Positions 1 to 64,000 of a DNA stretch of 64,000 nt are shown here, in pieces. Below the pieces are notes generated by a model. That model ran no database searches, was not told where the DNA came from, and saw only the letters and a program-made list of their open reading frames with translations. The DNA is taken from the NCBI GenBank assembly GCA_030612025.1, contig JAUWOR010000002.1, positions 117,464 to 181,463 on the forward strand, in the 5' to 3' direction. The translations under genes were made by a program, and so were the position numbers. Position 1 is the first letter of the stretch, and each line of letters opens with the position of its first letter. Origin of the DNA: Dehalococcoidia bacterium. GTDB lineage: Bacteria; Chloroflexota; Dehalococcoidia; GIF9; AB-539-J10.

Positions 1-76
1 GCTCCAGGCTCATCTTTTCCAGGCTGACTTCCTCAATCTTCATAAGTTGTCTTTGTTCTATATTCTTCTCTTCCAT
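1..76 (-). CDS. 5' part of a hypothetical protein running off the window (MEEKNIEQRQLMKIEEVSLEKMSLE...)
   Basis: ATG at 76 preceded by an AAGGGGG RBS; frame open to the window edge. Confidence 0.5.
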   Translation of the reverse strand, partial: MEEKNIEQRQLMKIEEVSLEKMSLE

Positions 77-407
77 TTTTGCCCCCCTTCAATTGTAGTA
101 TTTCCAACCACTTTTACACTCAGCAAATCCCCCGGCCTTTCCATCTCTTTTCCTGTTCAGAGATAAAACTGCCTAACGAGTCACTGAGACAAGCGATCCT
201 CCTTAAGTATATTATATACCCTGCCCAAAAACTCTTGCATCTCTTCCTAGAAAAGGAACACTGCTGAGCCAGGAAGGGACGAACCACCGCCAAAGACTCG
301 GTCCTTGCTTTTCATGCTCGCTTTCCTCGATATCGAGGCGACTGAACTCTTAGTCTGGTGTGCCCGATTCTTCTCAGCCACTTGCCCGAAGCTTAACAAA
401 TTAAAAA

Positions 408-462
408 GAGGCAAGCCAAACTGACCTGTCTCTCAAATCTCCTGGTAGCGGCGGCGAGACTC
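408..462 (-). repeat. tRNA-Met-like 3' end fragment plus terminator hairpin (att-like remnant)
   Basis: Minus strand GAGTCTCGCCGCCGCTACCA followed by a hairpin resembling the one downstream of tRNA-fMet (3350-3400). Confidence 0.55.
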
Positions 463-595
463 TGCCTCGTTTTGCTCCCCTATCTCTCCTTCAGCTCGGG
501 CACATAAAATGGTGCATGCGGCTTGTTTCGCCTTCCCAAATGTCTACCAGAAACCTCGACAAAAGGACAGAATGTATGTATCATCGTAGGTTAAT

Positions 596-1612
596 ATGAT
601 AGTGGATATGAGAAAGGGTGCCACCCCAGAGGAGATAGATGGGGTGGTAGAGCGGGCTAGGTCGCTGGGACTGGACATCCAGTTGAACTTGGGCACCGAC
701 AAAACAGTAGTTGCTATACTGGGAAGTAACACAGGACAACTGCCCACCGACATCTTCGCCGTGCTCCCTGGCGTGGAGAACGTAGCCCGGATTATGAAAC
801 CCTACAAGCTCGCCTCCCGGGAATTCAAGGCAGAGGACAGCATAGTTTCCATTAATGGAATCGAGATTGGTGGCAAGCGCATCGTGGTTATGGCAGGGCC
901 GTGCGCTGTGGAGAGCGAGGAGCAGTTCATGAAAGCGGCCAGGACTGTGAAGAGCTCCGGGGCCTGTATTGTGCGCGGTGGCGCCTTCAAACCACGCACC
1001 TCCCCTTTCAGCTTTCAGGGGCTGGGGAAGGCTGGCCTGGAGTTGCTGACGCAAGCCAAGGAGCGATTCAGCATACCTGTCGTCACCGAAGTGGTGGATA
1101 CCCACGATGTCAGCCAGGTATCCAAGTATGCCGATATTCTTCAAGTTGGGGCTCGAAATATGCAAAACTTCACCCTACTGACTGAGATTGGCAAGAGCAA
1201 GTGCCCGGTTCTCCTCAAGCGAGGCTTATCAGCCACTATTACTGAGTGGCTTACAGCGGCCGACTATCTGCTGGCAGAGGGCAATAGCCAGGTTGTTCTC
1301 TGCGAGAGGGGCATCAGAACCTTTGAGGACAGCACTCGCTTCTCCCTTGATGTCTGTTCTATACCCGTGGTTAAGAAATTCAGCCACTTGCCTTTGATCG
1401 TCGACCCCAGCCACGCTGCCGGCCACTACTCCCTTGTTCCGGCTATAGCCAAGGCGGCTGTCGCTGCTGGTGCTGATGGATTACTCATCGAAGTTCACCC
1501 CAACCCCAAGGAAGCCTTGGTGGATGGACTTCAGTCCCTCACTCCGTCAGACTTCGCCAGGTTGATGAAGGAGCTTAGGCGAATTGCCAAATCGGTAGGC
1601 AGATATATCTAG
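596..1612 (+). CDS. aroF: DAHP synthase, class I-beta, with N-terminal regulatory domain
   Basis: AGPCAVES, RGGAFKPRTS, GARNMQNF, LKRG and DPSH motifs; N-terminal ACT-like extension. Confidence 0.93.
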   Translation: MIVDMRKGATPEEIDGVVERARSLGLDIQLNLGTDKTVVAILGSNTGQLPTDIFAVLPGVENVARIMKPYKLASREFKAEDSIVSINGIEIGGKRIVVMAGPCAVESEEQFMKAARTVKSSGACIVRGGAFKPRTSPFSFQGLGKAGLELLTQAKERFSIPVVTEVVDTHDVSQVSKYADILQVGARNMQNFTLLTEIGKSKCPVLLKRGLSATITEWLTAADYLLAEGNSQVVLCERGIRTFEDSTRFSLDVCSIPVVKKFSHLPLIVDPSHAAGHYSLVPAIAKAAVAAGADGLLIEVHPNPKEALVDGLQSLTPSDFARLMKELRRIAKSVGRYI

Positions 1613-1734
1613 CCAGAGCATAGGCGTTCCATAACCGCAGGCCTAGTCATCACCCATCAACAGGACTCAGCTTATTTAACCCATCTATCCCTTGACCTAC
1701 TGTGAGCATCTAACAAAAGGGCGAATTACTCGCC

Positions 1735-1764
1735 GGGGTTGGATTTGAACCAATAACCTTCGGG
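1735..1764 (-). repeat. Partial copy of the tRNA-fMet 3' half (att-like)
   Basis: 27/30 identity to 3401-3430; followed on the minus strand by a GGCGAGTAATTCGCC-TTTT hairpin. Confidence 0.75.
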
Positions 1765-2193
1765 AGACCTGTCCTTTCCCAAAGGTTAAGGACTTGGGGG
1801 CTTAGTTAATATTAATGGTTCAGTTTCTTGGTAACTCCTTCAGGATGGGAAGCGCACTGGCCCTAGGATTATAGAGGGGCGCCTTTCTCGGCACTGCTCC
1901 AAGCCGCCTTCGCGCGGACTGTGTTTGGACTGTTTGGAAAATCTGCTGGGTTGATGAGGCAAATAGACCAGTGTACGTCTCAGCAGAGGGCTTACAAGAT
2001 CTCCCATGAGTACCCCAAGCCTCGCAGTGGGTTTCAAGGCTCCTCAGCATGATGAGGCATTTCTACATTGTCACAGCGGGACAGCAAAGTAGAAGAAAGG
2101 CCACGTCATGACTAAACCATCTAACTCTGCTGACGTTATGATGTATGAAACCAGAGTCCTCAAAAAGCTAATTGAAATAAGGAGGGATAAGAT

Positions 2194-2658
2194 ATGAAAT
2201 CAAGGTTAATCCTAACGTGTGCTGTGCTTGCCATCACCTTAACCATATCCGGTTGTCTGATGGGTCCGCCGCACCCGCGGCAGATATGTATAGAAGCCAG
2301 CTGTGACGACTTTATGAAACTCCCTGCCATTAGCGAAGAACTGGTAGTTGTTGTTGGGGACGCATTTACTGTAACCTTGTGCTCCAACCCTACAACAGGC
2401 TTCCAGTGGTCGGAGTCTGCACAAGTTAGCGACCGAGCTGTATTGCAGCAGACAGACCACGAATTCGTGCCTCCCCTAGAGGCCGTAGGTTGCGCGCCCC
2501 CTCCTCCGGGGACTGCCAGCAAAGAAATATGGACCTTCAAGGCGCTCAAGCAGGGCGAGAGTACTATATCCATGGAATACAGCCAACCCTGGGAAGGTGG
2601 TCAGAAGGCAACCTGGACATTTGTCTTGACAGTAGTCGTGGCAGAGGGTCGAATTTGA
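2194..2658 (+). CDS. Lipoprotein, chagasin/I42 cysteine protease inhibitor family
   Basis: Lipobox ISGC; NPTTGFQW and YSQPWE motifs; GGAGG RBS. Confidence 0.85.
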   Translation: MKSRLILTCAVLAITLTISGCLMGPPHPRQICIEASCDDFMKLPAISEELVVVVGDAFTVTLCSNPTTGFQWSESAQVSDRAVLQQTDHEFVPPLEAVGCAPPPPGTASKEIWTFKALKQGESTISMEYSQPWEGGQKATWTFVLTVVVAEGRI

Positions 2659-3349
2659 GCCAAAAACCTTCCGAATCCACGACAATATCATCTTAGAACC
2701 TCTAAGTAGTGAATCTAAGTGATAGGCAGTCCTGGCAGGTGGTCAGGCCAGAAATAGAAAGTGTATCTACGCCACGATTACAGCAGGGCCCCTCGATTCG
2801 GCCCGCTCTGGGCCGCTTTTCCTGCGGACTGCACGTGGATTGTTTGGGAAATAGGGCTTTTGGGGTGGGGACCTCGAGAGATCAATCGCCATCACCATGA
2901 CGTACAAAGCCAAACACCCAAGGCTCAGGCGTGACCCCTGTTCGGCTTAGACTGCGTGTCCAACTATTTATACAGCCTCAAGCCTCCGATAGAGCTTTGA
3001 ATTACCCTCAGAATTCATACAGCCGAGAGACAGTTGTCTCCGCGCCAAGAAGGAACGCTCACCTTGCGATTGACCAATGGATCTGCCTATCTGCCTCCAT
3101 ATCCAGCGCACCACACGGGGCCAGTGTACATGTGGGTTTTCCCTCAAGTTCGTTCCTAGAGGGGCAATGTCGTTGAAAACTCAAAGCTAAAAAATTGATT
3201 CTAGAGCCATACCTGGCTGGACGCCCCTGCTTAACATCGCTCCATGTGACTTCTCTGCAAACCGCATCTGGATTGTTTTGGAAAGCAGTGCCTTCAGCTA
3301 GGGTTCTTGGTGGGATCATTCGGCCGCGAACCTAAAGGGTGACCGACAG

Positions 3350-3385
3350 ATAAGAAGGGCAGGCCAATCTGACCTGCCTCTCTTA
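3350..3385 (-). terminator. Intrinsic terminator after the 23S-tRNA-fMet transcript
   Basis: GGCAGGTCAGATTGGCCTGCC hairpin followed by a T-rich tract on the minus strand. Confidence 0.55.
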
Positions 3386-3392
3386 TTTTCAT

Positions 3393-3467
3393 TGGTAGCG
3401 GGGGTTGGATTTGAACCAACGACCTCCGGGTTATGAGCCCGACGAGCTTCCACTGCTCTACCCCGCG
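3393..3467 (-). tRNA. tRNA-fMet (initiator, CAT)
   Basis: CGCGGGG...CTCATAA...TTCAAAT...CCCCGCTACCA; unpaired C1, three G-C pairs in the anticodon stem, encoded CCA. Confidence 0.96.
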
Positions 3468-3535
3468 ACAAAAACCCACAAAAATCTGCGATTTCTGTGG
3501 CAACTATATAAAAGGTTTTGTGCTCAGCCTGATGT

Positions 3536-6514
<2,979 letters not shown>

Positions 6515-6581
6515 ACATCAGGCTGAACACAGAACCTATTCAATTTTTAAGGTACTGAATATGACTGGTAACAAAACAGAG

Positions 6582-6610
6582 ATTATACAATACCATGTTA
6601 CCAATGTCAA
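6582..6610 (-). promoter_or_regulatory. Consensus sigma70 promoter of the 23S gene
   Basis: TTGACA-17 bp-TATAAT about 70 bp upstream of the 23S 5' end. Confidence 0.85.
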
Positions 6611-6697
6611 ATAAAGCTAGATTTAGCTTGGCTATTTATCTTGGTGCTATTAAATATTATACTAGTTCGGGCTTTCTTAAAGCAAATTCGAATAACT

Positions 6698-7903
6698 ATG
6701 AAACAAAAACAAATTTTCGGTCTTAACCCCAATGTGTTTTTCCTGGGCCTGGTCAGCTTTCTCACCGACGTTAGCAGTGAGATGATTTTCCCTATCTTCT
6801 CCTTGTTTTTGTTCAATGTGCTTCATACACCCACCACGATTATTGGCTTGATTGAAGGAGCAGCGGGAAGCATAGCTTCCCTAGTTAGAATCTTCAGCGG
6901 CTGGCTCAGCGATAAGTTGGGAAAAAGAAAAGGGCTGACTATTCTGGGTTACGGACTATCTACCGTCGCCAAGCCTTTTATGTATATCGCCACAACCTGG
7001 GGTATAGCCTTCGGGGTGAGGTTTGCCGATAGGGTAGGCAAGGGCATTCGCACCGCTCCCCGCGATGCTTTAGTAGCTGACTCTTTAACACCGGAGCAAA
7101 GAGGCAAGGGCTTTGGCCTCCATCGTGCCATGGATACCTTCGGCGCTGTTGTGGGCATCATCTCAGCAGTAATCGTTGTCTTCCTCTGCCAGGGCAAGGA
7201 CTGGGCACTTACCAGAGGCAGCTACCAGCAACTGGTTTTAATCGGTGTTATCCCGGCGGTGCTGGCTTTATTTGTGTTTTTCTTCGTTCGAGAGCCTAAA
7301 AAGGAAACACCAAGCGGTGCCCCCCCTAAAGCCAAACCTGGTGGTTTGCTCTCTGGCTTTGATAGACGATTCAAAATTTTCCTGGGCATCATTTTTCTAT
7401 TTACTCTGGGCAATTCCAGCGATGCCTTCCTTGTCCTCCGAGCGCAGAACCTGGGCAATCCTGTCCTTTACATACTTCTAATGCTGGTGCTGTTCAATCT
7501 TATCTATGCCTCTATATCCACACCAGCAGGTATGCTATCAGACAAGCTGGGCAGAAAGAGAGTCATCCTATCTGGCTGGTTAATTTACACCCTGGTTTAC
7601 CTTGGCTTTGCCCTGGCTTCGCCAGAAGCTTCATGGCAATTATGGATATTATTCGGTCTTTATGGAGTTTACTATGGCTTAGCTGAGGGGGTAGCCCGTG
7701 CTTTTGTCGCTGACTTAGTGCCTGCAGAGAAGAGAGGAACCGCCTATGGCCTTTTCCACGGTGTAGTAGGGATTACCTTACTCCCCGCAAGTCTTATTGC
7801 TGGCTGGCTATGGCAAGTTGTAAATCCAGCAGCTCCCTTCCTATTTGGTGCCGCTCTGGCTTTCCTGGCCATGATAGGACTACTGGTGCTAATCAAGGAA
7901 TAG
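6698..7903 (+). CDS. MFS transporter
   Basis: Two motif A copies (GWLSDKLGKR, GMLSDKLGRK), 12-TM pattern; ATG at 6698 preferred. Confidence 0.92.
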   Translation: MKQKQIFGLNPNVFFLGLVSFLTDVSSEMIFPIFSLFLFNVLHTPTTIIGLIEGAAGSIASLVRIFSGWLSDKLGKRKGLTILGYGLSTVAKPFMYIATTWGIAFGVRFADRVGKGIRTAPRDALVADSLTPEQRGKGFGLHRAMDTFGAVVGIISAVIVVFLCQGKDWALTRGSYQQLVLIGVIPAVLALFVFFFVREPKKETPSGAPPKAKPGGLLSGFDRRFKIFLGIIFLFTLGNSSDAFLVLRAQNLGNPVLYILLMLVLFNLIYASISTPAGMLSDKLGRKRVILSGWLIYTLVYLGFALASPEASWQLWILFGLYGVYYGLAEGVARAFVADLVPAEKRGTAYGLFHGVVGITLLPASLIAGWLWQVVNPAAPFLFGAALAFLAMIGLLVLIKE

Positions 7904-8030
7904 TTCGACCCAGAAGTATATTATCTATCAATCTCGTTCTGCCCACCCTGACAGCTAGGGAGGCCAGAGCCGGATGGCTGTTCAGCTCTAACTGCCTTAA
8001 CTGTTCCGGCATCGACACTAGCAACAGCGA
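7894..8030 (-). pseudogene. Remnant duplicate of the panC 3' end
   Basis: Encodes PALASLAVRVGRTRLIDNILL, matching PanC LALASLAVRVGRTRLIDNMTL (8830-8945); frameshifted upstream. Confidence 0.8.
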
Positions 8031-8080
8031 CACCTTTCATAGTATTATTGTAGATTGGCATAGAATGTAGGGAGGCTACT

Positions 8081-8395
8081 ATGAAGATCGAAGAGGTTCT
8101 CAAGGAATTTAGAGCAGAAGTTGAGAAACTATATGGCAAGAGATTAAGAAACATAATCCTGTATGGCTCGTGGGCAAGAGGCGAGGCTACAGAGAGTTCT
8201 GACATAGACCTGGTCATAACTCTGGAAGGAGATGTCATTCCTGGAAAGGAAATAGACAGGATGATAGACATAATTACGGAGATAAATTTAAAACACGGGG
8301 TGCTGTTATCCATTTATCCTATATCTGAAAATGATTATTCTGCTGTGAATAGCCCGCTGCTTATGAATGTGCGAAGGGAAGGAGTGCCGGCGTGA
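8081..8395 (+). CDS. Minimal nucleotidyltransferase (MNT antitoxin)
   Basis: GS-x10-DID motif; overlaps the HEPN gene by 4 bp. Confidence 0.9.
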   Translation: MKIEEVLKEFRAEVEKLYGKRLRNIILYGSWARGEATESSDIDLVITLEGDVIPGKEIDRMIDIITEINLKHGVLLSIYPISENDYSAVNSPLLMNVRREGVPA

Positions 8396-8784
8396 AAGAG
8401 GTAGAATCCCTCATCGAAAGAGCAAAGAAATATCTTAGAAGTGCCAAGGTACTCATTGAAGAGGGAGATTTTGAGTCTTCAGTTTCTAGGGCATACTATG
8501 CCATGTTTTACTGTGCTGAAGCCATGTTGCTCACAATAGGTCTGTCATTTTCATCCCATAAAGGCGTGATTTCCGCTTTCGGAGAGCACTTCATTAAGAC
8601 TCACATTTTCTCAAAGGAGATGGGTAAAGAACTAAATAGGGCGTTTGAGAAAAGGCAGTTAGGAGATTATGAGTATACCCTCGTAATATCTAAAGGTGAA
8701 GCTGAGGAGATATTCGAGAAGAGCACAGATTTTGTAGACCAGATAGTTCAATACTTAAAACAGCGGGAGAGCGGAATACTATAA
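8392..8784 (+). CDS. HEPN domain protein (toxin of an MNT-HEPN pair)
   Basis: SRAYYAMFY, SHKGVI and RQLGDY motifs; coupled to MNT. Confidence 0.88.
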   Translation: MKEVESLIERAKKYLRSAKVLIEEGDFESSVSRAYYAMFYCAEAMLLTIGLSFSSHKGVISAFGEHFIKTHIFSKEMGKELNRAFEKRQLGDYEYTLVISKGEAEEIFEKSTDFVDQIVQYLKQRESGIL

Positions 8785-8825
8785 GGAGCCTGCTGTGCAG
8801 AGGAACTGGAGGCAAAATAGGATAT

Positions 8826-9671
8826 CTATTCCAGAGTCATATTATCTATCAATCTCGTTCTGCCTACCCTGACGGCTAGAGAGGCCAGAGCCAGTCGGTC
8901 AATCATATCTAGCTCCTCCAAAGTACCAGCATCGGCGATGCTGACATAGTCAATTTTGGCTAGAGGTTCCCTCTGAATAAGCGAGGTCACTTGCTGGCGA
9001 ATTTTGTCGGCGTCTTTTTCTCCGCCTTGCCATAATTGCCTGGCTAGGGAGAGCGCCCTAAATAGAACAGTGGCTGCTTGGCGCTCCTCAGGACTGAGAT
9101 AGGTATTGCGGCTGCTCATAGCCAAGCCATCGCTTTCCCTGACTGTAGGCACAACCACGATCTCTACCATCATATTAAGGTCAGCCACCATTCTCTTGAT
9201 AACAATTGCTTGCTGGGCATCCTTCTGCCCAAAGTAAGCTTTAGTGGGCTGGACAACGTTGAATAGTTTAGCTACCACTGTAGCCACCCCCCTGAAATGC
9301 CCCGGTCGAGATGCTCCCTCAAGACGCTCGGCCACTTTCTCCACATCCACCCAGGTGCTAAACTCGGATGGATATATCTCCGCATCAGAGGGCACAAGAA
9401 CGATATCCGTTTTCTCTTTCTCCAATAGCTTCAAATCACGGTCGAGGTCTCGCGGATAAGTGCCAAGATCTTCGCTGGGGCCAAACTGGGTAGGATTAAC
9501 AAAAATGCTAACCACAACGATAGCATTTTCCGCTCTGGCATGTTTCACTAGAGCTAAATGACCTTCGTGAAGATAGCCCATGGTGGGCACAAAGCCAACT
9601 GAGCCAGTGAGGCAGCGCCTTAATTCCCTTAGCTCGGCGATTGTTCTTACTACTTCCACTTTCACCCTCAC
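8826..9671 (-). CDS. panC: Pantoate-beta-alanine ligase (start may be the GTG at 9659)
   Basis: PTMGYLHEGH, FGQKDAQQ, GLAMSSRN, RLIDN. Confidence 0.96.
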   Translation of the reverse strand: MRVKVEVVRTIAELRELRRCLTGSVGFVPTMGYLHEGHLALVKHARAENAIVVVSIFVNPTQFGPSEDLGTYPRDLDRDLKLLEKEKTDIVLVPSDAEIYPSEFSTWVDVEKVAERLEGASRPGHFRGVATVVAKLFNVVQPTKAYFGQKDAQQAIVIKRMVADLNMMVEIVVVPTVRESDGLAMSSRNTYLSPEERQAATVLFRALSLARQLWQGGEKDADKIRQQVTSLIQREPLAKIDYVSIADAGTLEELDMIDRLALASLAVRVGRTRLIDNMTLE

Positions 9672-9672
9672 C

Positions 9673-10533
9673 TTAATCCTCTCCCTTCAAGGGAGAGGAG
9701 GATGTAGTGTCAAGAGACTCAAGGACGCTTTCATCCATGGTGTAGCTCTGTTCCCCAGTGGGGAAACTAACAGACTTAACTTCAGCTACATAATCAGAGA
9801 CAGCGGCCTTTATTTCCTCAGCCAATTTGGCATACCGCTTAGCATGTTTCGGTACAAAATCAGTGTAAAGACCCAGAATATCGCTAATCACTTGAACCTG
9901 ACCATCACAATCAGGTCCAGCTCCAATACCAATGGTGGGAATACCTGCCCTCTGAGTAATCAGCTTGGAAAGAGGCGCTGGAACACATTCCAAAACGATA
10001 GCAAAAACACCAGCTTCCTCCAAAACTTGAGCATCTTTAAGCAGTCTCTTAGCTACCTCTGGCGTTTTCCCTTGCACCTTAAAGCCACCTAGCTGATGTA
10101 TGGATTGTGGAGTAAACCCGATATGCCCCATAACCGGGATGCCACAATCAACAATACGCTTCACCGATTCAGCAACAGCCTCACCTCCCTCCAACTTAAC
10201 TGCCTGTGCTCCCCCTTCCTGGATGAAGCGTCCGGCATTATGTAAAGCCTCGGAGATACTGACATGATAGGTCATGAAAGGCATATCTCCTACCACCAAG
10301 GCCTTCTTAGCACCCCTGACCACAGCTTTTGTGTGGTGTAGCATCTCCTCCATGGTCACCGGTATGGTTGACTCATAACCTAACATCACCATCCCCAGGC
10401 TATCACCAACCAATATCAAGGGCACACCAGCTTCGTCAACCATCTTGGCAGTTATATAATCGTAAGCAGTAAGCATAGGTATCTTTTCCTGCCTCTGCTT
10501 CATTTCTTTTATTTCGCTGATGGTAACTCGCAT
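9673..10533 (-). CDS. panB: 3-methyl-2-oxobutanoate hydroxymethyltransferase
   Basis: LTAYD, LVGDSLG, VKLEGG, IGIGAG. Confidence 0.96.
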   Translation of the reverse strand: MRVTISEIKEMKQRQEKIPMLTAYDYITAKMVDEAGVPLILVGDSLGMVMLGYESTIPVTMEEMLHHTKAVVRGAKKALVVGDMPFMTYHVSISEALHNAGRFIQEGGAQAVKLEGGEAVAESVKRIVDCGIPVMGHIGFTPQSIHQLGGFKVQGKTPEVAKRLLKDAQVLEEAGVFAIVLECVPAPLSKLITQRAGIPTIGIGAGPDCDGQVQVISDILGLYTDFVPKHAKRYAKLAEEIKAAVSDYVAEVKSVSFPTGEQSYTMDESVLESLDTTSSSPLKGED

Positions 10534-10554
10534 TCCTTCACTCCTTCCCTAAAA

Positions 10555-10650
10555 ATTAAAAGTCAAAGATAAAAAATCAAAGTGACAACTCAAAATGTAA
10601 AACTTTTTAAACTTTGCTCTGTATTTTTGCATTTTGCATTTTAATCTTTT
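10555..10650. repeat. AT-rich heptamer repeats in inverted arrangement (TCAAAAT / TTTTGCA)
   Basis: Direct inspection of the panD-panB spacer; related heptamer tracts at 45512-45558, 30895-30940 and 58428-58455. Confidence 0.55.
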
Positions 10651-10652
10651 AT

Positions 10653-11036
10653 TTACATTTCCCGTCCAAGGAGAGGGACTATAGGTGAGAGCTCGATGAC
10701 CCTATTTTTCTCATCTACATAAACCACAGTTGGCTCCATAGCTATAGCCTCATCATCGGGAAGCTGGCAATAAGAAAGGATGATAATCATGTCTCCTTTA
10801 GCCACAAGTCTGGCGGCAGCACCATTAATCCCAATCACTCCTGAATTTGCCTCGCCCTCAATAGCATAAGTGCTAAACCGAGCTCCATTATTAATATTCA
10901 GCACTTCCACCTGCTCATTAGGCAAGATATCGCTGGCTTCCATAAGCAATTTATCAATAGTAATGCTGCCCTCATAATCTAAATTGACCTGGGTAACTCG
11001 AGCTCGGTGAATTTTACTTTTCAGCATGATCCTCAT
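10653..11036 (-). CDS. panD: Aspartate 1-decarboxylase
   Basis: [15 protein letters not shown] autocleavage site, NGAAARL. Confidence 0.96.
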
Positions 11037-11057
11037 TCTTGCCCCCTTTAGGTATAC

Positions 11058-11198
11058 AGCGTGTTTAATTTTGTTCTAGCTTTGGATTCAGCTTCGTTTC
11101 GATTATCCGGGAAAATTTTCACCTCCAAATTTTGTAGTGCGACCCTTTAGGGTCGTGCAGCACGAGGCTAAAGCCTCGCACGACTTTTTAAAAAGCCT
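11058..11198. mobile_element. 141-bp TIR-bounded MITE-like element with type A GTAG-REP cargo
   Basis: Ends AGCGTGTTTAA / TTAAAAAGCCT; internal GTAGTGCGACCCTTTAGGGTCG...GAGGCTAAAGCCTCGCACGAC. Confidence 0.7.
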
Positions 11199-12096
11199 CG
11201 TATAAAGTTTCCGGTAAGGAAAACAAAACCTTTAACTCTTGCGCTTTGCTTTCATCAATCCTACCTTTGGCTAAAGCAATGGGAATGGTTTGAAGCCCCA
11301 ACTCTTTATAGGTAGTTAGCAATGAAGAGTTTTTAGCCTCAAGTGCATTTAGATGCTTGCTTATGGTGACTAAGTCACCACGGGCGATGGGTCCAGTAAG
11401 GCAATCAGGTAAACCAACGTTGTCAATATTATTCACTGTCCCTCTAAGCAAGGGAAGCAAAGCCCTCGCTGCCTCTTTTGGTGGCACTCCAAAACCTTGC
11501 CATAAATCTAAGGCTAACTTGACCAAGGTTACTAAGTAGTTGGAGACAAAAACAGCTGCTACATGATATAGCACCTTGTCTCCCGGCTTAAGTTCCACCC
11601 AATTGCCGTTCAAGAGAGAAGCTAACTTTTTCAGTCTTGATAGCAGAGGCTCTTCAGCTTCTACCACAAGGGTGGAACCAGGCAGATTATCCATAGCCTC
11701 ACGAACACTGGCAAAAGTTTGTAGCGGATGGAAAGAACCCACATTGACCCCAAGTCGCCTAGCTGGCTCCAGAATGTCAATAGAGTGAGCGCCACTGCAA
11801 TGTATGACATTCTGTCCTTCATGCCATTTAACTTCGCTAGCTATTTCAGAGATAACATCATCAGGGGTGGTGATGAAGATTAATTCAGCAACATCGGCTA
11901 CTTCCTGAGCTGTTTGGCAAACTCGACAATCGGCCACTAGCCTGGCCAGTTTTTGTGCTGAGCTAAGATTTCGGCTGGATACAGCCACTACCGGGCATCC
12001 CCTTTGAAAAAGCCTTACTGCTAAGGCTGTGCCCACCGTCCCAGCACCAATAAAGCCGACTTTTAACTTCCTTGCATCAGTTATAGAGCTACGCAT
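11188..12096 (-). CDS. Rossmann-like + DUF2520 oxidoreductase, probable alternative ketopantoate reductase (PanG-like)
   Basis: GAGTVG, HCSGA, FHPLQTF, YHVAAVFVSN, LTGPIARGD; first gene of the pan operon, which has no panE. Confidence 0.85.
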   Translation of the reverse strand: MRSSITDARKLKVGFIGAGTVGTALAVRLFQRGCPVVAVSSRNLSSAQKLARLVADCRVCQTAQEVADVAELIFITTPDDVISEIASEVKWHEGQNVIHCSGAHSIDILEPARRLGVNVGSFHPLQTFASVREAMDNLPGSTLVVEAEEPLLSRLKKLASLLNGNWVELKPGDKVLYHVAAVFVSNYLVTLVKLALDLWQGFGVPPKEAARALLPLLRGTVNNIDNVGLPDCLTGPIARGDLVTISKHLNALEAKNSSLLTTYKELGLQTIPIALAKGRIDESKAQELKVLFSLPETLYEAF

Positions 12097-12110
12097 AACA
12101 AATCTCAATT

Positions 12111-12140
12111 AAAAAACCCTCCCGGCAATACCGAGAGGGT
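12111..12140 (-). terminator. Attenuator terminator in the pan leader
   Basis: ACCCTCTCGG-TATTG-CCGGGAGGGT-TTTTT. Confidence 0.8.
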
Positions 12141-12159
12141 CCACAATTAGCCTTTTCCA

Positions 12160-12240
12160 CCGTCTCGGTCGTTGCCGATCCAAGCGGGAATTCCCTACCT
12201 ATCCTAATTTCAAGCTCACTGCCTTCAAAGGTCAGTGGCT
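12160..12240 (-). ncRNA. pan RNA motif (two hairpins, each with two bulged A)
   Basis: AGC-CACTG-A-CCTT..AAGG-CAGTG-A-GCT and CCG-CTTGG-A-TC..GA-CCGAG-A-CGG upstream of the pan genes. Confidence 0.8.
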
Positions 12241-12247
12241 AATTTTA

Positions 12248-12276
12248 ATACTAGCACATTTTTTGTATCTCGTCAA
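12248..12276 (-). promoter_or_regulatory. sigma70 promoter of the pan operon
   Basis: TTGACG-17 bp-TAGTAT with extended TG. Confidence 0.65.
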
Positions 12277-12281
12277 TAGCT

Positions 12282-12625
12282 TGTGCTCATTCACACGGTT
12301 GGTGACATGTTGTCTCCTCGTCTTGCCATCAGCAGGATAGTCCGAAGTGAGCCTAGAACAAGCTCCACAATCCCTGAGATTACTAGACCGCCTTACCCCG
12401 GTCGGGGCTTACCCCGACCCTACAAGTCGCCTCTGTATCCCCCTCACTCTAACTCTCTCCCGCGAGGGGAGAGAGAACCATTATGAATCTACCACACTAC
12501 TTCAGCGCTTCCTCTCATGTAGTGAAGTTTCTTTTCCTTACAAGAGAGGATTAAGGTGAGGGTGAAAGGTGAACCAACCGTAGTGGCGGGGTTCATCCCC
12601 GCCTTGCTCTCACAATGGCATAAGA
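12282..12625. repeat. Composite palindromic repeat cluster (TGT-ended terminus, GTAG REPs, CCCTCACC family)
   Basis: 12400-12487 is a near-identical inverted copy of 15997-16085; 12574-12605 is an inverted copy of 15818-15850. Confidence 0.8.
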
Positions 12626-12666
12626 AACCGCCCGAGTTTCACCTATCTATCTGAACTGGATGATTT

Positions 12667-13443
12667 TTAGCTGCGAAGCTCGTTATAAATGACAGGCGCC
12701 AGCTCTCGAAGACAATGTTGGATGGAATTAACAGTAGAACTATCAAATAGTGGAGTGATAGAGATCCTATCTAGCTGTAAAGCCCACATATCGCTGCCAA
12801 GTTTATTATGATGTAAATCTCCACAGCGCATAATACGGTAATACCCCTCTTCACTATCCTGTTCCCTTTCTACCATATCACAATAACTTTGCTCGCTTAG
12901 CCTGGTAATCTCTACCCCGCCAATTTCACTTACCTCCAGGTTAGGCAGGTTAACATTTAACAGGACTTTATTTGGCAAGCTCCCGTCCTTGACCTTGGCA
13001 GCTAGCAAAGCTGCTAGCTTGGCAGCAGTATCAAAATTCAAGTCCTCATAGGCATTCATCGAGATAGCTATGGATGGGATAGCATGCAAATAACCCTGGA
13101 GGGCAGCACCCACAGTGCCTGAGACAAAGATATCGCGACCTATATTAGGCCCTCTATTAATGCCAGAAACAACCAGAGCTATCTCCCCGGGAAGCAACAA
13201 CTTAACAGCTATGATGACACTATCAGCCGGCGTGCCCTCCACCGAGTAAACCTCTACCCCTTCTAACTTCGGCTCTATTTTACTTACTTTGATAGCTCGA
13301 TGAAGGCTAATAGAGGTTCCCACCCCGCTTTGCTCCTGATGAGGAGCTACCACCACCACCTGCCCTATCCTCTGAAGTCCCTTTGCCAATACCCAAAGCC
13401 CCGGAGCAGCTATGCCATCATCATTGGTAACCAGTATTTTCAT
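12667..13443 (-). CDS. surE: 5'/3'-nucleotidase SurE
   Basis: ILVTNDDG, EQSG, GTPAD, SGINRGPN, SGTVGAA. Confidence 0.95.
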   Translation of the reverse strand: MKILVTNDDGIAAPGLWVLAKGLQRIGQVVVVAPHQEQSGVGTSISLHRAIKVSKIEPKLEGVEVYSVEGTPADSVIIAVKLLLPGEIALVVSGINRGPNIGRDIFVSGTVGAALQGYLHAIPSIAISMNAYEDLNFDTAAKLAALLAAKVKDGSLPNKVLLNVNLPNLEVSEIGGVEITRLSEQSYCDMVEREQDSEEGYYRIMRCGDLHHNKLGSDMWALQLDRISITPLFDSSTVNSIQHCLRELAPVIYNELRS

Positions 13444-13486
13444 ATTTCCTTGCCACTATTTACTGAGACGCTAGCGCGAGGGGCTT

Positions 13487-13774
13487 TCACACTACATCAG
13501 GCTCCACAAGCTTCTCATCAACATAAAGGTCATAGGCATATGCAAACATGCCAGGCTGTACCTTTAGCACGCAAGGAACGCCAGAAACTTCAAAGTAAAC
13601 TTCGGGGTTGGGGAAAAATGATATTCCTATTGAGAGCGCTTTAGCCGGGAACATCCCCACTCGCTCACCATCAACCTCCACTACCCCTATCGCAAGCCAG
13701 GGTTTGCGCTTAACTACCACAGTATGCTTCCGACCACGAACTCTCACTGTCCAGGATTTACCCATTCTAGGCAT
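13487..13774 (-). CDS. Small beta-rich protein, FAIM-like
   Basis: RBS AGGAAAGGGG; W-x-V...H-x-V...VDG...FAYxYxLxV pattern. Confidence 0.65.
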   Translation of the reverse strand: MPRMGKSWTVRVRGRKHTVVVKRKPWLAIGVVEVDGERVGMFPAKALSIGISFFPNPEVYFEVSGVPCVLKVQPGMFAYAYDLYVDEKLVEPDVV

Positions 13775-13853
13775 CGTTTACCCCTTTCCTATCCTAATTT
13801 CTTAATCTTATGCTCTGATATTCTGCTTTCTCAGATAAGTTCTGTCAAGCACG

Positions 13854-14190
13854 TGTACTCGTTCATATGATTGGCGACACTTGATTTCCTCCCTTGTCAT
13901 TGCGAGCGAAGCGAAGCAATCTCCGTGGAAGTAGTAAGAACAATCGCCGATTCAAACCATCATTCTGACCTTGAGACCTGTAGTGGCGGAGTTCATCTCC
14001 GCCTCTACCTCGCCAGATAAGGGGATGGGAGCCGGGGGCACCCTTTTGGTCGGGGACAAGCCCCAACCCTACGGGGCTTTCTGCATATCATTCTGACTAA
14101 AGCGAAGGATTGCTCACCTAGCCTCTCCCTTGAAGGCAGAGGAACGGCAAAGGATGCCCTCCTCACAACTCCCTTTATTTGGCAAGGGAC
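13854..14190. repeat. Composite palindromic repeat cluster
   Basis: TGTACTCGTTCA..TGGCGACA terminus, GTCATTGCGAGCGAAGCGAAGCAATCT, GTAGTGGCGGAGTTCATCTCCGCC, GGTCGGGGACAAGCCCCAACCCTAC. Confidence 0.75.
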
Positions 14191-14221
14191 GTGAGGGTGG
14201 CAAAATAAACAATCTATTTAT

Positions 14222-14251
14222 TTGACACTCTTTGGTTTTTCTTGCTACACT
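14222..14251 (+). promoter_or_regulatory. Promoter of tRNA-Asp
   Basis: TTGACA-18 bp-TACACT with extended TG. Confidence 0.55.
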
Positions 14252-14278
14252 CCGTCTAGTAAGTTTTTCGGTTTTAAT

Positions 14279-14353
14279 GGCCCCGTGGTGTAGCGGTTTT
14301 AACATGCCACCCTGTCACGGTGGAGATCAGGGGTTCGAATCCCCTCGGGGTCG
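14279..14353 (+). tRNA. tRNA-Asp (GTC), CCA not encoded
   Basis: GGCCCCG acceptor stem, CCACC-CTGTCAC-GGTGG anticodon arm, GGTTCGAATCC. Confidence 0.95.
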
Positions 14354-14411
14354 TATTTACAATGGGACAAGTAAAATTTAGTTCCCCCCAAAAAAAAGCA
14401 CTAAGCCAACT

Positions 14412-15239
14412 TCACCTTCGCCTGCGCCTTCGAAATAGGGAAAGAAGCCACATCATTGCCAACACGCTGAAGAAGGGAGATATATGAATTCCGCTGCTGC
14501 CACCCCCTTTGGTAACAGTAGTGGAAGGTTTATCAGGTGGCTCCACCGCAATTATAGCTTCATTTTCAACTTCGTAAAACCCTAGCCTTTTTCCTATATA
14601 CCTCTCCGGCATCCAACCTAAAGGGTTGTTTCCACCAGTAGCTTCAGCCCAAATCCAGCCAGGCTCGCCATTGACAGACAGGATTTTATTAGCTTTCTTA
14701 TACTCCGGCAGATAAACCAATGCAGCAGTGTGGTCAGATGCCAATACTATAGCGGAACGAAAACCTGCCCCCTTATACATAACGGCAAGCAAAACGGCGT
14801 AATCCTCACAGTCGCCGTAGGCAAAGCCCTCTTCCTCGATAGTAGCTGCCAGTTCATCGGCATTCTGAGCAAACTCCGGAAAACCAAACTGGTCTGCATC
14901 TGAGGTATATTTAACTTTGCCGCGGGTAAAAGCAAAAATCTTCTCCGCCCTCTGATGAATATCAGCATAATCTTGGGCCAATTGCTGGCCGACCTGGTAA
15001 GCCTTATCAGCATTTTCTCCTAAGCTCTCACCTAGGATAATGGGGCAGAATTCCGTTTCAGAATAAACTTGGAAAAAACCATCCTCCCCAACAGCGTTAG
15101 TACGGCATATATCCCAATCATCAAAAACCTCGCCACCCTGCTTATAGAAGTTTGTTGATGATACCGCCAGGGCAGAAGCAGGCAGCATCACCAACAAGAT
15201 GGCTACAGAAAACAAAATGACCCTTAGATGTTTGGACAT
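14412..15239 (-). CDS. Secreted transglutaminase-like cysteine protease with C-terminal GG/TM/poly-Arg anchor
   Basis: Signal peptide; GDCEDYA...H...WAEAT triad pattern; tail GGGSSG-hydrophobic-RRRRRR. Confidence 0.78.
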   Translation of the reverse strand: MSKHLRVILFSVAILLVMLPASALAVSSTNFYKQGGEVFDDWDICRTNAVGEDGFFQVYSETEFCPIILGESLGENADKAYQVGQQLAQDYADIHQRAEKIFAFTRGKVKYTSDADQFGFPEFAQNADELAATIEEEGFAYGDCEDYAVLLAVMYKGAGFRSAIVLASDHTAALVYLPEYKKANKILSVNGEPGWIWAEATGGNNPLGWMPERYIGKRLGFYEVENEAIIAVEPPDKPSTTVTKGGGSSGIHISPFFSVLAMMWLLSLFRRRRRR

Positions 15240-15245
15240 AGCAGC

Positions 15246-15713
15246 TTACAAAGGCATGATTAGAGCAGCGTGAATTATCAAACCAAAGAAAACCAGATAA
15301 CCAAAAACATATATCCCTACGGCAACGGGATTCCGCTCAACGCTCCCAAAAGGTATTTTGGGCGTTAGTTTGTCTATGATGTAAAGCAAGGCTATGCCAA
15401 GAAGGAGGCTGACGAAAAAACTAACAGCTATCAACCCCAACCTCCTGGGTTCGACCAGGCTTTGCCAGAGCCCAGCACCAACCAAGACCGGCCCGGTTAC
15501 CACCCCGTGGATAACTAAACCTATTAAAATCGAGAACCCAGCAATAAAGAGTCCTACTGAAACGGGGTCTTCGCCTATTCTCTGCCGTTGGTGAATGTCT
15601 GGGGTAAGCGCATCCAATACCCTGATCCCAAGCCAGGCTAGAAAGGCACAAATGAACGTCCAGATTATGACTCGCCCCACCCAGAGCAATACAATTAGAT
15701 AAAAAGCACTCAT
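15246..15713 (-). CDS. Membrane protein with two DUF350-like repeats
   Basis: Twice D-x-LTP-x-I...V(S/A)VG...IH(G/A). Confidence 0.7.
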   Translation of the reverse strand: MSAFYLIVLLWVGRVIIWTFICAFLAWLGIRVLDALTPDIHQRQRIGEDPVSVGLFIAGFSILIGLVIHGVVTGPVLVGAGLWQSLVEPRRLGLIAVSFFVSLLLGIALLYIIDKLTPKIPFGSVERNPVAVGIYVFGYLVFFGLIIHAALIMPL

Positions 15714-15799
15714 AGCATTCTTCTCCTTAAAGGATATCTATATTTTATTCAGTGTTATAAGCCTACCTCAAGCCAACCCACATTTGCAAGCTCTGCTCT

Positions 15800-16590
15800 T
15801 TGTCATTGCGGGCATAAAAGGTGGGGATGAACCCCGCCACTACGATTGGCTTTCCCTCTGTAGTACGACCCTTCAGAGTCGTGCGGCACGAGGCTAAAGC
15901 CTCGCACTACCGGCTGCCTTTCGTAGGGTCGGGGCTTGCCCCCGACCGAAGTATGAATGCATGGCAATAAAGGCATAACAATCGTAGGGGCGAAGCTTCA
16001 TAATGGTCCTCTCTCCCCTCGCGGGAGAGAGTTAGAGTGAGGGGGATACAGAGGCGCCTTGTAGGGTCGGGGCTTATCCCCGACCAAGGTATGAATGTAT
16101 GACTCCCATCCTTGCGAGGAGAAATAAATAGGCAATCTTTTGGTAGTACCCTCGTAGTGCGACCCTTCAGGGTCGTGCAGTTACCTGGGCACGAGGCTAC
16201 CCCGTGTAGTAATCTTCGCTACTACACAGGGCTAAAGCCTCGCACTACGAAGTACTGACTTAATCCTCTCCCTTAAAGGAAGAGAAATTTCGGCTCGCAA
16301 TGACGAGAGGGCTATCATTGCCAGGAGCTTTGCGGTTGCGAGGCGTAGCCGAAGCAAACTCGGAGTTGGATCCCCCGCTTGCGCTCGGAACAAGCTCCGC
16401 AATCCAGGGGGAGGAATGAGATTGCTTCGCGTCGCTCGCAATGACAAGGAAGGAAAACATATGTCACCAATCACATGAACGAGTTCGCTCTCTTTATCTT
16501 GCCAGCAAAAGATGCTAACCTAAAGAGATTCTTCGCCGAGTTTATCCTGAGCTGTATCAGATTCTTCGCTACGCTCAGAATGACAAGAAG
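15800..16590. repeat. Large mosaic of GTAG-, GTCATT- and CCCTCACC-type palindromes
   Basis: At least eight recognisable units, some nested in one another. Confidence 0.85.
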
Positions 16591-16608
16591 GGAATAGAGA
16601 CTTCAACG

Positions 16609-17244
16609 ATGAAAACTTTGGTTCAATGCGATTTCGATGGCACCATTACTGAAGAGGATGCTAGCTTCTTTCTTCTAGATGCCTTCGCCCAAGGCGATTG
16701 GCGGCAAGTGTTGCAGGAGTATAAGGAGCACAAGATATCTGTGGGTGAGTTCAACACCAGAGCCTTCGCCATGGTCAAAGCTGACAAGGAGACATTGCTT
16801 GAGGCTATAAAGGGCAAAGTCAAAATACGAGCTGGATTTCACAAACTGGTAAGTTACTGTAAAAAGAGAGATTCCAGGTTTGTCATTGTGAGCAACGGGT
16901 TGGAGTTCTACATAAAGGCAATACTAAAAGACATCGGCTTGGAAAACCTTGAGGTATATGCGGCGCAAAGCTCGTTCCACCCAGAAGAAACGAAAGTCCA
17001 ATATATAGGGCCGGATGGGAGTCAATTAGACGATGGCCTGAAAGAGGCGTATATCAAATCATTTCTGAGACAGGGCTACAGGGTGATATATGTCGGCAAT
17101 GGTGACTCTGATATCGTCCCGGCAAAGTATGCTCACCAAATCCTGGCCAGAGGTGAGCTGCTAGCTTATTGTAGGGAGAATAACCTTAAATGTAAGCCCT
17201 TTAATGACTTTACCGATGTTGTTAGGGCTTTGGAACTTCTGTAG
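16609..17244 (+). CDS. HAD-IB phosphatase, MtnX-like
   Basis: CDFDGTIT, VSNG, K and GNGDSD motifs. Confidence 0.85.
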   Translation: MKTLVQCDFDGTITEEDASFFLLDAFAQGDWRQVLQEYKEHKISVGEFNTRAFAMVKADKETLLEAIKGKVKIRAGFHKLVSYCKKRDSRFVIVSNGLEFYIKAILKDIGLENLEVYAAQSSFHPEETKVQYIGPDGSQLDDGLKEAYIKSFLRQGYRVIYVGNGDSDIVPAKYAHQILARGELLAYCRENNLKCKPFNDFTDVVRALELL

Positions 17245-17398
17245 CTTCATCATTATATTCCATAATGCTATAATCAGTAAGCTGATAAGGAAATAACTCT
17301 CTGCTCAGGGTGATAGCTAAACACTCCCGGGCAAAATATGCCATGGTATATCAATGGGCTAAGCGAAATGTTCCCAGGTATTTTTGGGGATGTGAAAC

Positions 17399-17713
17399 AT
17401 GTTTAGACCTCGTATTTATATTGACACCTCCGTGATAGGAGCACGTGACAATATTGAATACGTTTCTCTTAATGAGGAGTCAATTACACTTGCTAGTGCT
17501 TACCTTGAGGATGGTGTTGTAGCTGAGAGTAGTCTTTCAGACGCACGACATATAGCAATTGCCACAGTAGAGCAAGTGGACATTTTGCTAAGCTGGAATT
17601 ATAAACACATAGTCAACCTAAACCGCATTCGTCTATTGAATTCGGTAAATCTAAAGTTAGGATACCCTGCACTTGAAATTAGAAGTCCAAGGGAGGTGCT
17701 TTATGCAAGGTAA
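17399..17713 (+). pseudogene. PIN-domain toxin, apparently internally deleted
   Basis: IYIDTSVIG joined directly to IEYVSL; DARHIAIA and SWNYKHIVN retained; only 104 aa. Confidence 0.6.
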
Positions 17714-17849
17714 GAAATTTGACGCTGTGGAGATGAAGCGCCAGTTACAGAAGGAGGCTGAACTGAAACTATCTCATTTGTCAGAAAAAGAGCAACTGGA
17801 ACTATTACATAGGAAGTTTGGGCATTTGGTAAAACAAAAAGTACGCTAG
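17703..17849 (+). CDS. Small putative antitoxin (48 aa, MQGKKFDAVEMKRQLQ...)
   Basis: GGAGG RBS inside the PIN gene end; too short for the ORF track; typical partner of this PIN subfamily. Confidence 0.6.
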   Translation: MQGKKFDAVEMKRQLQKEAELKLSHLSEKEQLELLHRKFGHLVKQKVR

Positions 17850-17913
17850 GGAAGCGACTCATGGGCTCCCGTAATGGAAGAGAAAAATTCATCCCCACCT
17901 ACTCTTGTAGCTG

Positions 17914-20667
17914 CTATTCGAACTTCTGCCCTCCACTCAGCTCGAATTCCCCACCTTCAATTATCTCTAGCATTACATCTACCACATCGGGAGCATACTT
18001 TGTTCCCCTGCCGCTCCTGAGCTCTCTCAGAATCTCCGCTATACTCCTTGCCGGGCGATAAGGGCGGTGGGAACTCATCGCCTCCACCACATCGCAGACT
18101 CCTAGAATACGAACTTCCAGGCTCAACTTATCACCGCTGATGCCGTGGGGATAGCCCGAGCCATCCAGCCGCTCGTGATGATGCAAGGCCATATCAGCCA
18201 CTGGCCAGGGGAGGTTTGTGTCTTTCAATATTAGGTAACCTTGTTTGGTATGAGCATGGATAAGACTCCATTCCTCATCACTTAGCCTCCCGGGCTTGGC
18301 GAGAATGCTTTCTGGAGTAGAGACCTTGCCAATATCGTGGAGCAAGCCACCAATGTATAGCCCCTGGAGTCTATTCTTATCCAATCCCATCTTTTCACCG
18401 ACAAGACGAGCTAGCTCGGCTACCCTCCGCTGGTGACCTGAGGTATAGGGGTCTCGGGACTCCATGGCCCGGGAAACAGTTTCCGCCAGGTCAATAAAGG
18501 AATTCTCAAGCTGCTCTTGTGCTTTCTTGCGCTCAGTGATGTCCCTGTAGATGGCAAACATACCTACTCGCTTGTCACCAATCATGATGGGTGCTCCAAG
18601 GATGGAAACGGGAATTTCTACTCCGTCAGCTCTTTTCCTAATAGACTCTGCCACGACAACCTCTCCCTCCCAAGTCCTCCTGCTGAGACTCCTCCCTTCC
18701 TTCTTTCTGCTTCTTGGAATGATGTAGTCATCAATGTCTTTCCCCTTTATATCCTCCAACTTATATCCAAACATCTTCTCAAAAACAGGGTTTAGGTCTA
18801 CAATCCGGTTCTGTATGTCAAGAGAGACCACAGCCTCAGGAGAGTTCTCAAACAGAGATTGGAAATACTTCTTTTGATACTTGACTTCTTCCTCCGCCTG
18901 CTTGCGCTCGGCCAGTTGTTGCTGAACTGCCTCGTACAGCCGCGCGTTCTCGATCGCCACGGCGATTTGGTCAGCCAGGGTCTCCATTAGCATCACGTCG
19001 GCCTCATCGAAGGCATCGAATTCATCACTCTGTATATCGAGCACGCCGATGACCTTCTGCCCCCTCTTGCTAGGTACCGCTAGTTCCGACTTTGTTTCCT
19101 CGTCCGCCTCGCGCACGTAATGGGGGTCCTTGCTGACATTCCCGCTGACCTGAGTTTTGCCGCTCGCTGCCGCGTATCCTGTCATCCCTTCCCCGATGGC
19201 ATGATAGAGGTCCCTGGGAAAGATGTCTGCGTAGCCGCCTGCGATGGATTGCATAGTCAGGCGTTGGGCCTCCTCGTCAACCAGCAGTATCATCACGCCA
19301 TAGTAATCAAAGGCATCACGCACAGCGGTCACGATTTCAGACAACAACTCATCCAGTTCTAACTTGCTGCTCACGCGCTGACTTACTTCATAGCCCAGCA
19401 CAGCCTGAGATGCTCGCCGCTTGATCTCCTCCTCCACCCGCTTTCGCCCGGTGATGTCTTCATAAGTAACTACGATTCTCCTCTCCTTTAAGCTCTCACC
19501 TATTCTCGAGTCACTCACCAGGCATATGATATCCCTACCATCCTTGCGTCGGCAGGGAAATTCCAGACTGTAAGTTTGCTGTCTCTCAAGCGCAGGATAA
19601 GCGCGTCTGGCGATTTCCTCATATTCTTCCTCAGACCGATATAGCACTCTGGTAGTTTTGCCGATTAATTCCTCAGGCTTCCAGCCAAAAACAGCCTCCA
19701 CACCCTTATTGGCGAAGACAATGCGGCGCTCGTGCAAACCAATAACTGCATGAGGAACAGCCCCCAAGATAGAAGATTCCAGGGCTTCCAACTCCTGCAG
19801 CTTACTCCTTGCCTCCTTCTGCTCGGTGATGTCATGATAGATTACCTGGAATTGTGTTTCCCCACCCCACATTACCACCCTACGAAACACTTCCAGCTGC
19901 CGAACTTCGCCATCTTTACGGACGATACTTATTTCATAATGAGGCGGGACGAACTTCCCCAGTTTCCTCTTTTCTTTCCTTTCCTGGTGCTCAACATAGC
20001 TTTCCGGAGTATAGCGATTGCTTCTAGGCACAGCCTCCAGTTCCTCAAGGCTGCTGTAGCCATAAATGTCCAGAATAGCCTGATTAACATAAAGAGTTTC
20101 TCCTTCTGCCGAAACAATGCGAATGCCTAAAGGGGAATTATCCAAAGAGCTTCGGAAATTCTGTTCTGATGCCCGCAGCGCTTCCTCCGCCCGCTTGCGC
20201 TCGGTGATGTCGCTACCGTTGATCAGTATCCCTATCTGCTTTTCTTTTTCATAAACAGGTGCAGACCCCGGCGCTATCTCGAGATCTCTTATCTCACCGG
20301 ACCTTGTCTTTATCTTAACTTGCAACATCGGTTGTGGCCGGCCAAGAAATTCTTGTACCAGCGCGTAGAATGCCTTGGCGACGGAATCTTTAGTTAAGAA
20401 CTTTAAGATGGATTGACCGACAAGTTGTTCTTTGGGATAACCTGAAGCGTCCACGGCTTTCTTATTGGCGAAAAGTATCTTGCCTTTCCTGCTGAGAACG
20501 AGGATGATTTCATCTAAATTCTCTACAAGGAATCTATACTTCTGTTCGGATTCTTTCAGCGCCTCCTCCGCCCGCTTTCGCTCGGCCTTTTCTTGCTCTA
20601 GCTCAGCTACTCCCCGGCACAGTGATTCTATTTCTGCAGTAAGTTGTTCTTTCGTCTTATCTTCCAT
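17914..20667 (-). CDS. PAS(x4)-GAF-HD-GYP c-di-GMP phosphodiesterase
   Basis: Repeated DITE PAC ends, GAF domain, LHDIGK, HHERLDGSGYP, RPYR. Confidence 0.92.
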   Translation of the reverse strand: MEDKTKEQLTAEIESLCRGVAELEQEKAERKRAEEALKESEQKYRFLVENLDEIILVLSRKGKILFANKKAVDASGYPKEQLVGQSILKFLTKDSVAKAFYALVQEFLGRPQPMLQVKIKTRSGEIRDLEIAPGSAPVYEKEKQIGILINGSDITERKRAEEALRASEQNFRSSLDNSPLGIRIVSAEGETLYVNQAILDIYGYSSLEELEAVPRSNRYTPESYVEHQERKEKRKLGKFVPPHYEISIVRKDGEVRQLEVFRRVVMWGGETQFQVIYHDITEQKEARSKLQELEALESSILGAVPHAVIGLHERRIVFANKGVEAVFGWKPEELIGKTTRVLYRSEEEYEEIARRAYPALERQQTYSLEFPCRRKDGRDIICLVSDSRIGESLKERRIVVTYEDITGRKRVEEEIKRRASQAVLGYEVSQRVSSKLELDELLSEIVTAVRDAFDYYGVMILLVDEEAQRLTMQSIAGGYADIFPRDLYHAIGEGMTGYAAASGKTQVSGNVSKDPHYVREADEETKSELAVPSKRGQKVIGVLDIQSDEFDAFDEADVMLMETLADQIAVAIENARLYEAVQQQLAERKQAEEEVKYQKKYFQSLFENSPEAVVSLDIQNRIVDLNPVFEKMFGYKLEDIKGKDIDDYIIPRSRKKEGRSLSRRTWEGEVVVAESIRKRADGVEIPVSILGAPIMIGDKRVGMFAIYRDITERKKAQEQLENSFIDLAETVSRAMESRDPYTSGHQRRVAELARLVGEKMGLDKNRLQGLYIGGLLHDIGKVSTPESILAKPGRLSDEEWSLIHAHTKQGYLILKDTNLPWPVADMALHHHERLDGSGYPHGISGDKLSLEVRILGVCDVVEAMSSHRPYRPARSIAEILRELRSGRGTKYAPDVVDVMLEIIEGGEFELSGGQKFE

Positions 20668-20777
20668 ATCTACCCCTTGTAGTTAACGACAAAATCTTCT
20701 ATGAGTCACCCTCACCTCAATCCTCTCCCTTGACGGGAGAGGAATATTCGCATTGCGGAAGTAATTCGAGCCAACAT

Positions 20778-21002
20778 TCAACTATGCGTTTTATGCACTT
20801 CATTTTTGGATTTATCCAAGAAATCAACAATATCCTCCCGCCTGAACCTTAAACTACGGCGAGGGCCGATGCTATATGATTTCAGCAGTCCTTTTTTCTC
20901 CCACCTCCTGACCGTATTGGGATGAATATTGAGAATAGAGGCAACTTCCTTTACAGTGAGCATCTTTTGAGGTAGTTTATTCTCATGACCTTCTGTATCC
21001 AT
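20778..21002 (-). CDS. Small MerR-like/excisionase-type HTH protein (BldC-like)
   Basis: LTVKEVASILNIHPNTVRRWEKKG...RFRREDI. Confidence 0.85.
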   Translation of the reverse strand: MDTEGHENKLPQKMLTVKEVASILNIHPNTVRRWEKKGLLKSYSIGPRRSLRFRREDIVDFLDKSKNEVHKTHS

Positions 21003-21073
21003 TATTATCCTCTCCTATGTTATAAGTAACCATTGGCTATTTCAAATATACATTGGCTTCTTCTTAAACACAA

Positions 21074-21112
21074 TAGGAATTTAGTCCCAAAAATGGTAGG
21101 AGTTTAGTCCTC
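21074..21112. promoter_or_regulatory. Tandem quasi-palindromic operator-like sites
   Basis: TAGGAATTTAGTCCCA and TAGGAGTTTAGTCCTC, 23 bp period. Confidence 0.5.
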
Positions 21113-21147
21113 GATATGATGCTTGATTGAAGATAAGGCTGAAGAAG

Positions 21148-21435
21148 TGAGATTGCCACGCTGTGCATCCGCTTCGCTCGCAATGACGAGAGGGGTGTCA
21201 TTGCGAGGAGTAGCATTATCGTAGTGCGACCCTTCAGGGTCGTGCATTGACGTGGGCACGAGGCTGAAGCCTCGCACTACGAACTACTGCCCAATGGCTG
21301 GCAACAATATTATAGCCCAGCTCTGAACAGAGCGAAGGGACATCGGACAGGAGGGAACTGCCGAAGCAATCCCAAGTTATCTTTCGTAGCTATGGGCCTT
21401 TAGACCCACAGTGCTAGGCTAAAGCCTCGCACTAC
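21148..21435. repeat. Palindromic repeat cluster (GTCATTGCGAG family plus GTAG REPs)
   Basis: CTCGCAATGAC, GTCATTGCGAGG, two GTAG...CTAC doublets. Confidence 0.75.
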
Positions 21436-21453
21436 AACTCAATGTTATGTTTG

Positions 21454-22014
21454 TTACAATTCCAGCTCTGAGGCGATGCCCTTCATCGCCTCAAGGCCTA
21501 AGGCGACGAATTCCTCCAGTTCCAATCCAATTTCCTGGCAGCTAAGCAATTGTTCTCGGCTAACTCCGGCAGCAAATCTTTTCTCACGGAAGCGTTTCAT
21601 CACCGATTTGGTGGTCAATCCATTTAGTTTATCGGGGCGAACCAAGGCAGCAGCGGTAATAAGCCCACTCAAAGGGTCGGCGCAAAAAAGCGCCTTATCT
21701 AATGTTGTTTCCCGGGGGATGCCATGGGCTTCATTGTGGCATAAGATAGCATGAGCCATTTTTTCACTAGCCCCAAGCTCTTGCGCTATATCAGACCCCA
21801 GTTTACTGTGGCTACCGGGATCACGTTCGACCAACTCTACATCTATGTCATGCAGGAGCCCGGTAAGTCCCCATTCCTCTTCATCCTCCCCTAATTTTTT
21901 AGCCAGGGCACGCATAATTGCCTCGGTAGCTAACATGTGCTTTACCATGTTCTTATCCTGAACATTGACTCGTATGGAGTCAAGGATTTCGTCTCTATTC
22001 ACCTTTGCGCCCAT
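21454..22014 (-). CDS. HD-domain phosphohydrolase
   Basis: KHMLA, LLHDID, CHN, ADPLSG. Confidence 0.85.
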   Translation of the reverse strand: MGAKVNRDEILDSIRVNVQDKNMVKHMLATEAIMRALAKKLGEDEEEWGLTGLLHDIDVELVERDPGSHSKLGSDIAQELGASEKMAHAILCHNEAHGIPRETTLDKALFCADPLSGLITAAALVRPDKLNGLTTKSVMKRFREKRFAAGVSREQLLSCQEIGLELEEFVALGLEAMKGIASELEL

Positions 22015-22057
22015 AATAAGAGGTCTCCCCTTTTTATCACCCTCACTTTATTCCTCA

Positions 22058-22175
22058 AGGCTGTTTAATTTTGATTCTTTGTTCAATTTCAGCCCTCTCA
22101 GAGGTGTTTCACCCCCAAATTTTTGTAGTTGCCTGATTTATCAGGCACAGTCGCCCAATAAATTGGGCTTTTACC
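22058..22175. mobile_element. Truncated copy of the 141-bp element with type B REP cargo
   Basis: AGGCTGTTTAATTTTG...TTCACCCCCAAATTTTT-GTAGTTGCCTGATTTATCAGGCA..CGCCCAATAAATTGGGC. Confidence 0.65.
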
Positions 22176-22179
22176 ACCA

Positions 22180-25100
22180 TCACTTTATTCCTCTCTTGTA
22201 AGGAAAAGAAACTTCATTACATGAGAGGCTAGGTGAGGGTTCCTTCTTTGATAATATATCACGTAAGTATTGCCCAGTGGAAGAATTTTCTCTTTGCGCT
22301 ATTTCCTCCGGTGTGCCAGTAGTGATGATATAGCCGCCTTCGTCTCCAGCTCCGGGACCAAGGTCAATGACCCAATCGGCGTTTTTGATTACATCGAGGT
22401 GATGCTCAATGATAATCACTGTATTTCCATAGTCCACCAAGCGTTGCAGCACCTGCAACAAGCAAGCAACATCGGGGAAGGAAAGGCCTGTAGTGGGCTC
22501 ATCAAGGATATAGAGCGTTTTGCCTGTAGAGCGACGGGATAGCTCGGTAGACAGCTTTACTCGCTGTGCCTCGCCTCCAGAAAGGGTAGGTGCAGGCTGA
22601 CCCAGACAGATATATCCCAGGCCAACGTCTCTGAGCGTTTCCAATTTGCTTTTCACCCGGGGAAAATGGTCGAATAAAACCAAAGCTTCATCCACAGTCA
22701 TATCAAGAATTTCGGCGATATTTTTCCCTTTAAAGTGAATCTCCAGCGCTTCACGATTGTACCTTTTTCCCTTACATACCTCGCAGGGGACGGTGACATC
22801 GGGCAAAAATTGCATCTCAATTTGAACATAGCCGGCTCCCTGACAGGCTTCACATCTGCCTCCCTTTACATTGAAGGAGAAACGCCCTGGGGGATAGCCA
22901 CGCATTCTGGCTTCAGGAACGGCAGCGAAGAGCTCCCGAATAGGGGTAAAAGTTCCGGTATAAGTAGCTGCATTGCTTCGCGGGGTGCGGCCGATGGGCG
23001 ACTGGTCAATGTTAACCACCTTATCAATATACTCAGTGCCAATAATGCCATCGCATTTGCCCGGTCTCTCCTTGGCTCGGTAGAAAAATCTGGCCAGGTT
23101 TTTATACAGGACTTCATCAATAAGAGAGCTTTTGCCACTGCCAGAAACGCCAGTAATGCAAACAAATTTGCCTAAAGGGATATGGACATCAACGTTCTTC
23201 AAGTTGTTTTCCCTAGCACCTTTAATCACCAGCTCTTTTCCTGAGCCAAGGCGACGCTTAGGTGGCAAGGGGACTTCTTTCACCCGGCTAAGATATTGTC
23301 CCGTTATTGACTCAGGACAATTCATAATATCCTTCAGCCTTCCCGTGACAACAATTTCCCCTCCCTGCTTACCAGCCCCTGGGCCCATATCAATAATGTA
23401 ATCAGCCGCTCTCATCATAGCCTCATCATGCTCTACAATGATTATGGTGTTATCCAAATCCCTGAGGCGTTTCAGCGTGGTTATCAGACGAGAGCCATCA
23501 GCAGGATGCAAACCCACCGTGGGCTCATCGCAAATATAAAGCACACCAGTAAGCCCGCTGCCAATTTGGGTGGCTAAATGGATTCTCTGTGCCTCGCCAC
23601 TACTCAAGGTTGCTGAACCACGGTCTATAGTTAAGTAGCTCAGACCTATGTCCCTGAGAAAACCCAAGCGGGCGTGAATCTCTTTGATAATTTGATTAGC
23701 GATAGTAAGTTCACGCGGGCTAATCTGGCTGCTCAGCCCTTCCGCCCAATCCAGAGCCTCGGTAACAGATAGGGCAGTAACATCCATAATGTCTTTGCCG
23801 ACAAGAGTGACAGCCAAAGATTCTGGTTTGAGCCTCTTCCCCTGACATATAGGACAAGGATGGGATGACACATACCTTTCGATATCAGCCCTAACACTAT
23901 CGGAATCTGTCTCCCGATAGCGGCGCTCCAGATGCGGTATTATACCCTCAAAGTTTGTGTAATACTGGCGCATTCTGCCATAGCGGTCTTCATATGTAGC
24001 TAGAACCATCTCGCCACCATTGCCATAGAGGATTAAGTGGAGCTGGCTCTCAGTCAAATTCCTGACTGGCGTGGTGAGGGAAAAGCCATAGCGGCGAGCC
24101 AGGGATTGAAGTATGCTACTATACCAGGTGCTGAGCTGCCCATTTCGTGCCCAGGGTTGAATAGCCCCTTCGACCAAGCTGAGTCCTTTGTCAGTGATAA
24201 CCAGATTGGGGTCGATCTCTAATTTGACGCCCAGTCCGGTGCAGGCAGGGCAAGCGCCATGAGGGCTATTGAAACTAAATGTCCTGGGGGCGATTTCGCC
24301 CAGGCTAATGCCACAATAGACACAGGCGAAGTGCTCCGAGAAAAGCAACTCTTGTCCTTGGGACTCCTCCCCTCCTTCAGAATGATAACCTTCCCCTGTC
24401 ACCCCGAACGAAGTGAAGGGTCTCTGAGATTCTTCGCTACGCTCAGAATGACAAGAGGCGAAAGACTCCGAATGACCGGAGGGAAAGAGCTCAGAATGAC
24501 AATTGAGGATGGAAATGAGCACTACGCCTGAGCCTAGTTTCAATGCTGTTTCGATGGAATCGGCCAGCCGAGTAGCATTTTCGCCTTTCTCTATTTGCAA
24601 TCGGTCAACCACTGCCTCGATAGTATGCTTTTTGTTTTTATCCAGGTGAAATTCCTCGGAAAGATCACAAATTCGCCTATCAACTCGAACCCTGACAAAC
24701 CCTGCTTTTTGCAAATCTTGAAATATCTGTTGATGCTCACCTTTACGGTCTCTAATTAGTGGTGCCAGAATCATAATCCGACTTCCCCGAGGTATTTCCT
24801 GAACGGCATCTACAATTTGTTGCACTGTCTGGCGGGAAATCTCGCGTCCGCATTTGGGACAATGCGGGTGACCAATACGAGCGAAGAGAAGGCGCAAATA
24901 GTCATAGATCTCGGTTACGGTGCCTACCGTAGACCTTGGATTATGAGGAGGCCCTTTTTGATCAATGGAGATAGCCGGGCTAAGCCCCTCGATATAATCA
25001 ACATCGGGCTTTTGCATCTGCCCCAAGAATTGGCGAGCATAGGCGGAGAGAGATTCCACATACCGGCGTTGACCCTCAGCGTATATGGTATCGAAGGCTA

Positions 25101-25221
25101 GGGAGCTTTTGCCTGAACCAGAAACACCAGTGATGACTACCAAGTTGTTTCTGGGGATAACGACATCTATGTCCTTAAGGTTGTGTTCCCTGGCACCCTT
25201 AACGAATATGGCGTCTGGCAT
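22180..25221 (-). CDS. uvrA: Excinuclease ABC subunit A, with an in-frame repeat insertion
   Basis: Two GVSGSGKS Walker A motifs, zinc modules, signature motifs, DEPT; start [16 protein letters not shown] at 25221. Confidence 0.97.
24358..24501 (-). repeat. GTCATTCTGAG palindromic element inserted in frame in uvrA (48 aa)
   Basis: Close match to the intergenic copy at 63496-63616; translates as CHSE...CHSERSEES. Confidence 0.9.
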
Positions 25222-25266
25222 GCTGCCTTTAATTGTAACATCAGCGCCGATGGTTCTCAAAAGGAG

Positions 25267-25545
25267 TGCACTCATCCATATGAGTGACACGTCGGCTCCT
25301 TTGTTGCTATCCCAAAGCAATCTATGCTGATCCTCCCTCCCCTGGCGGGAGGGAGTTAGAGGGAGGGGGGAATTTCACCCTCACCCTAGCCCTCTCCCAT
25401 CAAGGGAGAGGGAATCTTTGCTAAAGATTGCCACGCCGGAGCCTGTCCTGAGCATCACGAGATTCTTCAGTCGCTTCTCTCCCTCAGAATGACAAGAAGG
25501 GAAGGGCTCAGAATGGCAAGGAGCGAAGGAACTGGCAATGACACG
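25267..25545. repeat. Composite repeat cluster between uvrA and hppA
   Basis: Degenerate TGT-type terminus, CCCTCACCCTAGCCCTCTCCC units, CAGAATGAC and GCAATGAC units. Confidence 0.75.
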
Positions 25546-25611
25546 CCCCCCGCCAAGTAAAGAGAAGTGCGGGGTGGTACAGGGTGGGACTCACAACACC
25601 AATTTATGCAC

Positions 25612-27669
25612 CTAAATCAGACCACCGAAACTTGTTAATACCGGCGCTAATAACAACGAGATTACCGACATCAGCTTGAGCATGATATTGAGAGAAGGCC
25701 CGGCAGTATCTTTCATTGGATCACCAGCAGTATCTCCCACCACTCCTGCCTTATGAGCCTCTGAGCCTTTGCCGCCAAAATGCCCGGCCTCAATCCACTT
25801 TTTAGCATTATCCCAGGAGCCACCAGCATTGTTTAAGGTGATAGCAAAGATAAAGCCCGTGGCTAAAGCACCGACAAGAAAACCAGTCAGAGCATATTTG
25901 CCCAGAATTACTCCCACAAGCACGGGCATAATAATGGTTAGTACCGAGGGAGCCATCATCAGCTTCAGTGCTGCTTCGGTGCAAATATCTACGCACCTAC
26001 CATACTCTGGCTTGGCTGTTCCCTCCATCAAGCCCTTTATCTCACGCCATTGCCGACGAACTTCATCTACAATAAGCGCCGTAGTTACACCCACTGATTT
26101 CATCGTCATAGCACAAAAGACAGGGGGCATAAGAGCACCTAGAATTATCCCCACGATAACCGGTGCGCTTAGCAAGCTCAATGCTGGCGGTACTATTACC
26201 TCACCGGTAGGAGAAATTGTTACTATTTGTGTAGCTACAGCGAAGGCAAGGATCAAGCCTAAGGAATTCATGGCAGCGGCACCGATGGCAAATCCTTTGC
26301 CCGTGGCTGCGGTAGTATTGCCCAGAGAATCTAAAGCATCAGTTCGCTCACGCACCTCAGGTGGTAACCCCACCATGGTAGTAATGCCACCAGCATTATC
26401 AGCCACAGGTCCATAAGCATCAGTGGCCAGCGTTACACCTAAAGTAGACAACATGCCAGCAGCAGCTAAGGCCACACCATAGAAACTAGCGAAATGGAAG
26501 GACACAATAATCGCTACCGCTATCAAAACTACCGGAGGCCAGGTGCTCATCATGCCATTGGCAAAGCCACGAACTATGGTAGCACCCCCGCCGGCGGTAG
26601 AGGCTTGGGAAATTTCCAGTGTCGGTTTATAAGCATAAGAAGTAAAGTAGTTCGTGCTTTCCCCCATAAGCACACCAGCTATAAGGCCGGCCAGCACTGC
26701 CCAGAAGAGACCCAAGCTGGCATGTAAGAAGTGAATCACCAAAAAAGCAAATATCACCGTCAATATTGAGGCGCTAAGCGTGCCGCGACGCAAGGCTCCC
26801 AAAAGAGCACCCATCTCCACCTTCTCTCCCACTCGGACTAAAAAACAGCCAATTATAGAGGCTATAATGCCTCCAGCCATGATTAGCATAGGTAGATACC
26901 AAGCAGTTTTGATATCAGCAACTACCCCAATTGCCACAGCAACAGTACATAACGTCATGGTAGCAATGACAGTTTCAACATAAGACTCGAATAAATCAGC
27001 ACCCATGCCACACACATCGCCAACATTATCACCGACAAAGTCAGCTATCACGGCAGCATTCCTGGGGTCATCTTCCGGTATCCCCGCCTCCCCCTTACCC
27101 ACTAGATCGGAGCCGGCCTCAGCCCCCTTAGTGAAGATACCACCACCTACTCTGGCAAAGAGGGCGACACCCGAAGCCCCTACACCATAGGCTGGAATTA
27201 TTGCCAGGAAACTGGGGTCATCATGCCAGGCGAAATAGAGAATAGATAACCCTATAATGCCAATGCTAACCACAGTCAGCCCCATAACCGCCCCTCCCCG
27301 GAAGGAAACTCTCAATCCCTGATTCAAGCTTTTTTGTGCCGCGGCACAGGTCCTACCATTAGACCTAACAGCCATATTCATGCCGGCGTAGCCAGCTCCC
27401 ATAGAGCAAAAGGCACCAAAAATCAGAGCCACACTCACTTTCCACTTCAAACCAGGGACAAATGCTAAAATGATAGCTAATACCGCCACCACAATAAGCA
27501 AGGTGCGATATTCCCGGCCAATAAAAGCCATCGCTCCTTCCTTAATGGCAGCAGAACACTCTTTAATTTTGTCCGAGCCTTGGTCCTGCGCTAGGACGTA
27601 TCGCACAAAATAGAGAACTACACCAGCTCCTAAAATCCCAGCGATGACACAAATCCAGACTAAGTCCAT
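25612..27669 (-). CDS. hppA: Membrane-bound pyrophosphatase, K+-dependent type (probably Na+-pumping)
   Basis: GGGIFTK, EDDPRN, DNVGD, DNAGG, GNTTAA, WDNAKK, GDPMKD. Confidence 0.93.
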   Translation of the reverse strand: MDLVWICVIAGILGAGVVLYFVRYVLAQDQGSDKIKECSAAIKEGAMAFIGREYRTLLIVVAVLAIILAFVPGLKWKVSVALIFGAFCSMGAGYAGMNMAVRSNGRTCAAAQKSLNQGLRVSFRGGAVMGLTVVSIGIIGLSILYFAWHDDPSFLAIIPAYGVGASGVALFARVGGGIFTKGAEAGSDLVGKGEAGIPEDDPRNAAVIADFVGDNVGDVCGMGADLFESYVETVIATMTLCTVAVAIGVVADIKTAWYLPMLIMAGGIIASIIGCFLVRVGEKVEMGALLGALRRGTLSASILTVIFAFLVIHFLHASLGLFWAVLAGLIAGVLMGESTNYFTSYAYKPTLEISQASTAGGGATIVRGFANGMMSTWPPVVLIAVAIIVSFHFASFYGVALAAAGMLSTLGVTLATDAYGPVADNAGGITTMVGLPPEVRERTDALDSLGNTTAATGKGFAIGAAAMNSLGLILAFAVATQIVTISPTGEVIVPPALSLLSAPVIVGIILGALMPPVFCAMTMKSVGVTTALIVDEVRRQWREIKGLMEGTAKPEYGRCVDICTEAALKLMMAPSVLTIIMPVLVGVILGKYALTGFLVGALATGFIFAITLNNAGGSWDNAKKWIEAGHFGGKGSEAHKAGVVGDTAGDPMKDTAGPSLNIMLKLMSVISLLLAPVLTSFGGLI

Positions 27670-27693
27670 ACTCCTCTCCTTTTATACAGTATT

Positions 27694-27776
27694 AAAGTAA
27701 GAGCACCTAGATCTAATCTATGTGCTCTTACCCCACTTGGTTTGCTAAGATAACTCTTGCCAAGAATGTAACCCTA
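27694..27776 (-). ncRNA. Candidate Na+ (DUF1646-type) riboswitch with overlapping terminator
   Basis: AGGGTT..hairpin..AACCAAGTGGGG abutting a 10-bp stem GTAAGAGCAC/GTGCTCTTAC+TTT in the hppA leader; match to the model is from memory. Confidence 0.45.
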
Positions 27777-27860
27777 ATTAAAGATTCATTGCCTATAGTA
27801 GGCAACAGTCTCACCCTTTCTCTACAATGTCACCTACACTGCTGAAAAATGGACTATCAG

Positions 27861-28226
27861 CTACACACGCGTTCTGATCTCAAAGTTTATAGCGCCGGTA
27901 GGGTAGAAAAACGGGCCGTGCTTCATACCCGGGGGGCGGCAAGCGTAATATCCGGCTCTATACGTTTTGTTCAGTGCCACGTCTATGCTAGTTCCTCTAA
28001 TTACAAAGACCTCCTCCCAGAAATCCTCATGGCAAAGTACCTTGCCTGGTGCAGCTTTGGGCTGCCGGATACAAGCATCCAAATCCGGCTCACATAGGAG
28101 CAGCCGGGTATAAGAGCCTGTATCTGGGTCCCTAGCCAATATTTTTTCGTATTGCCCCGGTATTCCTTCCACCGGTTTCCAAGGAATGAGCCCAGTATCA
28201 AAGAACTCCAATTCTGGCTTAGCCAT
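27861..28226 (-). CDS. Cupin/ChrR-like protein
   Basis: HEDFWEEV...G and RPPGMKHGPF cupin motifs. Confidence 0.75.
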   Translation of the reverse strand: MAKPELEFFDTGLIPWKPVEGIPGQYEKILARDPDTGSYTRLLLCEPDLDACIRQPKAAPGKVLCHEDFWEEVFVIRGTSIDVALNKTYRAGYYACRPPGMKHGPFFYPTGAINFEIRTRV

Positions 28227-28250
28227 TTTATCCCTCCTTTTATATTTTTG

Positions 28251-28391
28251 AGGCTGTTTAATTTTGCCTCAGATTCAAAACTGGATTTGCCTCATCCAGT
28301 TTTAATACTCTTCACCTCCAAGATTCTCGTAGTGCGACCCTTTAGGGTCGTGCACGAGGCTAAAGCCTCGCACTACATTTTTAAACACCCT
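28251..28391. mobile_element. 141-bp TIR element, type A REP cargo
   Basis: AGGCTGTTTAA...TTAAACACCCT; near copy of 63200-63340. Confidence 0.8.
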
Positions 28392-28453
28392 ATATTTTAT
28401 AGCTACACTACTTTACGCCATGATGTTATTTCTTAAACACGCACTGCTTCCAT

Positions 28454-29143
28454 CTAACACCTGAACCAAGCGATAGGCTCCGCAGAATAAGCATACCTGA
28501 TAGCTCTTCCAACATGCTCATCAATCAGCTCCATCTCGAAGCGCGAGCTGAAACACAACCCACCACCAATGGTAGGCAATGTCCCTGAGTATATGACTAT
28601 ACCTCTTAAGTCTCCTGTCACACGCGATTGCACCTTCTCAATCAGTTCCTCAGGCCTTATAATCTTTCCTAATTTGCCTTCTTGATACAATTGGCGCTGG
28701 CCATTCTCCTCCACCCACGCTCGCAGAATTAAGTCATCCCAATGCCCCTTCACATCCTCGTAGCGCCACACCTTTGGCGCAATGACATTAAAGTATATCT
28801 GCTTTGACATTAGAATGCTATGCTTTTCGAGCTCTCGGTCTGTGTGGTCACTACCTACCGTAACATAGATATGCTCACCATCAAGTAGAAGTACATATTC
28901 TACCTCACCAGAGGTTTTCCTATCGGGAAGGATTTCTATTCTGTTGCCGGTCGTAATATTGTCTGGCAGTATGGGATAAAAAGCCGGAATCTCTTGAGAT
29001 GTGGTGATCCCGTGCTTCCGTAACTCATCAATATGTTTTTGGATCTCATCTGGGCCGCGACCTGTAAATCCGGCGTTAATCATCTTTCGAACTTCGAATG
29101 TCAACTTCCTAGTACCATCGCCCTCAACGATTAATTCAAGCAT
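28454..29143 (-). CDS. DUF2848 family protein
   Basis: AGFTGR, TSGEVE, VGSDHTDRELE, SKQ. Confidence 0.85.
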   Translation of the reverse strand: MLELIVEGDGTRKLTFEVRKMINAGFTGRGPDEIQKHIDELRKHGITTSQEIPAFYPILPDNITTGNRIEILPDRKTSGEVEYVLLLDGEHIYVTVGSDHTDRELEKHSILMSKQIYFNVIAPKVWRYEDVKGHWDDLILRAWVEENGQRQLYQEGKLGKIIRPEELIEKVQSRVTGDLRGIVIYSGTLPTIGGGLCFSSRFEMELIDEHVGRAIRYAYSAEPIAWFRC

Positions 29144-29175
29144 TTTTCTAGCATCTCCTCCTTATCTAAACTATT

Positions 29176-29961
29176 TTATACCGGAAGAATCCTGTTTTGA
29201 AGATAGGGAGCCTCTTTTCTAAATTTATAAACCTCCGCAATATCTATCTCACTTTTCACTATACATTCGAAGATACCCCCACTCGCGATAGACATCCCGT
29301 GTGGGTCAACAATAGCACTGTGCCCGAGATACTGGTTACCACGATTGAAGCCAGCACAATTACAGGAAATCAAGTAACACTGGTTCTCATTAGCCCGAGC
29401 GTGGCTTAGCTCTACCCAATTCTCTAGCCTTACCAAGGGCCACGCTGCTATAAGTAAGAAAACCTCTACACCTTTATTGATAGCCATTTTACGATAGAGT
29501 TCTGGGAAGCGTAGGTCATAACATGTACTTAAACCCAGAACGCCAAGCTCTGTTTCTACTGCCACAATATCCCGCCCACGGTTCAGCAATGCTGCCTCTT
29601 GAGCCCCCCCTAAATTAAACAGGTGCATCTTCCGGTATGTCGCAATAATCTCGCCCTTAGGGTCTAACAGAACCGCAGTATTGTAAAGCCCGTCATCCGA
29701 CCTTTCAACAATGCTACCGGCCAGGATATATGCCTTAACAGCCCTTGCCTTCTCAGCTAGCCTAGAGATTGTTTCACCCTGAAGGGTTTCACTGCCATCA
29801 CGATACATATCAAAAGAGTACCAGCCAATATTCCATACTTCAGGCAAGAGGATTAAATCTGCATCAGCAGCCCTATCAATGAGTCCTTCCACATGCCTTA
29901 TTCTATCTGCTTTGGAATTTTCGTCAGTGAACCAACATTGTATGGAAGCCACCTTGCTCAT
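29176..29961 (-). CDS. Carbon-nitrogen hydrolase (nitrilase superfamily amidase)
   Basis: Glu-Lys-Cys triad: LPEVW, YRKMHL, CYDLRFPE; RANENQ. Confidence 0.9.
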   Translation of the reverse strand: MSKVASIQCWFTDENSKADRIRHVEGLIDRAADADLILLPEVWNIGWYSFDMYRDGSETLQGETISRLAEKARAVKAYILAGSIVERSDDGLYNTAVLLDPKGEIIATYRKMHLFNLGGAQEAALLNRGRDIVAVETELGVLGLSTCYDLRFPELYRKMAINKGVEVFLLIAAWPLVRLENWVELSHARANENQCYLISCNCAGFNRGNQYLGHSAIVDPHGMSIASGGIFECIVKSEIDIAEVYKFRKEAPYLQNRILPV

Positions 29962-30243
29962 TTTCTTCTCTCCCTTTATTAGACTTTACTGCCCTGTCTA
30001 TAAGTGTGTCACTCTCTATCTGAACAGGGTCACACGCATCCCTTAGCAGAATTTGTCATCAATTTCCCTCGTAGTATTACACCAGACCAGCTAAATACAA
30101 GTTTTTTATCCACTAGCTTCTTGCCGACTTGCATAACTGCTTTCTTAGAATTTAATGAGTATCTCAGATCAACTCCTCAGATGCTAGCCCACTAAAATGC
30201 GAGTATTAATTGAATATAAGCACACATAACCTCTAACTATTTA

Positions 30244-30888
30244 TCAAGCACTTGGTTTTTGGGCCAAGTTATCAAGTTTTGCTTGCAGTTCCTTTTGTCT
30301 TAAAGCTACCGTCAGGTCGCCTCGAGTCCTTTCCGTGATGCCTCGAATAGCATCTGTAGTCCGCCTTAAGCCATGAGTAACAACTTCGGGAAAACCCATA
30401 GTCATTAACACTCCGTAAATACCATCCATCATAGCAAGCAACTCCTCACCACGGGAAAAGTCCCCTCGCCTCAAACCATCTAAGATGTAGCGCCTTAATT
30501 CACCTACGGCTTCGCCTAACCCATTAAGATAGGCAGCACAGCTAACACCTAATTTCTCAGGTTTAGGGAGGTCTTCTTTGTTAATCAAAGCTAGGGTAAG
30601 GCATGCCTCAGCGAACTCCTTTTGAGCATCATGGACAAAGCCTGAGTGAAGTAGCTCACTATGATTGCTAAGATTGAGGTTTATATCTTGAATTAACTTA
30701 TAAGCTGAATCGAGGAGTTGCTTAGCCTTATCTTGTTCCTGGCAATGTAAAGCGCGTATAGCCCGGGCGCTATGCTGGACTACTTGGCGGCAACCACGCA
30801 AAGCCTTCTCCCGTGCCTCATCCTCAGTTATAAGGTAAGAGCGGATATGCCTAGCGATAGCTTCTAAATCTTCTAGCGACTTTGACAT
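30244..30888 (-). CDS. Translin/TRAX (C3PO-like) protein
   Basis: QKEFAEA, YLNGLGEAVGELRR and LRRTTD motifs. Confidence 0.85.
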   Translation of the reverse strand: MSKSLEDLEAIARHIRSYLITEDEAREKALRGCRQVVQHSARAIRALHCQEQDKAKQLLDSAYKLIQDINLNLSNHSELLHSGFVHDAQKEFAEACLTLALINKEDLPKPEKLGVSCAAYLNGLGEAVGELRRYILDGLRRGDFSRGEELLAMMDGIYGVLMTMGFPEVVTHGLRRTTDAIRGITERTRGDLTVALRQKELQAKLDNLAQKPSA

Positions 30889-30924
30889 CTTATATTCCAG
30901 CTATCAGCTTCCAGTCTTCAGCTA

Positions 30925-32028
30925 TCAGCTGACTGCTGAATGCTCCTCCTTTCTGCTCATCCCCATTTTCGCCATCAGCCGCTGCACCGCTCCTTTAACA
31001 TCTTCCTTACCTAAGACAGCGCTGATTACAGCTACAGAATCAGCCCCGGCAGCCATAACTTCATCAATGTTACCCTCATTGATCCCACCAATAGCCACCA
31101 AAGGGGAAGATACTGCTTGTCTGATTTGTTTCAGCCTATTTACCCCCACCACAGTAGCATTCTTCTTTGTTGGCGTGGGAAATATAGAGCCTACCGCGAT
31201 ATAATCTGCTCCTTCATTTTGCGCCTTTATCGCCTGAGATACCTTGGCGACAGAACAGCCAACTATTTTATCTATGGGCAGCTCCTTCCTAATGATAGGT
31301 AGAGGTAAATCTTCTTGCCCGATGTGAAGTCCGTCAGCACCAACAGCTAGGACCAAATCAAGATAATCGTTTATTATGAATAAAATACCAGATTTATCGC
31401 AGAGGGCTTTAAGTTTTTGGGCTACAGGCAGCAATTCTGCTTTGCTACTTTGCTTATCGCGAAGCTGGATAACCTTAGCACCACCTTGGATAACCTGTTC
31501 AGCAACTTCTAGTTCATCTCTGCCAGCTAAGGCTTGCCTATCCAGGATAACATAAAGCCCAGCTAGCTGTTTTACCTTATCCTGGCGTAATATTCTAGAA
31601 GTCAGTTGCTGCTCCAAAGTATAGAGGCTGAATCGTAGTTGCTCAAACTTGGCTGAATTCAACATGGAACTCGTCTCCGGTAATTTAGCCAGCTCCTCTA
31701 TCACCCGCAGCGACTCCGCCACCCTTTTGGCATTGGCCGTAATTATACCAGGCAAGTCCTGCTGAGCCTTAGCCAAACCCTTTCCCCCAAAGAGAAAGGG
31801 CTGGGTGAGGGTTACACCAACATCGTGTTCCGAGTCCCTTTGAGATAAAAGCTCTAGGCCTAGTGATTTAGTTTCCTCAACCAAGCTATGGCGCATAGCC
31901 TTTAATTGCTGGCTTAGCCTGGCATCATTAAGGATGAAGCGAGCAACATCTTCGAGAAGACGCAAGCCTTCCGATGCTCGGTTAAGGTTAGCGTCAATAA
32001 TACGCAACACGCGTAGAGGCATAAGCAT
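30925..32028 (-). CDS. thiE: Thiamine-phosphate synthase with N-terminal ThiD2 domain
   Basis: RIIDANLNRASEGLRLLED; QLRDK, IND, HIGQED, AIGGI; start uncertain. Confidence 0.92.
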   Translation of the reverse strand: MLMPLRVLRIIDANLNRASEGLRLLEDVARFILNDARLSQQLKAMRHSLVEETKSLGLELLSQRDSEHDVGVTLTQPFLFGGKGLAKAQQDLPGIITANAKRVAESLRVIEELAKLPETSSMLNSAKFEQLRFSLYTLEQQLTSRILRQDKVKQLAGLYVILDRQALAGRDELEVAEQVIQGGAKVIQLRDKQSSKAELLPVAQKLKALCDKSGILFIINDYLDLVLAVGADGLHIGQEDLPLPIIRKELPIDKIVGCSVAKVSQAIKAQNEGADYIAVGSIFPTPTKKNATVVGVNRLKQIRQAVSSPLVAIGGINEGNIDEVMAAGADSVAVISAVLGKEDVKGAVQRLMAKMGMSRKEEHSAVS

Positions 32029-32126
32029 AGGCAATTTTAGCACAAATCGGAGAAACTCGTAACGTTGAAATATTTGTTCTAGGCAGTTTGACTACTAGCA
32101 ACTTTGTTTCTTATACTCTATATCCT

Positions 32127-32216
32127 GGAGGGGTGACCGAGTGGTTTATGGTGGCGGTCTTGAAAACCGTTTTCGCTTTCAAGCGAACGTGGGTTCGAAT
32201 CCCGCCCCCTCCGCCA
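32127..32216 (+). tRNA. tRNA-Ser (TGA)
   Basis: GGAGGGG acceptor, CT-TGA-AA loop, long variable arm, GCCA end; TTGACT/TATACT promoter at 32088-32117. Confidence 0.95.
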
Positions 32217-32230
32217 GAGCAAAGAAGTTC

Positions 32231-32300
32231 TTACTTCCTTAACACCATTCCCGCTGGGTCTATTTCCTAGCGTAATATCCTCAGGTCTTCCTTAGTAGGC
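32231..32300 (-). pseudogene. Remnant resembling a CoA-transferase beta-subunit C-terminus
   Basis: PTKEDLRILR*EIDPAGMVLRK*, with an internal stop. Confidence 0.35.
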
Positions 32301-32526
32301 ACACAACTTGTTCCAATTTTGTCAGGTATGATAATCTCAAATTGACTATTCTCCTTTACCTCCTCCAAACTTACCCCGAGGTGTAATGCAATTAATTTAA
32401 GCCTTTTTGTTTCCTCATCAAAACCATAGACACCTAACTGAGTAATAACCCTGTATGGCCTTGACCCTATTCTTGACTGAACGTGTTATGGGATTTACAA
32501 TAACAATCTTGCAAGGTGAGTGTAAT

Positions 32527-33561
32527 ATGGCAGAGGAAATTAAAGTAGTCCATGTAGGATTAGGTCCCCTCGGGTCAAGAATAGCAAGACATATCCTAAA
32601 TGAGAGAACGGGAATAGGATATGTTGGAGCAATTGATGTCTTACCTGAGATTGTGGGGAAAGACCTTGGTGAGGTAATAGGGGCAGGAAGGAAGCTGGGG
32701 ATAAAGGTTTCCGATGAACCAAAAAATTTATTTGAAGAAACGAAGCCCGATATAGCAATCTACACAACCACACCATTCCTTAAAGATATCCTCCCCCAGA
32801 TTGAACCAGCGATTGAAAGTGGAGCAAATGTAATATCAACCTGTGAGCAACTTGCCTTCCCTTATTTTAGGGATAAGAAATTAACCAAAAAATATGATGA
32901 GCTAGCCAGGAAGAACAAGGTAACCGTGCTTGGCACTGGCATTAACCCCGGCTTCCTGATGGATGTCAGACCAGCCATACTCTCGGCAGCCTGTACCGGA
33001 GTAAAGAGGATAGAGGTTATAAGGCGGATGGATGCTAGCCCGCGAAGAAAACCCTTTCAGAAGAAAATAGGAGCCTCCATGAAACCCGAAGAGTTTAAGA
33101 AAGCGCTAAAAGAAGGCAAGATAACGGGACATGTAGGACTTGAGGAATCAATCTGCCTTATAGCAGACGCTTTGGGCTGGGAACTGGACGTGGTAAGGGT
33201 GGAAGAGGTGGAGCCGGTGATAGCCGAAGAGGAAGTCTCCTCCCAGTTCTACACTGCCAAAAGGGGGCAGGTAAAAGGCACAAAACAAGAGGCCTATGGA
33301 ATAGTAAATGGAGAGGAGAGGATTCATCTTTTCTTCACCGCTTTCTTAGGGGCAACTCCTTCATTTGATGAAGTTAGGATCGAGGGAACCCCAGAAATAG
33401 AGGCAAAAGTTAGTCCCTGCTGGCATGGAGATGATGGCACTGTGGCCATGGTGGTAAACCTCATACCAGTGGTTATAAACTCTCCGCCGGGAATACTCAC
33501 TATGAATGATATAGTCCCTATCTCATTTAAGTCCGGAGACATGAGGAGATTTGTGAAGTAG
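32527..33561 (+). CDS. 2,4-diaminopentanoate dehydrogenase-like / native amine dehydrogenase family
   Basis: GLGPLG, VISTCEQL, GTGINPGFLMD, GHVGLEES; ATG at 32527. Confidence 0.8.
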   Translation: MAEEIKVVHVGLGPLGSRIARHILNERTGIGYVGAIDVLPEIVGKDLGEVIGAGRKLGIKVSDEPKNLFEETKPDIAIYTTTPFLKDILPQIEPAIESGANVISTCEQLAFPYFRDKKLTKKYDELARKNKVTVLGTGINPGFLMDVRPAILSAACTGVKRIEVIRRMDASPRRKPFQKKIGASMKPEEFKKALKEGKITGHVGLEESICLIADALGWELDVVRVEEVEPVIAEEEVSSQFYTAKRGQVKGTKQEAYGIVNGEERIHLFFTAFLGATPSFDEVRIEGTPEIEAKVSPCWHGDDGTVAMVVNLIPVVINSPPGILTMNDIVPISFKSGDMRRFVK

Positions 33562-33582
33562 GGATAAGCAAAGGGGGCAAGA

Positions 33583-35904
33583 GTGACAGGTAAAATGCCA
33601 GAAATTAGGATCGACCAAGGAAAGTGTAAAGGATGTAATTTATGCCTTGAGCTATGTCCAAAGGGGGTATTCCAAGAAACCCAAGAGATGGGTGCCAAGG
33701 GATTTAGGCTTAGAATTCCAGAACTAAGCAGCCAATGCTCTAATTGTGGTCTGTGTAAATATTTTTGTCCCGAAGAAGCAATAATATTAGACGGTGAATG
33801 TTTGATCGATGAATTTTGGGAGCAACTCCAGCAAATAAAGAAGGTTTCTCAGGCCAGAGGCGGTTGGAAAAAGGTCAAAACTCTTTACCCTAGAAAGCAT
33901 TTTATAAGCGGTAACATAGCTTGCGTCTGGGCGGCTTTAGATGCTGGCTGCCGATTCTTTGCTGGCTATCCCATTACTCCAGCCAGTGAACAATCTTACG
34001 AAATGGAAAGATTAATGCCCAGTGCTGGCGGGGTTTTTATTCAGATGGAAAACGAGGATGCTTCAATGGCCGCTCTTTGCGGAGCTTCTTTAGCTGGAGC
34101 CAAAGCAATGACGGCTACTTCTGACCCGGGCTTTGAAAGGATGTTAGAAAACTCAGCTTTTGCTCTCACTAATGAATTGCCGATGGTGGTTGCTGTAGTT
34201 CAGAGAACTTCTCCCAGCACCGGTCGTCCCACTGGAACCGGCTCCTCATTGGTAAGAGGAGTAAGGTGGGGACCTCATGGAGGAACTGAACATATTGTTT
34301 TGTATCCCTCAACAGTTCAAGAAATATACCACTATACAATAAAAGCTTTTAATCTAGCTGAGAGGTTTCGAAGTCCGGTGATTTTGATGCTGGAAGCTTC
34401 CAACACCCATTTAGAAGAAGGTGTGGAGATTCCACAAGAAATAGAAGTGTTTGATCGCATTTATATTCCCGGAAATCCTCCTTTCGGACCCACCAAAGAC
34501 GGCTCTGCCCCCAGTATGCCAAGATTTGGCGATGGCGAATTTTTGAAAGTCAGTGGGCTTACCCATAATGAAAGAGGAGTTCCTTGCGCCACCATTCCCG
34601 AAGTTCACGAAAGAATGGTTAAACATCAAAGAAGAAAAATTGTTTCCAAAATAGAGGAATTAACTGATGTTGAAGAGTACTTGCTTGACGATGCTGAGAT
34701 TATGATTATTGCCTATGGTCATACCGCTCGGTCAGCTAGGTGGGCGATAAAAGAGGCCAGGAAAAGGGGAATGAAAGTGGGGATGCTAAATCTTAGAACT
34801 CTTTATCCTTTCCCGGAAGAGAAGGTTAAGAGGTGGAGCAAAGTCACCAAATGCGTACTAGTTCCTGAGATGAACCAAGGGCAGTTATTTTATGTTGTTC
34901 GGGAATCTTCTTTTTCACCAGTAATTTCACTTCCTCAACCCGATGGCGAAAGCATCGATCCGAGAAGAATCTTACATTTTTTGGAAACAATGGGGGGAGA
35001 ATACTGTCAAGACCTCGCTCCCATCCTTCCCCCTACCATCTATGATCCACCAGAGTGGAGGGAAGAAAAAGGGGAAATTCCTGAAAGGAACTTCAGTCCT
35101 CAAACTATTTTCTGTCCCGGGTGTGGATTGGGGACTTTAAGGAGCTGTTTACTAAAATGTATCCAGGAAATGAACTGGCCTCTGGAGAAAATAGTGGTAG
35201 CTTCAGGGATAGGTTGCACGGCTAGGCTTCCCAATCATCTTCCTTTCGATTCAGCAAATACCACTCACGGCTATCCTATTCCTTTTGCTACCGGAGTGAA
35301 ACTAGCCCAGCCTGATTTACATGTAATAGTTATCAGTGGAGATGGTGACCTATTCGACATCGGGGCAGGGCAAACAATTCACGGGGCCCGAAGGAACCTT
35401 CCCATTTTGGCTATTTGCTTTAATAATTTTGTCTTTGGGATGACTGGAGGTCAGGTAGCAGCTACCACCCCCTTGGGGGCAATAACTTCTACCACTACTA
35501 CCGGAAACAAGAGACTGCCTCTCGATTTAGTAAGGCTGATGCTCGGGGCAAACGCTAAATACGTGGCCCGCTGCCCAATCAGCAAACCCCTCATTTTAAA
35601 AGGAATTTTAAAAGAGGCTCTCTGTTTCGACGGGTTTTCATTTGTAGAAGTTGTCTCTCCATGTCTAATGGGATATGGAAGAAGAAATGAGCTTTTTTCA
35701 CCATCACAAATTTGGCAAAAGCTTAATCAAGCTTATGTCGCCAAGGAGATGGCTCGAGAAATATCAGAAACTATCCTGAGGAAAAAATTCAAATCGCTTT
35801 TCCCCTTTAGAGAAGAAGTTAAAACAGAAGAGCTTGGGCAAATAATTTATGGCCGCTTTTCGAACCTAAAAGAGTATGTGAATCTCGTCCCGGAGGAGAG
35901 TTGA
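33583..35904 (+). CDS. Fused delta-alpha-beta 2-oxoacid:ferredoxin oxidoreductase
   Basis: Two CxxCxxCxxxCP; AGYPITP; EMNQGQ; CPGCG, GIGC, GDGD, GMTGGQ in one ORF. Confidence 0.9.
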   Translation: MTGKMPEIRIDQGKCKGCNLCLELCPKGVFQETQEMGAKGFRLRIPELSSQCSNCGLCKYFCPEEAIILDGECLIDEFWEQLQQIKKVSQARGGWKKVKTLYPRKHFISGNIACVWAALDAGCRFFAGYPITPASEQSYEMERLMPSAGGVFIQMENEDASMAALCGASLAGAKAMTATSDPGFERMLENSAFALTNELPMVVAVVQRTSPSTGRPTGTGSSLVRGVRWGPHGGTEHIVLYPSTVQEIYHYTIKAFNLAERFRSPVILMLEASNTHLEEGVEIPQEIEVFDRIYIPGNPPFGPTKDGSAPSMPRFGDGEFLKVSGLTHNERGVPCATIPEVHERMVKHQRRKIVSKIEELTDVEEYLLDDAEIMIIAYGHTARSARWAIKEARKRGMKVGMLNLRTLYPFPEEKVKRWSKVTKCVLVPEMNQGQLFYVVRESSFSPVISLPQPDGESIDPRRILHFLETMGGEYCQDLAPILPPTIYDPPEWREEKGEIPERNFSPQTIFCPGCGLGTLRSCLLKCIQEMNWPLEKIVVASGIGCTARLPNHLPFDSANTTHGYPIPFATGVKLAQPDLHVIVISGDGDLFDIGAGQTIHGARRNLPILAICFNNFVFGMTGGQVAATTPLGAITSTTTTGNKRLPLDLVRLMLGANAKYVARCPISKPLILKGILKEALCFDGFSFVEVVSPCLMGYGRRNELFSPSQIWQKLNQAYVAKEMAREISETILRKKFKSLFPFREEVKTEELGQIIYGRFSNLKEYVNLVPEES

Positions 35905-36437
35905 TGAGAAAAGAAATCGTGATTGCCGGTTTTGGTGGACAAGGAATTCAAAGGCTAGGGGGAATCCTGGCAAAGGCATTAGATGACAAAGGGTTCTTCA
36001 TCTCTCTTAAATCAAATTATGGTCCAGCAGCTCGGGGAGGAAACTCTTTCTCTCAAATTGTGGTTAAAGAATCGTTGGAGGATTGGCCGGAGGTATTGAT
36101 GGTTGATATTTTAGTAGCGATGTCTCAGGAAGGCTACAATGCTTGGATTTCTAAAACTTCCTTGGAATCCAAAGTATTTTTCGATGTTGACATGGTAAAA
36201 ACTGCGCCACCGCCTCACGCCCATCAATACCCAATTCCGGCAACTAAAGTGGCTAACGAAATTGGTCCTCAAATCGTGGCCAATATGGTAATGTTTGGGG
36301 CAGTAGCAGCAGTAACCGGGTTTTTCTCTCTTGAGAATCTTTTTGGAGTGATAAAAAAAGAGGCGGGAAAATTTTCTGACGCCAATCTAGAAGCGGTAAA
36401 GGAAGGGTATAAATTGGGTAGCATGTTCCAGAGCTAA
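35904..36437 (+). CDS. 2-oxoacid:ferredoxin oxidoreductase gamma subunit
   Basis: AGFGGQG, YGPAARGG, ANMVMFG; TGATG coupling to the upstream gene. Confidence 0.9.
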   Translation: MRKEIVIAGFGGQGIQRLGGILAKALDDKGFFISLKSNYGPAARGGNSFSQIVVKESLEDWPEVLMVDILVAMSQEGYNAWISKTSLESKVFFDVDMVKTAPPPHAHQYPIPATKVANEIGPQIVANMVMFGAVAAVTGFFSLENLFGVIKKEAGKFSDANLEAVKEGYKLGSMFQS

Positions 36438-36476
36438 CTACCTGTTGCTATCACAGGTTCAGTTGGCGTGGTTTAT

Positions 36477-36749
36477 CTAAGCAGCTTTGCGACTCCTCCG
36501 CTGAATGAAAACAATGGCGCCAAAAAGTGCCGCTCCAACGATTTTCGCCATGAGTTCTGGATACATCATAAGGATACCGGAAACAATGTAAATTAAATTA
36601 CGGACTTGTATATTTGAGCCTCTATCCCCCTCAATGATAAGAACATTGTTAGTGGGAAATATAGCTACAAATAAAAAAACTGCCGATGCAGCTATAATGA
36701 CTAAATTTCGCCTTCGCACCAAAAGAGGCTTTTCGGTAAATTTGGGCAT
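36477..36749 (-). pseudogene. Probable chimeric remnant ending in a TRAP fused-permease C-terminus
   Basis: Short hydrophobic ORF ending GILMMYPELMAKIVGAALF..IQRRSRK. Confidence 0.35.
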
Positions 36750-36922
36750 GTCAAAAAGCTACCATTTCCCGGGAACTTTCTCTCCAGGTATTCTTAACCA
36801 TAACATAGTTGTGGTTGGCAAATTTTGTCACGGTGTCCCCGTGGTCAGTTTTACAAGTTTCTGTTTTTTGGTTTAAACTTGAATTTAGCTACTTCCGGGC
36901 GACATTGTGAGCAGGAGGTGAT

Positions 36923-38146
36923 ATGAGACTAAAAATGGAATGTAGCGAATGCGGGAGGATTTACTCTGCAGAGGAAATGATTTACCGCTGTAAGATATGC
37001 GACTATCCCCTGGAAGTAAGATACAACTATAGTTCTATTGCCGCCGAGATCAAGGAACAACTAGTGAAGAGGCCGGAAGGGACCGTCTGGAGGTACCGAG
37101 AATTACTGCCTATAGCGGATGTCAGCCAAGTAGTCTCGCTGAACGAAGGAGGTACTCCTCTGCACAAAAGTGTCAGGCTTGCCCAAAGGCTTGGGATTAA
37201 AAACTTATACTTAAAGGACGAGACGAGAAACCCCACCGGTTCTTTCAAAGATAGGGGGAGCAGTGTTGGGGTTTCTAAGGCATTGGAAATCGGTGCTGCT
37301 GTTGGCTGCGTTTCCACGGGGAACATGGCTGCTTCCCTAGCTGCTTATGCCGCTAAAGCGGGGATAAAATGTGTGATTCTGCTCCATGCCGAGACGCCGG
37401 CAGAAAAAGTCATCCCTTTGCTGATTTACGGCGCTCAGGTAATTTCTTTGCCTAAGCCTTACCCGGAAATCTACCAAGCAGGCTTGGAAATCAGCCAAGA
37501 GTATGGCCTCTACTGGGTTCACTCTGATGCGCCAATGCGGGTAGAGGGGCAAAAGACCTGCGCCTATGAGATTTGTGAACAACTGGGGTGGCAGGTGCCG
37601 GATAAGGTGATAATTCCCACAAGCAGCGGCGGCAACATAAGCGCCCACTGGAAAGGCTGGAAGGAACTGCGCCAGATGAGGTTAACTAGTAAATTACCCT
37701 CTATGGTGGTCGTCCAGGCAGAGGGGTGTTGCCCCATAGTGAAGGCATTTAAAGAAAGAAAAAAAGATGTCGAGCCGCTTACCGAAGTCAGGACTATTGC
37801 CCATTCCATCTCAAATCCCGCCCCTCCCAGTGGGCGACGGGTGCTAAAGCTGCTAGGGGAGTGCGGCGGTCTTGCTGAAGCTGTTTCCGATGAAGAGCTG
37901 CTCCAAGCTCAAAAGATGCTAGCTGAGACTGAGGGTATATTCGCCGAGGTGGCCGGAGCTGCCTCCATTGCTGGCCTAAAGAAGCTGCTAGCAAGGGGCT
38001 TAGCTAAAGGGGAAGAAACCGTTGTCTGCCTTGTAACTGGCACCGGGCTTAAAGATATAAAGACAGCCATGAAGACAGGCGGCAAACCCCTCAAAGTAGA
38101 ATCCTGGGCCGAGTGTAGGCGAGTATTACAGGCGATGAAATTCTGA
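36923..38146 (+). CDS. thrC: Threonine synthase-like PLP enzyme
   Basis: N-terminal CxxC zinc ribbon, NPTGSFKDRG, STGN, EGQKT, TGTGLKD. Confidence 0.8.
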   Translation: MRLKMECSECGRIYSAEEMIYRCKICDYPLEVRYNYSSIAAEIKEQLVKRPEGTVWRYRELLPIADVSQVVSLNEGGTPLHKSVRLAQRLGIKNLYLKDETRNPTGSFKDRGSSVGVSKALEIGAAVGCVSTGNMAASLAAYAAKAGIKCVILLHAETPAEKVIPLLIYGAQVISLPKPYPEIYQAGLEISQEYGLYWVHSDAPMRVEGQKTCAYEICEQLGWQVPDKVIIPTSSGGNISAHWKGWKELRQMRLTSKLPSMVVVQAEGCCPIVKAFKERKKDVEPLTEVRTIAHSISNPAPPSGRRVLKLLGECGGLAEAVSDEELLQAQKMLAETEGIFAEVAGAASIAGLKKLLARGLAKGEETVVCLVTGTGLKDIKTAMKTGGKPLKVESWAECRRVLQAMKF

Positions 38147-38296
38147 AGAGCAAAGTTGCTTTTAAGCTACCACCGACATCAAGAATTTGAAGAACAGAAG
38201 CGCCTCTCCAGTTTCAACGCTCCCTATTCCAACCTCGGCAAACCCGCTGGCTATTTGCGCCAAAAAGAGCTTTTGGGAAAGGCTGAGAGTTCTTTG

Positions 38297-38408
38297 TGTC
38301 ATTGCAAGCGAAGCAATCTGAGGAGAGACACGAGATTGCTTCGGCACTTTGTGCCTCGCAATGACAAGACAATGAGGCGATGTGTCACTAAGGTATTGAA
38401 CGAGTACA
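38297..38408. repeat. GTCATTGC palindrome with TGT-ended 26-bp terminus
   Basis: GTCATTGCAAGCGAAGCAATCT...CTCGCAATGAC; minus strand TGTACTCGTTCAATACCTTAGTGACA. Confidence 0.7.
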
Positions 38409-38695
38409 AAACCTTGCTTTGTGCGAATATGGTTTAAATTCCCACCAGATTAAAAAGTAGGCAAGGTGAAGATCCACGAATATCAAGCTAAGGCGCTTTT
38501 AAGCCAATATGGTATTCCCGTTCCTCGGGGAGGGGTAGCTTACATTCCCGCTGAAGCCAAGGAGATAGCCACTGAGCTTGGGGATAAAGGGTAATTAAAG
38601 CTCAGGTCTATGCTGGAGGAAGAGGCAAAGCTGGTGGCATAAAGATGGTTAATAACCCGGGAGAGGCAGAAACAGCAGCAAGCAAGCCGATTGAG
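38408..38695 (+). pseudogene. Frameshifted duplicate of the sucC upstream region and 5' end
   Basis: Aligns over about 290 bp with 41434-41722; GTG at 38466; 1-bp deletion near 38590. Confidence 0.88.
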
Positions 38696-38829
38696 GTAGC
38701 CATGCTGGGATACAGGGAAGAAAGATCGACTCTGGTCGGGGCAGAGGTGTAAAATCAGTTCCGAAAGCGAACAAAAGGAGCCGCAGATAACTAACGGTTA
38801 AAGTGCTGGAGACAATTGACAGTCGGTGA

Positions 38830-39747
38830 TTAGCCTCCGGCAGAAAAGGTTTTTCGATAACCTGATAATCCTTTTTTTAAGATTTCCTCAATCTCTCTTT
38901 TTTCATTTTCTGTTAGCGGTAATAAAGGAAGTCTTGTTTCTCCGCCAAAATAACCTACCATGTCCAGGGCAGCTTTTAGACCACTTATGCCATAAGTTGC
39001 AGTTATTGCCTTATTAACCGGTATCATTTTAAGTTGAAGTTTCTTTGCTTCTTCGATATCACCATCTTGAACAAGACTAAATATTTTTACACAAATTTCT
39101 GGAGCTACATTAGCCAAGGCAAGGATACCACCAGCACAGCCCAAGGTTAAAGCCCCCAATAATGCCCCTGCCGTTCCTACCAATACATTAAAGTCTTCAT
39201 CAACATTATTTAGATACTCACCTAATTGATTTACATTACCTGAACTATCTTTTATTCCGATAATATTCGGATGTTTTGACAAGCTTGATACAATATCTAC
39301 ACCAAGGTTGATATGAGTGAATTTAGGCACATTGTAAAGTACTATAGGAATAGAAGAATTATCCGCAATAGTGGTATAGTGCTTAATTAGCGCTTCAGTA
39401 TTCATTTGCCCCCCATAGTAAGAGGGAGTTACAATTAATGCCGCATGTGCTCCTAATTTACTACAATCTTGGGTTAATCTAATAGTTTCCACCGTTGATT
39501 CACAGCTAGACCCCACAATAATCATCATATCCTCAGGTGCAGCATTAACCACAGTTTTAACTACTTCTCTCTTTTCCTCTTCCGATAAAAAAACAAATTC
39601 GCCATTAGAACCAAGAACGACAAACCCTCTAATTCCTGTTTTACCCCATTTTTCTACATTTGATGCTAATTTATCATAAGCAACTTTCCCTTTTACAAAA
39701 GGTGTGGCAATAGGTGGAAAAATTCCCCTTAGATTAAGTTTTGACAT
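38830..39747 (-). CDS. DapA-family aldolase, 4-hydroxy-2-oxoglutarate aldolase-like
   Basis: GIFPPIATPF, GFVVLGSNGE, YNVP, GIKDS; visibly AT-rich. Confidence 0.85.
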   Translation of the reverse strand: MSKLNLRGIFPPIATPFVKGKVAYDKLASNVEKWGKTGIRGFVVLGSNGEFVFLSEEEKREVVKTVVNAAPEDMMIIVGSSCESTVETIRLTQDCSKLGAHAALIVTPSYYGGQMNTEALIKHYTTIADNSSIPIVLYNVPKFTHINLGVDIVSSLSKHPNIIGIKDSSGNVNQLGEYLNNVDEDFNVLVGTAGALLGALTLGCAGGILALANVAPEICVKIFSLVQDGDIEEAKKLQLKMIPVNKAITATYGISGLKAALDMVGYFGGETRLPLLPLTENEKREIEEILKKGLSGYRKTFSAGG

Positions 39748-39942
39748 TTAAAAAACCTCCCTGAAAAAGATTCAAATAGTATTATAATTTATATATCATA
39801 TAGCACCTTCTCTTTTTGTGCTATATTCCTCTCATTTTTTCAAATAAGATGCCTCAGCAGCTCCTACGCTTGTTCCCAATTTAAAATCATGATTCAGGCT
39901 GTCCAAAAAGTCCGATAGGGAGGTAGCCGACGCCAATGGAGA

Positions 39943-40080
39943 TCAGCTATCTTGTGCCAATCCTTTTGGTATATAGGAAGGTACCGATTTCTTCACCGCC
40001 TCTGGGTTGAGCCATTCCTCCTTACTACAAAGGAATCCAAGCATAACAATGTTGGCAGCAAGCCTTGTTCCAATGCCGGC
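39943..40080 (-). pseudogene. Remnant of a 2-oxoacid oxidoreductase gamma subunit C-terminus
   Basis: GTRLAANIVMLGFL...EAVKKSV..IPKG. Confidence 0.5.
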
Positions 40081-40126
40081 ACTATCCCGCCATAAATTTA
40101 ATACTCAATGTTCTTAAAACAAGCCC

Positions 40127-41152
40127 TCAAAACGGTTTCTTCTCTAATTCCTCAAGTTTCTTCCACAACTTCTCATCAATTGGTATGCCTTCTCGCCTCC
40201 TTCTTTCTTCCTCTAAGAACTCCCGCTCGCCAGGAAGAAGCACCTCCTTAACCCCCTTAGAAGGCTTCGACCCTTTGAGCATTTCAATTTCCTTATCGAC
40301 CCTTTCCTTGAAATTCTCTATTCCGATCATTTTATCGGGGTCAATAGCTATAAAACATTGCCCTAACGTCATGAACTCGCCAAGCTGGTGTAGCGACTTC
40401 ACCTCTTTCCCAAATGCTGACCCTGTTAAAACACCGGCCAGAATGTCAATAAGCAAGGCTATCCCATATCCTTTATATGTCCCAAAAGGGAGTATTGCCC
40501 CCTTTGTCCATACTTCGTCTGGATCGGTGGTAAAGTCTCCATTCCCATCAATGGCGACATTTCTCGGCAGCTTCCTCCCCTCTTCCTTGGCTCTCAATAC
40601 CGCTGTAGCCGTTATGGCTGAGGTTGACATATCTAAGACGATTGGCCATCTCTTTTTGGCTGGAATTGCATAGGAGATAGGGTTGGTTCCCAAAAGCCTC
40701 TCACAGCCCCCCCAGGGCGCAACCCAAGGATAAGTGTTGCAGAATGTTATTCCAATCATGTCACTCTCAACCGCTTTTAAAGAATAATATGCTGCCATAC
40801 CATAATCGCTAGTGTTTTTAGCCCCCACAAATCCCACTCCCGCCTTACTCGCTTTCTCTATGGCTAAATCCATAGCTCTATTTCCTATTACCTGTCCAAA
40901 TCCATGGTCACCGTCTATGAGAGCTTGAGCCCCATGTTCTTCTATCTTTATTTTTGGCTTCGTCTTTACCGTCCCTTCCTTGACCCTTTCAAGATAACGC
41001 GGTAGGTAGTATGCCCCATGAGTGGCAATGCCTCTCAAATCTGCCTTTACCAGAGCGTCCGCTACCACTTCAATGTCCTTTCTATCCATGTCTAGCTTCC
41101 CCAGGATTGCTTTGATCTTGCTGCGAAGACTCTCCATATGCACTTTCATCAT
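40127..41152 (-). CDS. Ldh_2 family oxidoreductase (malate/L-lactate/sulfolactate dehydrogenase-like)
   Basis: ADLRGIATHG, GTNPI, LDMSTS, YKGYG, LPGERE. Confidence 0.9.
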   Translation of the reverse strand: MMKVHMESLRSKIKAILGKLDMDRKDIEVVADALVKADLRGIATHGAYYLPRYLERVKEGTVKTKPKIKIEEHGAQALIDGDHGFGQVIGNRAMDLAIEKASKAGVGFVGAKNTSDYGMAAYYSLKAVESDMIGITFCNTYPWVAPWGGCERLLGTNPISYAIPAKKRWPIVLDMSTSAITATAVLRAKEEGRKLPRNVAIDGNGDFTTDPDEVWTKGAILPFGTYKGYGIALLIDILAGVLTGSAFGKEVKSLHQLGEFMTLGQCFIAIDPDKMIGIENFKERVDKEIEMLKGSKPSKGVKEVLLPGEREFLEEERRRREGIPIDEKLWKKLEELEKKPF

Positions 41153-41491
41153 AATCTCCTTAAGTTTATCATCCTTTGCCTTCTCTACCCCTAAAAACTT
41201 TTCATCCTAACGCAGGTAATTCACATAATCTTGAAATTCAATCAACTTTGCCTTCACATAAACCTACCGCCCCTCTTGCCTTTTCCGTATTCTAAATGCA
41301 CCCTTTTTTACCTGTCAAGACACTGTTACCAAGAGCTTTTAGAAAAACTGAATTGGTGAACACGGATTGACCAATAGCTACCTTATTCATTATATTTTAG
41401 GGAGCTAACCGAGCAATTTAGGGTGACGTTTTGAAAACCTTGCTCTTGTGCTAATATGGTTTAAATTCCCATCAGATTAAAAGTAAACAAG

Positions 41492-42664
41492 ATGAAAATC
41501 CACGAATTTCAAGCTAAGATGCTCCTAAGCCAATATGGTATCCCTGTTCCCCGGGGAAGGGTAGCTTCTACCCCCGCTGAAGCCAAGGAGATAGCCGCTG
41601 AGCTTGGGGGTAAAGCGGTAATTAAAGCTCAAGTCTATGCTGGAGGAAGGGGCAAAGCCGGTGGCATAAAGATAGTTAATAGCCCGGAAGAGGCAGAAAT
41701 GGCAGCAAGCGAGCTAATCGGAACTAGACTTGTGACCCATCAAACTGGCCCAGAGGGGGTACCAGTAAGCAAGGTTTTGGTGGAAGAGGCGAGTAATGTG
41801 GAGCGCGAACTCTACCTCAGTATTCTCGTTGACGGGGCAAACCGATTGCCGTTTATGATGGCGAGCGAAGCTGGTGGTATGGAGATTGAGGAAGTAGCTC
41901 AAGCAAGCCCAGAAAAAATATTCAAGGCTTACATTGACCCCGCTGTCGGTTTTCAACCTTATCAAGGCCGCAAACTAGCCTATGGAATGAATTTGAGCGG
42001 AAAGCAAGTGGGAGAAGCCACACAATTGATGGCGAGCCTTTATACCCTTTTTATAGCCAAAGATTGTTCTTTAGCTGAGATCAATCCTTTGGTTACTACT
42101 GCTGACGGAAGGCTAGTGGCTCTAGATGCCAAGCTAAATTTTGATGATAATGCCCTTTTTCGACATAAAGATATTCGGGAATTCCAGGATAAAGAGCAAG
42201 AGGAACCATTAGAGGTTCAAGCTCGTGAATTAGGCATAAACAATTATGTCAAGATGGAAGGTGACATTGGTTGTATGGTTAATGGCGCCGGACTGGCTAT
42301 GGCACTAAACGACCTTATCAGTGGCTGTGGTGGTAGCGCAGCAAATTTCCTCGATATCGGCACAGTGAATACCACTGACCGCGTAGTCAACTCGTTTAGG
42401 ATGTTTGTTGCTGATAGTAGAGTTAAGGCAGTTCTAGTAAATATATTTGGGGGTATGGCCAGAGTGGACGTTATTGCTAGAGGCATAGTCAAAGCCTACC
42501 AGCAACTGGACATTCGCTTTCCTGTAGTTATTAGATTGGCAGGAACAAATGTTGCTGAAGGCAAACGTATTTTAGCCCAATCTGGGATAAGTTTTATCGA
42601 GGCAAAAGATTTTTACGATGGGGCTCACAAGGCAGTTGAAACTACGAGGGGGATAATAAGTTGA
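41492..42664 (+). CDS. sucC: Succinyl-CoA synthetase beta subunit
   Basis: [34 protein letters not shown]. Confidence 0.92.
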
Positions 42665-43548
42665 GCATACTTGTGGATGAACAGACAAGGCTTTTGGTTC
42701 AAGGTATTACTGGCAATGAAGGCAGCTTTCATACTCAACGTTGTATAGAGTATGGCACTAAAGTAGTAGCTGGAGTTACACCCGGAAAGGGAGGCAGTCA
42801 AGTTTTAGGGGTGCCTGTTTTCGATAGCGTGGAGAGAGCTGTGGCTGAAACTGGGGCTAATGCCAGCATCATCTTTGTGCCTCCCGCCTTTGCCGCTGAT
42901 GCTATTTTAGAGGCGATTGATGCTGGCCTGCCCTTGATTGTTTGTATTACCGAAGGCATACCTGTCTTAGATATGGTGAAGGTACATAGCTATCTTAAAG
43001 GGAAATCAACCAGGCTTATTGGCCCTAACTGCCCTGGAGTTATCTCCCCGGGTAAATGTAAAGTCGGGCTTATGGTTGGGGAAATTCACCTTCCCGGCAA
43101 TGTAGGCGTAGTTTCCCGCAGTGGCACCCTAACCTACGATGTGGTAGCTCAGCTTAGCGAACTAAGTATCGGACAATCTACTTGTGTTGGCATTGGTGGT
43201 GATGCCTTGCCCGGCAGTACCTTTGTTGACATCTTGAGATTGTTCGAAGCGGACAAGGATACTAAAGCTATAGTTCTTATTGGCGAGATAGGCGGCACTC
43301 TTGAGCAAGAGGCAGCGGAATTCATCAAAAACGAATTGACCAAGCCTGCAGTTGCCTTTATTGCTGGCAGCACTGCACCGCCGGGGAAGAGAATGGGACA
43401 TGCTGGCGCGATTATCACCGGCACCGCCGGCAAAGCCTCAGAAAAGATAAAAACTCTCTCCACTGCTGGAGCTATCATTGCTCCCAACCCAGCCGAAATC
43501 GGCTTAACCATGCAGAAAGTGCTAGATTCTTCGCGGAGTTTACCCTGA
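42661..43548 (+). CDS. sucD: Succinyl-CoA synthetase alpha subunit
   Basis: [26 protein letters not shown]. Confidence 0.93.
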
Positions 43549-43640
43549 GTGAGATTCTTCCGTCGCTTCTCTCCCTCAGAATGACAAGAAGCGAAGAGCT
43601 CAGAAGGCTTAGGTCTGATAAATCAGGCAACTACCAAAGG
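43525..43640. repeat. GTCATTCTGAG-family palindrome and half GTAG REP between convergent genes
   Basis: GATTCTTC...CTCAGAATGAC; CTGATAAATCAGGCAACTAC. Confidence 0.65.
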
Positions 43641-44201
43641 CTAGGCTTTGACCTGGTATTTAGCCTTCCCCTCTTCATAGAGGTCTCCACCATAAATATC
43701 GTTTATTACCGTAACAGGAAAGTCTTCTATCTCTAAGCGGCGGAGTGCCTCAGGTCCAAGTTCCTCATAAGCTACCACCTCTGCCTTCTTGATGCTCTTA
43801 GAAAGGAGAGCGCCGGCACCACCGATAGCAGCCATATACACCGCCTTATATTTCACCATGGCGTCTTTCACTGGCTTTGTGCGCATACCCTTGCCAATCA
43901 TCCCTTTTAGCCCCTCAGCTATCAACCTGGGAGAGTAACTATCCATGCGAATGCTGGTAGTGGGGCCAGCAGCGCCAATCGGCTTCCCTGGTCTGGCTGG
44001 AGAGGGACCCATAAAGAATATCGTCTGTCCCTTGAGATCTATGGGCAAAGGTTTCCCTTGATCCAAGGCCTCAATCATCCTCTTATGGGCGGCGTCACGG
44101 CCCTGATACATAACGCCAGTAAGCAAAAGATTGTCCCCCGCTCTGAGGTTTTTCAGGGTCTCCTCAGTTAATGGAAGTGTAATTTTTTTAACTTGAGCCA
44201 T
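43641..44201 (-). CDS. Fe-S hydro-lyase (fumarate/tartrate/mesaconate) beta subunit
   Basis: GRDAAHKR, GPTTSIRM, IGKG, GGAGA. Confidence 0.9.
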   Translation of the reverse strand: MAQVKKITLPLTEETLKNLRAGDNLLLTGVMYQGRDAAHKRMIEALDQGKPLPIDLKGQTIFFMGPSPARPGKPIGAAGPTTSIRMDSYSPRLIAEGLKGMIGKGMRTKPVKDAMVKYKAVYMAAIGGAGALLSKSIKKAEVVAYEELGPEALRRLEIEDFPVTVINDIYGGDLYEEGKAKYQVKA

Positions 44202-44226
44202 AATAAACCTCCTTATTCACTTTATT

Positions 44227-44309
44227 GTCATTGCGAGGCATGCCAATGCCGAAGCAATCTGGAGAACTGATTTTCCCACCGGGATTACTTCGCTTTGCTC
44301 GCAATGACG
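44227..44309. repeat. GTCATTGCGAG palindrome doublet
   Basis: GTCATTGCGAGG..GAAGCAATCT...GATTACTTCG..CTCGCAATGAC. Confidence 0.75.
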
Positions 44310-44317
44310 TAAGCAAT

Positions 44318-45499
44318 TCAAACTTTCAATCCTTTTAATATGTCTCGAGCAATGATATTCCTTTGAAGTTGCAAGGCAAATTCAGTAGAGCTCATTGCGA
44401 TAACATTACGGCAAAATCTTTCCATAGGCAGCCCGCCAACATATGCTGGGGCATTGAAAATATGAGCAGCATTATCGCAAACAAAATAGACCATTTGTGT
44501 GGCGAATAGTTTCACCATAGCCGCTAGGCGCTGTATCGGCTCTCCTTTATCTGCTCTCCAAGCAGCTTCATAAACCATTAATCTAGCAGCATGAATACTG
44601 GTGGCTATATCGCCAAGCGCTGCTTGTATACTGGTTCGCCCAGAAATAAACTGCCCAAACGCTGTCCACGTTTGAGCTTGCGTAGTACATTCATCGAGTA
44701 TTCTCTGAGCTGCTCCCACGCACCTAGCTCCCCTCACAATCCGCCTTGAAGGAAACCACTTCCTACCTAAATAGAAAGCCTTCCCCTCTTCACCTAACAT
44801 ATTCTCCGCCGCTACCTGACATTGGTCAAAAACCAAAGACATAGGCCTTCTCTCCCTCGCCTCCCATCCTGTCTCTTCCTCAGCACCACTCACGCTAAAT
44901 CCAGAAACACCTTTATCTACCAGAAAACAGCTCACTCCCTCTCTAAGTGGTTTCTCAGGATCAGTAACGGCAAAAACTACAGCAAAATAGTCCTTCGCAG
45001 CTCTAGGTTGGGAAAGAGACACTTTTTTACCATTGAGAACATAGCTGCCGTTTGCCTTTTCCACCCTCACCTCCATACCTTCAAAGCCCTCTCTTCCCGG
45101 CTCCATTAGTGCCAAGTAAGGATATTTTTGCCTGTTAAGCGCTGGCGAGAGGTATTTTTCCCTTTGCCTTGGGCTGCAATCAAAAAGTATCGGGGTAACA
45201 TCACCAAAACTGAAAGGGATAACCGTTTGAGCTAGCTCTTCTTCCACCAAGCAATTGCCCAAAATGTCCAAACCCACACCACCAAGCTCCTCAGGAGCAC
45301 TTACCCCCCATAAGCCCATTTCCTTCACCATTCCCATTAGCTCCTGCTCCTTCTCTAATGGGAGGTACATCTGGGCATCGCTTAGGTCAGCGGCTCGCCC
45401 CAAAACAATCCTTTCCAATGGTTTCAATTGGTCAGTGACAAAATCCCTCACCATACTTTGAATCATTTTTAATTCCTCAGGTATCTCAAAATCCATCAT
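44318..45499 (-). CDS. Acyl-CoA dehydrogenase family protein with degenerate motifs
   Basis: ACAD pattern (PEELGG, LNGKK, FGQ, AAMVKLFA, QRNIIAR); TEPxAGSD and GG motifs altered. Confidence 0.8.
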   Translation of the reverse strand: MMDFEIPEELKMIQSMVRDFVTDQLKPLERIVLGRAADLSDAQMYLPLEKEQELMGMVKEMGLWGVSAPEELGGVGLDILGNCLVEEELAQTVIPFSFGDVTPILFDCSPRQREKYLSPALNRQKYPYLALMEPGREGFEGMEVRVEKANGSYVLNGKKVSLSQPRAAKDYFAVVFAVTDPEKPLREGVSCFLVDKGVSGFSVSGAEEETGWEARERRPMSLVFDQCQVAAENMLGEEGKAFYLGRKWFPSRRIVRGARCVGAAQRILDECTTQAQTWTAFGQFISGRTSIQAALGDIATSIHAARLMVYEAAWRADKGEPIQRLAAMVKLFATQMVYFVCDNAAHIFNAPAYVGGLPMERFCRNVIAMSSTEFALQLQRNIIARDILKGLKV

Positions 45500-45555
45500 A
45501 CACCTCCAGTGAAATCACAAATCCCAATTGGAATTTGGTTATTGGTATTTGGGAT

Positions 45556-46005
45556 TTAATGTTCTATGGCTTCCTCGACAAATAAATCTAAATCAGGCTC
45601 ATCCTCGTCCCCTATCCTTTGCTCCAGCCGCGACATAACTTCTATCATACGGTGCTGAACAACGTAATTCTTGATAGTGGTATCCACTTGAGGGCAAGCT
45701 AAAACACAGGCATCACACTCATCGCAGTCTTCACCAACTATGCTTTCCAGCGCCATAGATGTTCGCTGCTCCGTCTTATTACGCCGAGACGGCTCACGGA
45801 ACAGAAAGGGACAGGCATCAATACAATTTCCACAGCCAAGGCATTCTTTATGCCCTCTGATATCCTCTGCTATATTTAAGGCATAAGACTCACCAAAACC
45901 GCTTGAAAGCAGCCGACACCGAGCTACTGGCGGGGAAGCAGTGCTCAAGATTTTATTTAAAACATCTTCAATTCCTTTGACTTCTCTTTGCTCACGCAGT
46001 GGCAT
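45556..46005 (-). CDS. 2x[4Fe-4S] dicluster protein
   Basis: CLGCGNCIDACP and CDECDACVLACP. Confidence 0.85.
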   Translation of the reverse strand: MPLREQREVKGIEDVLNKILSTASPPVARCRLLSSGFGESYALNIAEDIRGHKECLGCGNCIDACPFLFREPSRRNKTEQRTSMALESIVGEDCDECDACVLACPQVDTTIKNYVVQHRMIEVMSRLEQRIGDEDEPDLDLFVEEAIEH

Positions 46006-46017
46006 ATCATCCTCCTT

Positions 46018-47715
46018 CTAAATCCAGCGTACAGCTCTATCGCCAAAAGGCGTATACTCACTTGCCTCACCAAGCGGAACGAAACCAGGCACTGGTCGAT
46101 TACCACGGGCATAATTAGGTAAAAGCATAGGAGAGATGGGCATGTCTTCTAAACCTGCTTCCTTAATCTCACGCTGCCATTGGCGCACATGCTCTAAAGT
46201 AAGCTTGCCTAGCTTTACTTCCTTAACCCACTTAGCTGCCGCTCTGCCTGCCCTTCTGCCAAAGACAAATAAATCCAGAGTCGAATTACCAATAAGCCTA
46301 TTCCTGCCATGCACTCCACCCTCACATTCACCAGCGGCAAATAACCCTGGGACTGAGGTAGAGGCATCAGCCTTAATTTTGATTCCTCCGTTTTGATAAT
46401 GCAGCGTAGGGTAAACCAACATTGGCTTATGGATCATATCAATATCAAAGCGAGCAAACTGGCGAACCATTGCCGGCAGTTCCCTAGCAATAGTCCCTTC
46501 CCCGCGAATAATATCAACCATTGGTGAATCTTCCCACAGACCAACCTCCCCTGTTGGCGTTGTTACTCCCTTTCCGCGCTCTTTGCATTCTCGAATCTCT
46601 GCCGAGGCTTCCGTATCTCGTGCTTCCAAAGGATGGACAAACTGCTCTCCATCACAATTGACTAGCTCTGCCCCTAGAGTCCTCACCTTCTCTGTAATCA
46701 GTAACCCCAGAATTTGGGGAGGAAAGGCTGCGCCCGTGGGGTGATATTGCATAGTATCCATATGAACAAGAGGACAGCCTACCCGATAAGCCAATACTAA
46801 GCCATCGGCAGTGGCACCATAATGATTAGTTGTAGGGAAACCCTGAATATGCGTGCGGCCTACGCCACCAGTAGCCATAACTACCGCCCTGGCTCGCACT
46901 ATACTCATTTGCTTAGTCTCTAAGTTCATCAGTATAGCTCCAGCTACCTGCCCCTTATCATCCATGAGCAGCTCTATCACCGGCTCAAACTCTAACCAAT
47001 CTATCTTCCTGCCATGCATGTTCCTCTGCCTCATCTCATCACGTATAGTACGCATTTCTTCAAGGCCAGTATAATCTCGGCAGGAATGCATCCTCCTTAC
47101 AGCACAGCCACCACCCGATAGCTCATGATATGAACCATCTGGTTCCTTATCCCACTCAACACCCAGCGATTCCAGCCACCTAATAGCATCAGGAGCATCT
47201 TTGGCTAATGCTTCTGCCAAATCAGGATCATTGGTGAAATGGCCCCCGCCCATTATATCAAGGTAATGAATAGCAGGAGAGTCATTAGTCCTATCAGCTG
47301 CCTGTGTTCCTGCTTGAGCTCCTATAGTATTGGCATCTCCCAGGCGTAACTTTGATGATATTAAAACACTGGCACCGTTTTCCTCAGCTAAGAGAGCAGC
47401 TGCCCCTCCAGCTCCACCACAACCAATTACCAAAACATCAACATCATGGTCAATCTTGTCAAGCTCGATTTTATCAGGGTCAACGCGGCTGCTACCTTCC
47501 AACAGATCAGCCACCTCGTGAGGTGTGCGTTCACCCTTATTCGGTCCTACTTTTAACTCACGCATCTCTTCTTTTTTATAATCAGGATGAAATTTATTTA
47601 CTAGGGCTTCCCTTTCGGCTTCAGGAATACGAGGTAGAAGTCCTTTCTTCAACCGCTCTGCCCTAGTAGCCTCTACTTTTCTAATACTTTCTTCCATATA
47701 AGCTGGATATGGCAT
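46018..47715 (-). CDS. Soluble fumarate reductase/succinate dehydrogenase-like flavoprotein, paralog 2
   Basis: GCGGAG, QYHPT, LITEKVR, RD, HYQNGG, HGRNRL; no covalent-FAD His. Confidence 0.88.
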   Translation of the reverse strand: MPYPAYMEESIRKVEATRAERLKKGLLPRIPEAEREALVNKFHPDYKKEEMRELKVGPNKGERTPHEVADLLEGSSRVDPDKIELDKIDHDVDVLVIGCGGAGGAAALLAEENGASVLISSKLRLGDANTIGAQAGTQAADRTNDSPAIHYLDIMGGGHFTNDPDLAEALAKDAPDAIRWLESLGVEWDKEPDGSYHELSGGGCAVRRMHSCRDYTGLEEMRTIRDEMRQRNMHGRKIDWLEFEPVIELLMDDKGQVAGAILMNLETKQMSIVRARAVVMATGGVGRTHIQGFPTTNHYGATADGLVLAYRVGCPLVHMDTMQYHPTGAAFPPQILGLLITEKVRTLGAELVNCDGEQFVHPLEARDTEASAEIRECKERGKGVTTPTGEVGLWEDSPMVDIIRGEGTIARELPAMVRQFARFDIDMIHKPMLVYPTLHYQNGGIKIKADASTSVPGLFAAGECEGGVHGRNRLIGNSTLDLFVFGRRAGRAAAKWVKEVKLGKLTLEHVRQWQREIKEAGLEDMPISPMLLPNYARGNRPVPGFVPLGEASEYTPFGDRAVRWI

Positions 47716-47732
47716 ATCAAATTACCTCCTTT

Positions 47733-48443
47733 CTATTTAGCCGGCTCTATCTCTCGCGCTGCATATCTCTTGCGTAACTCAGCCTCGCTTGCCTTCTTTA
47801 ATTCCTCTAACTCAACATCAAATTTGCCTTCCTCTATCTCCTTCACTCTATTCAAATTGTGCTGAGATTTAGGTGCCATATAATGGCCATATATGCGTCG
47901 AGACGCCAAAGCTACATTATATGGCTGCAATCCTTGTGGGCACCTGGCAGCACATAAGCCACATATGAGGCAATCAAATGATAGCTCAGCTACCCTCTTG
48001 ATATCACCCCTTATAGCAGCAGACATAAACTCCATAACCTCGAGGTCTTGAGGGCAGGTCTTAGTGCAATTATTGCAACCAAAACAGGTAAGGATATCGG
48101 GGTAAAGCTCCACTAGCTTGTTTTCCCCCTCTTTTGGCTCTAAATCCTCCACATTGTAAAGAGCTTCAGTGGCAGGGAAGAACGGTATCTGCGTTATAAC
48201 CATATTTTGCTCAATTTCTTTCTGGCAACCAAGGGCATATCTTATCGTGGGGTCATAGGTGAAGTTATAGATGGTGCCACAGGCACCACAAAATCCAGCA
48301 CGACAGCCACAACCTCTGATGATATGGTAACCGCAATACTCTAACGCTGTCTGGATGGTAAGCCCTTCAGGGACCTTATACCTCTTACCCATAACATAGA
48401 TGTCCAGCATTTGAACCTTTTCTTTTTCAGCAACTTCAGCCAT
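47733..48443 (-). CDS. Fe-S subunit ([2Fe-2S] + 2x[4Fe-4S]), paralog 2
   Basis: GCRAGFCGAC..C; two CxxCxxCxxxCP. Confidence 0.88.
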   Translation of the reverse strand: MAEVAEKEKVQMLDIYVMGKRYKVPEGLTIQTALEYCGYHIIRGCGCRAGFCGACGTIYNFTYDPTIRYALGCQKEIEQNMVITQIPFFPATEALYNVEDLEPKEGENKLVELYPDILTCFGCNNCTKTCPQDLEVMEFMSAAIRGDIKRVAELSFDCLICGLCAARCPQGLQPYNVALASRRIYGHYMAPKSQHNLNRVKEIEEGKFDVELEELKKASEAELRKRYAAREIEPAK

Positions 48444-48469
48444 TCTTACCTCCTTCTACAAAATTGCTT

Positions 48470-50137
48470 TTAAGCCAATTTCACCAAGCCAGGCTGTAAT
48501 TTTTCAGTATAGAGATCGGCCAAGTAATCGCTTGGCTGTCTGGCATAATTTGGTAATAACATTGGTGAAAATGGCCTTTCCTTCACTATACCAAGCTGTT
48601 CAAGCTCATTCTGCCACTGGCGCACATGGTTTAAAGTAAGCTTACCTAGCTTTACCTCCTTGGCATACCGCGTTGCCTCTCTACCTGCTCTCCTGCCAAA
48701 GACATATATATCCAGTGTTGCATTGCCTCCAAGTCTATTCCGGCCATGCACTCCACCACCAACCTCGCCTGGAACCCATAGTCCTGGCACTTCTGTAGCT
48801 GAGTTAGCATCCATCTTGACTCCCCCATTTTGGTAATGTAGTGTAGGATAAACCAACACTGGCTCATGAATTAGATCGATATTGAAACGGCTAAACTTAT
48901 GAACTAAACTAGGTAACCTCCGCGCAATGGTGCCTTCTCCGTGTATCATATCAATTAGTGGTATATCTTCCCAAACGCCAACGTTCCCTGCCGGCGTTGT
49001 TATTCCTTTGTGCTGCTCGGTACACTCTCGAATCTCAAATGAAGCTAGTATATCTCGTGGCTCTAAATTGCAGGCAACTTGCTCTCCATCAATATTGATT
49101 ATCTGTCCCCCCAAAGCCCTTACGTTCTCTGTAATCAGTATTCCTACAAACTGCAAAGGATAAACTGCGCCTGTGGGATGATACTGTATACTATCCCCGT
49201 AGATGAGTGAACAACCTACCCGATAAGCCATCGCCAACCCATCAGCAGTAGCCCCATAATGATTAGTGGTGGGAAAGCCTTGAGTGTGCAATCTTCCCAA
49301 GCCACCAGTAGCCACAATTACCGCTTTGGCTCGCACCAGGCTTAATTCATTTGTCTCTAAGTTCACCAATATTGCTCCGGCTACTTGTCCCTCATCATCC
49401 ATTATCAATTCTATTGCCGGCTCAAATTCTATGTAGTCTATGTTATCTCTACATCTAACCTCATCACGCAGAACCCTCATTACCTCAAGGCCGGTGTAAT
49501 CTTTGCAAGAATGGACCCGCCTTCTACACTCCCCGGCAAGCTCCAATTCACGCATGGAACCATCTGTCTCTTTATCCCAATTAACACCCAAATCTTCTAA
49601 CCACTTAATTGCCATAGGAGCATCTCTTGCCATTGCCCATACCAATTCAGGCACATTTTCGAAGTGCCCTCCACCCATGGTATCTAAATAGTGAAGGACA
49701 GGGGAATCGTTTGGTCTATCAGCCGCTTGCGTTCCTCCCTCAGCTCCTATAGTGTTAGAATCGCCCAACCTTAGCTTCGTTGCTATTAGAACCTTAGCAC
49801 CATTTTCCTGAGCTAGAAGAGCTGCTGATAATCCAGCACCTCCAGAACCAATTATTAAAACATCGACATCGTAGCCAATCTTACTCAGGTCAACCTTATC
49901 AGGGTCAACTCGGCTGTTTCCTTCCAATTGATTCGCTAGCTCCTCGGGCATCGTTTCGTCTTTGTTTGGCCCTAAAAGTAGTTTACGCTTACCCGTTTCC
50001 CTATAGTCAGGGTGATATTTACGCACTATAATATCCCTCTCATCGCTACTAATGAGGGGAATTTCTTCCTTCATCCGCCTTTGCCTGCTAGCCTCTAATT
50101 TTCTAATGCTTTCTTCCATATAGGGAGGATATGGCAT
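48470..50137 (-). CDS. Soluble fumarate reductase/succinate dehydrogenase-like flavoprotein, paralog 1
   Basis: GSGGAG, QYHPT, LITENVR, RD, HYQNGG, HGRNRLGGN; start MPYPPY. Confidence 0.88.
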   Translation of the reverse strand: MPYPPYMEESIRKLEASRQRRMKEEIPLISSDERDIIVRKYHPDYRETGKRKLLLGPNKDETMPEELANQLEGNSRVDPDKVDLSKIGYDVDVLIIGSGGAGLSAALLAQENGAKVLIATKLRLGDSNTIGAEGGTQAADRPNDSPVLHYLDTMGGGHFENVPELVWAMARDAPMAIKWLEDLGVNWDKETDGSMRELELAGECRRRVHSCKDYTGLEVMRVLRDEVRCRDNIDYIEFEPAIELIMDDEGQVAGAILVNLETNELSLVRAKAVIVATGGLGRLHTQGFPTTNHYGATADGLAMAYRVGCSLIYGDSIQYHPTGAVYPLQFVGILITENVRALGGQIINIDGEQVACNLEPRDILASFEIRECTEQHKGITTPAGNVGVWEDIPLIDMIHGEGTIARRLPSLVHKFSRFNIDLIHEPVLVYPTLHYQNGGVKMDANSATEVPGLWVPGEVGGGVHGRNRLGGNATLDIYVFGRRAGREATRYAKEVKLGKLTLNHVRQWQNELEQLGIVKERPFSPMLLPNYARQPSDYLADLYTEKLQPGLVKLA

Positions 50138-50158
50138 ATCAAACACCTCTTTCCTACA

Positions 50159-50860
50159 TTATTTAGGCTCTATCCACCTTTCATCATATATGTGGCGTAA
50201 CTCTTCCATAGGCGTACTTCTCAATTTTTCATATTCAGCATCATACTTGCCTTCCTCTATCTCCTTTACCTTTTCCTCTAAGTGCTTGGACTTGGGTAGA
50301 AGATAGCGACCATGCAACCTCCGAATGAGCATAGCTATGTTATAGGGTGACAAACCCTGGGGACACCTAGCAGCACACATGCCACACATTACACATTCAA
50401 AAGACTCCGCAGTAACGGCAGGGAAGTCGCCTCTTAAAGCAGCGGACATAAAATCCATGACCTCAATATCCTGGGGACAAGACTGAGTGCAATTATTACA
50501 GCCAAAGCAAGTAGCCAAATCAGGGTAAATTCCTAATACCTGATCCACAGTGGGCCTCAACTTCTTTATATCGTAAATAGGCTTGGCAGTAGGAAAACAT
50601 GGAATTTGCACTACACACATATCCGGCTCAACAGCTGTCTGGCAAGCAAGCCCATACCTTAACGTAGGGTCATGCGTAAAATTGTATACCGTAGCACAAG
50701 CACCACAACTTCCCCCACGACACCCACAGCCACGAATCAATCTATAACCACAATACTCTAGTGCCGTCTGGATAGTAAGCCCTTCAGGAACCTTATAATT
50801 CTTCTCCATAATGTAGATATCGAGCATTCGAACCTTTTCGGCAACCTCAGCTTCAGCCAT
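50159..50860 (-). CDS. Fe-S subunit, paralog 1
   Basis: GCRGGSCGAC..C; two CxxCxxCxxxCP. Confidence 0.88.
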   Translation of the reverse strand: MAEAEVAEKVRMLDIYIMEKNYKVPEGLTIQTALEYCGYRLIRGCGCRGGSCGACATVYNFTHDPTLRYGLACQTAVEPDMCVVQIPCFPTAKPIYDIKKLRPTVDQVLGIYPDLATCFGCNNCTQSCPQDIEVMDFMSAALRGDFPAVTAESFECVMCGMCAARCPQGLSPYNIAMLIRRLHGRYLLPKSKHLEEKVKEIEEGKYDAEYEKLRSTPMEELRHIYDERWIEPK

Positions 50861-50871
50861 TTTCACCCCGT

Positions 50872-51717
50872 TTACAGAATCGCCTCCTCATGGCGAGCAC
50901 ACCAGCATTGCAAATTAACCGCCACTGGTAGGCTAGCAATATGGCAAGGGAAAACCTCAGCATGAACTGCAAGGGCGGTAATCCTGCCACCATACCCCAT
51001 GGCTCCAATGCCTAGTTTGTTAACTCGCTCTATAATATCCTTTTCTAGCTCGGCAACCTCGGGATCTGGGCTTGGCTCACCCACCTTACGCAGCAATGCT
51101 TTCTTAGCCATCATCATAGTCCTCTCTGCTGTCCCTCCTATCCCTACACCAACAATAACCGGGGGGCAAGGATTACTACCAGACTCGTCAACACGATTTA
51201 CTACGTAATCTATAACTCCCTGACGCCCCTTGGCGGGGGTTAGCACTGTTAAGCGAGTCATATTCTCAGAGCCTCCTCCTTTAGGTTTGGCAATAATTTT
51301 GAGCTTATCGCCAGGGACTATATCGGTATAAATAATAGCTGGTGTGTTATCTTTGGTATTCACCCTGGCCGAGAAGGGTTGACGTACCACAGATTTGCGC
51401 AAGTAACCTCTATCATATCCTTGGCGTACTCCTTCATTCACTGCTGTGTAAAGGTCACCACCAATTATGTGAACTTCTTGGCCTAGCTCCAGAAAGACTA
51501 TGGCGACACCGGTATCCTGGCATAGAGGAATCTGCTCCTTACCAGCTATCTCGGCATCTTCCAGCATTCTATCATATACATCGCGGCAAACAGGAGATTC
51601 TTCCTCTTCCCTGGCTTTCTTAAGAGCAGCTAGCACATCTTCAGGAAGATAGTGGCAAGAATGCTCAAACAAACGAGCTACGGTTTCACTAACATCACTA
51701 ACTTTAATTTCCCTCAT
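50872..51717 (-). CDS. Fe-S hydro-lyase (class I fumarase-type) alpha subunit
   Basis: PLCQDTG, KGGGSEN, NPCPP, HIASLPVAVNLQC. Confidence 0.92.
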   Translation of the reverse strand: MREIKVSDVSETVARLFEHSCHYLPEDVLAALKKAREEEESPVCRDVYDRMLEDAEIAGKEQIPLCQDTGVAIVFLELGQEVHIIGGDLYTAVNEGVRQGYDRGYLRKSVVRQPFSARVNTKDNTPAIIYTDIVPGDKLKIIAKPKGGGSENMTRLTVLTPAKGRQGVIDYVVNRVDESGSNPCPPVIVGVGIGGTAERTMMMAKKALLRKVGEPSPDPEVAELEKDIIERVNKLGIGAMGYGGRITALAVHAEVFPCHIASLPVAVNLQCWCARHEEAIL

Positions 51718-51745
51718 AATCTCACTTATACCTCCTTAATTTTTT

Positions 51746-51886
51746 GAGCTGTTTAATTTTGCCTTAGCTTTGGGGGTAGATTCATCTTTATTATCCGGAA
51801 ATTCTTCACCTCCAGATTTTTGTAGTTGCCTGATTCATCAGACATTATCGCCCAATAAATTGGGCAACTACGTTTTTAAACACCCT
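51746..51886. mobile_element. 141-bp TIR element, type B REP cargo
   Basis: GAGCTGTTTAA...GTAGTTGCCTGATTCATCAG..CGCCCAATAAATTGGGCAACTAC..TTAAACACCCT. Confidence 0.78.
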
Positions 51887-51904
51887 CGTTTTTAGCCTTT
51901 AAGC

Positions 51905-53257
51905 TTATGTTACTGCCGGAGCAATAAGACCGGCCTTTACTAAGGCATCAACCTGTTCCTTAGCGCTCTTTATCATGGGCTCGACTTTCTGGCGAAGTTC
52001 CTCACGGCTAATTGTTATTGAGGCAATGCCTTCCTTCTGGGCTTCCATCCCTATATCTACTGCCTCACGAATATAAGCCTCTGGTTCATTCATTCTTGGC
52101 GCAATGTCATCTTCGCTTATGCCACGTTCTTCAGCATATCTTGCCAGCGACTCAGCAGCCACAACGCACATCTTATCAGTGATAGTCTTAGCACCCACAT
52201 CAAGAACACCACGAAAGATAGCCGGAAAACCTATGGAATTATTTACTTGATTGGGGAAATCCGACCTGCCAGTGCCGACAATTCTAGCTCCTGCCTCTTT
52301 GCATTCCCAGGGCCAAATCTCTGGAATGGGATTGGCGGCGACGAAACATATGGCATCCTTTGCCATTAGCTTGATTTGCTCAGGGGTAATAACCCCTGGC
52401 CCTGACCTAGAGTAAGAGATAAGTAGATCAGCGCCTTTTAACGCTTCGGTCAAGCTACCAATCCTCTGCTCAAGATTAGTGATTTGGCAGAAGCGCCACT
52501 TGTCAACGTACTTCTCTTTCACTTCCTCCAGGTCTTTCCTTCCCTTGTGCAGTATGCCTTTGCTGTCAACCATGATGCTATTTTCAGGCTTTCCTCCATA
52601 AGCCCAGAGAAGCCTCGAACAGCCGGTATTAGCTGCCCCAGTCCCGTTAAAGACAATTTTGCAATCCTCTATCTTCTTGCCGACGATCTTTAAAGCATTT
52701 ATCAATCCGGCTAGCATTACTGTGGCTGTTCCCTGCACGTCATCATGCCATACCGGAATTCCCACCTCTTCCCTGCACCTGTCAAGTATGCCAAAGCATT
52801 TAGGATAGGAAATATCTTCCAGGTTGATGCCGGCAAATGAGGGCTCAAGCCATTTAACTGCCTGAACAATTTCATCAGGCTCTTTGGTGCCAAGACAAAT
52901 GGGCACGCAATCAACGCCACCAAGATATTTAAACAGTAACGCTTTGCCTTCCATCACAGGATAGCCCGCCTTAGGGCCAATATCCCCCAGTCCAAGAACT
53001 CGGGTGCAATCAGAAACTACAGCTATAGTGTTCCCACGATTAGTGAGCTCGTGAAACTTCGACTCATCTGCCTTTATCGCCCGACAAGGCTCGGCAACAC
53101 CAGGAGTATAATAAATGGCAAAGTCCTTAAAATCGCGCACCTGACATTTGAGCATTGTTTGCATCTTGCCATGGTAATCAGCATGCAACTTCATGGCATC
53201 TGCTGCCGGTTTCCTTGCTTTGGCTAAGAGCTCCTCTTTAGTTACTTTTTGTGACAT
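51905..53257 (-). CDS. NAD(P)-dependent malic enzyme
   Basis: YYTPGVA, VMEGKA, INLEDI, HDD, ANPIPE, GRSDFPNQVNN. Confidence 0.92.
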   Translation of the reverse strand: MSQKVTKEELLAKARKPAADAMKLHADYHGKMQTMLKCQVRDFKDFAIYYTPGVAEPCRAIKADESKFHELTNRGNTIAVVSDCTRVLGLGDIGPKAGYPVMEGKALLFKYLGGVDCVPICLGTKEPDEIVQAVKWLEPSFAGINLEDISYPKCFGILDRCREEVGIPVWHDDVQGTATVMLAGLINALKIVGKKIEDCKIVFNGTGAANTGCSRLLWAYGGKPENSIMVDSKGILHKGRKDLEEVKEKYVDKWRFCQITNLEQRIGSLTEALKGADLLISYSRSGPGVITPEQIKLMAKDAICFVAANPIPEIWPWECKEAGARIVGTGRSDFPNQVNNSIGFPAIFRGVLDVGAKTITDKMCVVAAESLARYAEERGISEDDIAPRMNEPEAYIREAVDIGMEAQKEGIASITISREELRQKVEPMIKSAKEQVDALVKAGLIAPAVT

Positions 53258-53269
53258 AACACACCTCCT

Positions 53270-53361
53270 TTTAATTTTGTTCCATCCGGATTTTCGTAGT
53301 TGCCTGATTCATCAGGCTCTTATCGCCCAATAAATTTGGCAACTACATTTTTAAACACCCT
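53270..53361. mobile_element. Short variant of the TIR element, type B cargo
   Basis: TTAATTTTG..CGGATTTTC-GTAG..CTAC-ATTTTTAAACACCCT. Confidence 0.7.
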
Positions 53362-53379
53362 CATTAAACACTTTCGCAG

Positions 53380-54333
53380 TCACATACCCCTTGTAGAGCT
53401 AGAGGCAAAGAATTGGGATAAACTTATAGCCGGAGCTAATTGCCTCTTTTTTTCTTTCTCAGCAATGACCTCTACAAAATTCACCAGGTCCTTAGCTTGC
53501 CTGTAACTCATAATGTCTATCATTTTACCTTCGAATGATATAGCTCCAAGCCCTTTGGCTTGAGCTTCCTCAAAAGCTTCCACAACCCTTCGGGAATATC
53601 CAGCCTCATCCGGTGACGGTGAGAAAGTCTTGTTGACAAAGTCTATCTGAGCTGGATGGATAAGCAGCTTGCCTTTAAACCCTAGCTGTAAGGCTAGGAT
53701 TGTCTCCCTCATAAAGCCTTCTCTATCGGTCAAAAGCCCAAAGAATGGTGTATCTATAGCTTGGACTCCGGCAGCCCTACTGCCATTAACTATCTGAGAG
53801 CGGGCATATAACAGCTCAATTTGCTCCGGGGAAAGGAAGGAGACGCTTCGCCCCAGATCCCGGTAATAATCCCCAGCTCCAAAAGCAACAGCAACTACCC
53901 TCTTACTTGCCGAGGCTATTTCATAAGTGTTTATTACACCTTTAGCTGACTCAATTAGCGGAACTATGGTCAAACTTCCCAGCTTTAACCCCGAACTCCT
54001 CTCAGCCTCCTCAAGCATGCCAGCTAATTTTACCACGTCAGTCTTGGTCTCAGCCTTAGCCAGCATGATACCATCTAAACCCTCAACACAAACAAACCTT
54101 AAGTCCTCACTTGTTAGGTTAGTAATAAGGGCATTAACACGAACAAATAAGGCAGAAACCCTAGATTTAATAGCTTTAATGGAATCTCTAACCATGATCC
54201 TGGCCGTTCCTTTGTCGGGCAAAGGCACAGCATCTTCTAAATCCAAAATAATAGCATCAGATGCCAAGGTGGCAGCTTTGGTGATCAACCTCATACTATT
54301 CCCGGGAACGAAAAGCATAGAGCGCAAAACCAT
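53380..54333 (-). CDS. CitE-family CoA-ester lyase (citryl/malyl/citramalyl-CoA)
   Basis: RSMLFVPG, DLEDAV, VRVN, IESA, GAGDY, GKLLIHPAQ. Confidence 0.9.
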   Translation of the reverse strand: MVLRSMLFVPGNSMRLITKAATLASDAIILDLEDAVPLPDKGTARIMVRDSIKAIKSRVSALFVRVNALITNLTSEDLRFVCVEGLDGIMLAKAETKTDVVKLAGMLEEAERSSGLKLGSLTIVPLIESAKGVINTYEIASASKRVVAVAFGAGDYYRDLGRSVSFLSPEQIELLYARSQIVNGSRAAGVQAIDTPFFGLLTDREGFMRETILALQLGFKGKLLIHPAQIDFVNKTFSPSPDEAGYSRRVVEAFEEAQAKGLGAISFEGKMIDIMSYRQAKDLVNFVEVIAEKEKKRQLAPAISLSQFFASSSTRGM

Positions 54334-54336
54334 TGG

Positions 54337-55239
54337 CTACGCCTCCCCTTTCAAGATTTTGGTCAAAGTTGTGGCTATTTCCTGAGGATATTCTACCACC
54401 TTCGCCCCAACTCCTTCTAGAGCTTTAACCTTGCTTTCTGCTGTTCCTCTGCCTCGTTCAATTATAGCACTAGCGTGGGAAAACCTCATGCCGGCAGGCA
54501 AGGTCCTGCCAGCTATGTAGGCCACCAGGGGTTTAGTAAATCTACCCTCCTTGACCACTTCGGCAGCCTCCTCTTCAGCCACTGTGCCTATTTCACCAAA
54601 CAAGACCACTGCTTTAGTTTCCTCATCCTCCTCAAAGAGAGGGAGCAGCTCAGCAAAGCTTGATCCCAGAATTGGTTCAGCGCCAACATGCATCGCTGTG
54701 GTAATCCCGATCCCAGCCTGCACCAAACTCCAGACAACGGTGCTTGTCTGCCCTCCGCTCCGCGACATCACCCCAACTGGGCCAGGCTGGAAAATTTCCC
54801 GGGCAAATTCCTCCGCACCACCAAGCCAACCCATGGCGGCTTTTTCCGCACTGAGAAGGCCAAGTGAGCCTGGGCCAAGTATTCTAGCCCCTTTCTTACG
54901 AGCCCAGGCTATCATCTCCAAACTATCATGCAAAGGTACACGCTCGGCGGGGACAACGATGAACTTTATTCCCGACTCTACAGCCTCAACAACCGCCCCT
55001 TTAACTTGCGGACCGGGCACAAATGCTACGCTGGCATCTATCTGACCATGTGCTTCCACAGCTTCTCTAACACTATTATATACCGGGACTCCCCAAACCT
55101 CAGCTCCCCCCCGCCCCGGTGTTATCCCACATAGCACTTTCGTGCCATAATCAAGCATAAACCTTGTCCTAGCATTTCCTTCCCGGCCAGTTATTCCCTG
55201 AACTAACACCGTGGTATTTTCATCTATAAGTATAGCCAT
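54337..55239 (-). CDS. ADP-forming CoA ligase alpha subunit (SucD-like, second system)
   Basis: VQGITG, SRSGG, FSHASA phospho-His. Confidence 0.88.
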   Translation of the reverse strand: MAILIDENTTVLVQGITGREGNARTRFMLDYGTKVLCGITPGRGGAEVWGVPVYNSVREAVEAHGQIDASVAFVPGPQVKGAVVEAVESGIKFIVVPAERVPLHDSLEMIAWARKKGARILGPGSLGLLSAEKAAMGWLGGAEEFAREIFQPGPVGVMSRSGGQTSTVVWSLVQAGIGITTAMHVGAEPILGSSFAELLPLFEEDEETKAVVLFGEIGTVAEEEAAEVVKEGRFTKPLVAYIAGRTLPAGMRFSHASAIIERGRGTAESKVKALEGVGAKVVEYPQEIATTLTKILKGEA

Positions 55240-55269
55240 TTCTACACCTCTTACAATAGTCGGGATCGC

Positions 55270-55358
55270 TTAATTTTGCCTCATTCGGATTTTCGTAGTG
55301 CGACCCTTTAGGGTCGTGCACGAGGCTAAAGCCTCGCACTACATTACTTAAACACCCC
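55270..55358. mobile_element. Short variant of the TIR element, type A cargo
   Basis: Same shell as 53270-53361 with a different REP; supplies the ferredoxin stop codon. Confidence 0.7.
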
Positions 55359-55647
55359 CTAGTCCAATCCTATGTCTATATTCCTCCAAGCCAAACATAT
55401 CGAGGACTATCTTTAAGCCCTTATTGCCGTAGTCTTGGCAATAAAGCTCACAAGTTAAACATTCAATACACCCCCGCTTAGCTTCCTCGGGAGTGGTAAT
55501 TAATACCGGCTTACCATCCTGTATCCTCAATAAATTTCTGCCAAAAAGGCTACACGCTTTAACGCAGGCATAACTTTCACAAGTTTGACATTTTTCATAA
55601 TCAATGGTAACCCGGCCGGTCCTGAACGGGAATTCATACAATGCCAT
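55348..55647 (-). CDS. Ferredoxin-like protein
   Basis: CQTCESYACVKAC and CIECLTCELYC. Confidence 0.8.
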   Translation of the reverse strand: MALYEFPFRTGRVTIDYEKCQTCESYACVKACSLFGRNLLRIQDGKPVLITTPEEAKRGCIECLTCELYCQDYGNKGLKIVLDMFGLEEYRHRIGLGGV

Positions 55648-55664
55648 CTTAATTTTGTCTCCTT

Positions 55665-56915
55665 CTAAGCTCTGCGATACTCTGCCACCAGCTCTTTCAT
55701 CCGCTCAGCTACATAATCAACATTATAGACATAGTCACGCCCATAGACCTCTACTCCGGCAGGAAGTCCTTTTAATTCCTCCCTAAGGATTTCTAAGGAT
55801 TCTGCCTCCTTATTTCCCGCGATTAAAAGTATTGCCGGGAAGTTTGGCCTGTTTGCCAGCTCTTCCCTCAAAGCCCTAACTAAGGCATGAGCATGATGCC
55901 ACTGCTCCTGGTTGGCAATGCAAGCCCCCATTAATATATAGCCATCAATATTAGGTTGGGAAAAAATAAGCTTGACCACACGATACACCTTAGATGCTGT
56001 GGGATTCCCGCTAGTGTCAGCATAATCTGCCAGTTTGAGTCCATGACGTATTAAGGCATCAGCTCCAAGCATAGCTGCACCACCACCAATCCCATGGAAA
56101 CCAATATACCCTTCTCCTGGCCCGAAATCTTTAGCCATCTGAACGAAGTAACCTACACCACGGTAATCTTCTTCCTCTACCTTCCAGGCAAGTTGCTCCA
56201 GTTCCGTGGGCGCCCGACCAATATCACGGGGATACTCTATCTCAAGCTCTGGGTGCTTAAATACCGAAGCCTCGTCCACTACTATGCGACAATCGGCGGG
56301 GAAAATTCCCCCATCCTGGGTCAAAACCAAGGGGTTGATTTCAGCACTTCGAGCGCTATATTTTTTAAATACCTGGTACAACCCGTAAACCACTTGGCTC
56401 AGTGGCTCTACTAACGACGGTGAAACATCGAGCTTTGAGATTAAGTCCCTGGTATCCTCACTGGTTAATCCCTCGAGGACATCAACGTTCATACTGACTA
56501 CTTTTTTCGGGAATTTAGCCGCCACTTCCTCGATATCAACGCCACCTTGAGTGCTAAACATTAAAACCGGCCCCTTAACTTTGTAAGAATCGTTTACTAT
56601 CACGCCGGCGTAAAATTCCTTTTCAATAGGTAATTTTTCCTCCACTAAAACCTTTTCCACTCTAAGCCCTTTGATCTCCTTACCTAGTAGCTCTCGGGCA
56701 ACTTTCTCCGCCTCACTAGCATTGTCAGCAAACTTTATCCCCCCAGCTTTGAAGCGCCCCGTAGCGCCAACCTGCGCCTTAATCACCACTGTTTTTGCCA
56801 ACTTTGCTGCTATTCTGCGTGCTTCGGCCGGCGTGGAGGCAACATCGCCTTGGGGGACAGGTATGCCAAGTTGTTTTAATAACCTTTTTCCTTGATATTC
56901 ATAAAGTTTTGGCAT
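55665..56915 (-). CDS. ADP-forming CoA ligase beta subunit (ATP-grasp; citryl-CoA synthetase/ACL-like C-terminal domain)
   Basis: MPKLYEYQGK, EINPL, GGGAAM, DTSGNPT, IANQEQW. Confidence 0.85.
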   Translation of the reverse strand: MPKLYEYQGKRLLKQLGIPVPQGDVASTPAEARRIAAKLAKTVVIKAQVGATGRFKAGGIKFADNASEAEKVARELLGKEIKGLRVEKVLVEEKLPIEKEFYAGVIVNDSYKVKGPVLMFSTQGGVDIEEVAAKFPKKVVSMNVDVLEGLTSEDTRDLISKLDVSPSLVEPLSQVVYGLYQVFKKYSARSAEINPLVLTQDGGIFPADCRIVVDEASVFKHPELEIEYPRDIGRAPTELEQLAWKVEEEDYRGVGYFVQMAKDFGPGEGYIGFHGIGGGAAMLGADALIRHGLKLADYADTSGNPTASKVYRVVKLIFSQPNIDGYILMGACIANQEQWHHAHALVRALREELANRPNFPAILLIAGNKEAESLEILREELKGLPAGVEVYGRDYVYNVDYVAERMKELVAEYRRA

Positions 56916-56936
56916 AACGCCACCTCCAGTCACTTC

Positions 56937-57033
56937 GTAGTGCGACCCTTTAGGGTCGTGCACGAGGCTACCCTGCGTAGTAATCTTCGCTACTACACAG
57001 GGCTAAAGCCTCGCACTACATTTTTAAACTCTC
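56937..57033. repeat. Type A REP with a nested 35-bp hairpin insert
   Basis: Near-identical insert at 16200-16234; GGCTA duplicated either side. Confidence 0.75.
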
Positions 57034-58386
57034 CATAACCTCCTTGATATTTTTCACTTTCTGCAAGTTAGTAAGAATAGATAGAGATTTCTCCACATCT
57101 TCCTTAGATAGCATGGTAGAGGCACAATCCTGGTATTTGGAATTAAACTCATCAGGGGTTAATGGATTCAGCGGCATTCCTTTAGCGATAGCCACTTCTT
57201 TAGAGAATTCCTTGCCATTCTTCAGCTTAACGGTAATGCTCTTGGTGCCAAATCCTTCTGTTGTTCCCATAACTGACATGGGATACTTCTCCACCCATTT
57301 CATCTTCTCTATCAGGCTCTTTATGGGTGGCTCAGCCACCGCCTCATCGGTTAAATGCTTCAAGCGAACTTCGCCTGAAAGAAGAGCTCGGGCAACACAG
57401 TATTCCAGGCTAAACTTACCCTCCAAGTCTGTTCTGGGGTGATGATGAATGAGAATCTGCTTGTCAAAGGGGCTAACGCCCAACTCTACTTCAGCTATAT
57501 TAGCCGCATTCACCTTATGCTCTTTTTTGATACCAAGAGCAGCATCTATGGCACAATGGGTAAACCCGCAACAGGGATAAGGCTTGATGGAAAGCCCTAT
57601 GTCACTGGTGATAAAAAATGTTTTTCCCAGATTCTCGCCTGCCTTGGCCCAATCCACCTCCCCACTATGACCAAATACCTTAGCAAAACCCAGAGGGGCT
57701 TCAATTATACCCTCGTCAGCCGTAAACCCCGCCTGGGCTAAAAGAGCTGCCTGAATGCCGTTAGCCGCTGCTTTACCAGCATGTAACGGCTTGGTCATGG
57801 TGCCAAAGTTCTGCCTTAAACCTCCAGCCAGGGAGGCGGCGATCCCCAGAGCCATCCTCACCTGGGCATGGTCAAGCTTTAACAGCCTGGCTACCGCTGC
57901 CATTGCCCCCAGACTCCCAAAGGTAGCTGTGCTGTGCCACCCTTGCACATAATGGCTCTGCAGCACAGGCCCAGCGATACAACAAGCCGTCTCATAACCA
58001 ACAACATAGGCAATCAGGACATCCTCACCTGAAGCCTCTATGCTCTCTCCGATAGCTAAGATCGCTGGAGCAAGAAATACCGATGGGTGTCCGATAAGAG
58101 AAATTGCCATATCATCGTAATCCAGGGCATGCCCCGTCGTCCCATTAACCAGGGCCGCTAAATATGGCGATGTTTTGCCATCTCTACCAATGAGGCTCGC
58201 TTGGGGCACACCACCAATCTTTTGGGCATAATCGGCTATTATCTTGCTCTGCTTTTCTCTTGACCCAGGAAGGGCAACGCCAATGAAATCAGTGATAGCC
58301 AAACGAGCCAAATCAAGAGCATCTTGGGGAATATCTTTAGCTGCCGTCTGGGCGACAAAATGACTGACCTTATCAGTGATACCCAT
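57016..58386 (-). CDS. MmgE/PrpD family protein
   Basis: HALDYDD, GHPS, GWHST, KPLHAG, KPYPCC, KFS. Confidence 0.92.
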   Translation of the reverse strand: MGITDKVSHFVAQTAAKDIPQDALDLARLAITDFIGVALPGSREKQSKIIADYAQKIGGVPQASLIGRDGKTSPYLAALVNGTTGHALDYDDMAISLIGHPSVFLAPAILAIGESIEASGEDVLIAYVVGYETACCIAGPVLQSHYVQGWHSTATFGSLGAMAAVARLLKLDHAQVRMALGIAASLAGGLRQNFGTMTKPLHAGKAAANGIQAALLAQAGFTADEGIIEAPLGFAKVFGHSGEVDWAKAGENLGKTFFITSDIGLSIKPYPCCGFTHCAIDAALGIKKEHKVNAANIAEVELGVSPFDKQILIHHHPRTDLEGKFSLEYCVARALLSGEVRLKHLTDEAVAEPPIKSLIEKMKWVEKYPMSVMGTTEGFGTKSITVKLKNGKEFSKEVAIAKGMPLNPLTPDEFNSKYQDCASTMLSKEDVEKSLSILTNLQKVKNIKEVMESLKM

Positions 58387-58466
58387 TTGCCATCTTCTTG
58401 AGGCCTGATAAATCAGGCAACTACTACAGTTATCAGCTGACTGCTGTGAGCTATTAGGGCTTAACC

Positions 58467-59171
58467 TTAAATCCCAAGATAAGCCTCTTCGATATGCTTA
58501 TCATGGAGCAACTTCTCACCCTTGCCTTGAAGGGTAATGCGGCCAATTTCCAGAACATAAGCCCGGGTGCAGGCCTTTAAAGCATGGGCCACATTTTGCT
58601 CTACCAGTAAAATAGTGATGCCTTCGCGATTAATCCGCTCAATAACTTTGAACTCTTCATCTACCAGAAATGGTGCCAGCCCCAGAGAAGGCTCATCCAA
58701 CATCATCAGCTTAGGGCACGCCATTATCCCTCTACCTACAGCTAGCATCTGCGCCTCACCACCAGAAAGCGTCCCGGCTGCCTGCCAGGCTCTCTCTTTC
58801 AATATGGGGAAAATAGTGAACACCCGCTCCATAGATTCCTCTCGTCTCGCCTTTGCCTCTGGCATCAGGGAGCCCATGAGCAAATTCTCCTTAACCGTCA
58901 TTTCAGGAAACAGCTTTCTCGCTTCAGGGACATGAGCAATGCCTAAACTAGCCATCTTATGAGCTGGTAGTTTGGTGAGCTCTTGCCCCAGAAATTCGAT
59001 ATTCCCTTTTCTCGGGCGCAACAGTCCCGAGATAGCATTCAAGGTAGTGGTCTTGCCGGCACCATTGGAGCCCAGCAAGGCCACGATTTCCCCTTCCTTT
59101 ACCTCAAAGGAGATATCCCATAATGCCTGCACATCTCCATAATAAACATCGATATTATTTACCTTTAACAT
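58467..59171 (-). CDS. livF: HAAT-family ABC transporter ATPase
   Basis: GSNGAGKT, LSGGE, DEPSLGLAP, VEQN. Confidence 0.9.
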   Translation of the reverse strand: MLKVNNIDVYYGDVQALWDISFEVKEGEIVALLGSNGAGKTTTLNAISGLLRPRKGNIEFLGQELTKLPAHKMASLGIAHVPEARKLFPEMTVKENLLMGSLMPEAKARREESMERVFTIFPILKERAWQAAGTLSGGEAQMLAVGRGIMACPKLMMLDEPSLGLAPFLVDEEFKVIERINREGITILLVEQNVAHALKACTRAYVLEIGRITLQGKGEKLLHDKHIEEAYLGI

Positions 59172-59883
59172 ATTCCTCCCCCAGATAAGCTTTAATCACT
59201 TCAGGATGCCTGGACATCTCCTTTGGCGTCCCTCGGGCTATCTCCGCACCAAAATTGATACACATCACTCTATCCGAAATGCCCATGAGAAACTTCATCA
59301 CATGCTCTACCACGAAGCAAGTTATCCCACTATCTCGAATCTTCTTCACGATTGCCATGGCTACCTCTATCTCCTTAAGATTTAGCCCGGCCGCGGTCTC
59401 ATCGAGTAGTATTAACTCAGGGTCTCCAGCCAAACTACGGGCTATCTCCATCCTTTTCTTATCGGCGATAGGCAAATCCTTGGCTGGCATATCTTTCCGA
59501 GGCATAAGCTCACAAAAATCTACAACCTCCAAAGCTTTGTCCCTAGCTTTGGTAGTGCTGATCGTCCGCAAGAAGGCTCCCGCCATGACATTCTCCAAGA
59601 CTGTCATGCGCCTCAGCGGCTTAACCACCTGAAAGGTCCTGCCAATACCTAGCCGGCAAATCTTGTGAGTGGACATGCGAGTGATTGGTATCCCTTTGAA
59701 AATAATCTCCCCGCTATTTGCCGGATAGTAATTATTTATGGTATTGAACAGGGTGGTCTTGCCCGAGCCATTGGGACCAATGAGGCCAAAAATCTCTCCT
59801 TGCTCTATGCCCACAGTTATATCATTGACGGCCACCAAACCACCAAATTTCCTTACTACATGTTTAATATCCAAATAGGCCAT
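59155..59883 (-). CDS. livG: HAAT-family ABC transporter ATPase
   Basis: FGGLVAV, GPNGSGKT, RTFQ, VEH, AYLG. Confidence 0.9.
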   Translation of the reverse strand: MAYLDIKHVVRKFGGLVAVNDITVGIEQGEIFGLIGPNGSGKTTLFNTINNYYPANSGEIIFKGIPITRMSTHKICRLGIGRTFQVVKPLRRMTVLENVMAGAFLRTISTTKARDKALEVVDFCELMPRKDMPAKDLPIADKKRMEIARSLAGDPELILLDETAAGLNLKEIEVAMAIVKKIRDSGITCFVVEHVMKFLMGISDRVMCINFGAEIARGTPKEMSRHPEVIKAYLGEEYVKGK

Positions 59884-59885
59884 TT

Positions 59886-60848
59886 TTATTCACCTCCGAC
59901 ATATACTGGTTTTTTACCACGGAAGAGGCGCTTTATCTTATCCCCCTCACCGGCAATTCCGTTGGGAAGAAACATGATTACCAAAACTAAAATTAAGGCG
60001 AATATCAAATAGTGTATCGTTCCTATCACCGGCCCGGCGAAGGCGCGCAGCAACTCGCTAAGGAGGACAAAGATGGTTGCCCCGAGAGCCGGCCCCCAGA
60101 AGGTACCAGGCCCTCCCAGCATTACCGACAGTATCATCGTTGCTGATATTATTAAAGGAAATACCGTGTTAGGCTCAATAAAGGCCATATAATTCATGTA
60201 AAACGCTCCCGCCAGCCCGATAATGCCGGCACAGGGAATAAGAGCATACATCTTATATTTAGTGCTGGGAATCCCCAGACCTTCAGCAGCATCTTGGTCT
60301 TCTCTGATGGAGACAAAGTAATAGCCAAACTTGGACTTCATCAGGCGATAAACAACATAAAGGCTCAAGGCCGCTATTGCCAGGACCATGTAATAATAGG
60401 GCAATTTCTCCATACCCCAGGTGCGCTCAATTACTATGCCCAGTGGTCCAGCACCCATTTCCACCCAGTTAAGGAATACTATCCGTATTGTCTCGCATAC
60501 CGCCAACATAGACAGGACAAAATAGCCACCACGCAGACGGAAAGTAACCAGCCCGATAGGAATGGCCACCACGATGGCCAAAAGGGGTCCACCTATCATC
60601 CCCCACCAGGGTGATATACCCCAGTGAAGATAAAGCATCCCGGCTCCATAGGCTCCTAAGCCAAAGAAGGCAGCACTCCCTAGGGATGCTTGCCCGCAAT
60701 ATCCCCCAAGCAGGTTCCAGCCCGTGGCCATGGCTATCCACATCATTACCAGGATGAGTATATGCTGAAAATAACCGCCTAAAAAGGGGGGAAGGGCTAT
60801 AGCCACTATCCCCAAGATTGCCGGTAAAAACCAACTCTTTTTTGCCAT
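59886..60848 (-). CDS. livM: HAAT-family ABC permease
   Basis: WNLLGGYCGQ, IREDQDAAEGLGI, PNGI. Confidence 0.88.
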   Translation of the reverse strand: MAKKSWFLPAILGIVAIALPPFLGGYFQHILILVMMWIAMATGWNLLGGYCGQASLGSAAFFGLGAYGAGMLYLHWGISPWWGMIGGPLLAIVVAIPIGLVTFRLRGGYFVLSMLAVCETIRIVFLNWVEMGAGPLGIVIERTWGMEKLPYYYMVLAIAALSLYVVYRLMKSKFGYYFVSIREDQDAAEGLGIPSTKYKMYALIPCAGIIGLAGAFYMNYMAFIEPNTVFPLIISATMILSVMLGGPGTFWGPALGATIFVLLSELLRAFAGPVIGTIHYLIFALILVLVIMFLPNGIAGEGDKIKRLFRGKKPVYVGGE

Positions 60849-60852
60849 TATG

Positions 60853-61728
60853 TCACCTCTTAATTACTGTTTTGAGCCCGCCAGGCATGAACAAGAGGAC
60901 AAGAAGAAAGATGACGAAGCCCACAACATCCTTATATCCCGGGGCCCAATAAACAGCACCCAGGGATTCCGCCATGCCAAAAACCAAGCCACCGGAAAGA
61001 GCCCCCACAGTGCTCCCGGCACCTCCGAGAATGGTGATGATAAGAGCTTTAATGGTAAAAGGAGTGCCAATATCGGGAAAGAGATAAAATATGGGCAGAA
61101 GCAAAGCCCCCCCGGCAGCAGCCAGAGCCATGCCCAAGCCAAAGGTAAGACTGGAGACGCGCAGGGCATCGATCCCCATATATTTTGCCGCATCCAGGTC
61201 CTGAGCGGTCGCCCGAATTGAGCGGCCAAAATCAGTCCTGGTAAGCAGGATATGGAGACCAGCAACAAAAGCCATAGCAATGCCAAAACTAACTAACTGG
61301 GGAAGGCTGATCGACATATCACCAATGTAAAGGCACTTGGAAGAAAACGGCGTATAGACAGAGCGGAAGTCAGATTTAAAGATAACTCTGATGATCTCAA
61401 CAAAAACAAGACCAATGGCCAGAGTTAACAGCACCTGAGTCTGGGGTAGAATGGTATCAACGAAGCGAACACGCTGGATAGAGTATCTCTGCAGCAAATA
61501 ACCAATACCAAAGAGGCAGGGCATACCCACAAACATAGCGATATAAGGGTGAAGCCCGAGGGATGTGAACAGAGCAAAGCAAACATACATGCCCACCATC
61601 ATTAAGTGCCCGTGGCCAATGTTGATAATTTTCATCACCCCCAGTATCAAGGTCATGCCAATGGCAATGACGGCATAAACGCCTCCCATCAAGAAGCCAC
61701 AAATAATTGTCTGACCAAATAAAGCCAT
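60853..61728 (-). CDS. livH: HAAT-family ABC permease
   Basis: GMTLILGVMKIINIGHG, GRSIRATAQD. Confidence 0.88.
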   Translation of the reverse strand: MALFGQTIICGFLMGGVYAVIAIGMTLILGVMKIINIGHGHLMMVGMYVCFALFTSLGLHPYIAMFVGMPCLFGIGYLLQRYSIQRVRFVDTILPQTQVLLTLAIGLVFVEIIRVIFKSDFRSVYTPFSSKCLYIGDMSISLPQLVSFGIAMAFVAGLHILLTRTDFGRSIRATAQDLDAAKYMGIDALRVSSLTFGLGMALAAAGGALLLPIFYLFPDIGTPFTIKALIITILGGAGSTVGALSGGLVFGMAESLGAVYWAPGYKDVVGFVIFLLVLLFMPGGLKTVIKR

Positions 61729-61750
61729 ATTAATTTACCACCTTTTGAAG

Positions 61751-61776
61751 AGTAGGGGGGTTAAAACCCCCCTACT
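61751..61776. other. Intercistronic stem-loop after the binding-protein gene
   Basis: AGTAGGGGGG-TTAAAA-CCCCCCTACT-type hairpin; typical mRNA stabiliser. Confidence 0.6.
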
Positions 61777-61780
61777 TTCA

Positions 61781-63109
61781 TTACCTTTCTTCCCACTTAG
61801 GAGCGGGAAAGATGTAATCAGCTGAGGCTGCCTCTACAGGCCAGACAACCTCTTGTACCAGGTTTTGCCACTGCATGACGTAGGTTAAGGGCAAGCCCTG
61901 GTTGGTGTAGCAGTGTCCCATATCGTCGCACCAATCTTTATGCTCTATGAGACCCATGGCTGTCATTAGATTGGTCTCCGTGAGGGCCTCTCGGATGGTC
62001 TCCCGGTTAATGATCTCCCCGGCGGCGTCAATCCTCAATAGGGCATCCAGACATATCATCCATTGAGCAAAACCCTGGGCTCCATGGTAATCAGGGTCGG
62101 CACCATAGGACCCTAGATAGCCCTCGAAATATTCTTGATTAGTCCACTTCACACCAGCCAGCTCGCCTTCCCAGGTAGCCAATGGACTCCAGTTTGCCGT
62201 AGTGAGTACATAATTAGCATTCTCACCAGCATTGACCACGAACTCAGGCATGGTATAGCCTCCCGCCTGACCCATAAAACACAGAACATCGAGCCTTAGC
62301 TCCCCCACCTGTCTGGCGATCAGCGAGGCATCCATAAGGTAGGAAACGGCCATAATCATGTCCGGTTTTTTCGCCTTTACCGCCGCCAGCATAGGCTTAT
62401 GGTCTATGGCATCAGAGTCATATGGTTTGTCATAGACAAGCTCAATACCTCTATCCTCAAAGTTAACGCGCAGAGCCTCTGCCGAGCTAGTGCCCCAGTC
62501 ACTCATCTCATAAAACAGGGCTACCTTCGACACCCCTCCTGGTATGAGCACTCCGTCGACAAAACTCCACATGGCGTCGGCGTAGTGAGATGCCGGCACT
62601 CTAGCACCGGAGAATACCCATTCCCAACCTTCCATGGTGATGGCATCTTTGGAGCTATTGCAGATAAGGAAAGGAACCTTGAGGTCGTTAGCCGCCGCAG
62701 CCTGAACCACACCAACAGAACTGGTATAACCTCCCAGCACTATATCAACCTCGTCCAAGATAGCCAACTTCTCAAAAGCAGATTTGCCCGTTGCCGGGTC
62801 TCCTCGGTTATCCTCGATTACAAACCTGATTGGCCTGCCACCTACTTCCTCAACTCCAAACTTAGCATATGCCATCTGGATTGATAGCCAGTCCATCGTC
62901 CCGAAGTTGGCTTTGGCTCCCGTCAGTGGGAAGTTAATGCCAATCTTGATGGAACCTGTAGGAACCTCTTCCTCTTCCTCTTCCTCCTCTTCCTCCTCTT
63001 CCTCCTCTTCTTCTGGTGGCGCGACTTCTGGCGCACAGCCAGGTAAAGCAAATGCCGCTACTAACACCACAACCAACCCCAAAAGCAATCCCAACTTAAC
63101 TTTCTTCAT
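61781..63109 (-). CDS. ABC substrate-binding lipoprotein (LivJ/K-like) with poly-Glu linker
   Basis: Lipobox LPGC, 16 Glu, IKIG..PLTG, GGYTSS. Confidence 0.9.
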   Translation of the reverse strand: MKKVKLGLLLGLVVVLVAAFALPGCAPEVAPPEEEEEEEEEEEEEEEEVPTGSIKIGINFPLTGAKANFGTMDWLSIQMAYAKFGVEEVGGRPIRFVIEDNRGDPATGKSAFEKLAILDEVDIVLGGYTSSVGVVQAAAANDLKVPFLICNSSKDAITMEGWEWVFSGARVPASHYADAMWSFVDGVLIPGGVSKVALFYEMSDWGTSSAEALRVNFEDRGIELVYDKPYDSDAIDHKPMLAAVKAKKPDMIMAVSYLMDASLIARQVGELRLDVLCFMGQAGGYTMPEFVVNAGENANYVLTTANWSPLATWEGELAGVKWTNQEYFEGYLGSYGADPDYHGAQGFAQWMICLDALLRIDAAGEIINRETIREALTETNLMTAMGLIEHKDWCDDMGHCYTNQGLPLTYVMQWQNLVQEVVWPVEAASADYIFPAPKWEER

Positions 63110-63199
63110 TTTTACCTCCTTTTACTTTATTCCTGATTTAGCATCTTACATCCCAACTTATCTACATCCATAGGCACTACCTCCTTTAGCAACCTTACT

Positions 63200-63340
63200 A
63201 GGCTGTTTAATTTTGCCCCAGATTCAAAACTAGATTTGCCTCATTCAGCTTTAATACCCATTCACCCCAAAATTTTCGTAGTGCAACCCTTTAGGGTCGT
63301 GCACGGGGCTAAAGCCCCGCACTACATTTCTAAACACCCT
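63200..63340. mobile_element. 141-bp TIR element, type A cargo
   Basis: AGGCTGTTTAA...CTAAACACCCT; compensatory GGGGC/GCCCC change in the REP stem. Confidence 0.8.
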
Positions 63341-63479
63341 CCACTCTCTCTTGTTGCCATGAGCTAAATTTAAATACTTATAATATATGCATCTAGAATA
63401 CTATGTCAATACTTTGCTATCCATTTATATAATTTTTTCAAATAAATTGAGGCCGTTTTGCCACTCTACATGTAGGCTC

Positions 63480-63735
63480 TGAGCCCTTCGCTTGCTGTCA
63501 TTCTGAGCCTCCCCCTGTCATTCTGAGCGCAGCGAAGAATCCCAGAGACCCTTCACTCCGTTCAGGGTGACAAAGGAAGGTTGTCATTCTGAGGGAGCGA
63601 AGCTACCGAAGAATCTCCTCGTCACTCCATGCAGAGCTTCAGCTCACCCGGATAAGCTCTGCGAAGAATCCCTCACCTAACCTCTCATCTAATGAAGTCT
63701 CTTTTTCCTTACAAGAGAGGAATAAGGTGAGGGTG
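63480..63735. repeat. GTCATTCTGAG and CCCTCACC palindrome cluster
   Basis: Contains free-standing relatives of both repeat-derived segments of uvrA. Confidence 0.8.
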
Positions 63736-63802
63736 ATAAAATAAACACCTCAAATAATTTTGCCTTGACAGCTTGGCCCAGGATGATAAGATAGGAAACA
63801 AT

Positions 63803-64000
63803 TTGAAGTTGTCGCTAATTGCCATAGATGGCCCGGTAGCAGTAGGCAAGAGCAGTGTGGGCTCATTACTAGCTAAAAAACTTGATTATGTTTTCTTTGA
63901 TACTGGCCTTATGTATCGCGCCTTTACCTGGAAAGCACTTAAATTTGGCATTCCGCCTACCAATGAAAAAGAGCTTTCTCAACTAGCTGGTATAACTAAA
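63803..64000 (+). CDS. cmk: Cytidylate kinase, 5' part
   Basis: IAIDGPVAVGKSS, DTGLMYRA; runs off the window. Confidence 0.9.
   Translation, partial: MKLSLIAIDGPVAVGKSSVGSLLAKKLDYVFFDTGLMYRAFTWKALKFGIPPTNEKELSQLAGITK

What the first reader, a model, noticed from the sequence alone, without database searches (positions are those of the whole stretch)
43641..63109. 20-kb anaerobic di/tricarboxylate pathway: importer, PrpD, CoA ligase + ferredoxin + CitE, malic enzyme, hydro-lyase, twin soluble reductases
Seen: 19 co-oriented genes converging on a canonical sucCD, so the second CoA ligase likely has another substrate. Known: CitE enzymes cleave citryl-, malyl- or citramalyl-CoA; class I fumarases can hydrate mesaconate; PrpD, ACAD and CitE genes co-occur in the Pseudomonas itaconate cluster. 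Inferred alternatives: (i) methylsuccinate/mesaconate to citramalate to citramalyl-CoA to acetyl-CoA + pyruvate; or (ii) aconitate/citrate fermentation, or a reductive TCA step, using a ligase plus CitE instead of ATP-citrate lyase. Either would be a combination I do not recognise as described. The ferredoxin gene between the ligase subunits is unexplained.
Basis: partly seen in the sequence, partly recalled or inferred. Interest (0 to 1): 0.7.

Follow-up and report, generated by a model that had tools for sequence, protein, structure and literature searches.

The report
Anaerobic dicarboxylate cluster with iron-sulfur thiokinase
A conserved 19-gene cluster in a small anaerobe's genome joins an importer, an epimerase, an unusual three-part acid-CoA ligase with its own iron-sulfur protein, a CitE-type lyase and fumarate-reductase-like enzymes, most likely to break down a branched succinate-like acid into acetyl-CoA and pyruvate without oxygen.

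Summary

Three corrections:
- The 'PrpD' is an epimerase-type MmgE/PrpD protein. It keeps all 7 catalytic and binding residues of iminodisuccinate epimerase.
- The hydro-lyase is a split canonical class I fumarase, with its two subunit genes 6.7 kb apart.
- Both 'reductases' lack the covalent-FAD histidine but keep the fumarate-site residues.

The core is LigB, a Cys-rich 99-aa protein, LigA and CitE. This four-gene module is present in order in 66 of 80 genome loci across bacteria and archaea. A complex model places the Cys-rich protein on LigB (score 0.85, best control 0.00).

The scan has noted this module eight times before on other DNA. What is new here:
- The module splits into two lyase clades. 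One sits beside GlcD-type dehydrogenases (30 of 43 loci). The other sits beside PrpD-family genes (50 of 81, against 1 of 43).
- This genome carries one copy of each clade.
- The whole cluster recurs in metagenome contigs (18 of 19 genes in the same order in L103).

Best reading (confidence 0.4): anaerobic catabolism of a branched C5 dicarboxylate (methylsuccinate, mesaconate or itaconate) via citramalyl-CoA. Citrate and malate readings remain open. No function has been tested.

The parts
61781..63109 (-). Liv-type (Peripla_BP_6) substrate-binding lipoprotein of the ABC importer
   Evidence: Pfam PF13458, 122.6 bits. Signal peptide with an LPGC lipobox, read. Best solved relative is 8WCH, the SAR11_0655 L-pyroglutamate-binding protein, 88.4 bits.
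61749..61778 (.). 13-bp G+C-rich hairpin between the binding-protein and permease genes
   Evidence: This is a pattern match only.
60853..61728 (-). ABC permease (LivH-like)
   Evidence: PF02653, 135 bits
59886..60848 (-). ABC permease (LivM-like)
   Evidence: PF02653, 116.1 bits
59155..59883 (-). ABC ATPase (LivG-like)
   Evidence: PF00005 + PF12399
58467..59171 (-). ABC ATPase (LivF-like)
   Evidence: PF00005, 112.8 bits
57016..58386 (-). MmgE/PrpD-family protein of the epimerase type
   Evidence: Pfam. Best solved relative is IDS epimerase, 227.7 bits. H86, D89, H100, Y146, H151, K199 and K268 align with H85, D88, H99, Y145, H150, K198 and K266 of 2HP3. True PrpD models score 50 bits or less against cut-offs of 458-950.
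55665..56915 (-). Ligase beta subunit (LigB), SucC/CcsA-like, 416 aa (the longer GTG frame runs to 56963)
   Evidence: PF08442 + PF16114. Below the SCS and malate-CoA ligase cut-offs. The 120 best relatives are 74-100% identical.
55348..55647 (-). 99-aa Cys-rich ferredoxin-like protein, probable third ligase subunit
   Evidence: Sequence. Found between LigB and LigA in 75 of 80 loci. Cys20, 28, 66 and 70 are invariant in 116 of 116 sequences. Complex model score 0.85 against a best control of 0.00.
54337..55239 (-). Ligase alpha subunit (LigA), SucD-like, with an invariant His255 in an S-H-A-S loop
   Evidence: PF02629 + PF00549. 297.7 bits against a cut-off of 336. Invariant columns.
53380..54333 (-). 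CitE-type acyl-CoA lyase, clade Ia
   Evidence: PF03328, 173.4 bits. Below every NCBIfam equivalog cut-off. Tree. R65, E128 and D155 sit in the family-wide conserved VRVN, (L)IE and GAxD motifs; their roles are recalled.
51905..53257 (-). Malic enzyme (450 aa), the only copy in the genome
   Evidence: PF00390 + PF03949. Single tblastn hit in the genome.
50872..51717 (-). Class I fumarate hydratase alpha subunit
   Evidence: NF004885, 399.5 bits against a cut-off of 276. Single copy.
50159..50866 (-). SdhB/TfrB-N-like Fe-S protein 1 (2Fe-2S + 4Fe-4S dicluster)
   Evidence: sequence
48470..50146 (-). Fumarate-reductase-like flavoprotein 1, non-covalent FAD type, with a 90-aa N-terminal extension
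   Evidence: PF00890, 219.8 bits. Alignment to E. coli FrdA shows Asn at the covalent-FAD His, with the QYHPT, RD, HYxxGG and GxNRL motifs kept.
47733..48443 (-). Fe-S protein 2 (59% identical to Fe-S protein 1)
46018..47715 (-). Fumarate-reductase-like flavoprotein 2 (65% identical to flavoprotein 1)
45556..46005 (-). 149-aa 4Fe-4S dicluster ferredoxin
   Evidence: PF13237 and others. Travels with the Fe-S/flavoprotein pair and the ACAD in L103, L104, L105, L112 and L119.
44318..45499 (-). Acyl-CoA dehydrogenase with its catalytic Glu in place
   Evidence: Pfam. Alignment to 1UKW. One of two ACAD-family genes in the genome.
43641..44201 (-). Class I fumarate hydratase beta subunit
   Evidence: NF005310, 267.3 bits against a cut-off of 238. 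Single copy.
41492..43548 (+). Canonical sucC-sucD, convergent with the cluster (context)
   Evidence: 513.5 vs 370 and 445.3 vs 336
40127..41152 (-). Ldh2-family malate/sulfolactate-type dehydrogenase (context)
   Evidence: NCBIfam. An Ldh2 homologue also heads the rearranged cluster in L112.

Best explanation
The cluster is a catabolic unit of a strict anaerobe for an imported 2-substituted succinate. The substrate is most likely a branched C5 dicarboxylate: methylsuccinate, mesaconate or itaconate. All steps below are inferred; none has been assayed.

Proposed route:
1. The Liv-type ABC system imports the acid.
2. The epimerase-type MmgE/PrpD protein interconverts the two enantiomers of the 2-substituted succinate.
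3. The acid is brought to the 2-hydroxy level as (S)-citramalate. The class I fumarase acts as mesaconase on the free acid. The acyl-CoA dehydrogenase and/or the fumarate-reductase-like flavoproteins handle the saturated/unsaturated pair.
4. The three-subunit thiokinase (LigB, Fe-S subunit, LigA with a phosphohistidine) makes the CoA thioester at the cost of one ATP.
5. The CitE-type lyase splits it into acetyl-CoA and pyruvate.

The two non-covalent-FAD flavoprotein/Fe-S pairs, the 149-aa ferredoxin, malic enzyme and fumarase would form an internal electron sink (pyruvate to malate to fumarate to succinate, or direct reduction of mesaconate/itaconate). This sink would take the electrons of the dehydrogenation step.

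Supported by computation only:
- the Fe-S protein binding to LigB
- a separate lyase/ligase clade
- the epimerase and reductase residue patterns
- conservation of the gene set
For: 1. Module. LigB, the Fe-S protein, LigA and CitE occur in that order within 4 kb in 66 of 80 genome loci, and in 63 of the 67 loci that have room for them.

2. Third subunit. The complex model puts the 99-aa protein on the C-terminal domain of LigB.
   - Score 0.85, best of 3 controls 0.00. Runs agree in at least 95% of contacts; partner pLDDT is at least 87.
   - The mark was reached by 58 of 80 solved complexes and 2 of 110 mismatched pairs. These counts hold only roughly here, because my own alignments and three chains were used.

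3. Two lyase clades (FastTree, SH-like support 100 each; 124 rows).
   - PrpD-family genes lie in 15 of 36 clade Ia loci, 35 of 45 clade Ib loci and 1 of 43 clade II loci.
   - GlcD-type dehydrogenases lie in 0 of 36, 0 of 45 and 30 of 43.
   - This genome holds both clades.

4. Pocket-side differences.
   - Before the invariant ANQEQW loop, LigB reads M-G-A/P in clade I and A/S/G-G-F in clade II.
   - CitE has G154/G161 in clade I against V/R in clade II.
   - Clade I has a 3-residue insertion next to the conserved GAxD motif.

5. The PrpD-family protein keeps 7 of 7 IDS-epimerase residues, including the second base Tyr. The same family supplies the (S)-(R)-methylsuccinate isomerase, and an ACAD supplies the methylsuccinyl-C4-CoA dehydrogenase, in the characterised itaconate/methylsuccinate cluster. 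Class I fumarase serves as mesaconase in the same scheme (PMC12290011; abstract and sections 11-14 read).

6. PF00890 flavin reductases reduce itaconate to 2-methylsuccinate (bioRxiv 10.1101/2022.12.26.521950; passages read).

7. Conservation of the set.
   - L103 has 18 of the 19 genes in order at 70-97% identity.
   - L112, L114 and L119 hold rearranged sets.
   - The block Fe-S, flavoprotein, ferredoxin, ACAD recurs in 5 loci.

8. Other clade Ia loci add a PrpF-family isomerase (L107), an OYE-type enoate reductase with a VOC protein (L119) and a DHODH-like reductase (L005). All of these act on unsaturated or branched acids.

9. 13 of 13 window-type flavoproteins have Asn at the covalent-FAD His and keep the fumarate-site motifs.
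Against: - No enoyl-CoA hydratase is available for mesaconyl-CoA. The genome (95.6% complete) has no ECH_1 hit, and its only MaoC protein sits in a fatty-acid-synthesis cluster. A CoA-ester route like the Pseudomonas one is therefore incomplete, and the ACAD has no clean place in a free-acid route.
- Non-covalent FAD argues against the flavoproteins oxidising methylsuccinate.
- CitE scores higher with the citrate-lyase beta model (249.5 bits) than with the RipC/Ccl citramalyl-CoA lyase model (160.5 bits), and is below the cut-off of both.
- Comparison of the CitE loops with solved malyl-CoA and citramalyl-CoA lyases did not discriminate.
- The acid-contacting loops of LigB (DTSGNP, ANQEQW) are identical in clades I and II, so the two clades may bind the same acid.
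- Fumarase, malic enzyme and sucCD are single-copy. They must also serve central metabolism, so part of the clustering may be housekeeping.
- The closest PrpD-family relatives in 20 regions from other genomes of the class (43-50% identical) are not next to the module, apart from weak SucCD-type and CitE hits in L101.
- The best solved relative of the binding protein binds L-pyroglutamate, not a dicarboxylate.
- The redox balance of the proposed sink needs extra reductant.
Confidence: 0.4

Rival explanations
1. C4 reading. Clade I, like the GlcD-linked clade II, handles malate/malyl-CoA. The cluster then ferments a C4 acid or a D/L mixture (D-/L-malate, fumarate, aspartate-like). The epimerase makes the usable enantiomer. 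Malic enzyme forms the oxidative branch, and fumarase plus the two reductases form the reductive branch to succinate. The ligase and CitE link malate with acetyl-CoA and glyoxylate.
For: - The LigB loops DTSGNP and ANQEQW are invariant across all clades.
- Malic enzyme follows CitE directly here and in L103-L105. MDH or Ldh2, fumarase and sucCD recur beside the module (L112, L114).
- The flavoproteins keep every fumarate-site motif.
- An epimerase needs a C2-H, which malate has and citramalate lacks.
- A biochemically defined anaerobic malyl-CoA pathway exists (passages of PMC8092247).
Against: - The genome already has a clade II module. The two are only 53% (LigB) and 41% (CitE) identical, with active-site-side changes and indels.
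- No glyoxylate source or sink is seen in clade I loci: GlcD in 0 of 81.
- The ACAD has no role.
- The malate-CoA ligase model scores 156.5 bits against a cut-off of 604.
Confidence: 0.2
2. C6 reading. The ligase and CitE act as a two-enzyme ATP-citrate lyase on citrate, which is imported or formed from aconitate or tricarballylate. Oxaloacetate is then decarboxylated by malic enzyme, or reduced through malate and fumarate to succinate, as in enterobacterial citrate fermentation.
For: - LigB has a Citrate_bind Pfam hit (37.5 bits, cut-off 26.8). Its C-terminal domain is closest to the citryl-CoA synthetase large subunit 6HXQ_B (39.5 bits).
- CitE is closest to the citrate-lyase beta model. Clade Ia is nearer to E. 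coli CitE (median 39.2% identity) than clade II is (33.3%).
- The set lyase + MDH/malic enzyme + class I fumarase + fumarate reductase mirrors the E. coli citrate fermentation set (recalled).
- A PrpF-family (aconitate-isomerase-type) gene sits in L107.
- The genome has no PF00285 citrate synthase.
Against: - Where citryl-CoA synthetase has A-N-N-T and R-R-N-G, and ACL beta has A-N-F-T, the whole LigB family has A-N-Q-E and L-I-A-G-N. That these are the citrate-binding Thr and Arg is recalled from the human ACLY structure paper.
- The MmgE/PrpD protein is an epimerase type, far from 2-methylcitrate/citrate dehydratases.
- The only aconitase-family gene is LeuC-like (455 aa) and lies next to a LeuB-like gene.
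- The ACAD and the epimerase have no role.
Confidence: 0.15
3. Mosaic reading. This is not one pathway. Housekeeping genes of a reductive TCA branch (Ldh2/MDH, malic enzyme, fumarase, soluble fumarate reductase, sucCD, and a 2-oxoacid:ferredoxin oxidoreductase 6 kb away) happen to lie beside a separate uptake-and-cleavage unit (ABC importer, epimerase, ligase, CitE). That unit would act on an unknown 2-substituted succinate, for example an N-substituted aspartate.
For: - Fumarase, malic enzyme and sucCD are single-copy in a 1.4-Mb genome that lacks citrate synthase.
- A fused 2-oxoacid:ferredoxin oxidoreductase lies at 33583-35904.
- Clade Ib couples the module to different partners: FccA-like flavoprotein in 15 of 45 loci, cyclic amidohydrolase in 18 of 45, and several PrpD paralogues.
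- The nearest solved relative of the epimerase acts on an N-substituted aspartate.
Against: - The Fe-S/flavoprotein pair, ferredoxin, ACAD, fumarase and malic enzyme stay with the module through rearrangements in L104, L112, L114 and L119. Fumarase, a TfrAB-like reductase, a PrpD-family gene, the module and a Liv-type ABC system also sit together in L022 from a distant phylum.
- The window-type flavoprotein follows CitE directly in L005, L007 and L122, and with its Fe-S partner in L108, with no fumarase gene detected on those stretches.
Confidence: 0.2

Closest known systems
Itaconate/methylsuccinate degradation cluster of Pseudomonas aeruginosa and Cupriavidus necator (Ict, Ich, Ccl, Mcd, Msi; Gonner et al. 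2025, PMC12290011)
   Same: - An MmgE/PrpD-family protein with the His/Tyr two-base set.
- An acyl-CoA dehydrogenase.
- A CitE-type lyase yielding acetyl-CoA and pyruvate.
- Class I fumarase as mesaconase in the same metabolic scheme.
- A VOC-family gene in a related locus (L119).
   Different: - An ADP-forming three-subunit Fe-S thiokinase replaces the family III CoA-transferase. The genome has no PF02515 hit.
- No MaoC-type itaconyl/mesaconyl-CoA hydratase.
- Two soluble fumarate-reductase-like enzymes and a ferredoxin are added.
- The host is a strict anaerobe outside the Pseudomonadota.
- The ACAD is not adjacent to the isomerase-like gene.
Citryl-CoA synthetase plus citryl-CoA lyase (CcsAB/Ccl, Hydrogenobacter thermophilus; PDB 6HXQ) and ATP-citrate lyase
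   Same: - Two-step logic: an SCS-type thiokinase, then a lyase that releases acetyl-CoA and a 2-oxoacid.
- The C-terminal domain of LigB is nearest to CcsA.
- LigB has a Citrate_bind Pfam hit.
   Different: - The lyase has the CitE/HpcH fold, not the citrate-synthase fold.
- The ligase has a third, Cys-rich subunit.
- A-N-Q-E and L-I-A-G-N replace the A-N-x-T and R-R motifs.
Malate thiokinase plus malyl-CoA lyase (MtkAB/Mcl), and the anaerobic malyl-CoA pathway of glycolate/glyoxylate oxidation (Syntrophobotulus glycolicus, Moorella sp. HUC22-1; cited in PMC8092247)
   Same: - An SCS-type ligase next to a CitE-superfamily lyase.
- The sister clade II of this module sits beside GlcD-type dehydrogenases, TRAP transporters and PFOR.
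   Different: - The window's copy is clade I, never found beside GlcD (0 of 81 loci).
- It is below the malate-CoA ligase cut-off (156.5 vs 604).
- Its CitE lacks the long insertion of the Mcl enzymes 5UGR and 4L9Y.
Thiol:fumarate reductase TfrAB and soluble flavin reductases of family PF00890 (for example the itaconate reductase IrdA)
   Same: - A flavoprotein with the fumarate-site His/Arg set.
- No membrane anchor.
- An SdhB-like Fe-S partner.
- Non-covalent FAD, as in soluble reductases.
   Different: - TfrA model scores 311.7 bits against a cut-off of 718.
- The Fe-S subunit has no CCG/HdrD-like domain.
- A 90-aa N-terminal extension is present and the Succ_DH_flav_C domain is absent.
- It is paired with a separate ferredoxin and an ACAD.
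Clostridial glutamate fermentation via mesaconate and citramalate (mesaconase plus ACP-type citramalate lyase) - recalled
   Same: Anaerobic route from mesaconate to (S)-citramalate to pyruvate plus an acetyl unit, using an Fe-S hydro-lyase of the class I fumarase family.
   Different: - Glutamate mutase E and methylaspartase were not found in the genome.
- Cleavage goes through a CoA thioester made by a thiokinase, not through an ACP-bound lyase complex.

Membership tests
Succinyl-CoA synthetase (SucCD) | Scores above NCBI's equivalog cut-offs for the beta and alpha subunits | tested here: not met
   LigB 240.7 vs 370 and LigA 297.7 vs 336. The neighbouring sucCD score 513.5 and 445.3.
Succinyl-CoA synthetase (SucCD) | Catalytic phosphohistidine loop in the alpha subunit | tested here: met
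   S254-H255-A256-S257 is invariant in 28 of 28 aligned LigA sequences. That this loop is the G-H-A-G equivalent is an inference.
Succinyl-CoA synthetase (SucCD) | Two-subunit enzyme without a metal-cluster component | tested here: not met
   A Cys-rich gene lies between the subunit genes in 75 of 80 loci. The complex model supports binding: 0.85 against 0.00.
Citryl-CoA synthetase / ATP-citrate lyase | Citrate-contacting Thr (A-N-x-T) and Arg-Arg motif in the acid-binding domain (roles recalled) | tested here: not met
   LigB has A-N-Q-E and L-I-A-G-N where 6HXQ_B has A-N-N-T and R-R-N-G, and 6HXJ_A has A-N-F-T. The motif is invariant in all clades.
Citryl-CoA synthetase / ATP-citrate lyase | Partner lyase of the citrate-synthase fold (Ccl) | tested here: not met
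   The partner has the HpcH/CitE fold. The genome has no PF00285 hit.
Malate thiokinase MtkAB + malyl-CoA lyase Mcl | Equivalog score for malate-CoA ligase beta, and the Mcl-type insertion after the conserved GAxD (metal-Asp) loop | tested here: not met
   156.5 vs 604. The insertion seen in 5UGR and 4L9Y is absent.
(S)-(R)-methylsuccinate isomerase (Msi) / IDS-epimerase type of MmgE/PrpD proteins | Catalytic His and Tyr plus the five carboxylate-binding residues | tested here: met
   7 of 7 positions are conserved against 2HP3. The residue list comes from PMC12290011, section 14.
(S)-(R)-methylsuccinate isomerase (Msi) / IDS-epimerase type of MmgE/PrpD proteins | Gene always next to a methylsuccinyl-CoA dehydrogenase gene (PMC12290011, section 13) | tested here: inconclusive
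   An ACAD is in the same cluster, but 11.5 kb away rather than adjacent. No Msi sequence was on hand for a direct comparison.
Pseudomonas-type itaconate degradation (Ict-Ich-Ccl) | Family III CoA-transferase and MaoC-type itaconyl-CoA hydratase | tested here: not met
   No PF02515 hit. The only MaoC protein lies in a fatty-acid-synthesis cluster. No ECH_1 hit. Genome completeness is 95.6%.
Pseudomonas-type itaconate degradation (Ict-Ich-Ccl) | RipC/Ccl equivalog score for the lyase | tested here: not met
   160.5 vs 375
2-methylcitrate dehydratase PrpD | Equivalog score | tested here: not met
   Best score 50.2 against cut-offs of 458-950. No PrpD structure appears among the solved relatives at E <= 1e-5.
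Class I two-subunit fumarate hydratase | Equivalog scores for the alpha and beta subunits | tested here: met
   399.5 vs 276 and 267.3 vs 238
Fumarate reductase / succinate dehydrogenase flavoprotein | Substrate-site His, Arg, His, Arg (E. coli FrdA H232, R287, H355, R390; numbering recalled) | tested here: met
   QYHPT, RD, HYxxGG and GxNRL align. They are present in 13 of 13 window-type flavoproteins.
Fumarate reductase / succinate dehydrogenase flavoprotein | Histidine for covalent FAD (FrdA H44; recalled) | tested here: not met
   Asn in 13 of 13
Thiol:fumarate reductase TfrAB | TfrA/TfrB equivalog scores and CCG domains in the B subunit | tested here: not met
   311.7 vs 718 and 30.6 vs 385. 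No CCG domain.

The most novel reading that the evidence does not exclude
This would be the first fermentative, oxygen-independent route for branched C5 dicarboxylates (methylsuccinate, itaconate, mesaconate). It would run through a citramalate thiokinase that carries its own Fe-S subunit.

The three-Cys second cluster of that subunit sits at the interface, beside the loops of LigB that are homologous to the acid-binding loops of ACL. It may be completed by a LigB histidine, or it may touch the 2-hydroxy acid itself, as the clusters of aconitase and class I fumarase do.

The dehydrogenation electrons would pass from the ACAD through a dedicated ferredoxin to non-covalent-FAD fumarate-reductase-like enzymes, instead of through ETF and quinone.
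Probability: 0.25. Interest if true: 0.8.

Novelty: new variant of a known kind. Interest (0 to 1): 0.6.

Why it matters
If the reading holds, three consequences follow.

- It would supply genes for an anaerobic breakdown of itaconate-type acids. A 2025 paper states that bacteria able to ferment itaconate are not yet known (PMC12290011, Discussion).
- It would give a first substrate class to the PrpD-linked half of a widespread, unnamed thiokinase/lyase family found in Dehalococcoidia, Desulfobacterota and several archaeal phyla.
- The Fe-S subunit on an SCS-type ligase is unexpected for this enzyme class. One genome holding both clades is a natural pair for working out specificity.

Genome annotation currently calls these genes succinyl-CoA synthetase and citrate lyase beta. 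That misleads reconstructions of the TCA and reverse TCA cycles in uncultured anaerobes.

Tried and rejected
- **Promoter/terminator scan.** 24 promoter-like sites against 28.5 +/- 5.3 in shuffles, and 21 terminator-like sites against 18.3 +/- 4.1. This gave no operon boundaries. An earlier attempt exceeded the size limit and was resent with a smaller range.
- **Closest PrpD-family genes in the class.** 119 of 301 class genomes have a match (this tally includes the unpublished genome G244). I fetched 20 regions at 43-50% identity. Apart from weak SucCD-type and CitE hits in L101, none lies beside the module, so this gave no context clue.
- **Methylsuccinate-isomerase reference from plasmids.** Of 366 records with a match, I inspected one, the Paraburkholderia hit H9. 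It was unannotated and held only PrpD paralogues and an ABC ATPase. I dropped this line.
- **Fusions of the Fe-S protein to a ligase subunit.** None longer than 180 aa was found in the loci held.
- **Strict clade-specific positions.** LigB gave 6 and LigA gave 5, none in the invariant loops. CitE gave 17.
- **CitE loops against five solved lyases and E. coli CitE.** This did not separate malyl- from citramalyl- or citryl-type enzymes. It showed only that clade I carries derived insertions.
- **Methylaspartate route to mesaconate.** Rejected: no Met_asp_mut_E or MAAL_C hit.
- **Protein Atlas look-ups for the PrpD-family protein and flavoprotein 1.** These returned family names only.
- **An earlier statement of mine that the ACAD is unique.** This was wrong. 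A family search found a second one on contig C10, in a corrinoid methyltransferase cluster.
- **Literature searches.** Searches found no description of the Fe-S ligase/CitE module or of a citramalate thiokinase. Supplementary files were not seen.
- **Two searches with invalid terms** were reworded.

Full report
**What is there**

The window holds 19 minus-strand ORFs from 63109 to 43641, with short gaps. They converge on a plus-strand sucCD at 41492-43548. Pfam assigns 18 of the 19:
- a Liv-type binding protein (a lipoprotein), two permeases and two ATPases
- an MmgE/PrpD protein
- a SucC-like ligase beta subunit with a Citrate_bind hit
- a 99-aa ORF with no family
- a SucD-like alpha subunit
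- a CitE/HpcH lyase
- malic enzyme
- fumarase alpha
- two pairs of an SdhB-like Fe-S protein and a FAD_binding_2 flavoprotein
- a dicluster ferredoxin
- an acyl-CoA dehydrogenase
- fumarase beta

NCBIfam confirms that the neighbouring sucCD and the split fumarase are canonical. The cluster's ligase, lyase, PrpD-family protein, flavoproteins and ACAD fall below every equivalog cut-off.

**Host genome**

The assembly is 1.40 Mb in 19 contigs, 95.6% complete, with 43-47% G+C per contig. The closest related loci carry Dehalococcoidales titles.

The genome has no PF00285 citrate synthase. Its only aconitase-family gene is LeuC-like and lies beside a LeuB-like gene.

Fumarase, malic enzyme and sucCD are single-copy.

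**The core module**

LigB relatives are abundant. 4403 proteins reach E <= 0.001 among the 8000 candidates scored, and the 120 best are 74-100% identical.

In one-genome-per-species contigs, 314 stretches encode a relative and the best 80 were kept.
- 66 of the 80 have LigB, the Cys-rich gene, LigA and CitE in this order within 4 kb.
- Of the 67 loci with room downstream, 63 have all four. The other four lack only CitE.
- Titles span Dehalococcoidia, Desulfobacterota, Myxococcota-type MAGs and archaea (Bathyarchaeia, Nitrososphaeria, Heimdallarchaeota, Thermoplasmata).

In the small protein, Cys20, 28, 66 and 70 are invariant in 116 of 116 sequences and Cys32 is present in 108 of 116. The remaining Cys vary by clade. 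One full four-Cys site and one three-Cys site is the likely pattern; this is an inference.

LigA keeps an invariant S-H-A-S loop.

A three-chain complex model places the small protein on the C-terminal domain of LigB.
- Score 0.85; best of 3 controls 0.00. Runs agree in at least 95% of contacts; partner pLDDT is at least 87.
- The mark was reached by 58 of 80 solved complexes and 2 of 110 mismatched pairs. These counts hold only roughly here.
- The LigB contacts (residues 306-321 and 339-347 of the 416-aa form) flank the invariant DTSGNP and ANQEQWHH loops.
- On the small protein, the second Cys motif (residues 59-68) is at the interface.

The model supports binding but does not show it.

The scan noted this module eight times before on other DNA. 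Those notes reached the same view of the subunit, and mostly a malyl-CoA/glycolate reading.

**What is new: two clades, and both in one genome**

A CitE tree of 124 rows (FastTree) splits into clade II (43 rows) and clade I (81 rows), each with SH-like support 100. Clade I divides into Ia (36 rows, including the window) and Ib (45 rows).

Neighbour counts:

| Neighbour | Ia | Ib | II |
|---|---|---|---|
| PrpD-family genes | 15 of 36 | 35 of 45 | 1 of 43 |
| GlcD-type dehydrogenases | 0 of 36 | 0 of 45 | 30 of 43 |
| DctP (TRAP) | 0 of 36 | 0 of 45 | 18 of 43 |
| PFOR | 0 of 36 | 0 of 45 | 13 of 43 |
| FccA-like flavoprotein | 0 of 36 | 15 of 45 | 0 of 43 |
| Cyclic amidohydrolase | 0 of 36 | 18 of 45 | 0 of 43 |

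Window-type flavoproteins, fumarase, ACAD and malic enzyme are found almost only in Ia.

Many loci are short, so these are lower bounds. The loci were also gathered with the window's own LigB and CitE as queries, which biases the sampling.

The window's genome has a second module on contig C1 (LigB 53%, Fe-S 41%, LigA 61%, CitE 41% identical). It falls in clade II. It lies after EtfBA, a GlcD-like dehydrogenase, a LarA-like racemase and a TRAP transporter, and before another GlcD-like gene.

The two clades share the LigB loops DTSGNP and ANQEQW but differ beside them:
- LigB reads M-G-A/P in clade I and A/S/G-G-F in clade II.
- CitE has G154 and G161 in clade I, against V and R in clade II.
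- Clade I has 3- and 1-residue insertions relative to clade II and E. coli CitE.

I read this as different, probably larger, substrates for clade I. This is an inference.

**Conservation of the 19-gene set**

Of the 64 metagenome loci found with CitE:
- L103 carries 18 of the 19 genes in the same order at 70-97% identity. The contig ends before the binding-protein gene.
- L105 carries everything from LigA to fumarase beta.
- L104 carries the set with a single reductase pair.
- L112 and L114 have rearranged sets: malic enzyme or MDH, fumarase alpha, PrpD-family, module, Fe-S, flavoprotein, ferredoxin, ACAD.
- L119 has Fe-S, flavoprotein, ferredoxin and ACAD directly before the module.

A Desulfobacterota-type MAG (L022) has fumarase alpha and beta, a TfrAB-like reductase, a PrpD-family gene, the module and a Liv-type ABC system.

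The twin reductase is lineage-specific, since most relatives have one pair.

**Reading the accessory enzymes**

*PrpD-family protein.* It is nearest to iminodisuccinate epimerase (227.7 bits), then to the B. subtilis 'IRG1' and to cis-aconitate decarboxylases. No PrpD structure is among its solved relatives. It keeps H86, D89, H100, Y146, H151, K199 and K268, which is 7 of 7 IDS-epimerase residues including the second base Tyr.

Gonner et al. 2025 (PMC12290011; abstract and sections 11-14 read) showed three things about the Pseudomonas/Cupriavidus itaconate cluster:
- Its MmgE/PrpD protein is an (S)-(R)-methylsuccinate isomerase with this residue set.
- Its ACAD is a methylsuccinyl-C4-CoA dehydrogenase.
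- Class I fumarase acts as mesaconase.

They also state that itaconate-fermenting bacteria are not yet known.

*Flavoproteins.* Both align to E. coli FrdA with the substrate-site motifs intact, but with Asn at the covalent-FAD histidine. This holds in 13 of 13 window-type relatives. Non-covalent FAD is typical of soluble reductases (established knowledge, recalled). PF00890 reductases include an itaconate reductase that makes 2-methylsuccinate (bioRxiv 10.1101/2022.12.26.521950; passages read).

*ACAD.* It keeps the catalytic Glu. It is one of two ACAD-family genes. The other lies in an unrelated corrinoid methyltransferase cluster.

*Other clade Ia loci.* They add a PrpF-family isomerase, an OYE-type enoate reductase with a VOC protein, a DHODH-like reductase, MDH and sucCD.

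**Most likely mechanism (confidence 0.4)**

1. Import of a 2-substituted succinate.
2. Epimerisation by the PrpD-family protein.
3. Conversion to (S)-citramalate, with fumarase acting as mesaconase.
4. ATP-dependent thioester formation by the Fe-S thiokinase.
5. Cleavage by CitE to acetyl-CoA and pyruvate.
6. Disposal of electrons through ferredoxin and the non-covalent-FAD reductases onto fumarate, which is made from pyruvate by malic enzyme and fumarase, or onto the unsaturated C5 acid itself.

All steps are inferred.

Main weaknesses:
- No enoyl-CoA hydratase is available: no ECH_1 hit, and the only MaoC protein is in a fatty-acid-synthesis cluster.
- No family III CoA-transferase.
- The place of the ACAD is unclear.
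- The CitE and LigB comparisons do not name a substrate.
- The binding protein's best solved relative binds L-pyroglutamate.

**Rivals**

*Malate/malyl-CoA (0.2).* It fits the invariant LigB loops and the C4 enzymes. It leaves the second paralogue, the ACAD and the absence of any glyoxylate source unexplained.

*Citrate/citryl-CoA (0.15).*
- For: the Citrate_bind hit, the nearness to CcsA and to E. coli CitE, and the parallel with citrate fermentation.
- Against: A-N-Q-E and L-I-A-G-N stand where CcsA has A-N-N-T and R-R-N-G (residue roles recalled), and the PrpD-family protein is of the epimerase type.

*Mosaic of housekeeping reductive-branch genes plus an unrelated cleavage unit (0.2).* The single-copy status of fumarase, malic enzyme and sucCD supports it. 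The persistence of the set through rearrangements weakens it.

**Novelty**

My literature searches found no description of the Fe-S ligase/CitE module, of a citramalate thiokinase, or of an anaerobic C5-dicarboxylate pathway. Supplements were closed.

I class the finding as a new variant of a known kind. The known kinds are thiokinase-plus-lyase cleavage and C5-dicarboxylate catabolism. The specific content here is the PrpD-linked clade and the conserved 19-gene arrangement.

Noticed in passing
own genome contig C1:33000-52900 (L081): A second, clade II copy of the module (LigB2, Fe-S, LigA2, CitE2). It lies after EtfB, EtfA, a GlcD-like dehydrogenase, a LarA-like racemase, TRAP DctPQM and a DUF1893 gene, and is followed by another GlcD-like gene. 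The upstream part resembles the lactate-utilisation set of acetogens (recalled).
   Followed up: partly
L023, L030, L053, L126-L161 (clade Ib loci): A recurrent, unexplained cluster: GntR/UTRA regulator, PrpD-family gene, module, second PrpD-family gene, FccA-like 467-aa flavoprotein, third PrpD-family gene, hydantoinase/dihydroorotase-like amidohydrolase, Liv-type ABC system. It may degrade a cyclic amide of a substituted succinate.
   Followed up: partly
window 61749-61778: A perfect 13-bp G+C-rich hairpin in the 52-nt gap between the binding-protein gene and the first permease gene. It may be an intra-operon attenuator or RNA-stability element.
   Followed up: no
window 63495-63672: The long upstream intergenic region holds three copies of a 14-nt motif (CTGTCATTCTGAGC) and two copies of an 18-nt motif. 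Its function is unknown.
   Followed up: partly
window 3535-6513: A complete 23S rRNA gene with a tRNA next to it, but no 16S rRNA in the window. This suggests an unlinked rRNA arrangement.
   Followed up: no
window 12156-12240: An Rfam 'pan' motif match above the gathering score (46.1 vs 36.2 bits).
   Followed up: no
window 32455-38146: A 2,4-diaminopentanoate-dehydrogenase-like gene, a fused 2-oxoacid:ferredoxin oxidoreductase (773 aa, plus a 178-aa ORF) and a PALP enzyme. This may be an amino-acid fermentation unit unrelated to the finding.
   Followed up: no
own genome contig C10 (L170): A Liv-type ABC system, an Fe-ADH, an ACAD-family protein, a corrinoid protein and a non-Pyl MtmB-family methyltransferase, beside a transposase pair. 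This may be a quaternary-amine demethylation cluster.
   Followed up: no
L107:1009-12457: A clade Ia locus with a fused TRAP DctQM, a PrpF-family isomerase, a PrpD-family gene, a flavoprotein, the module and fumarase alpha and beta. It hints at isomerisation of unsaturated acids upstream of the module.
   Followed up: partly
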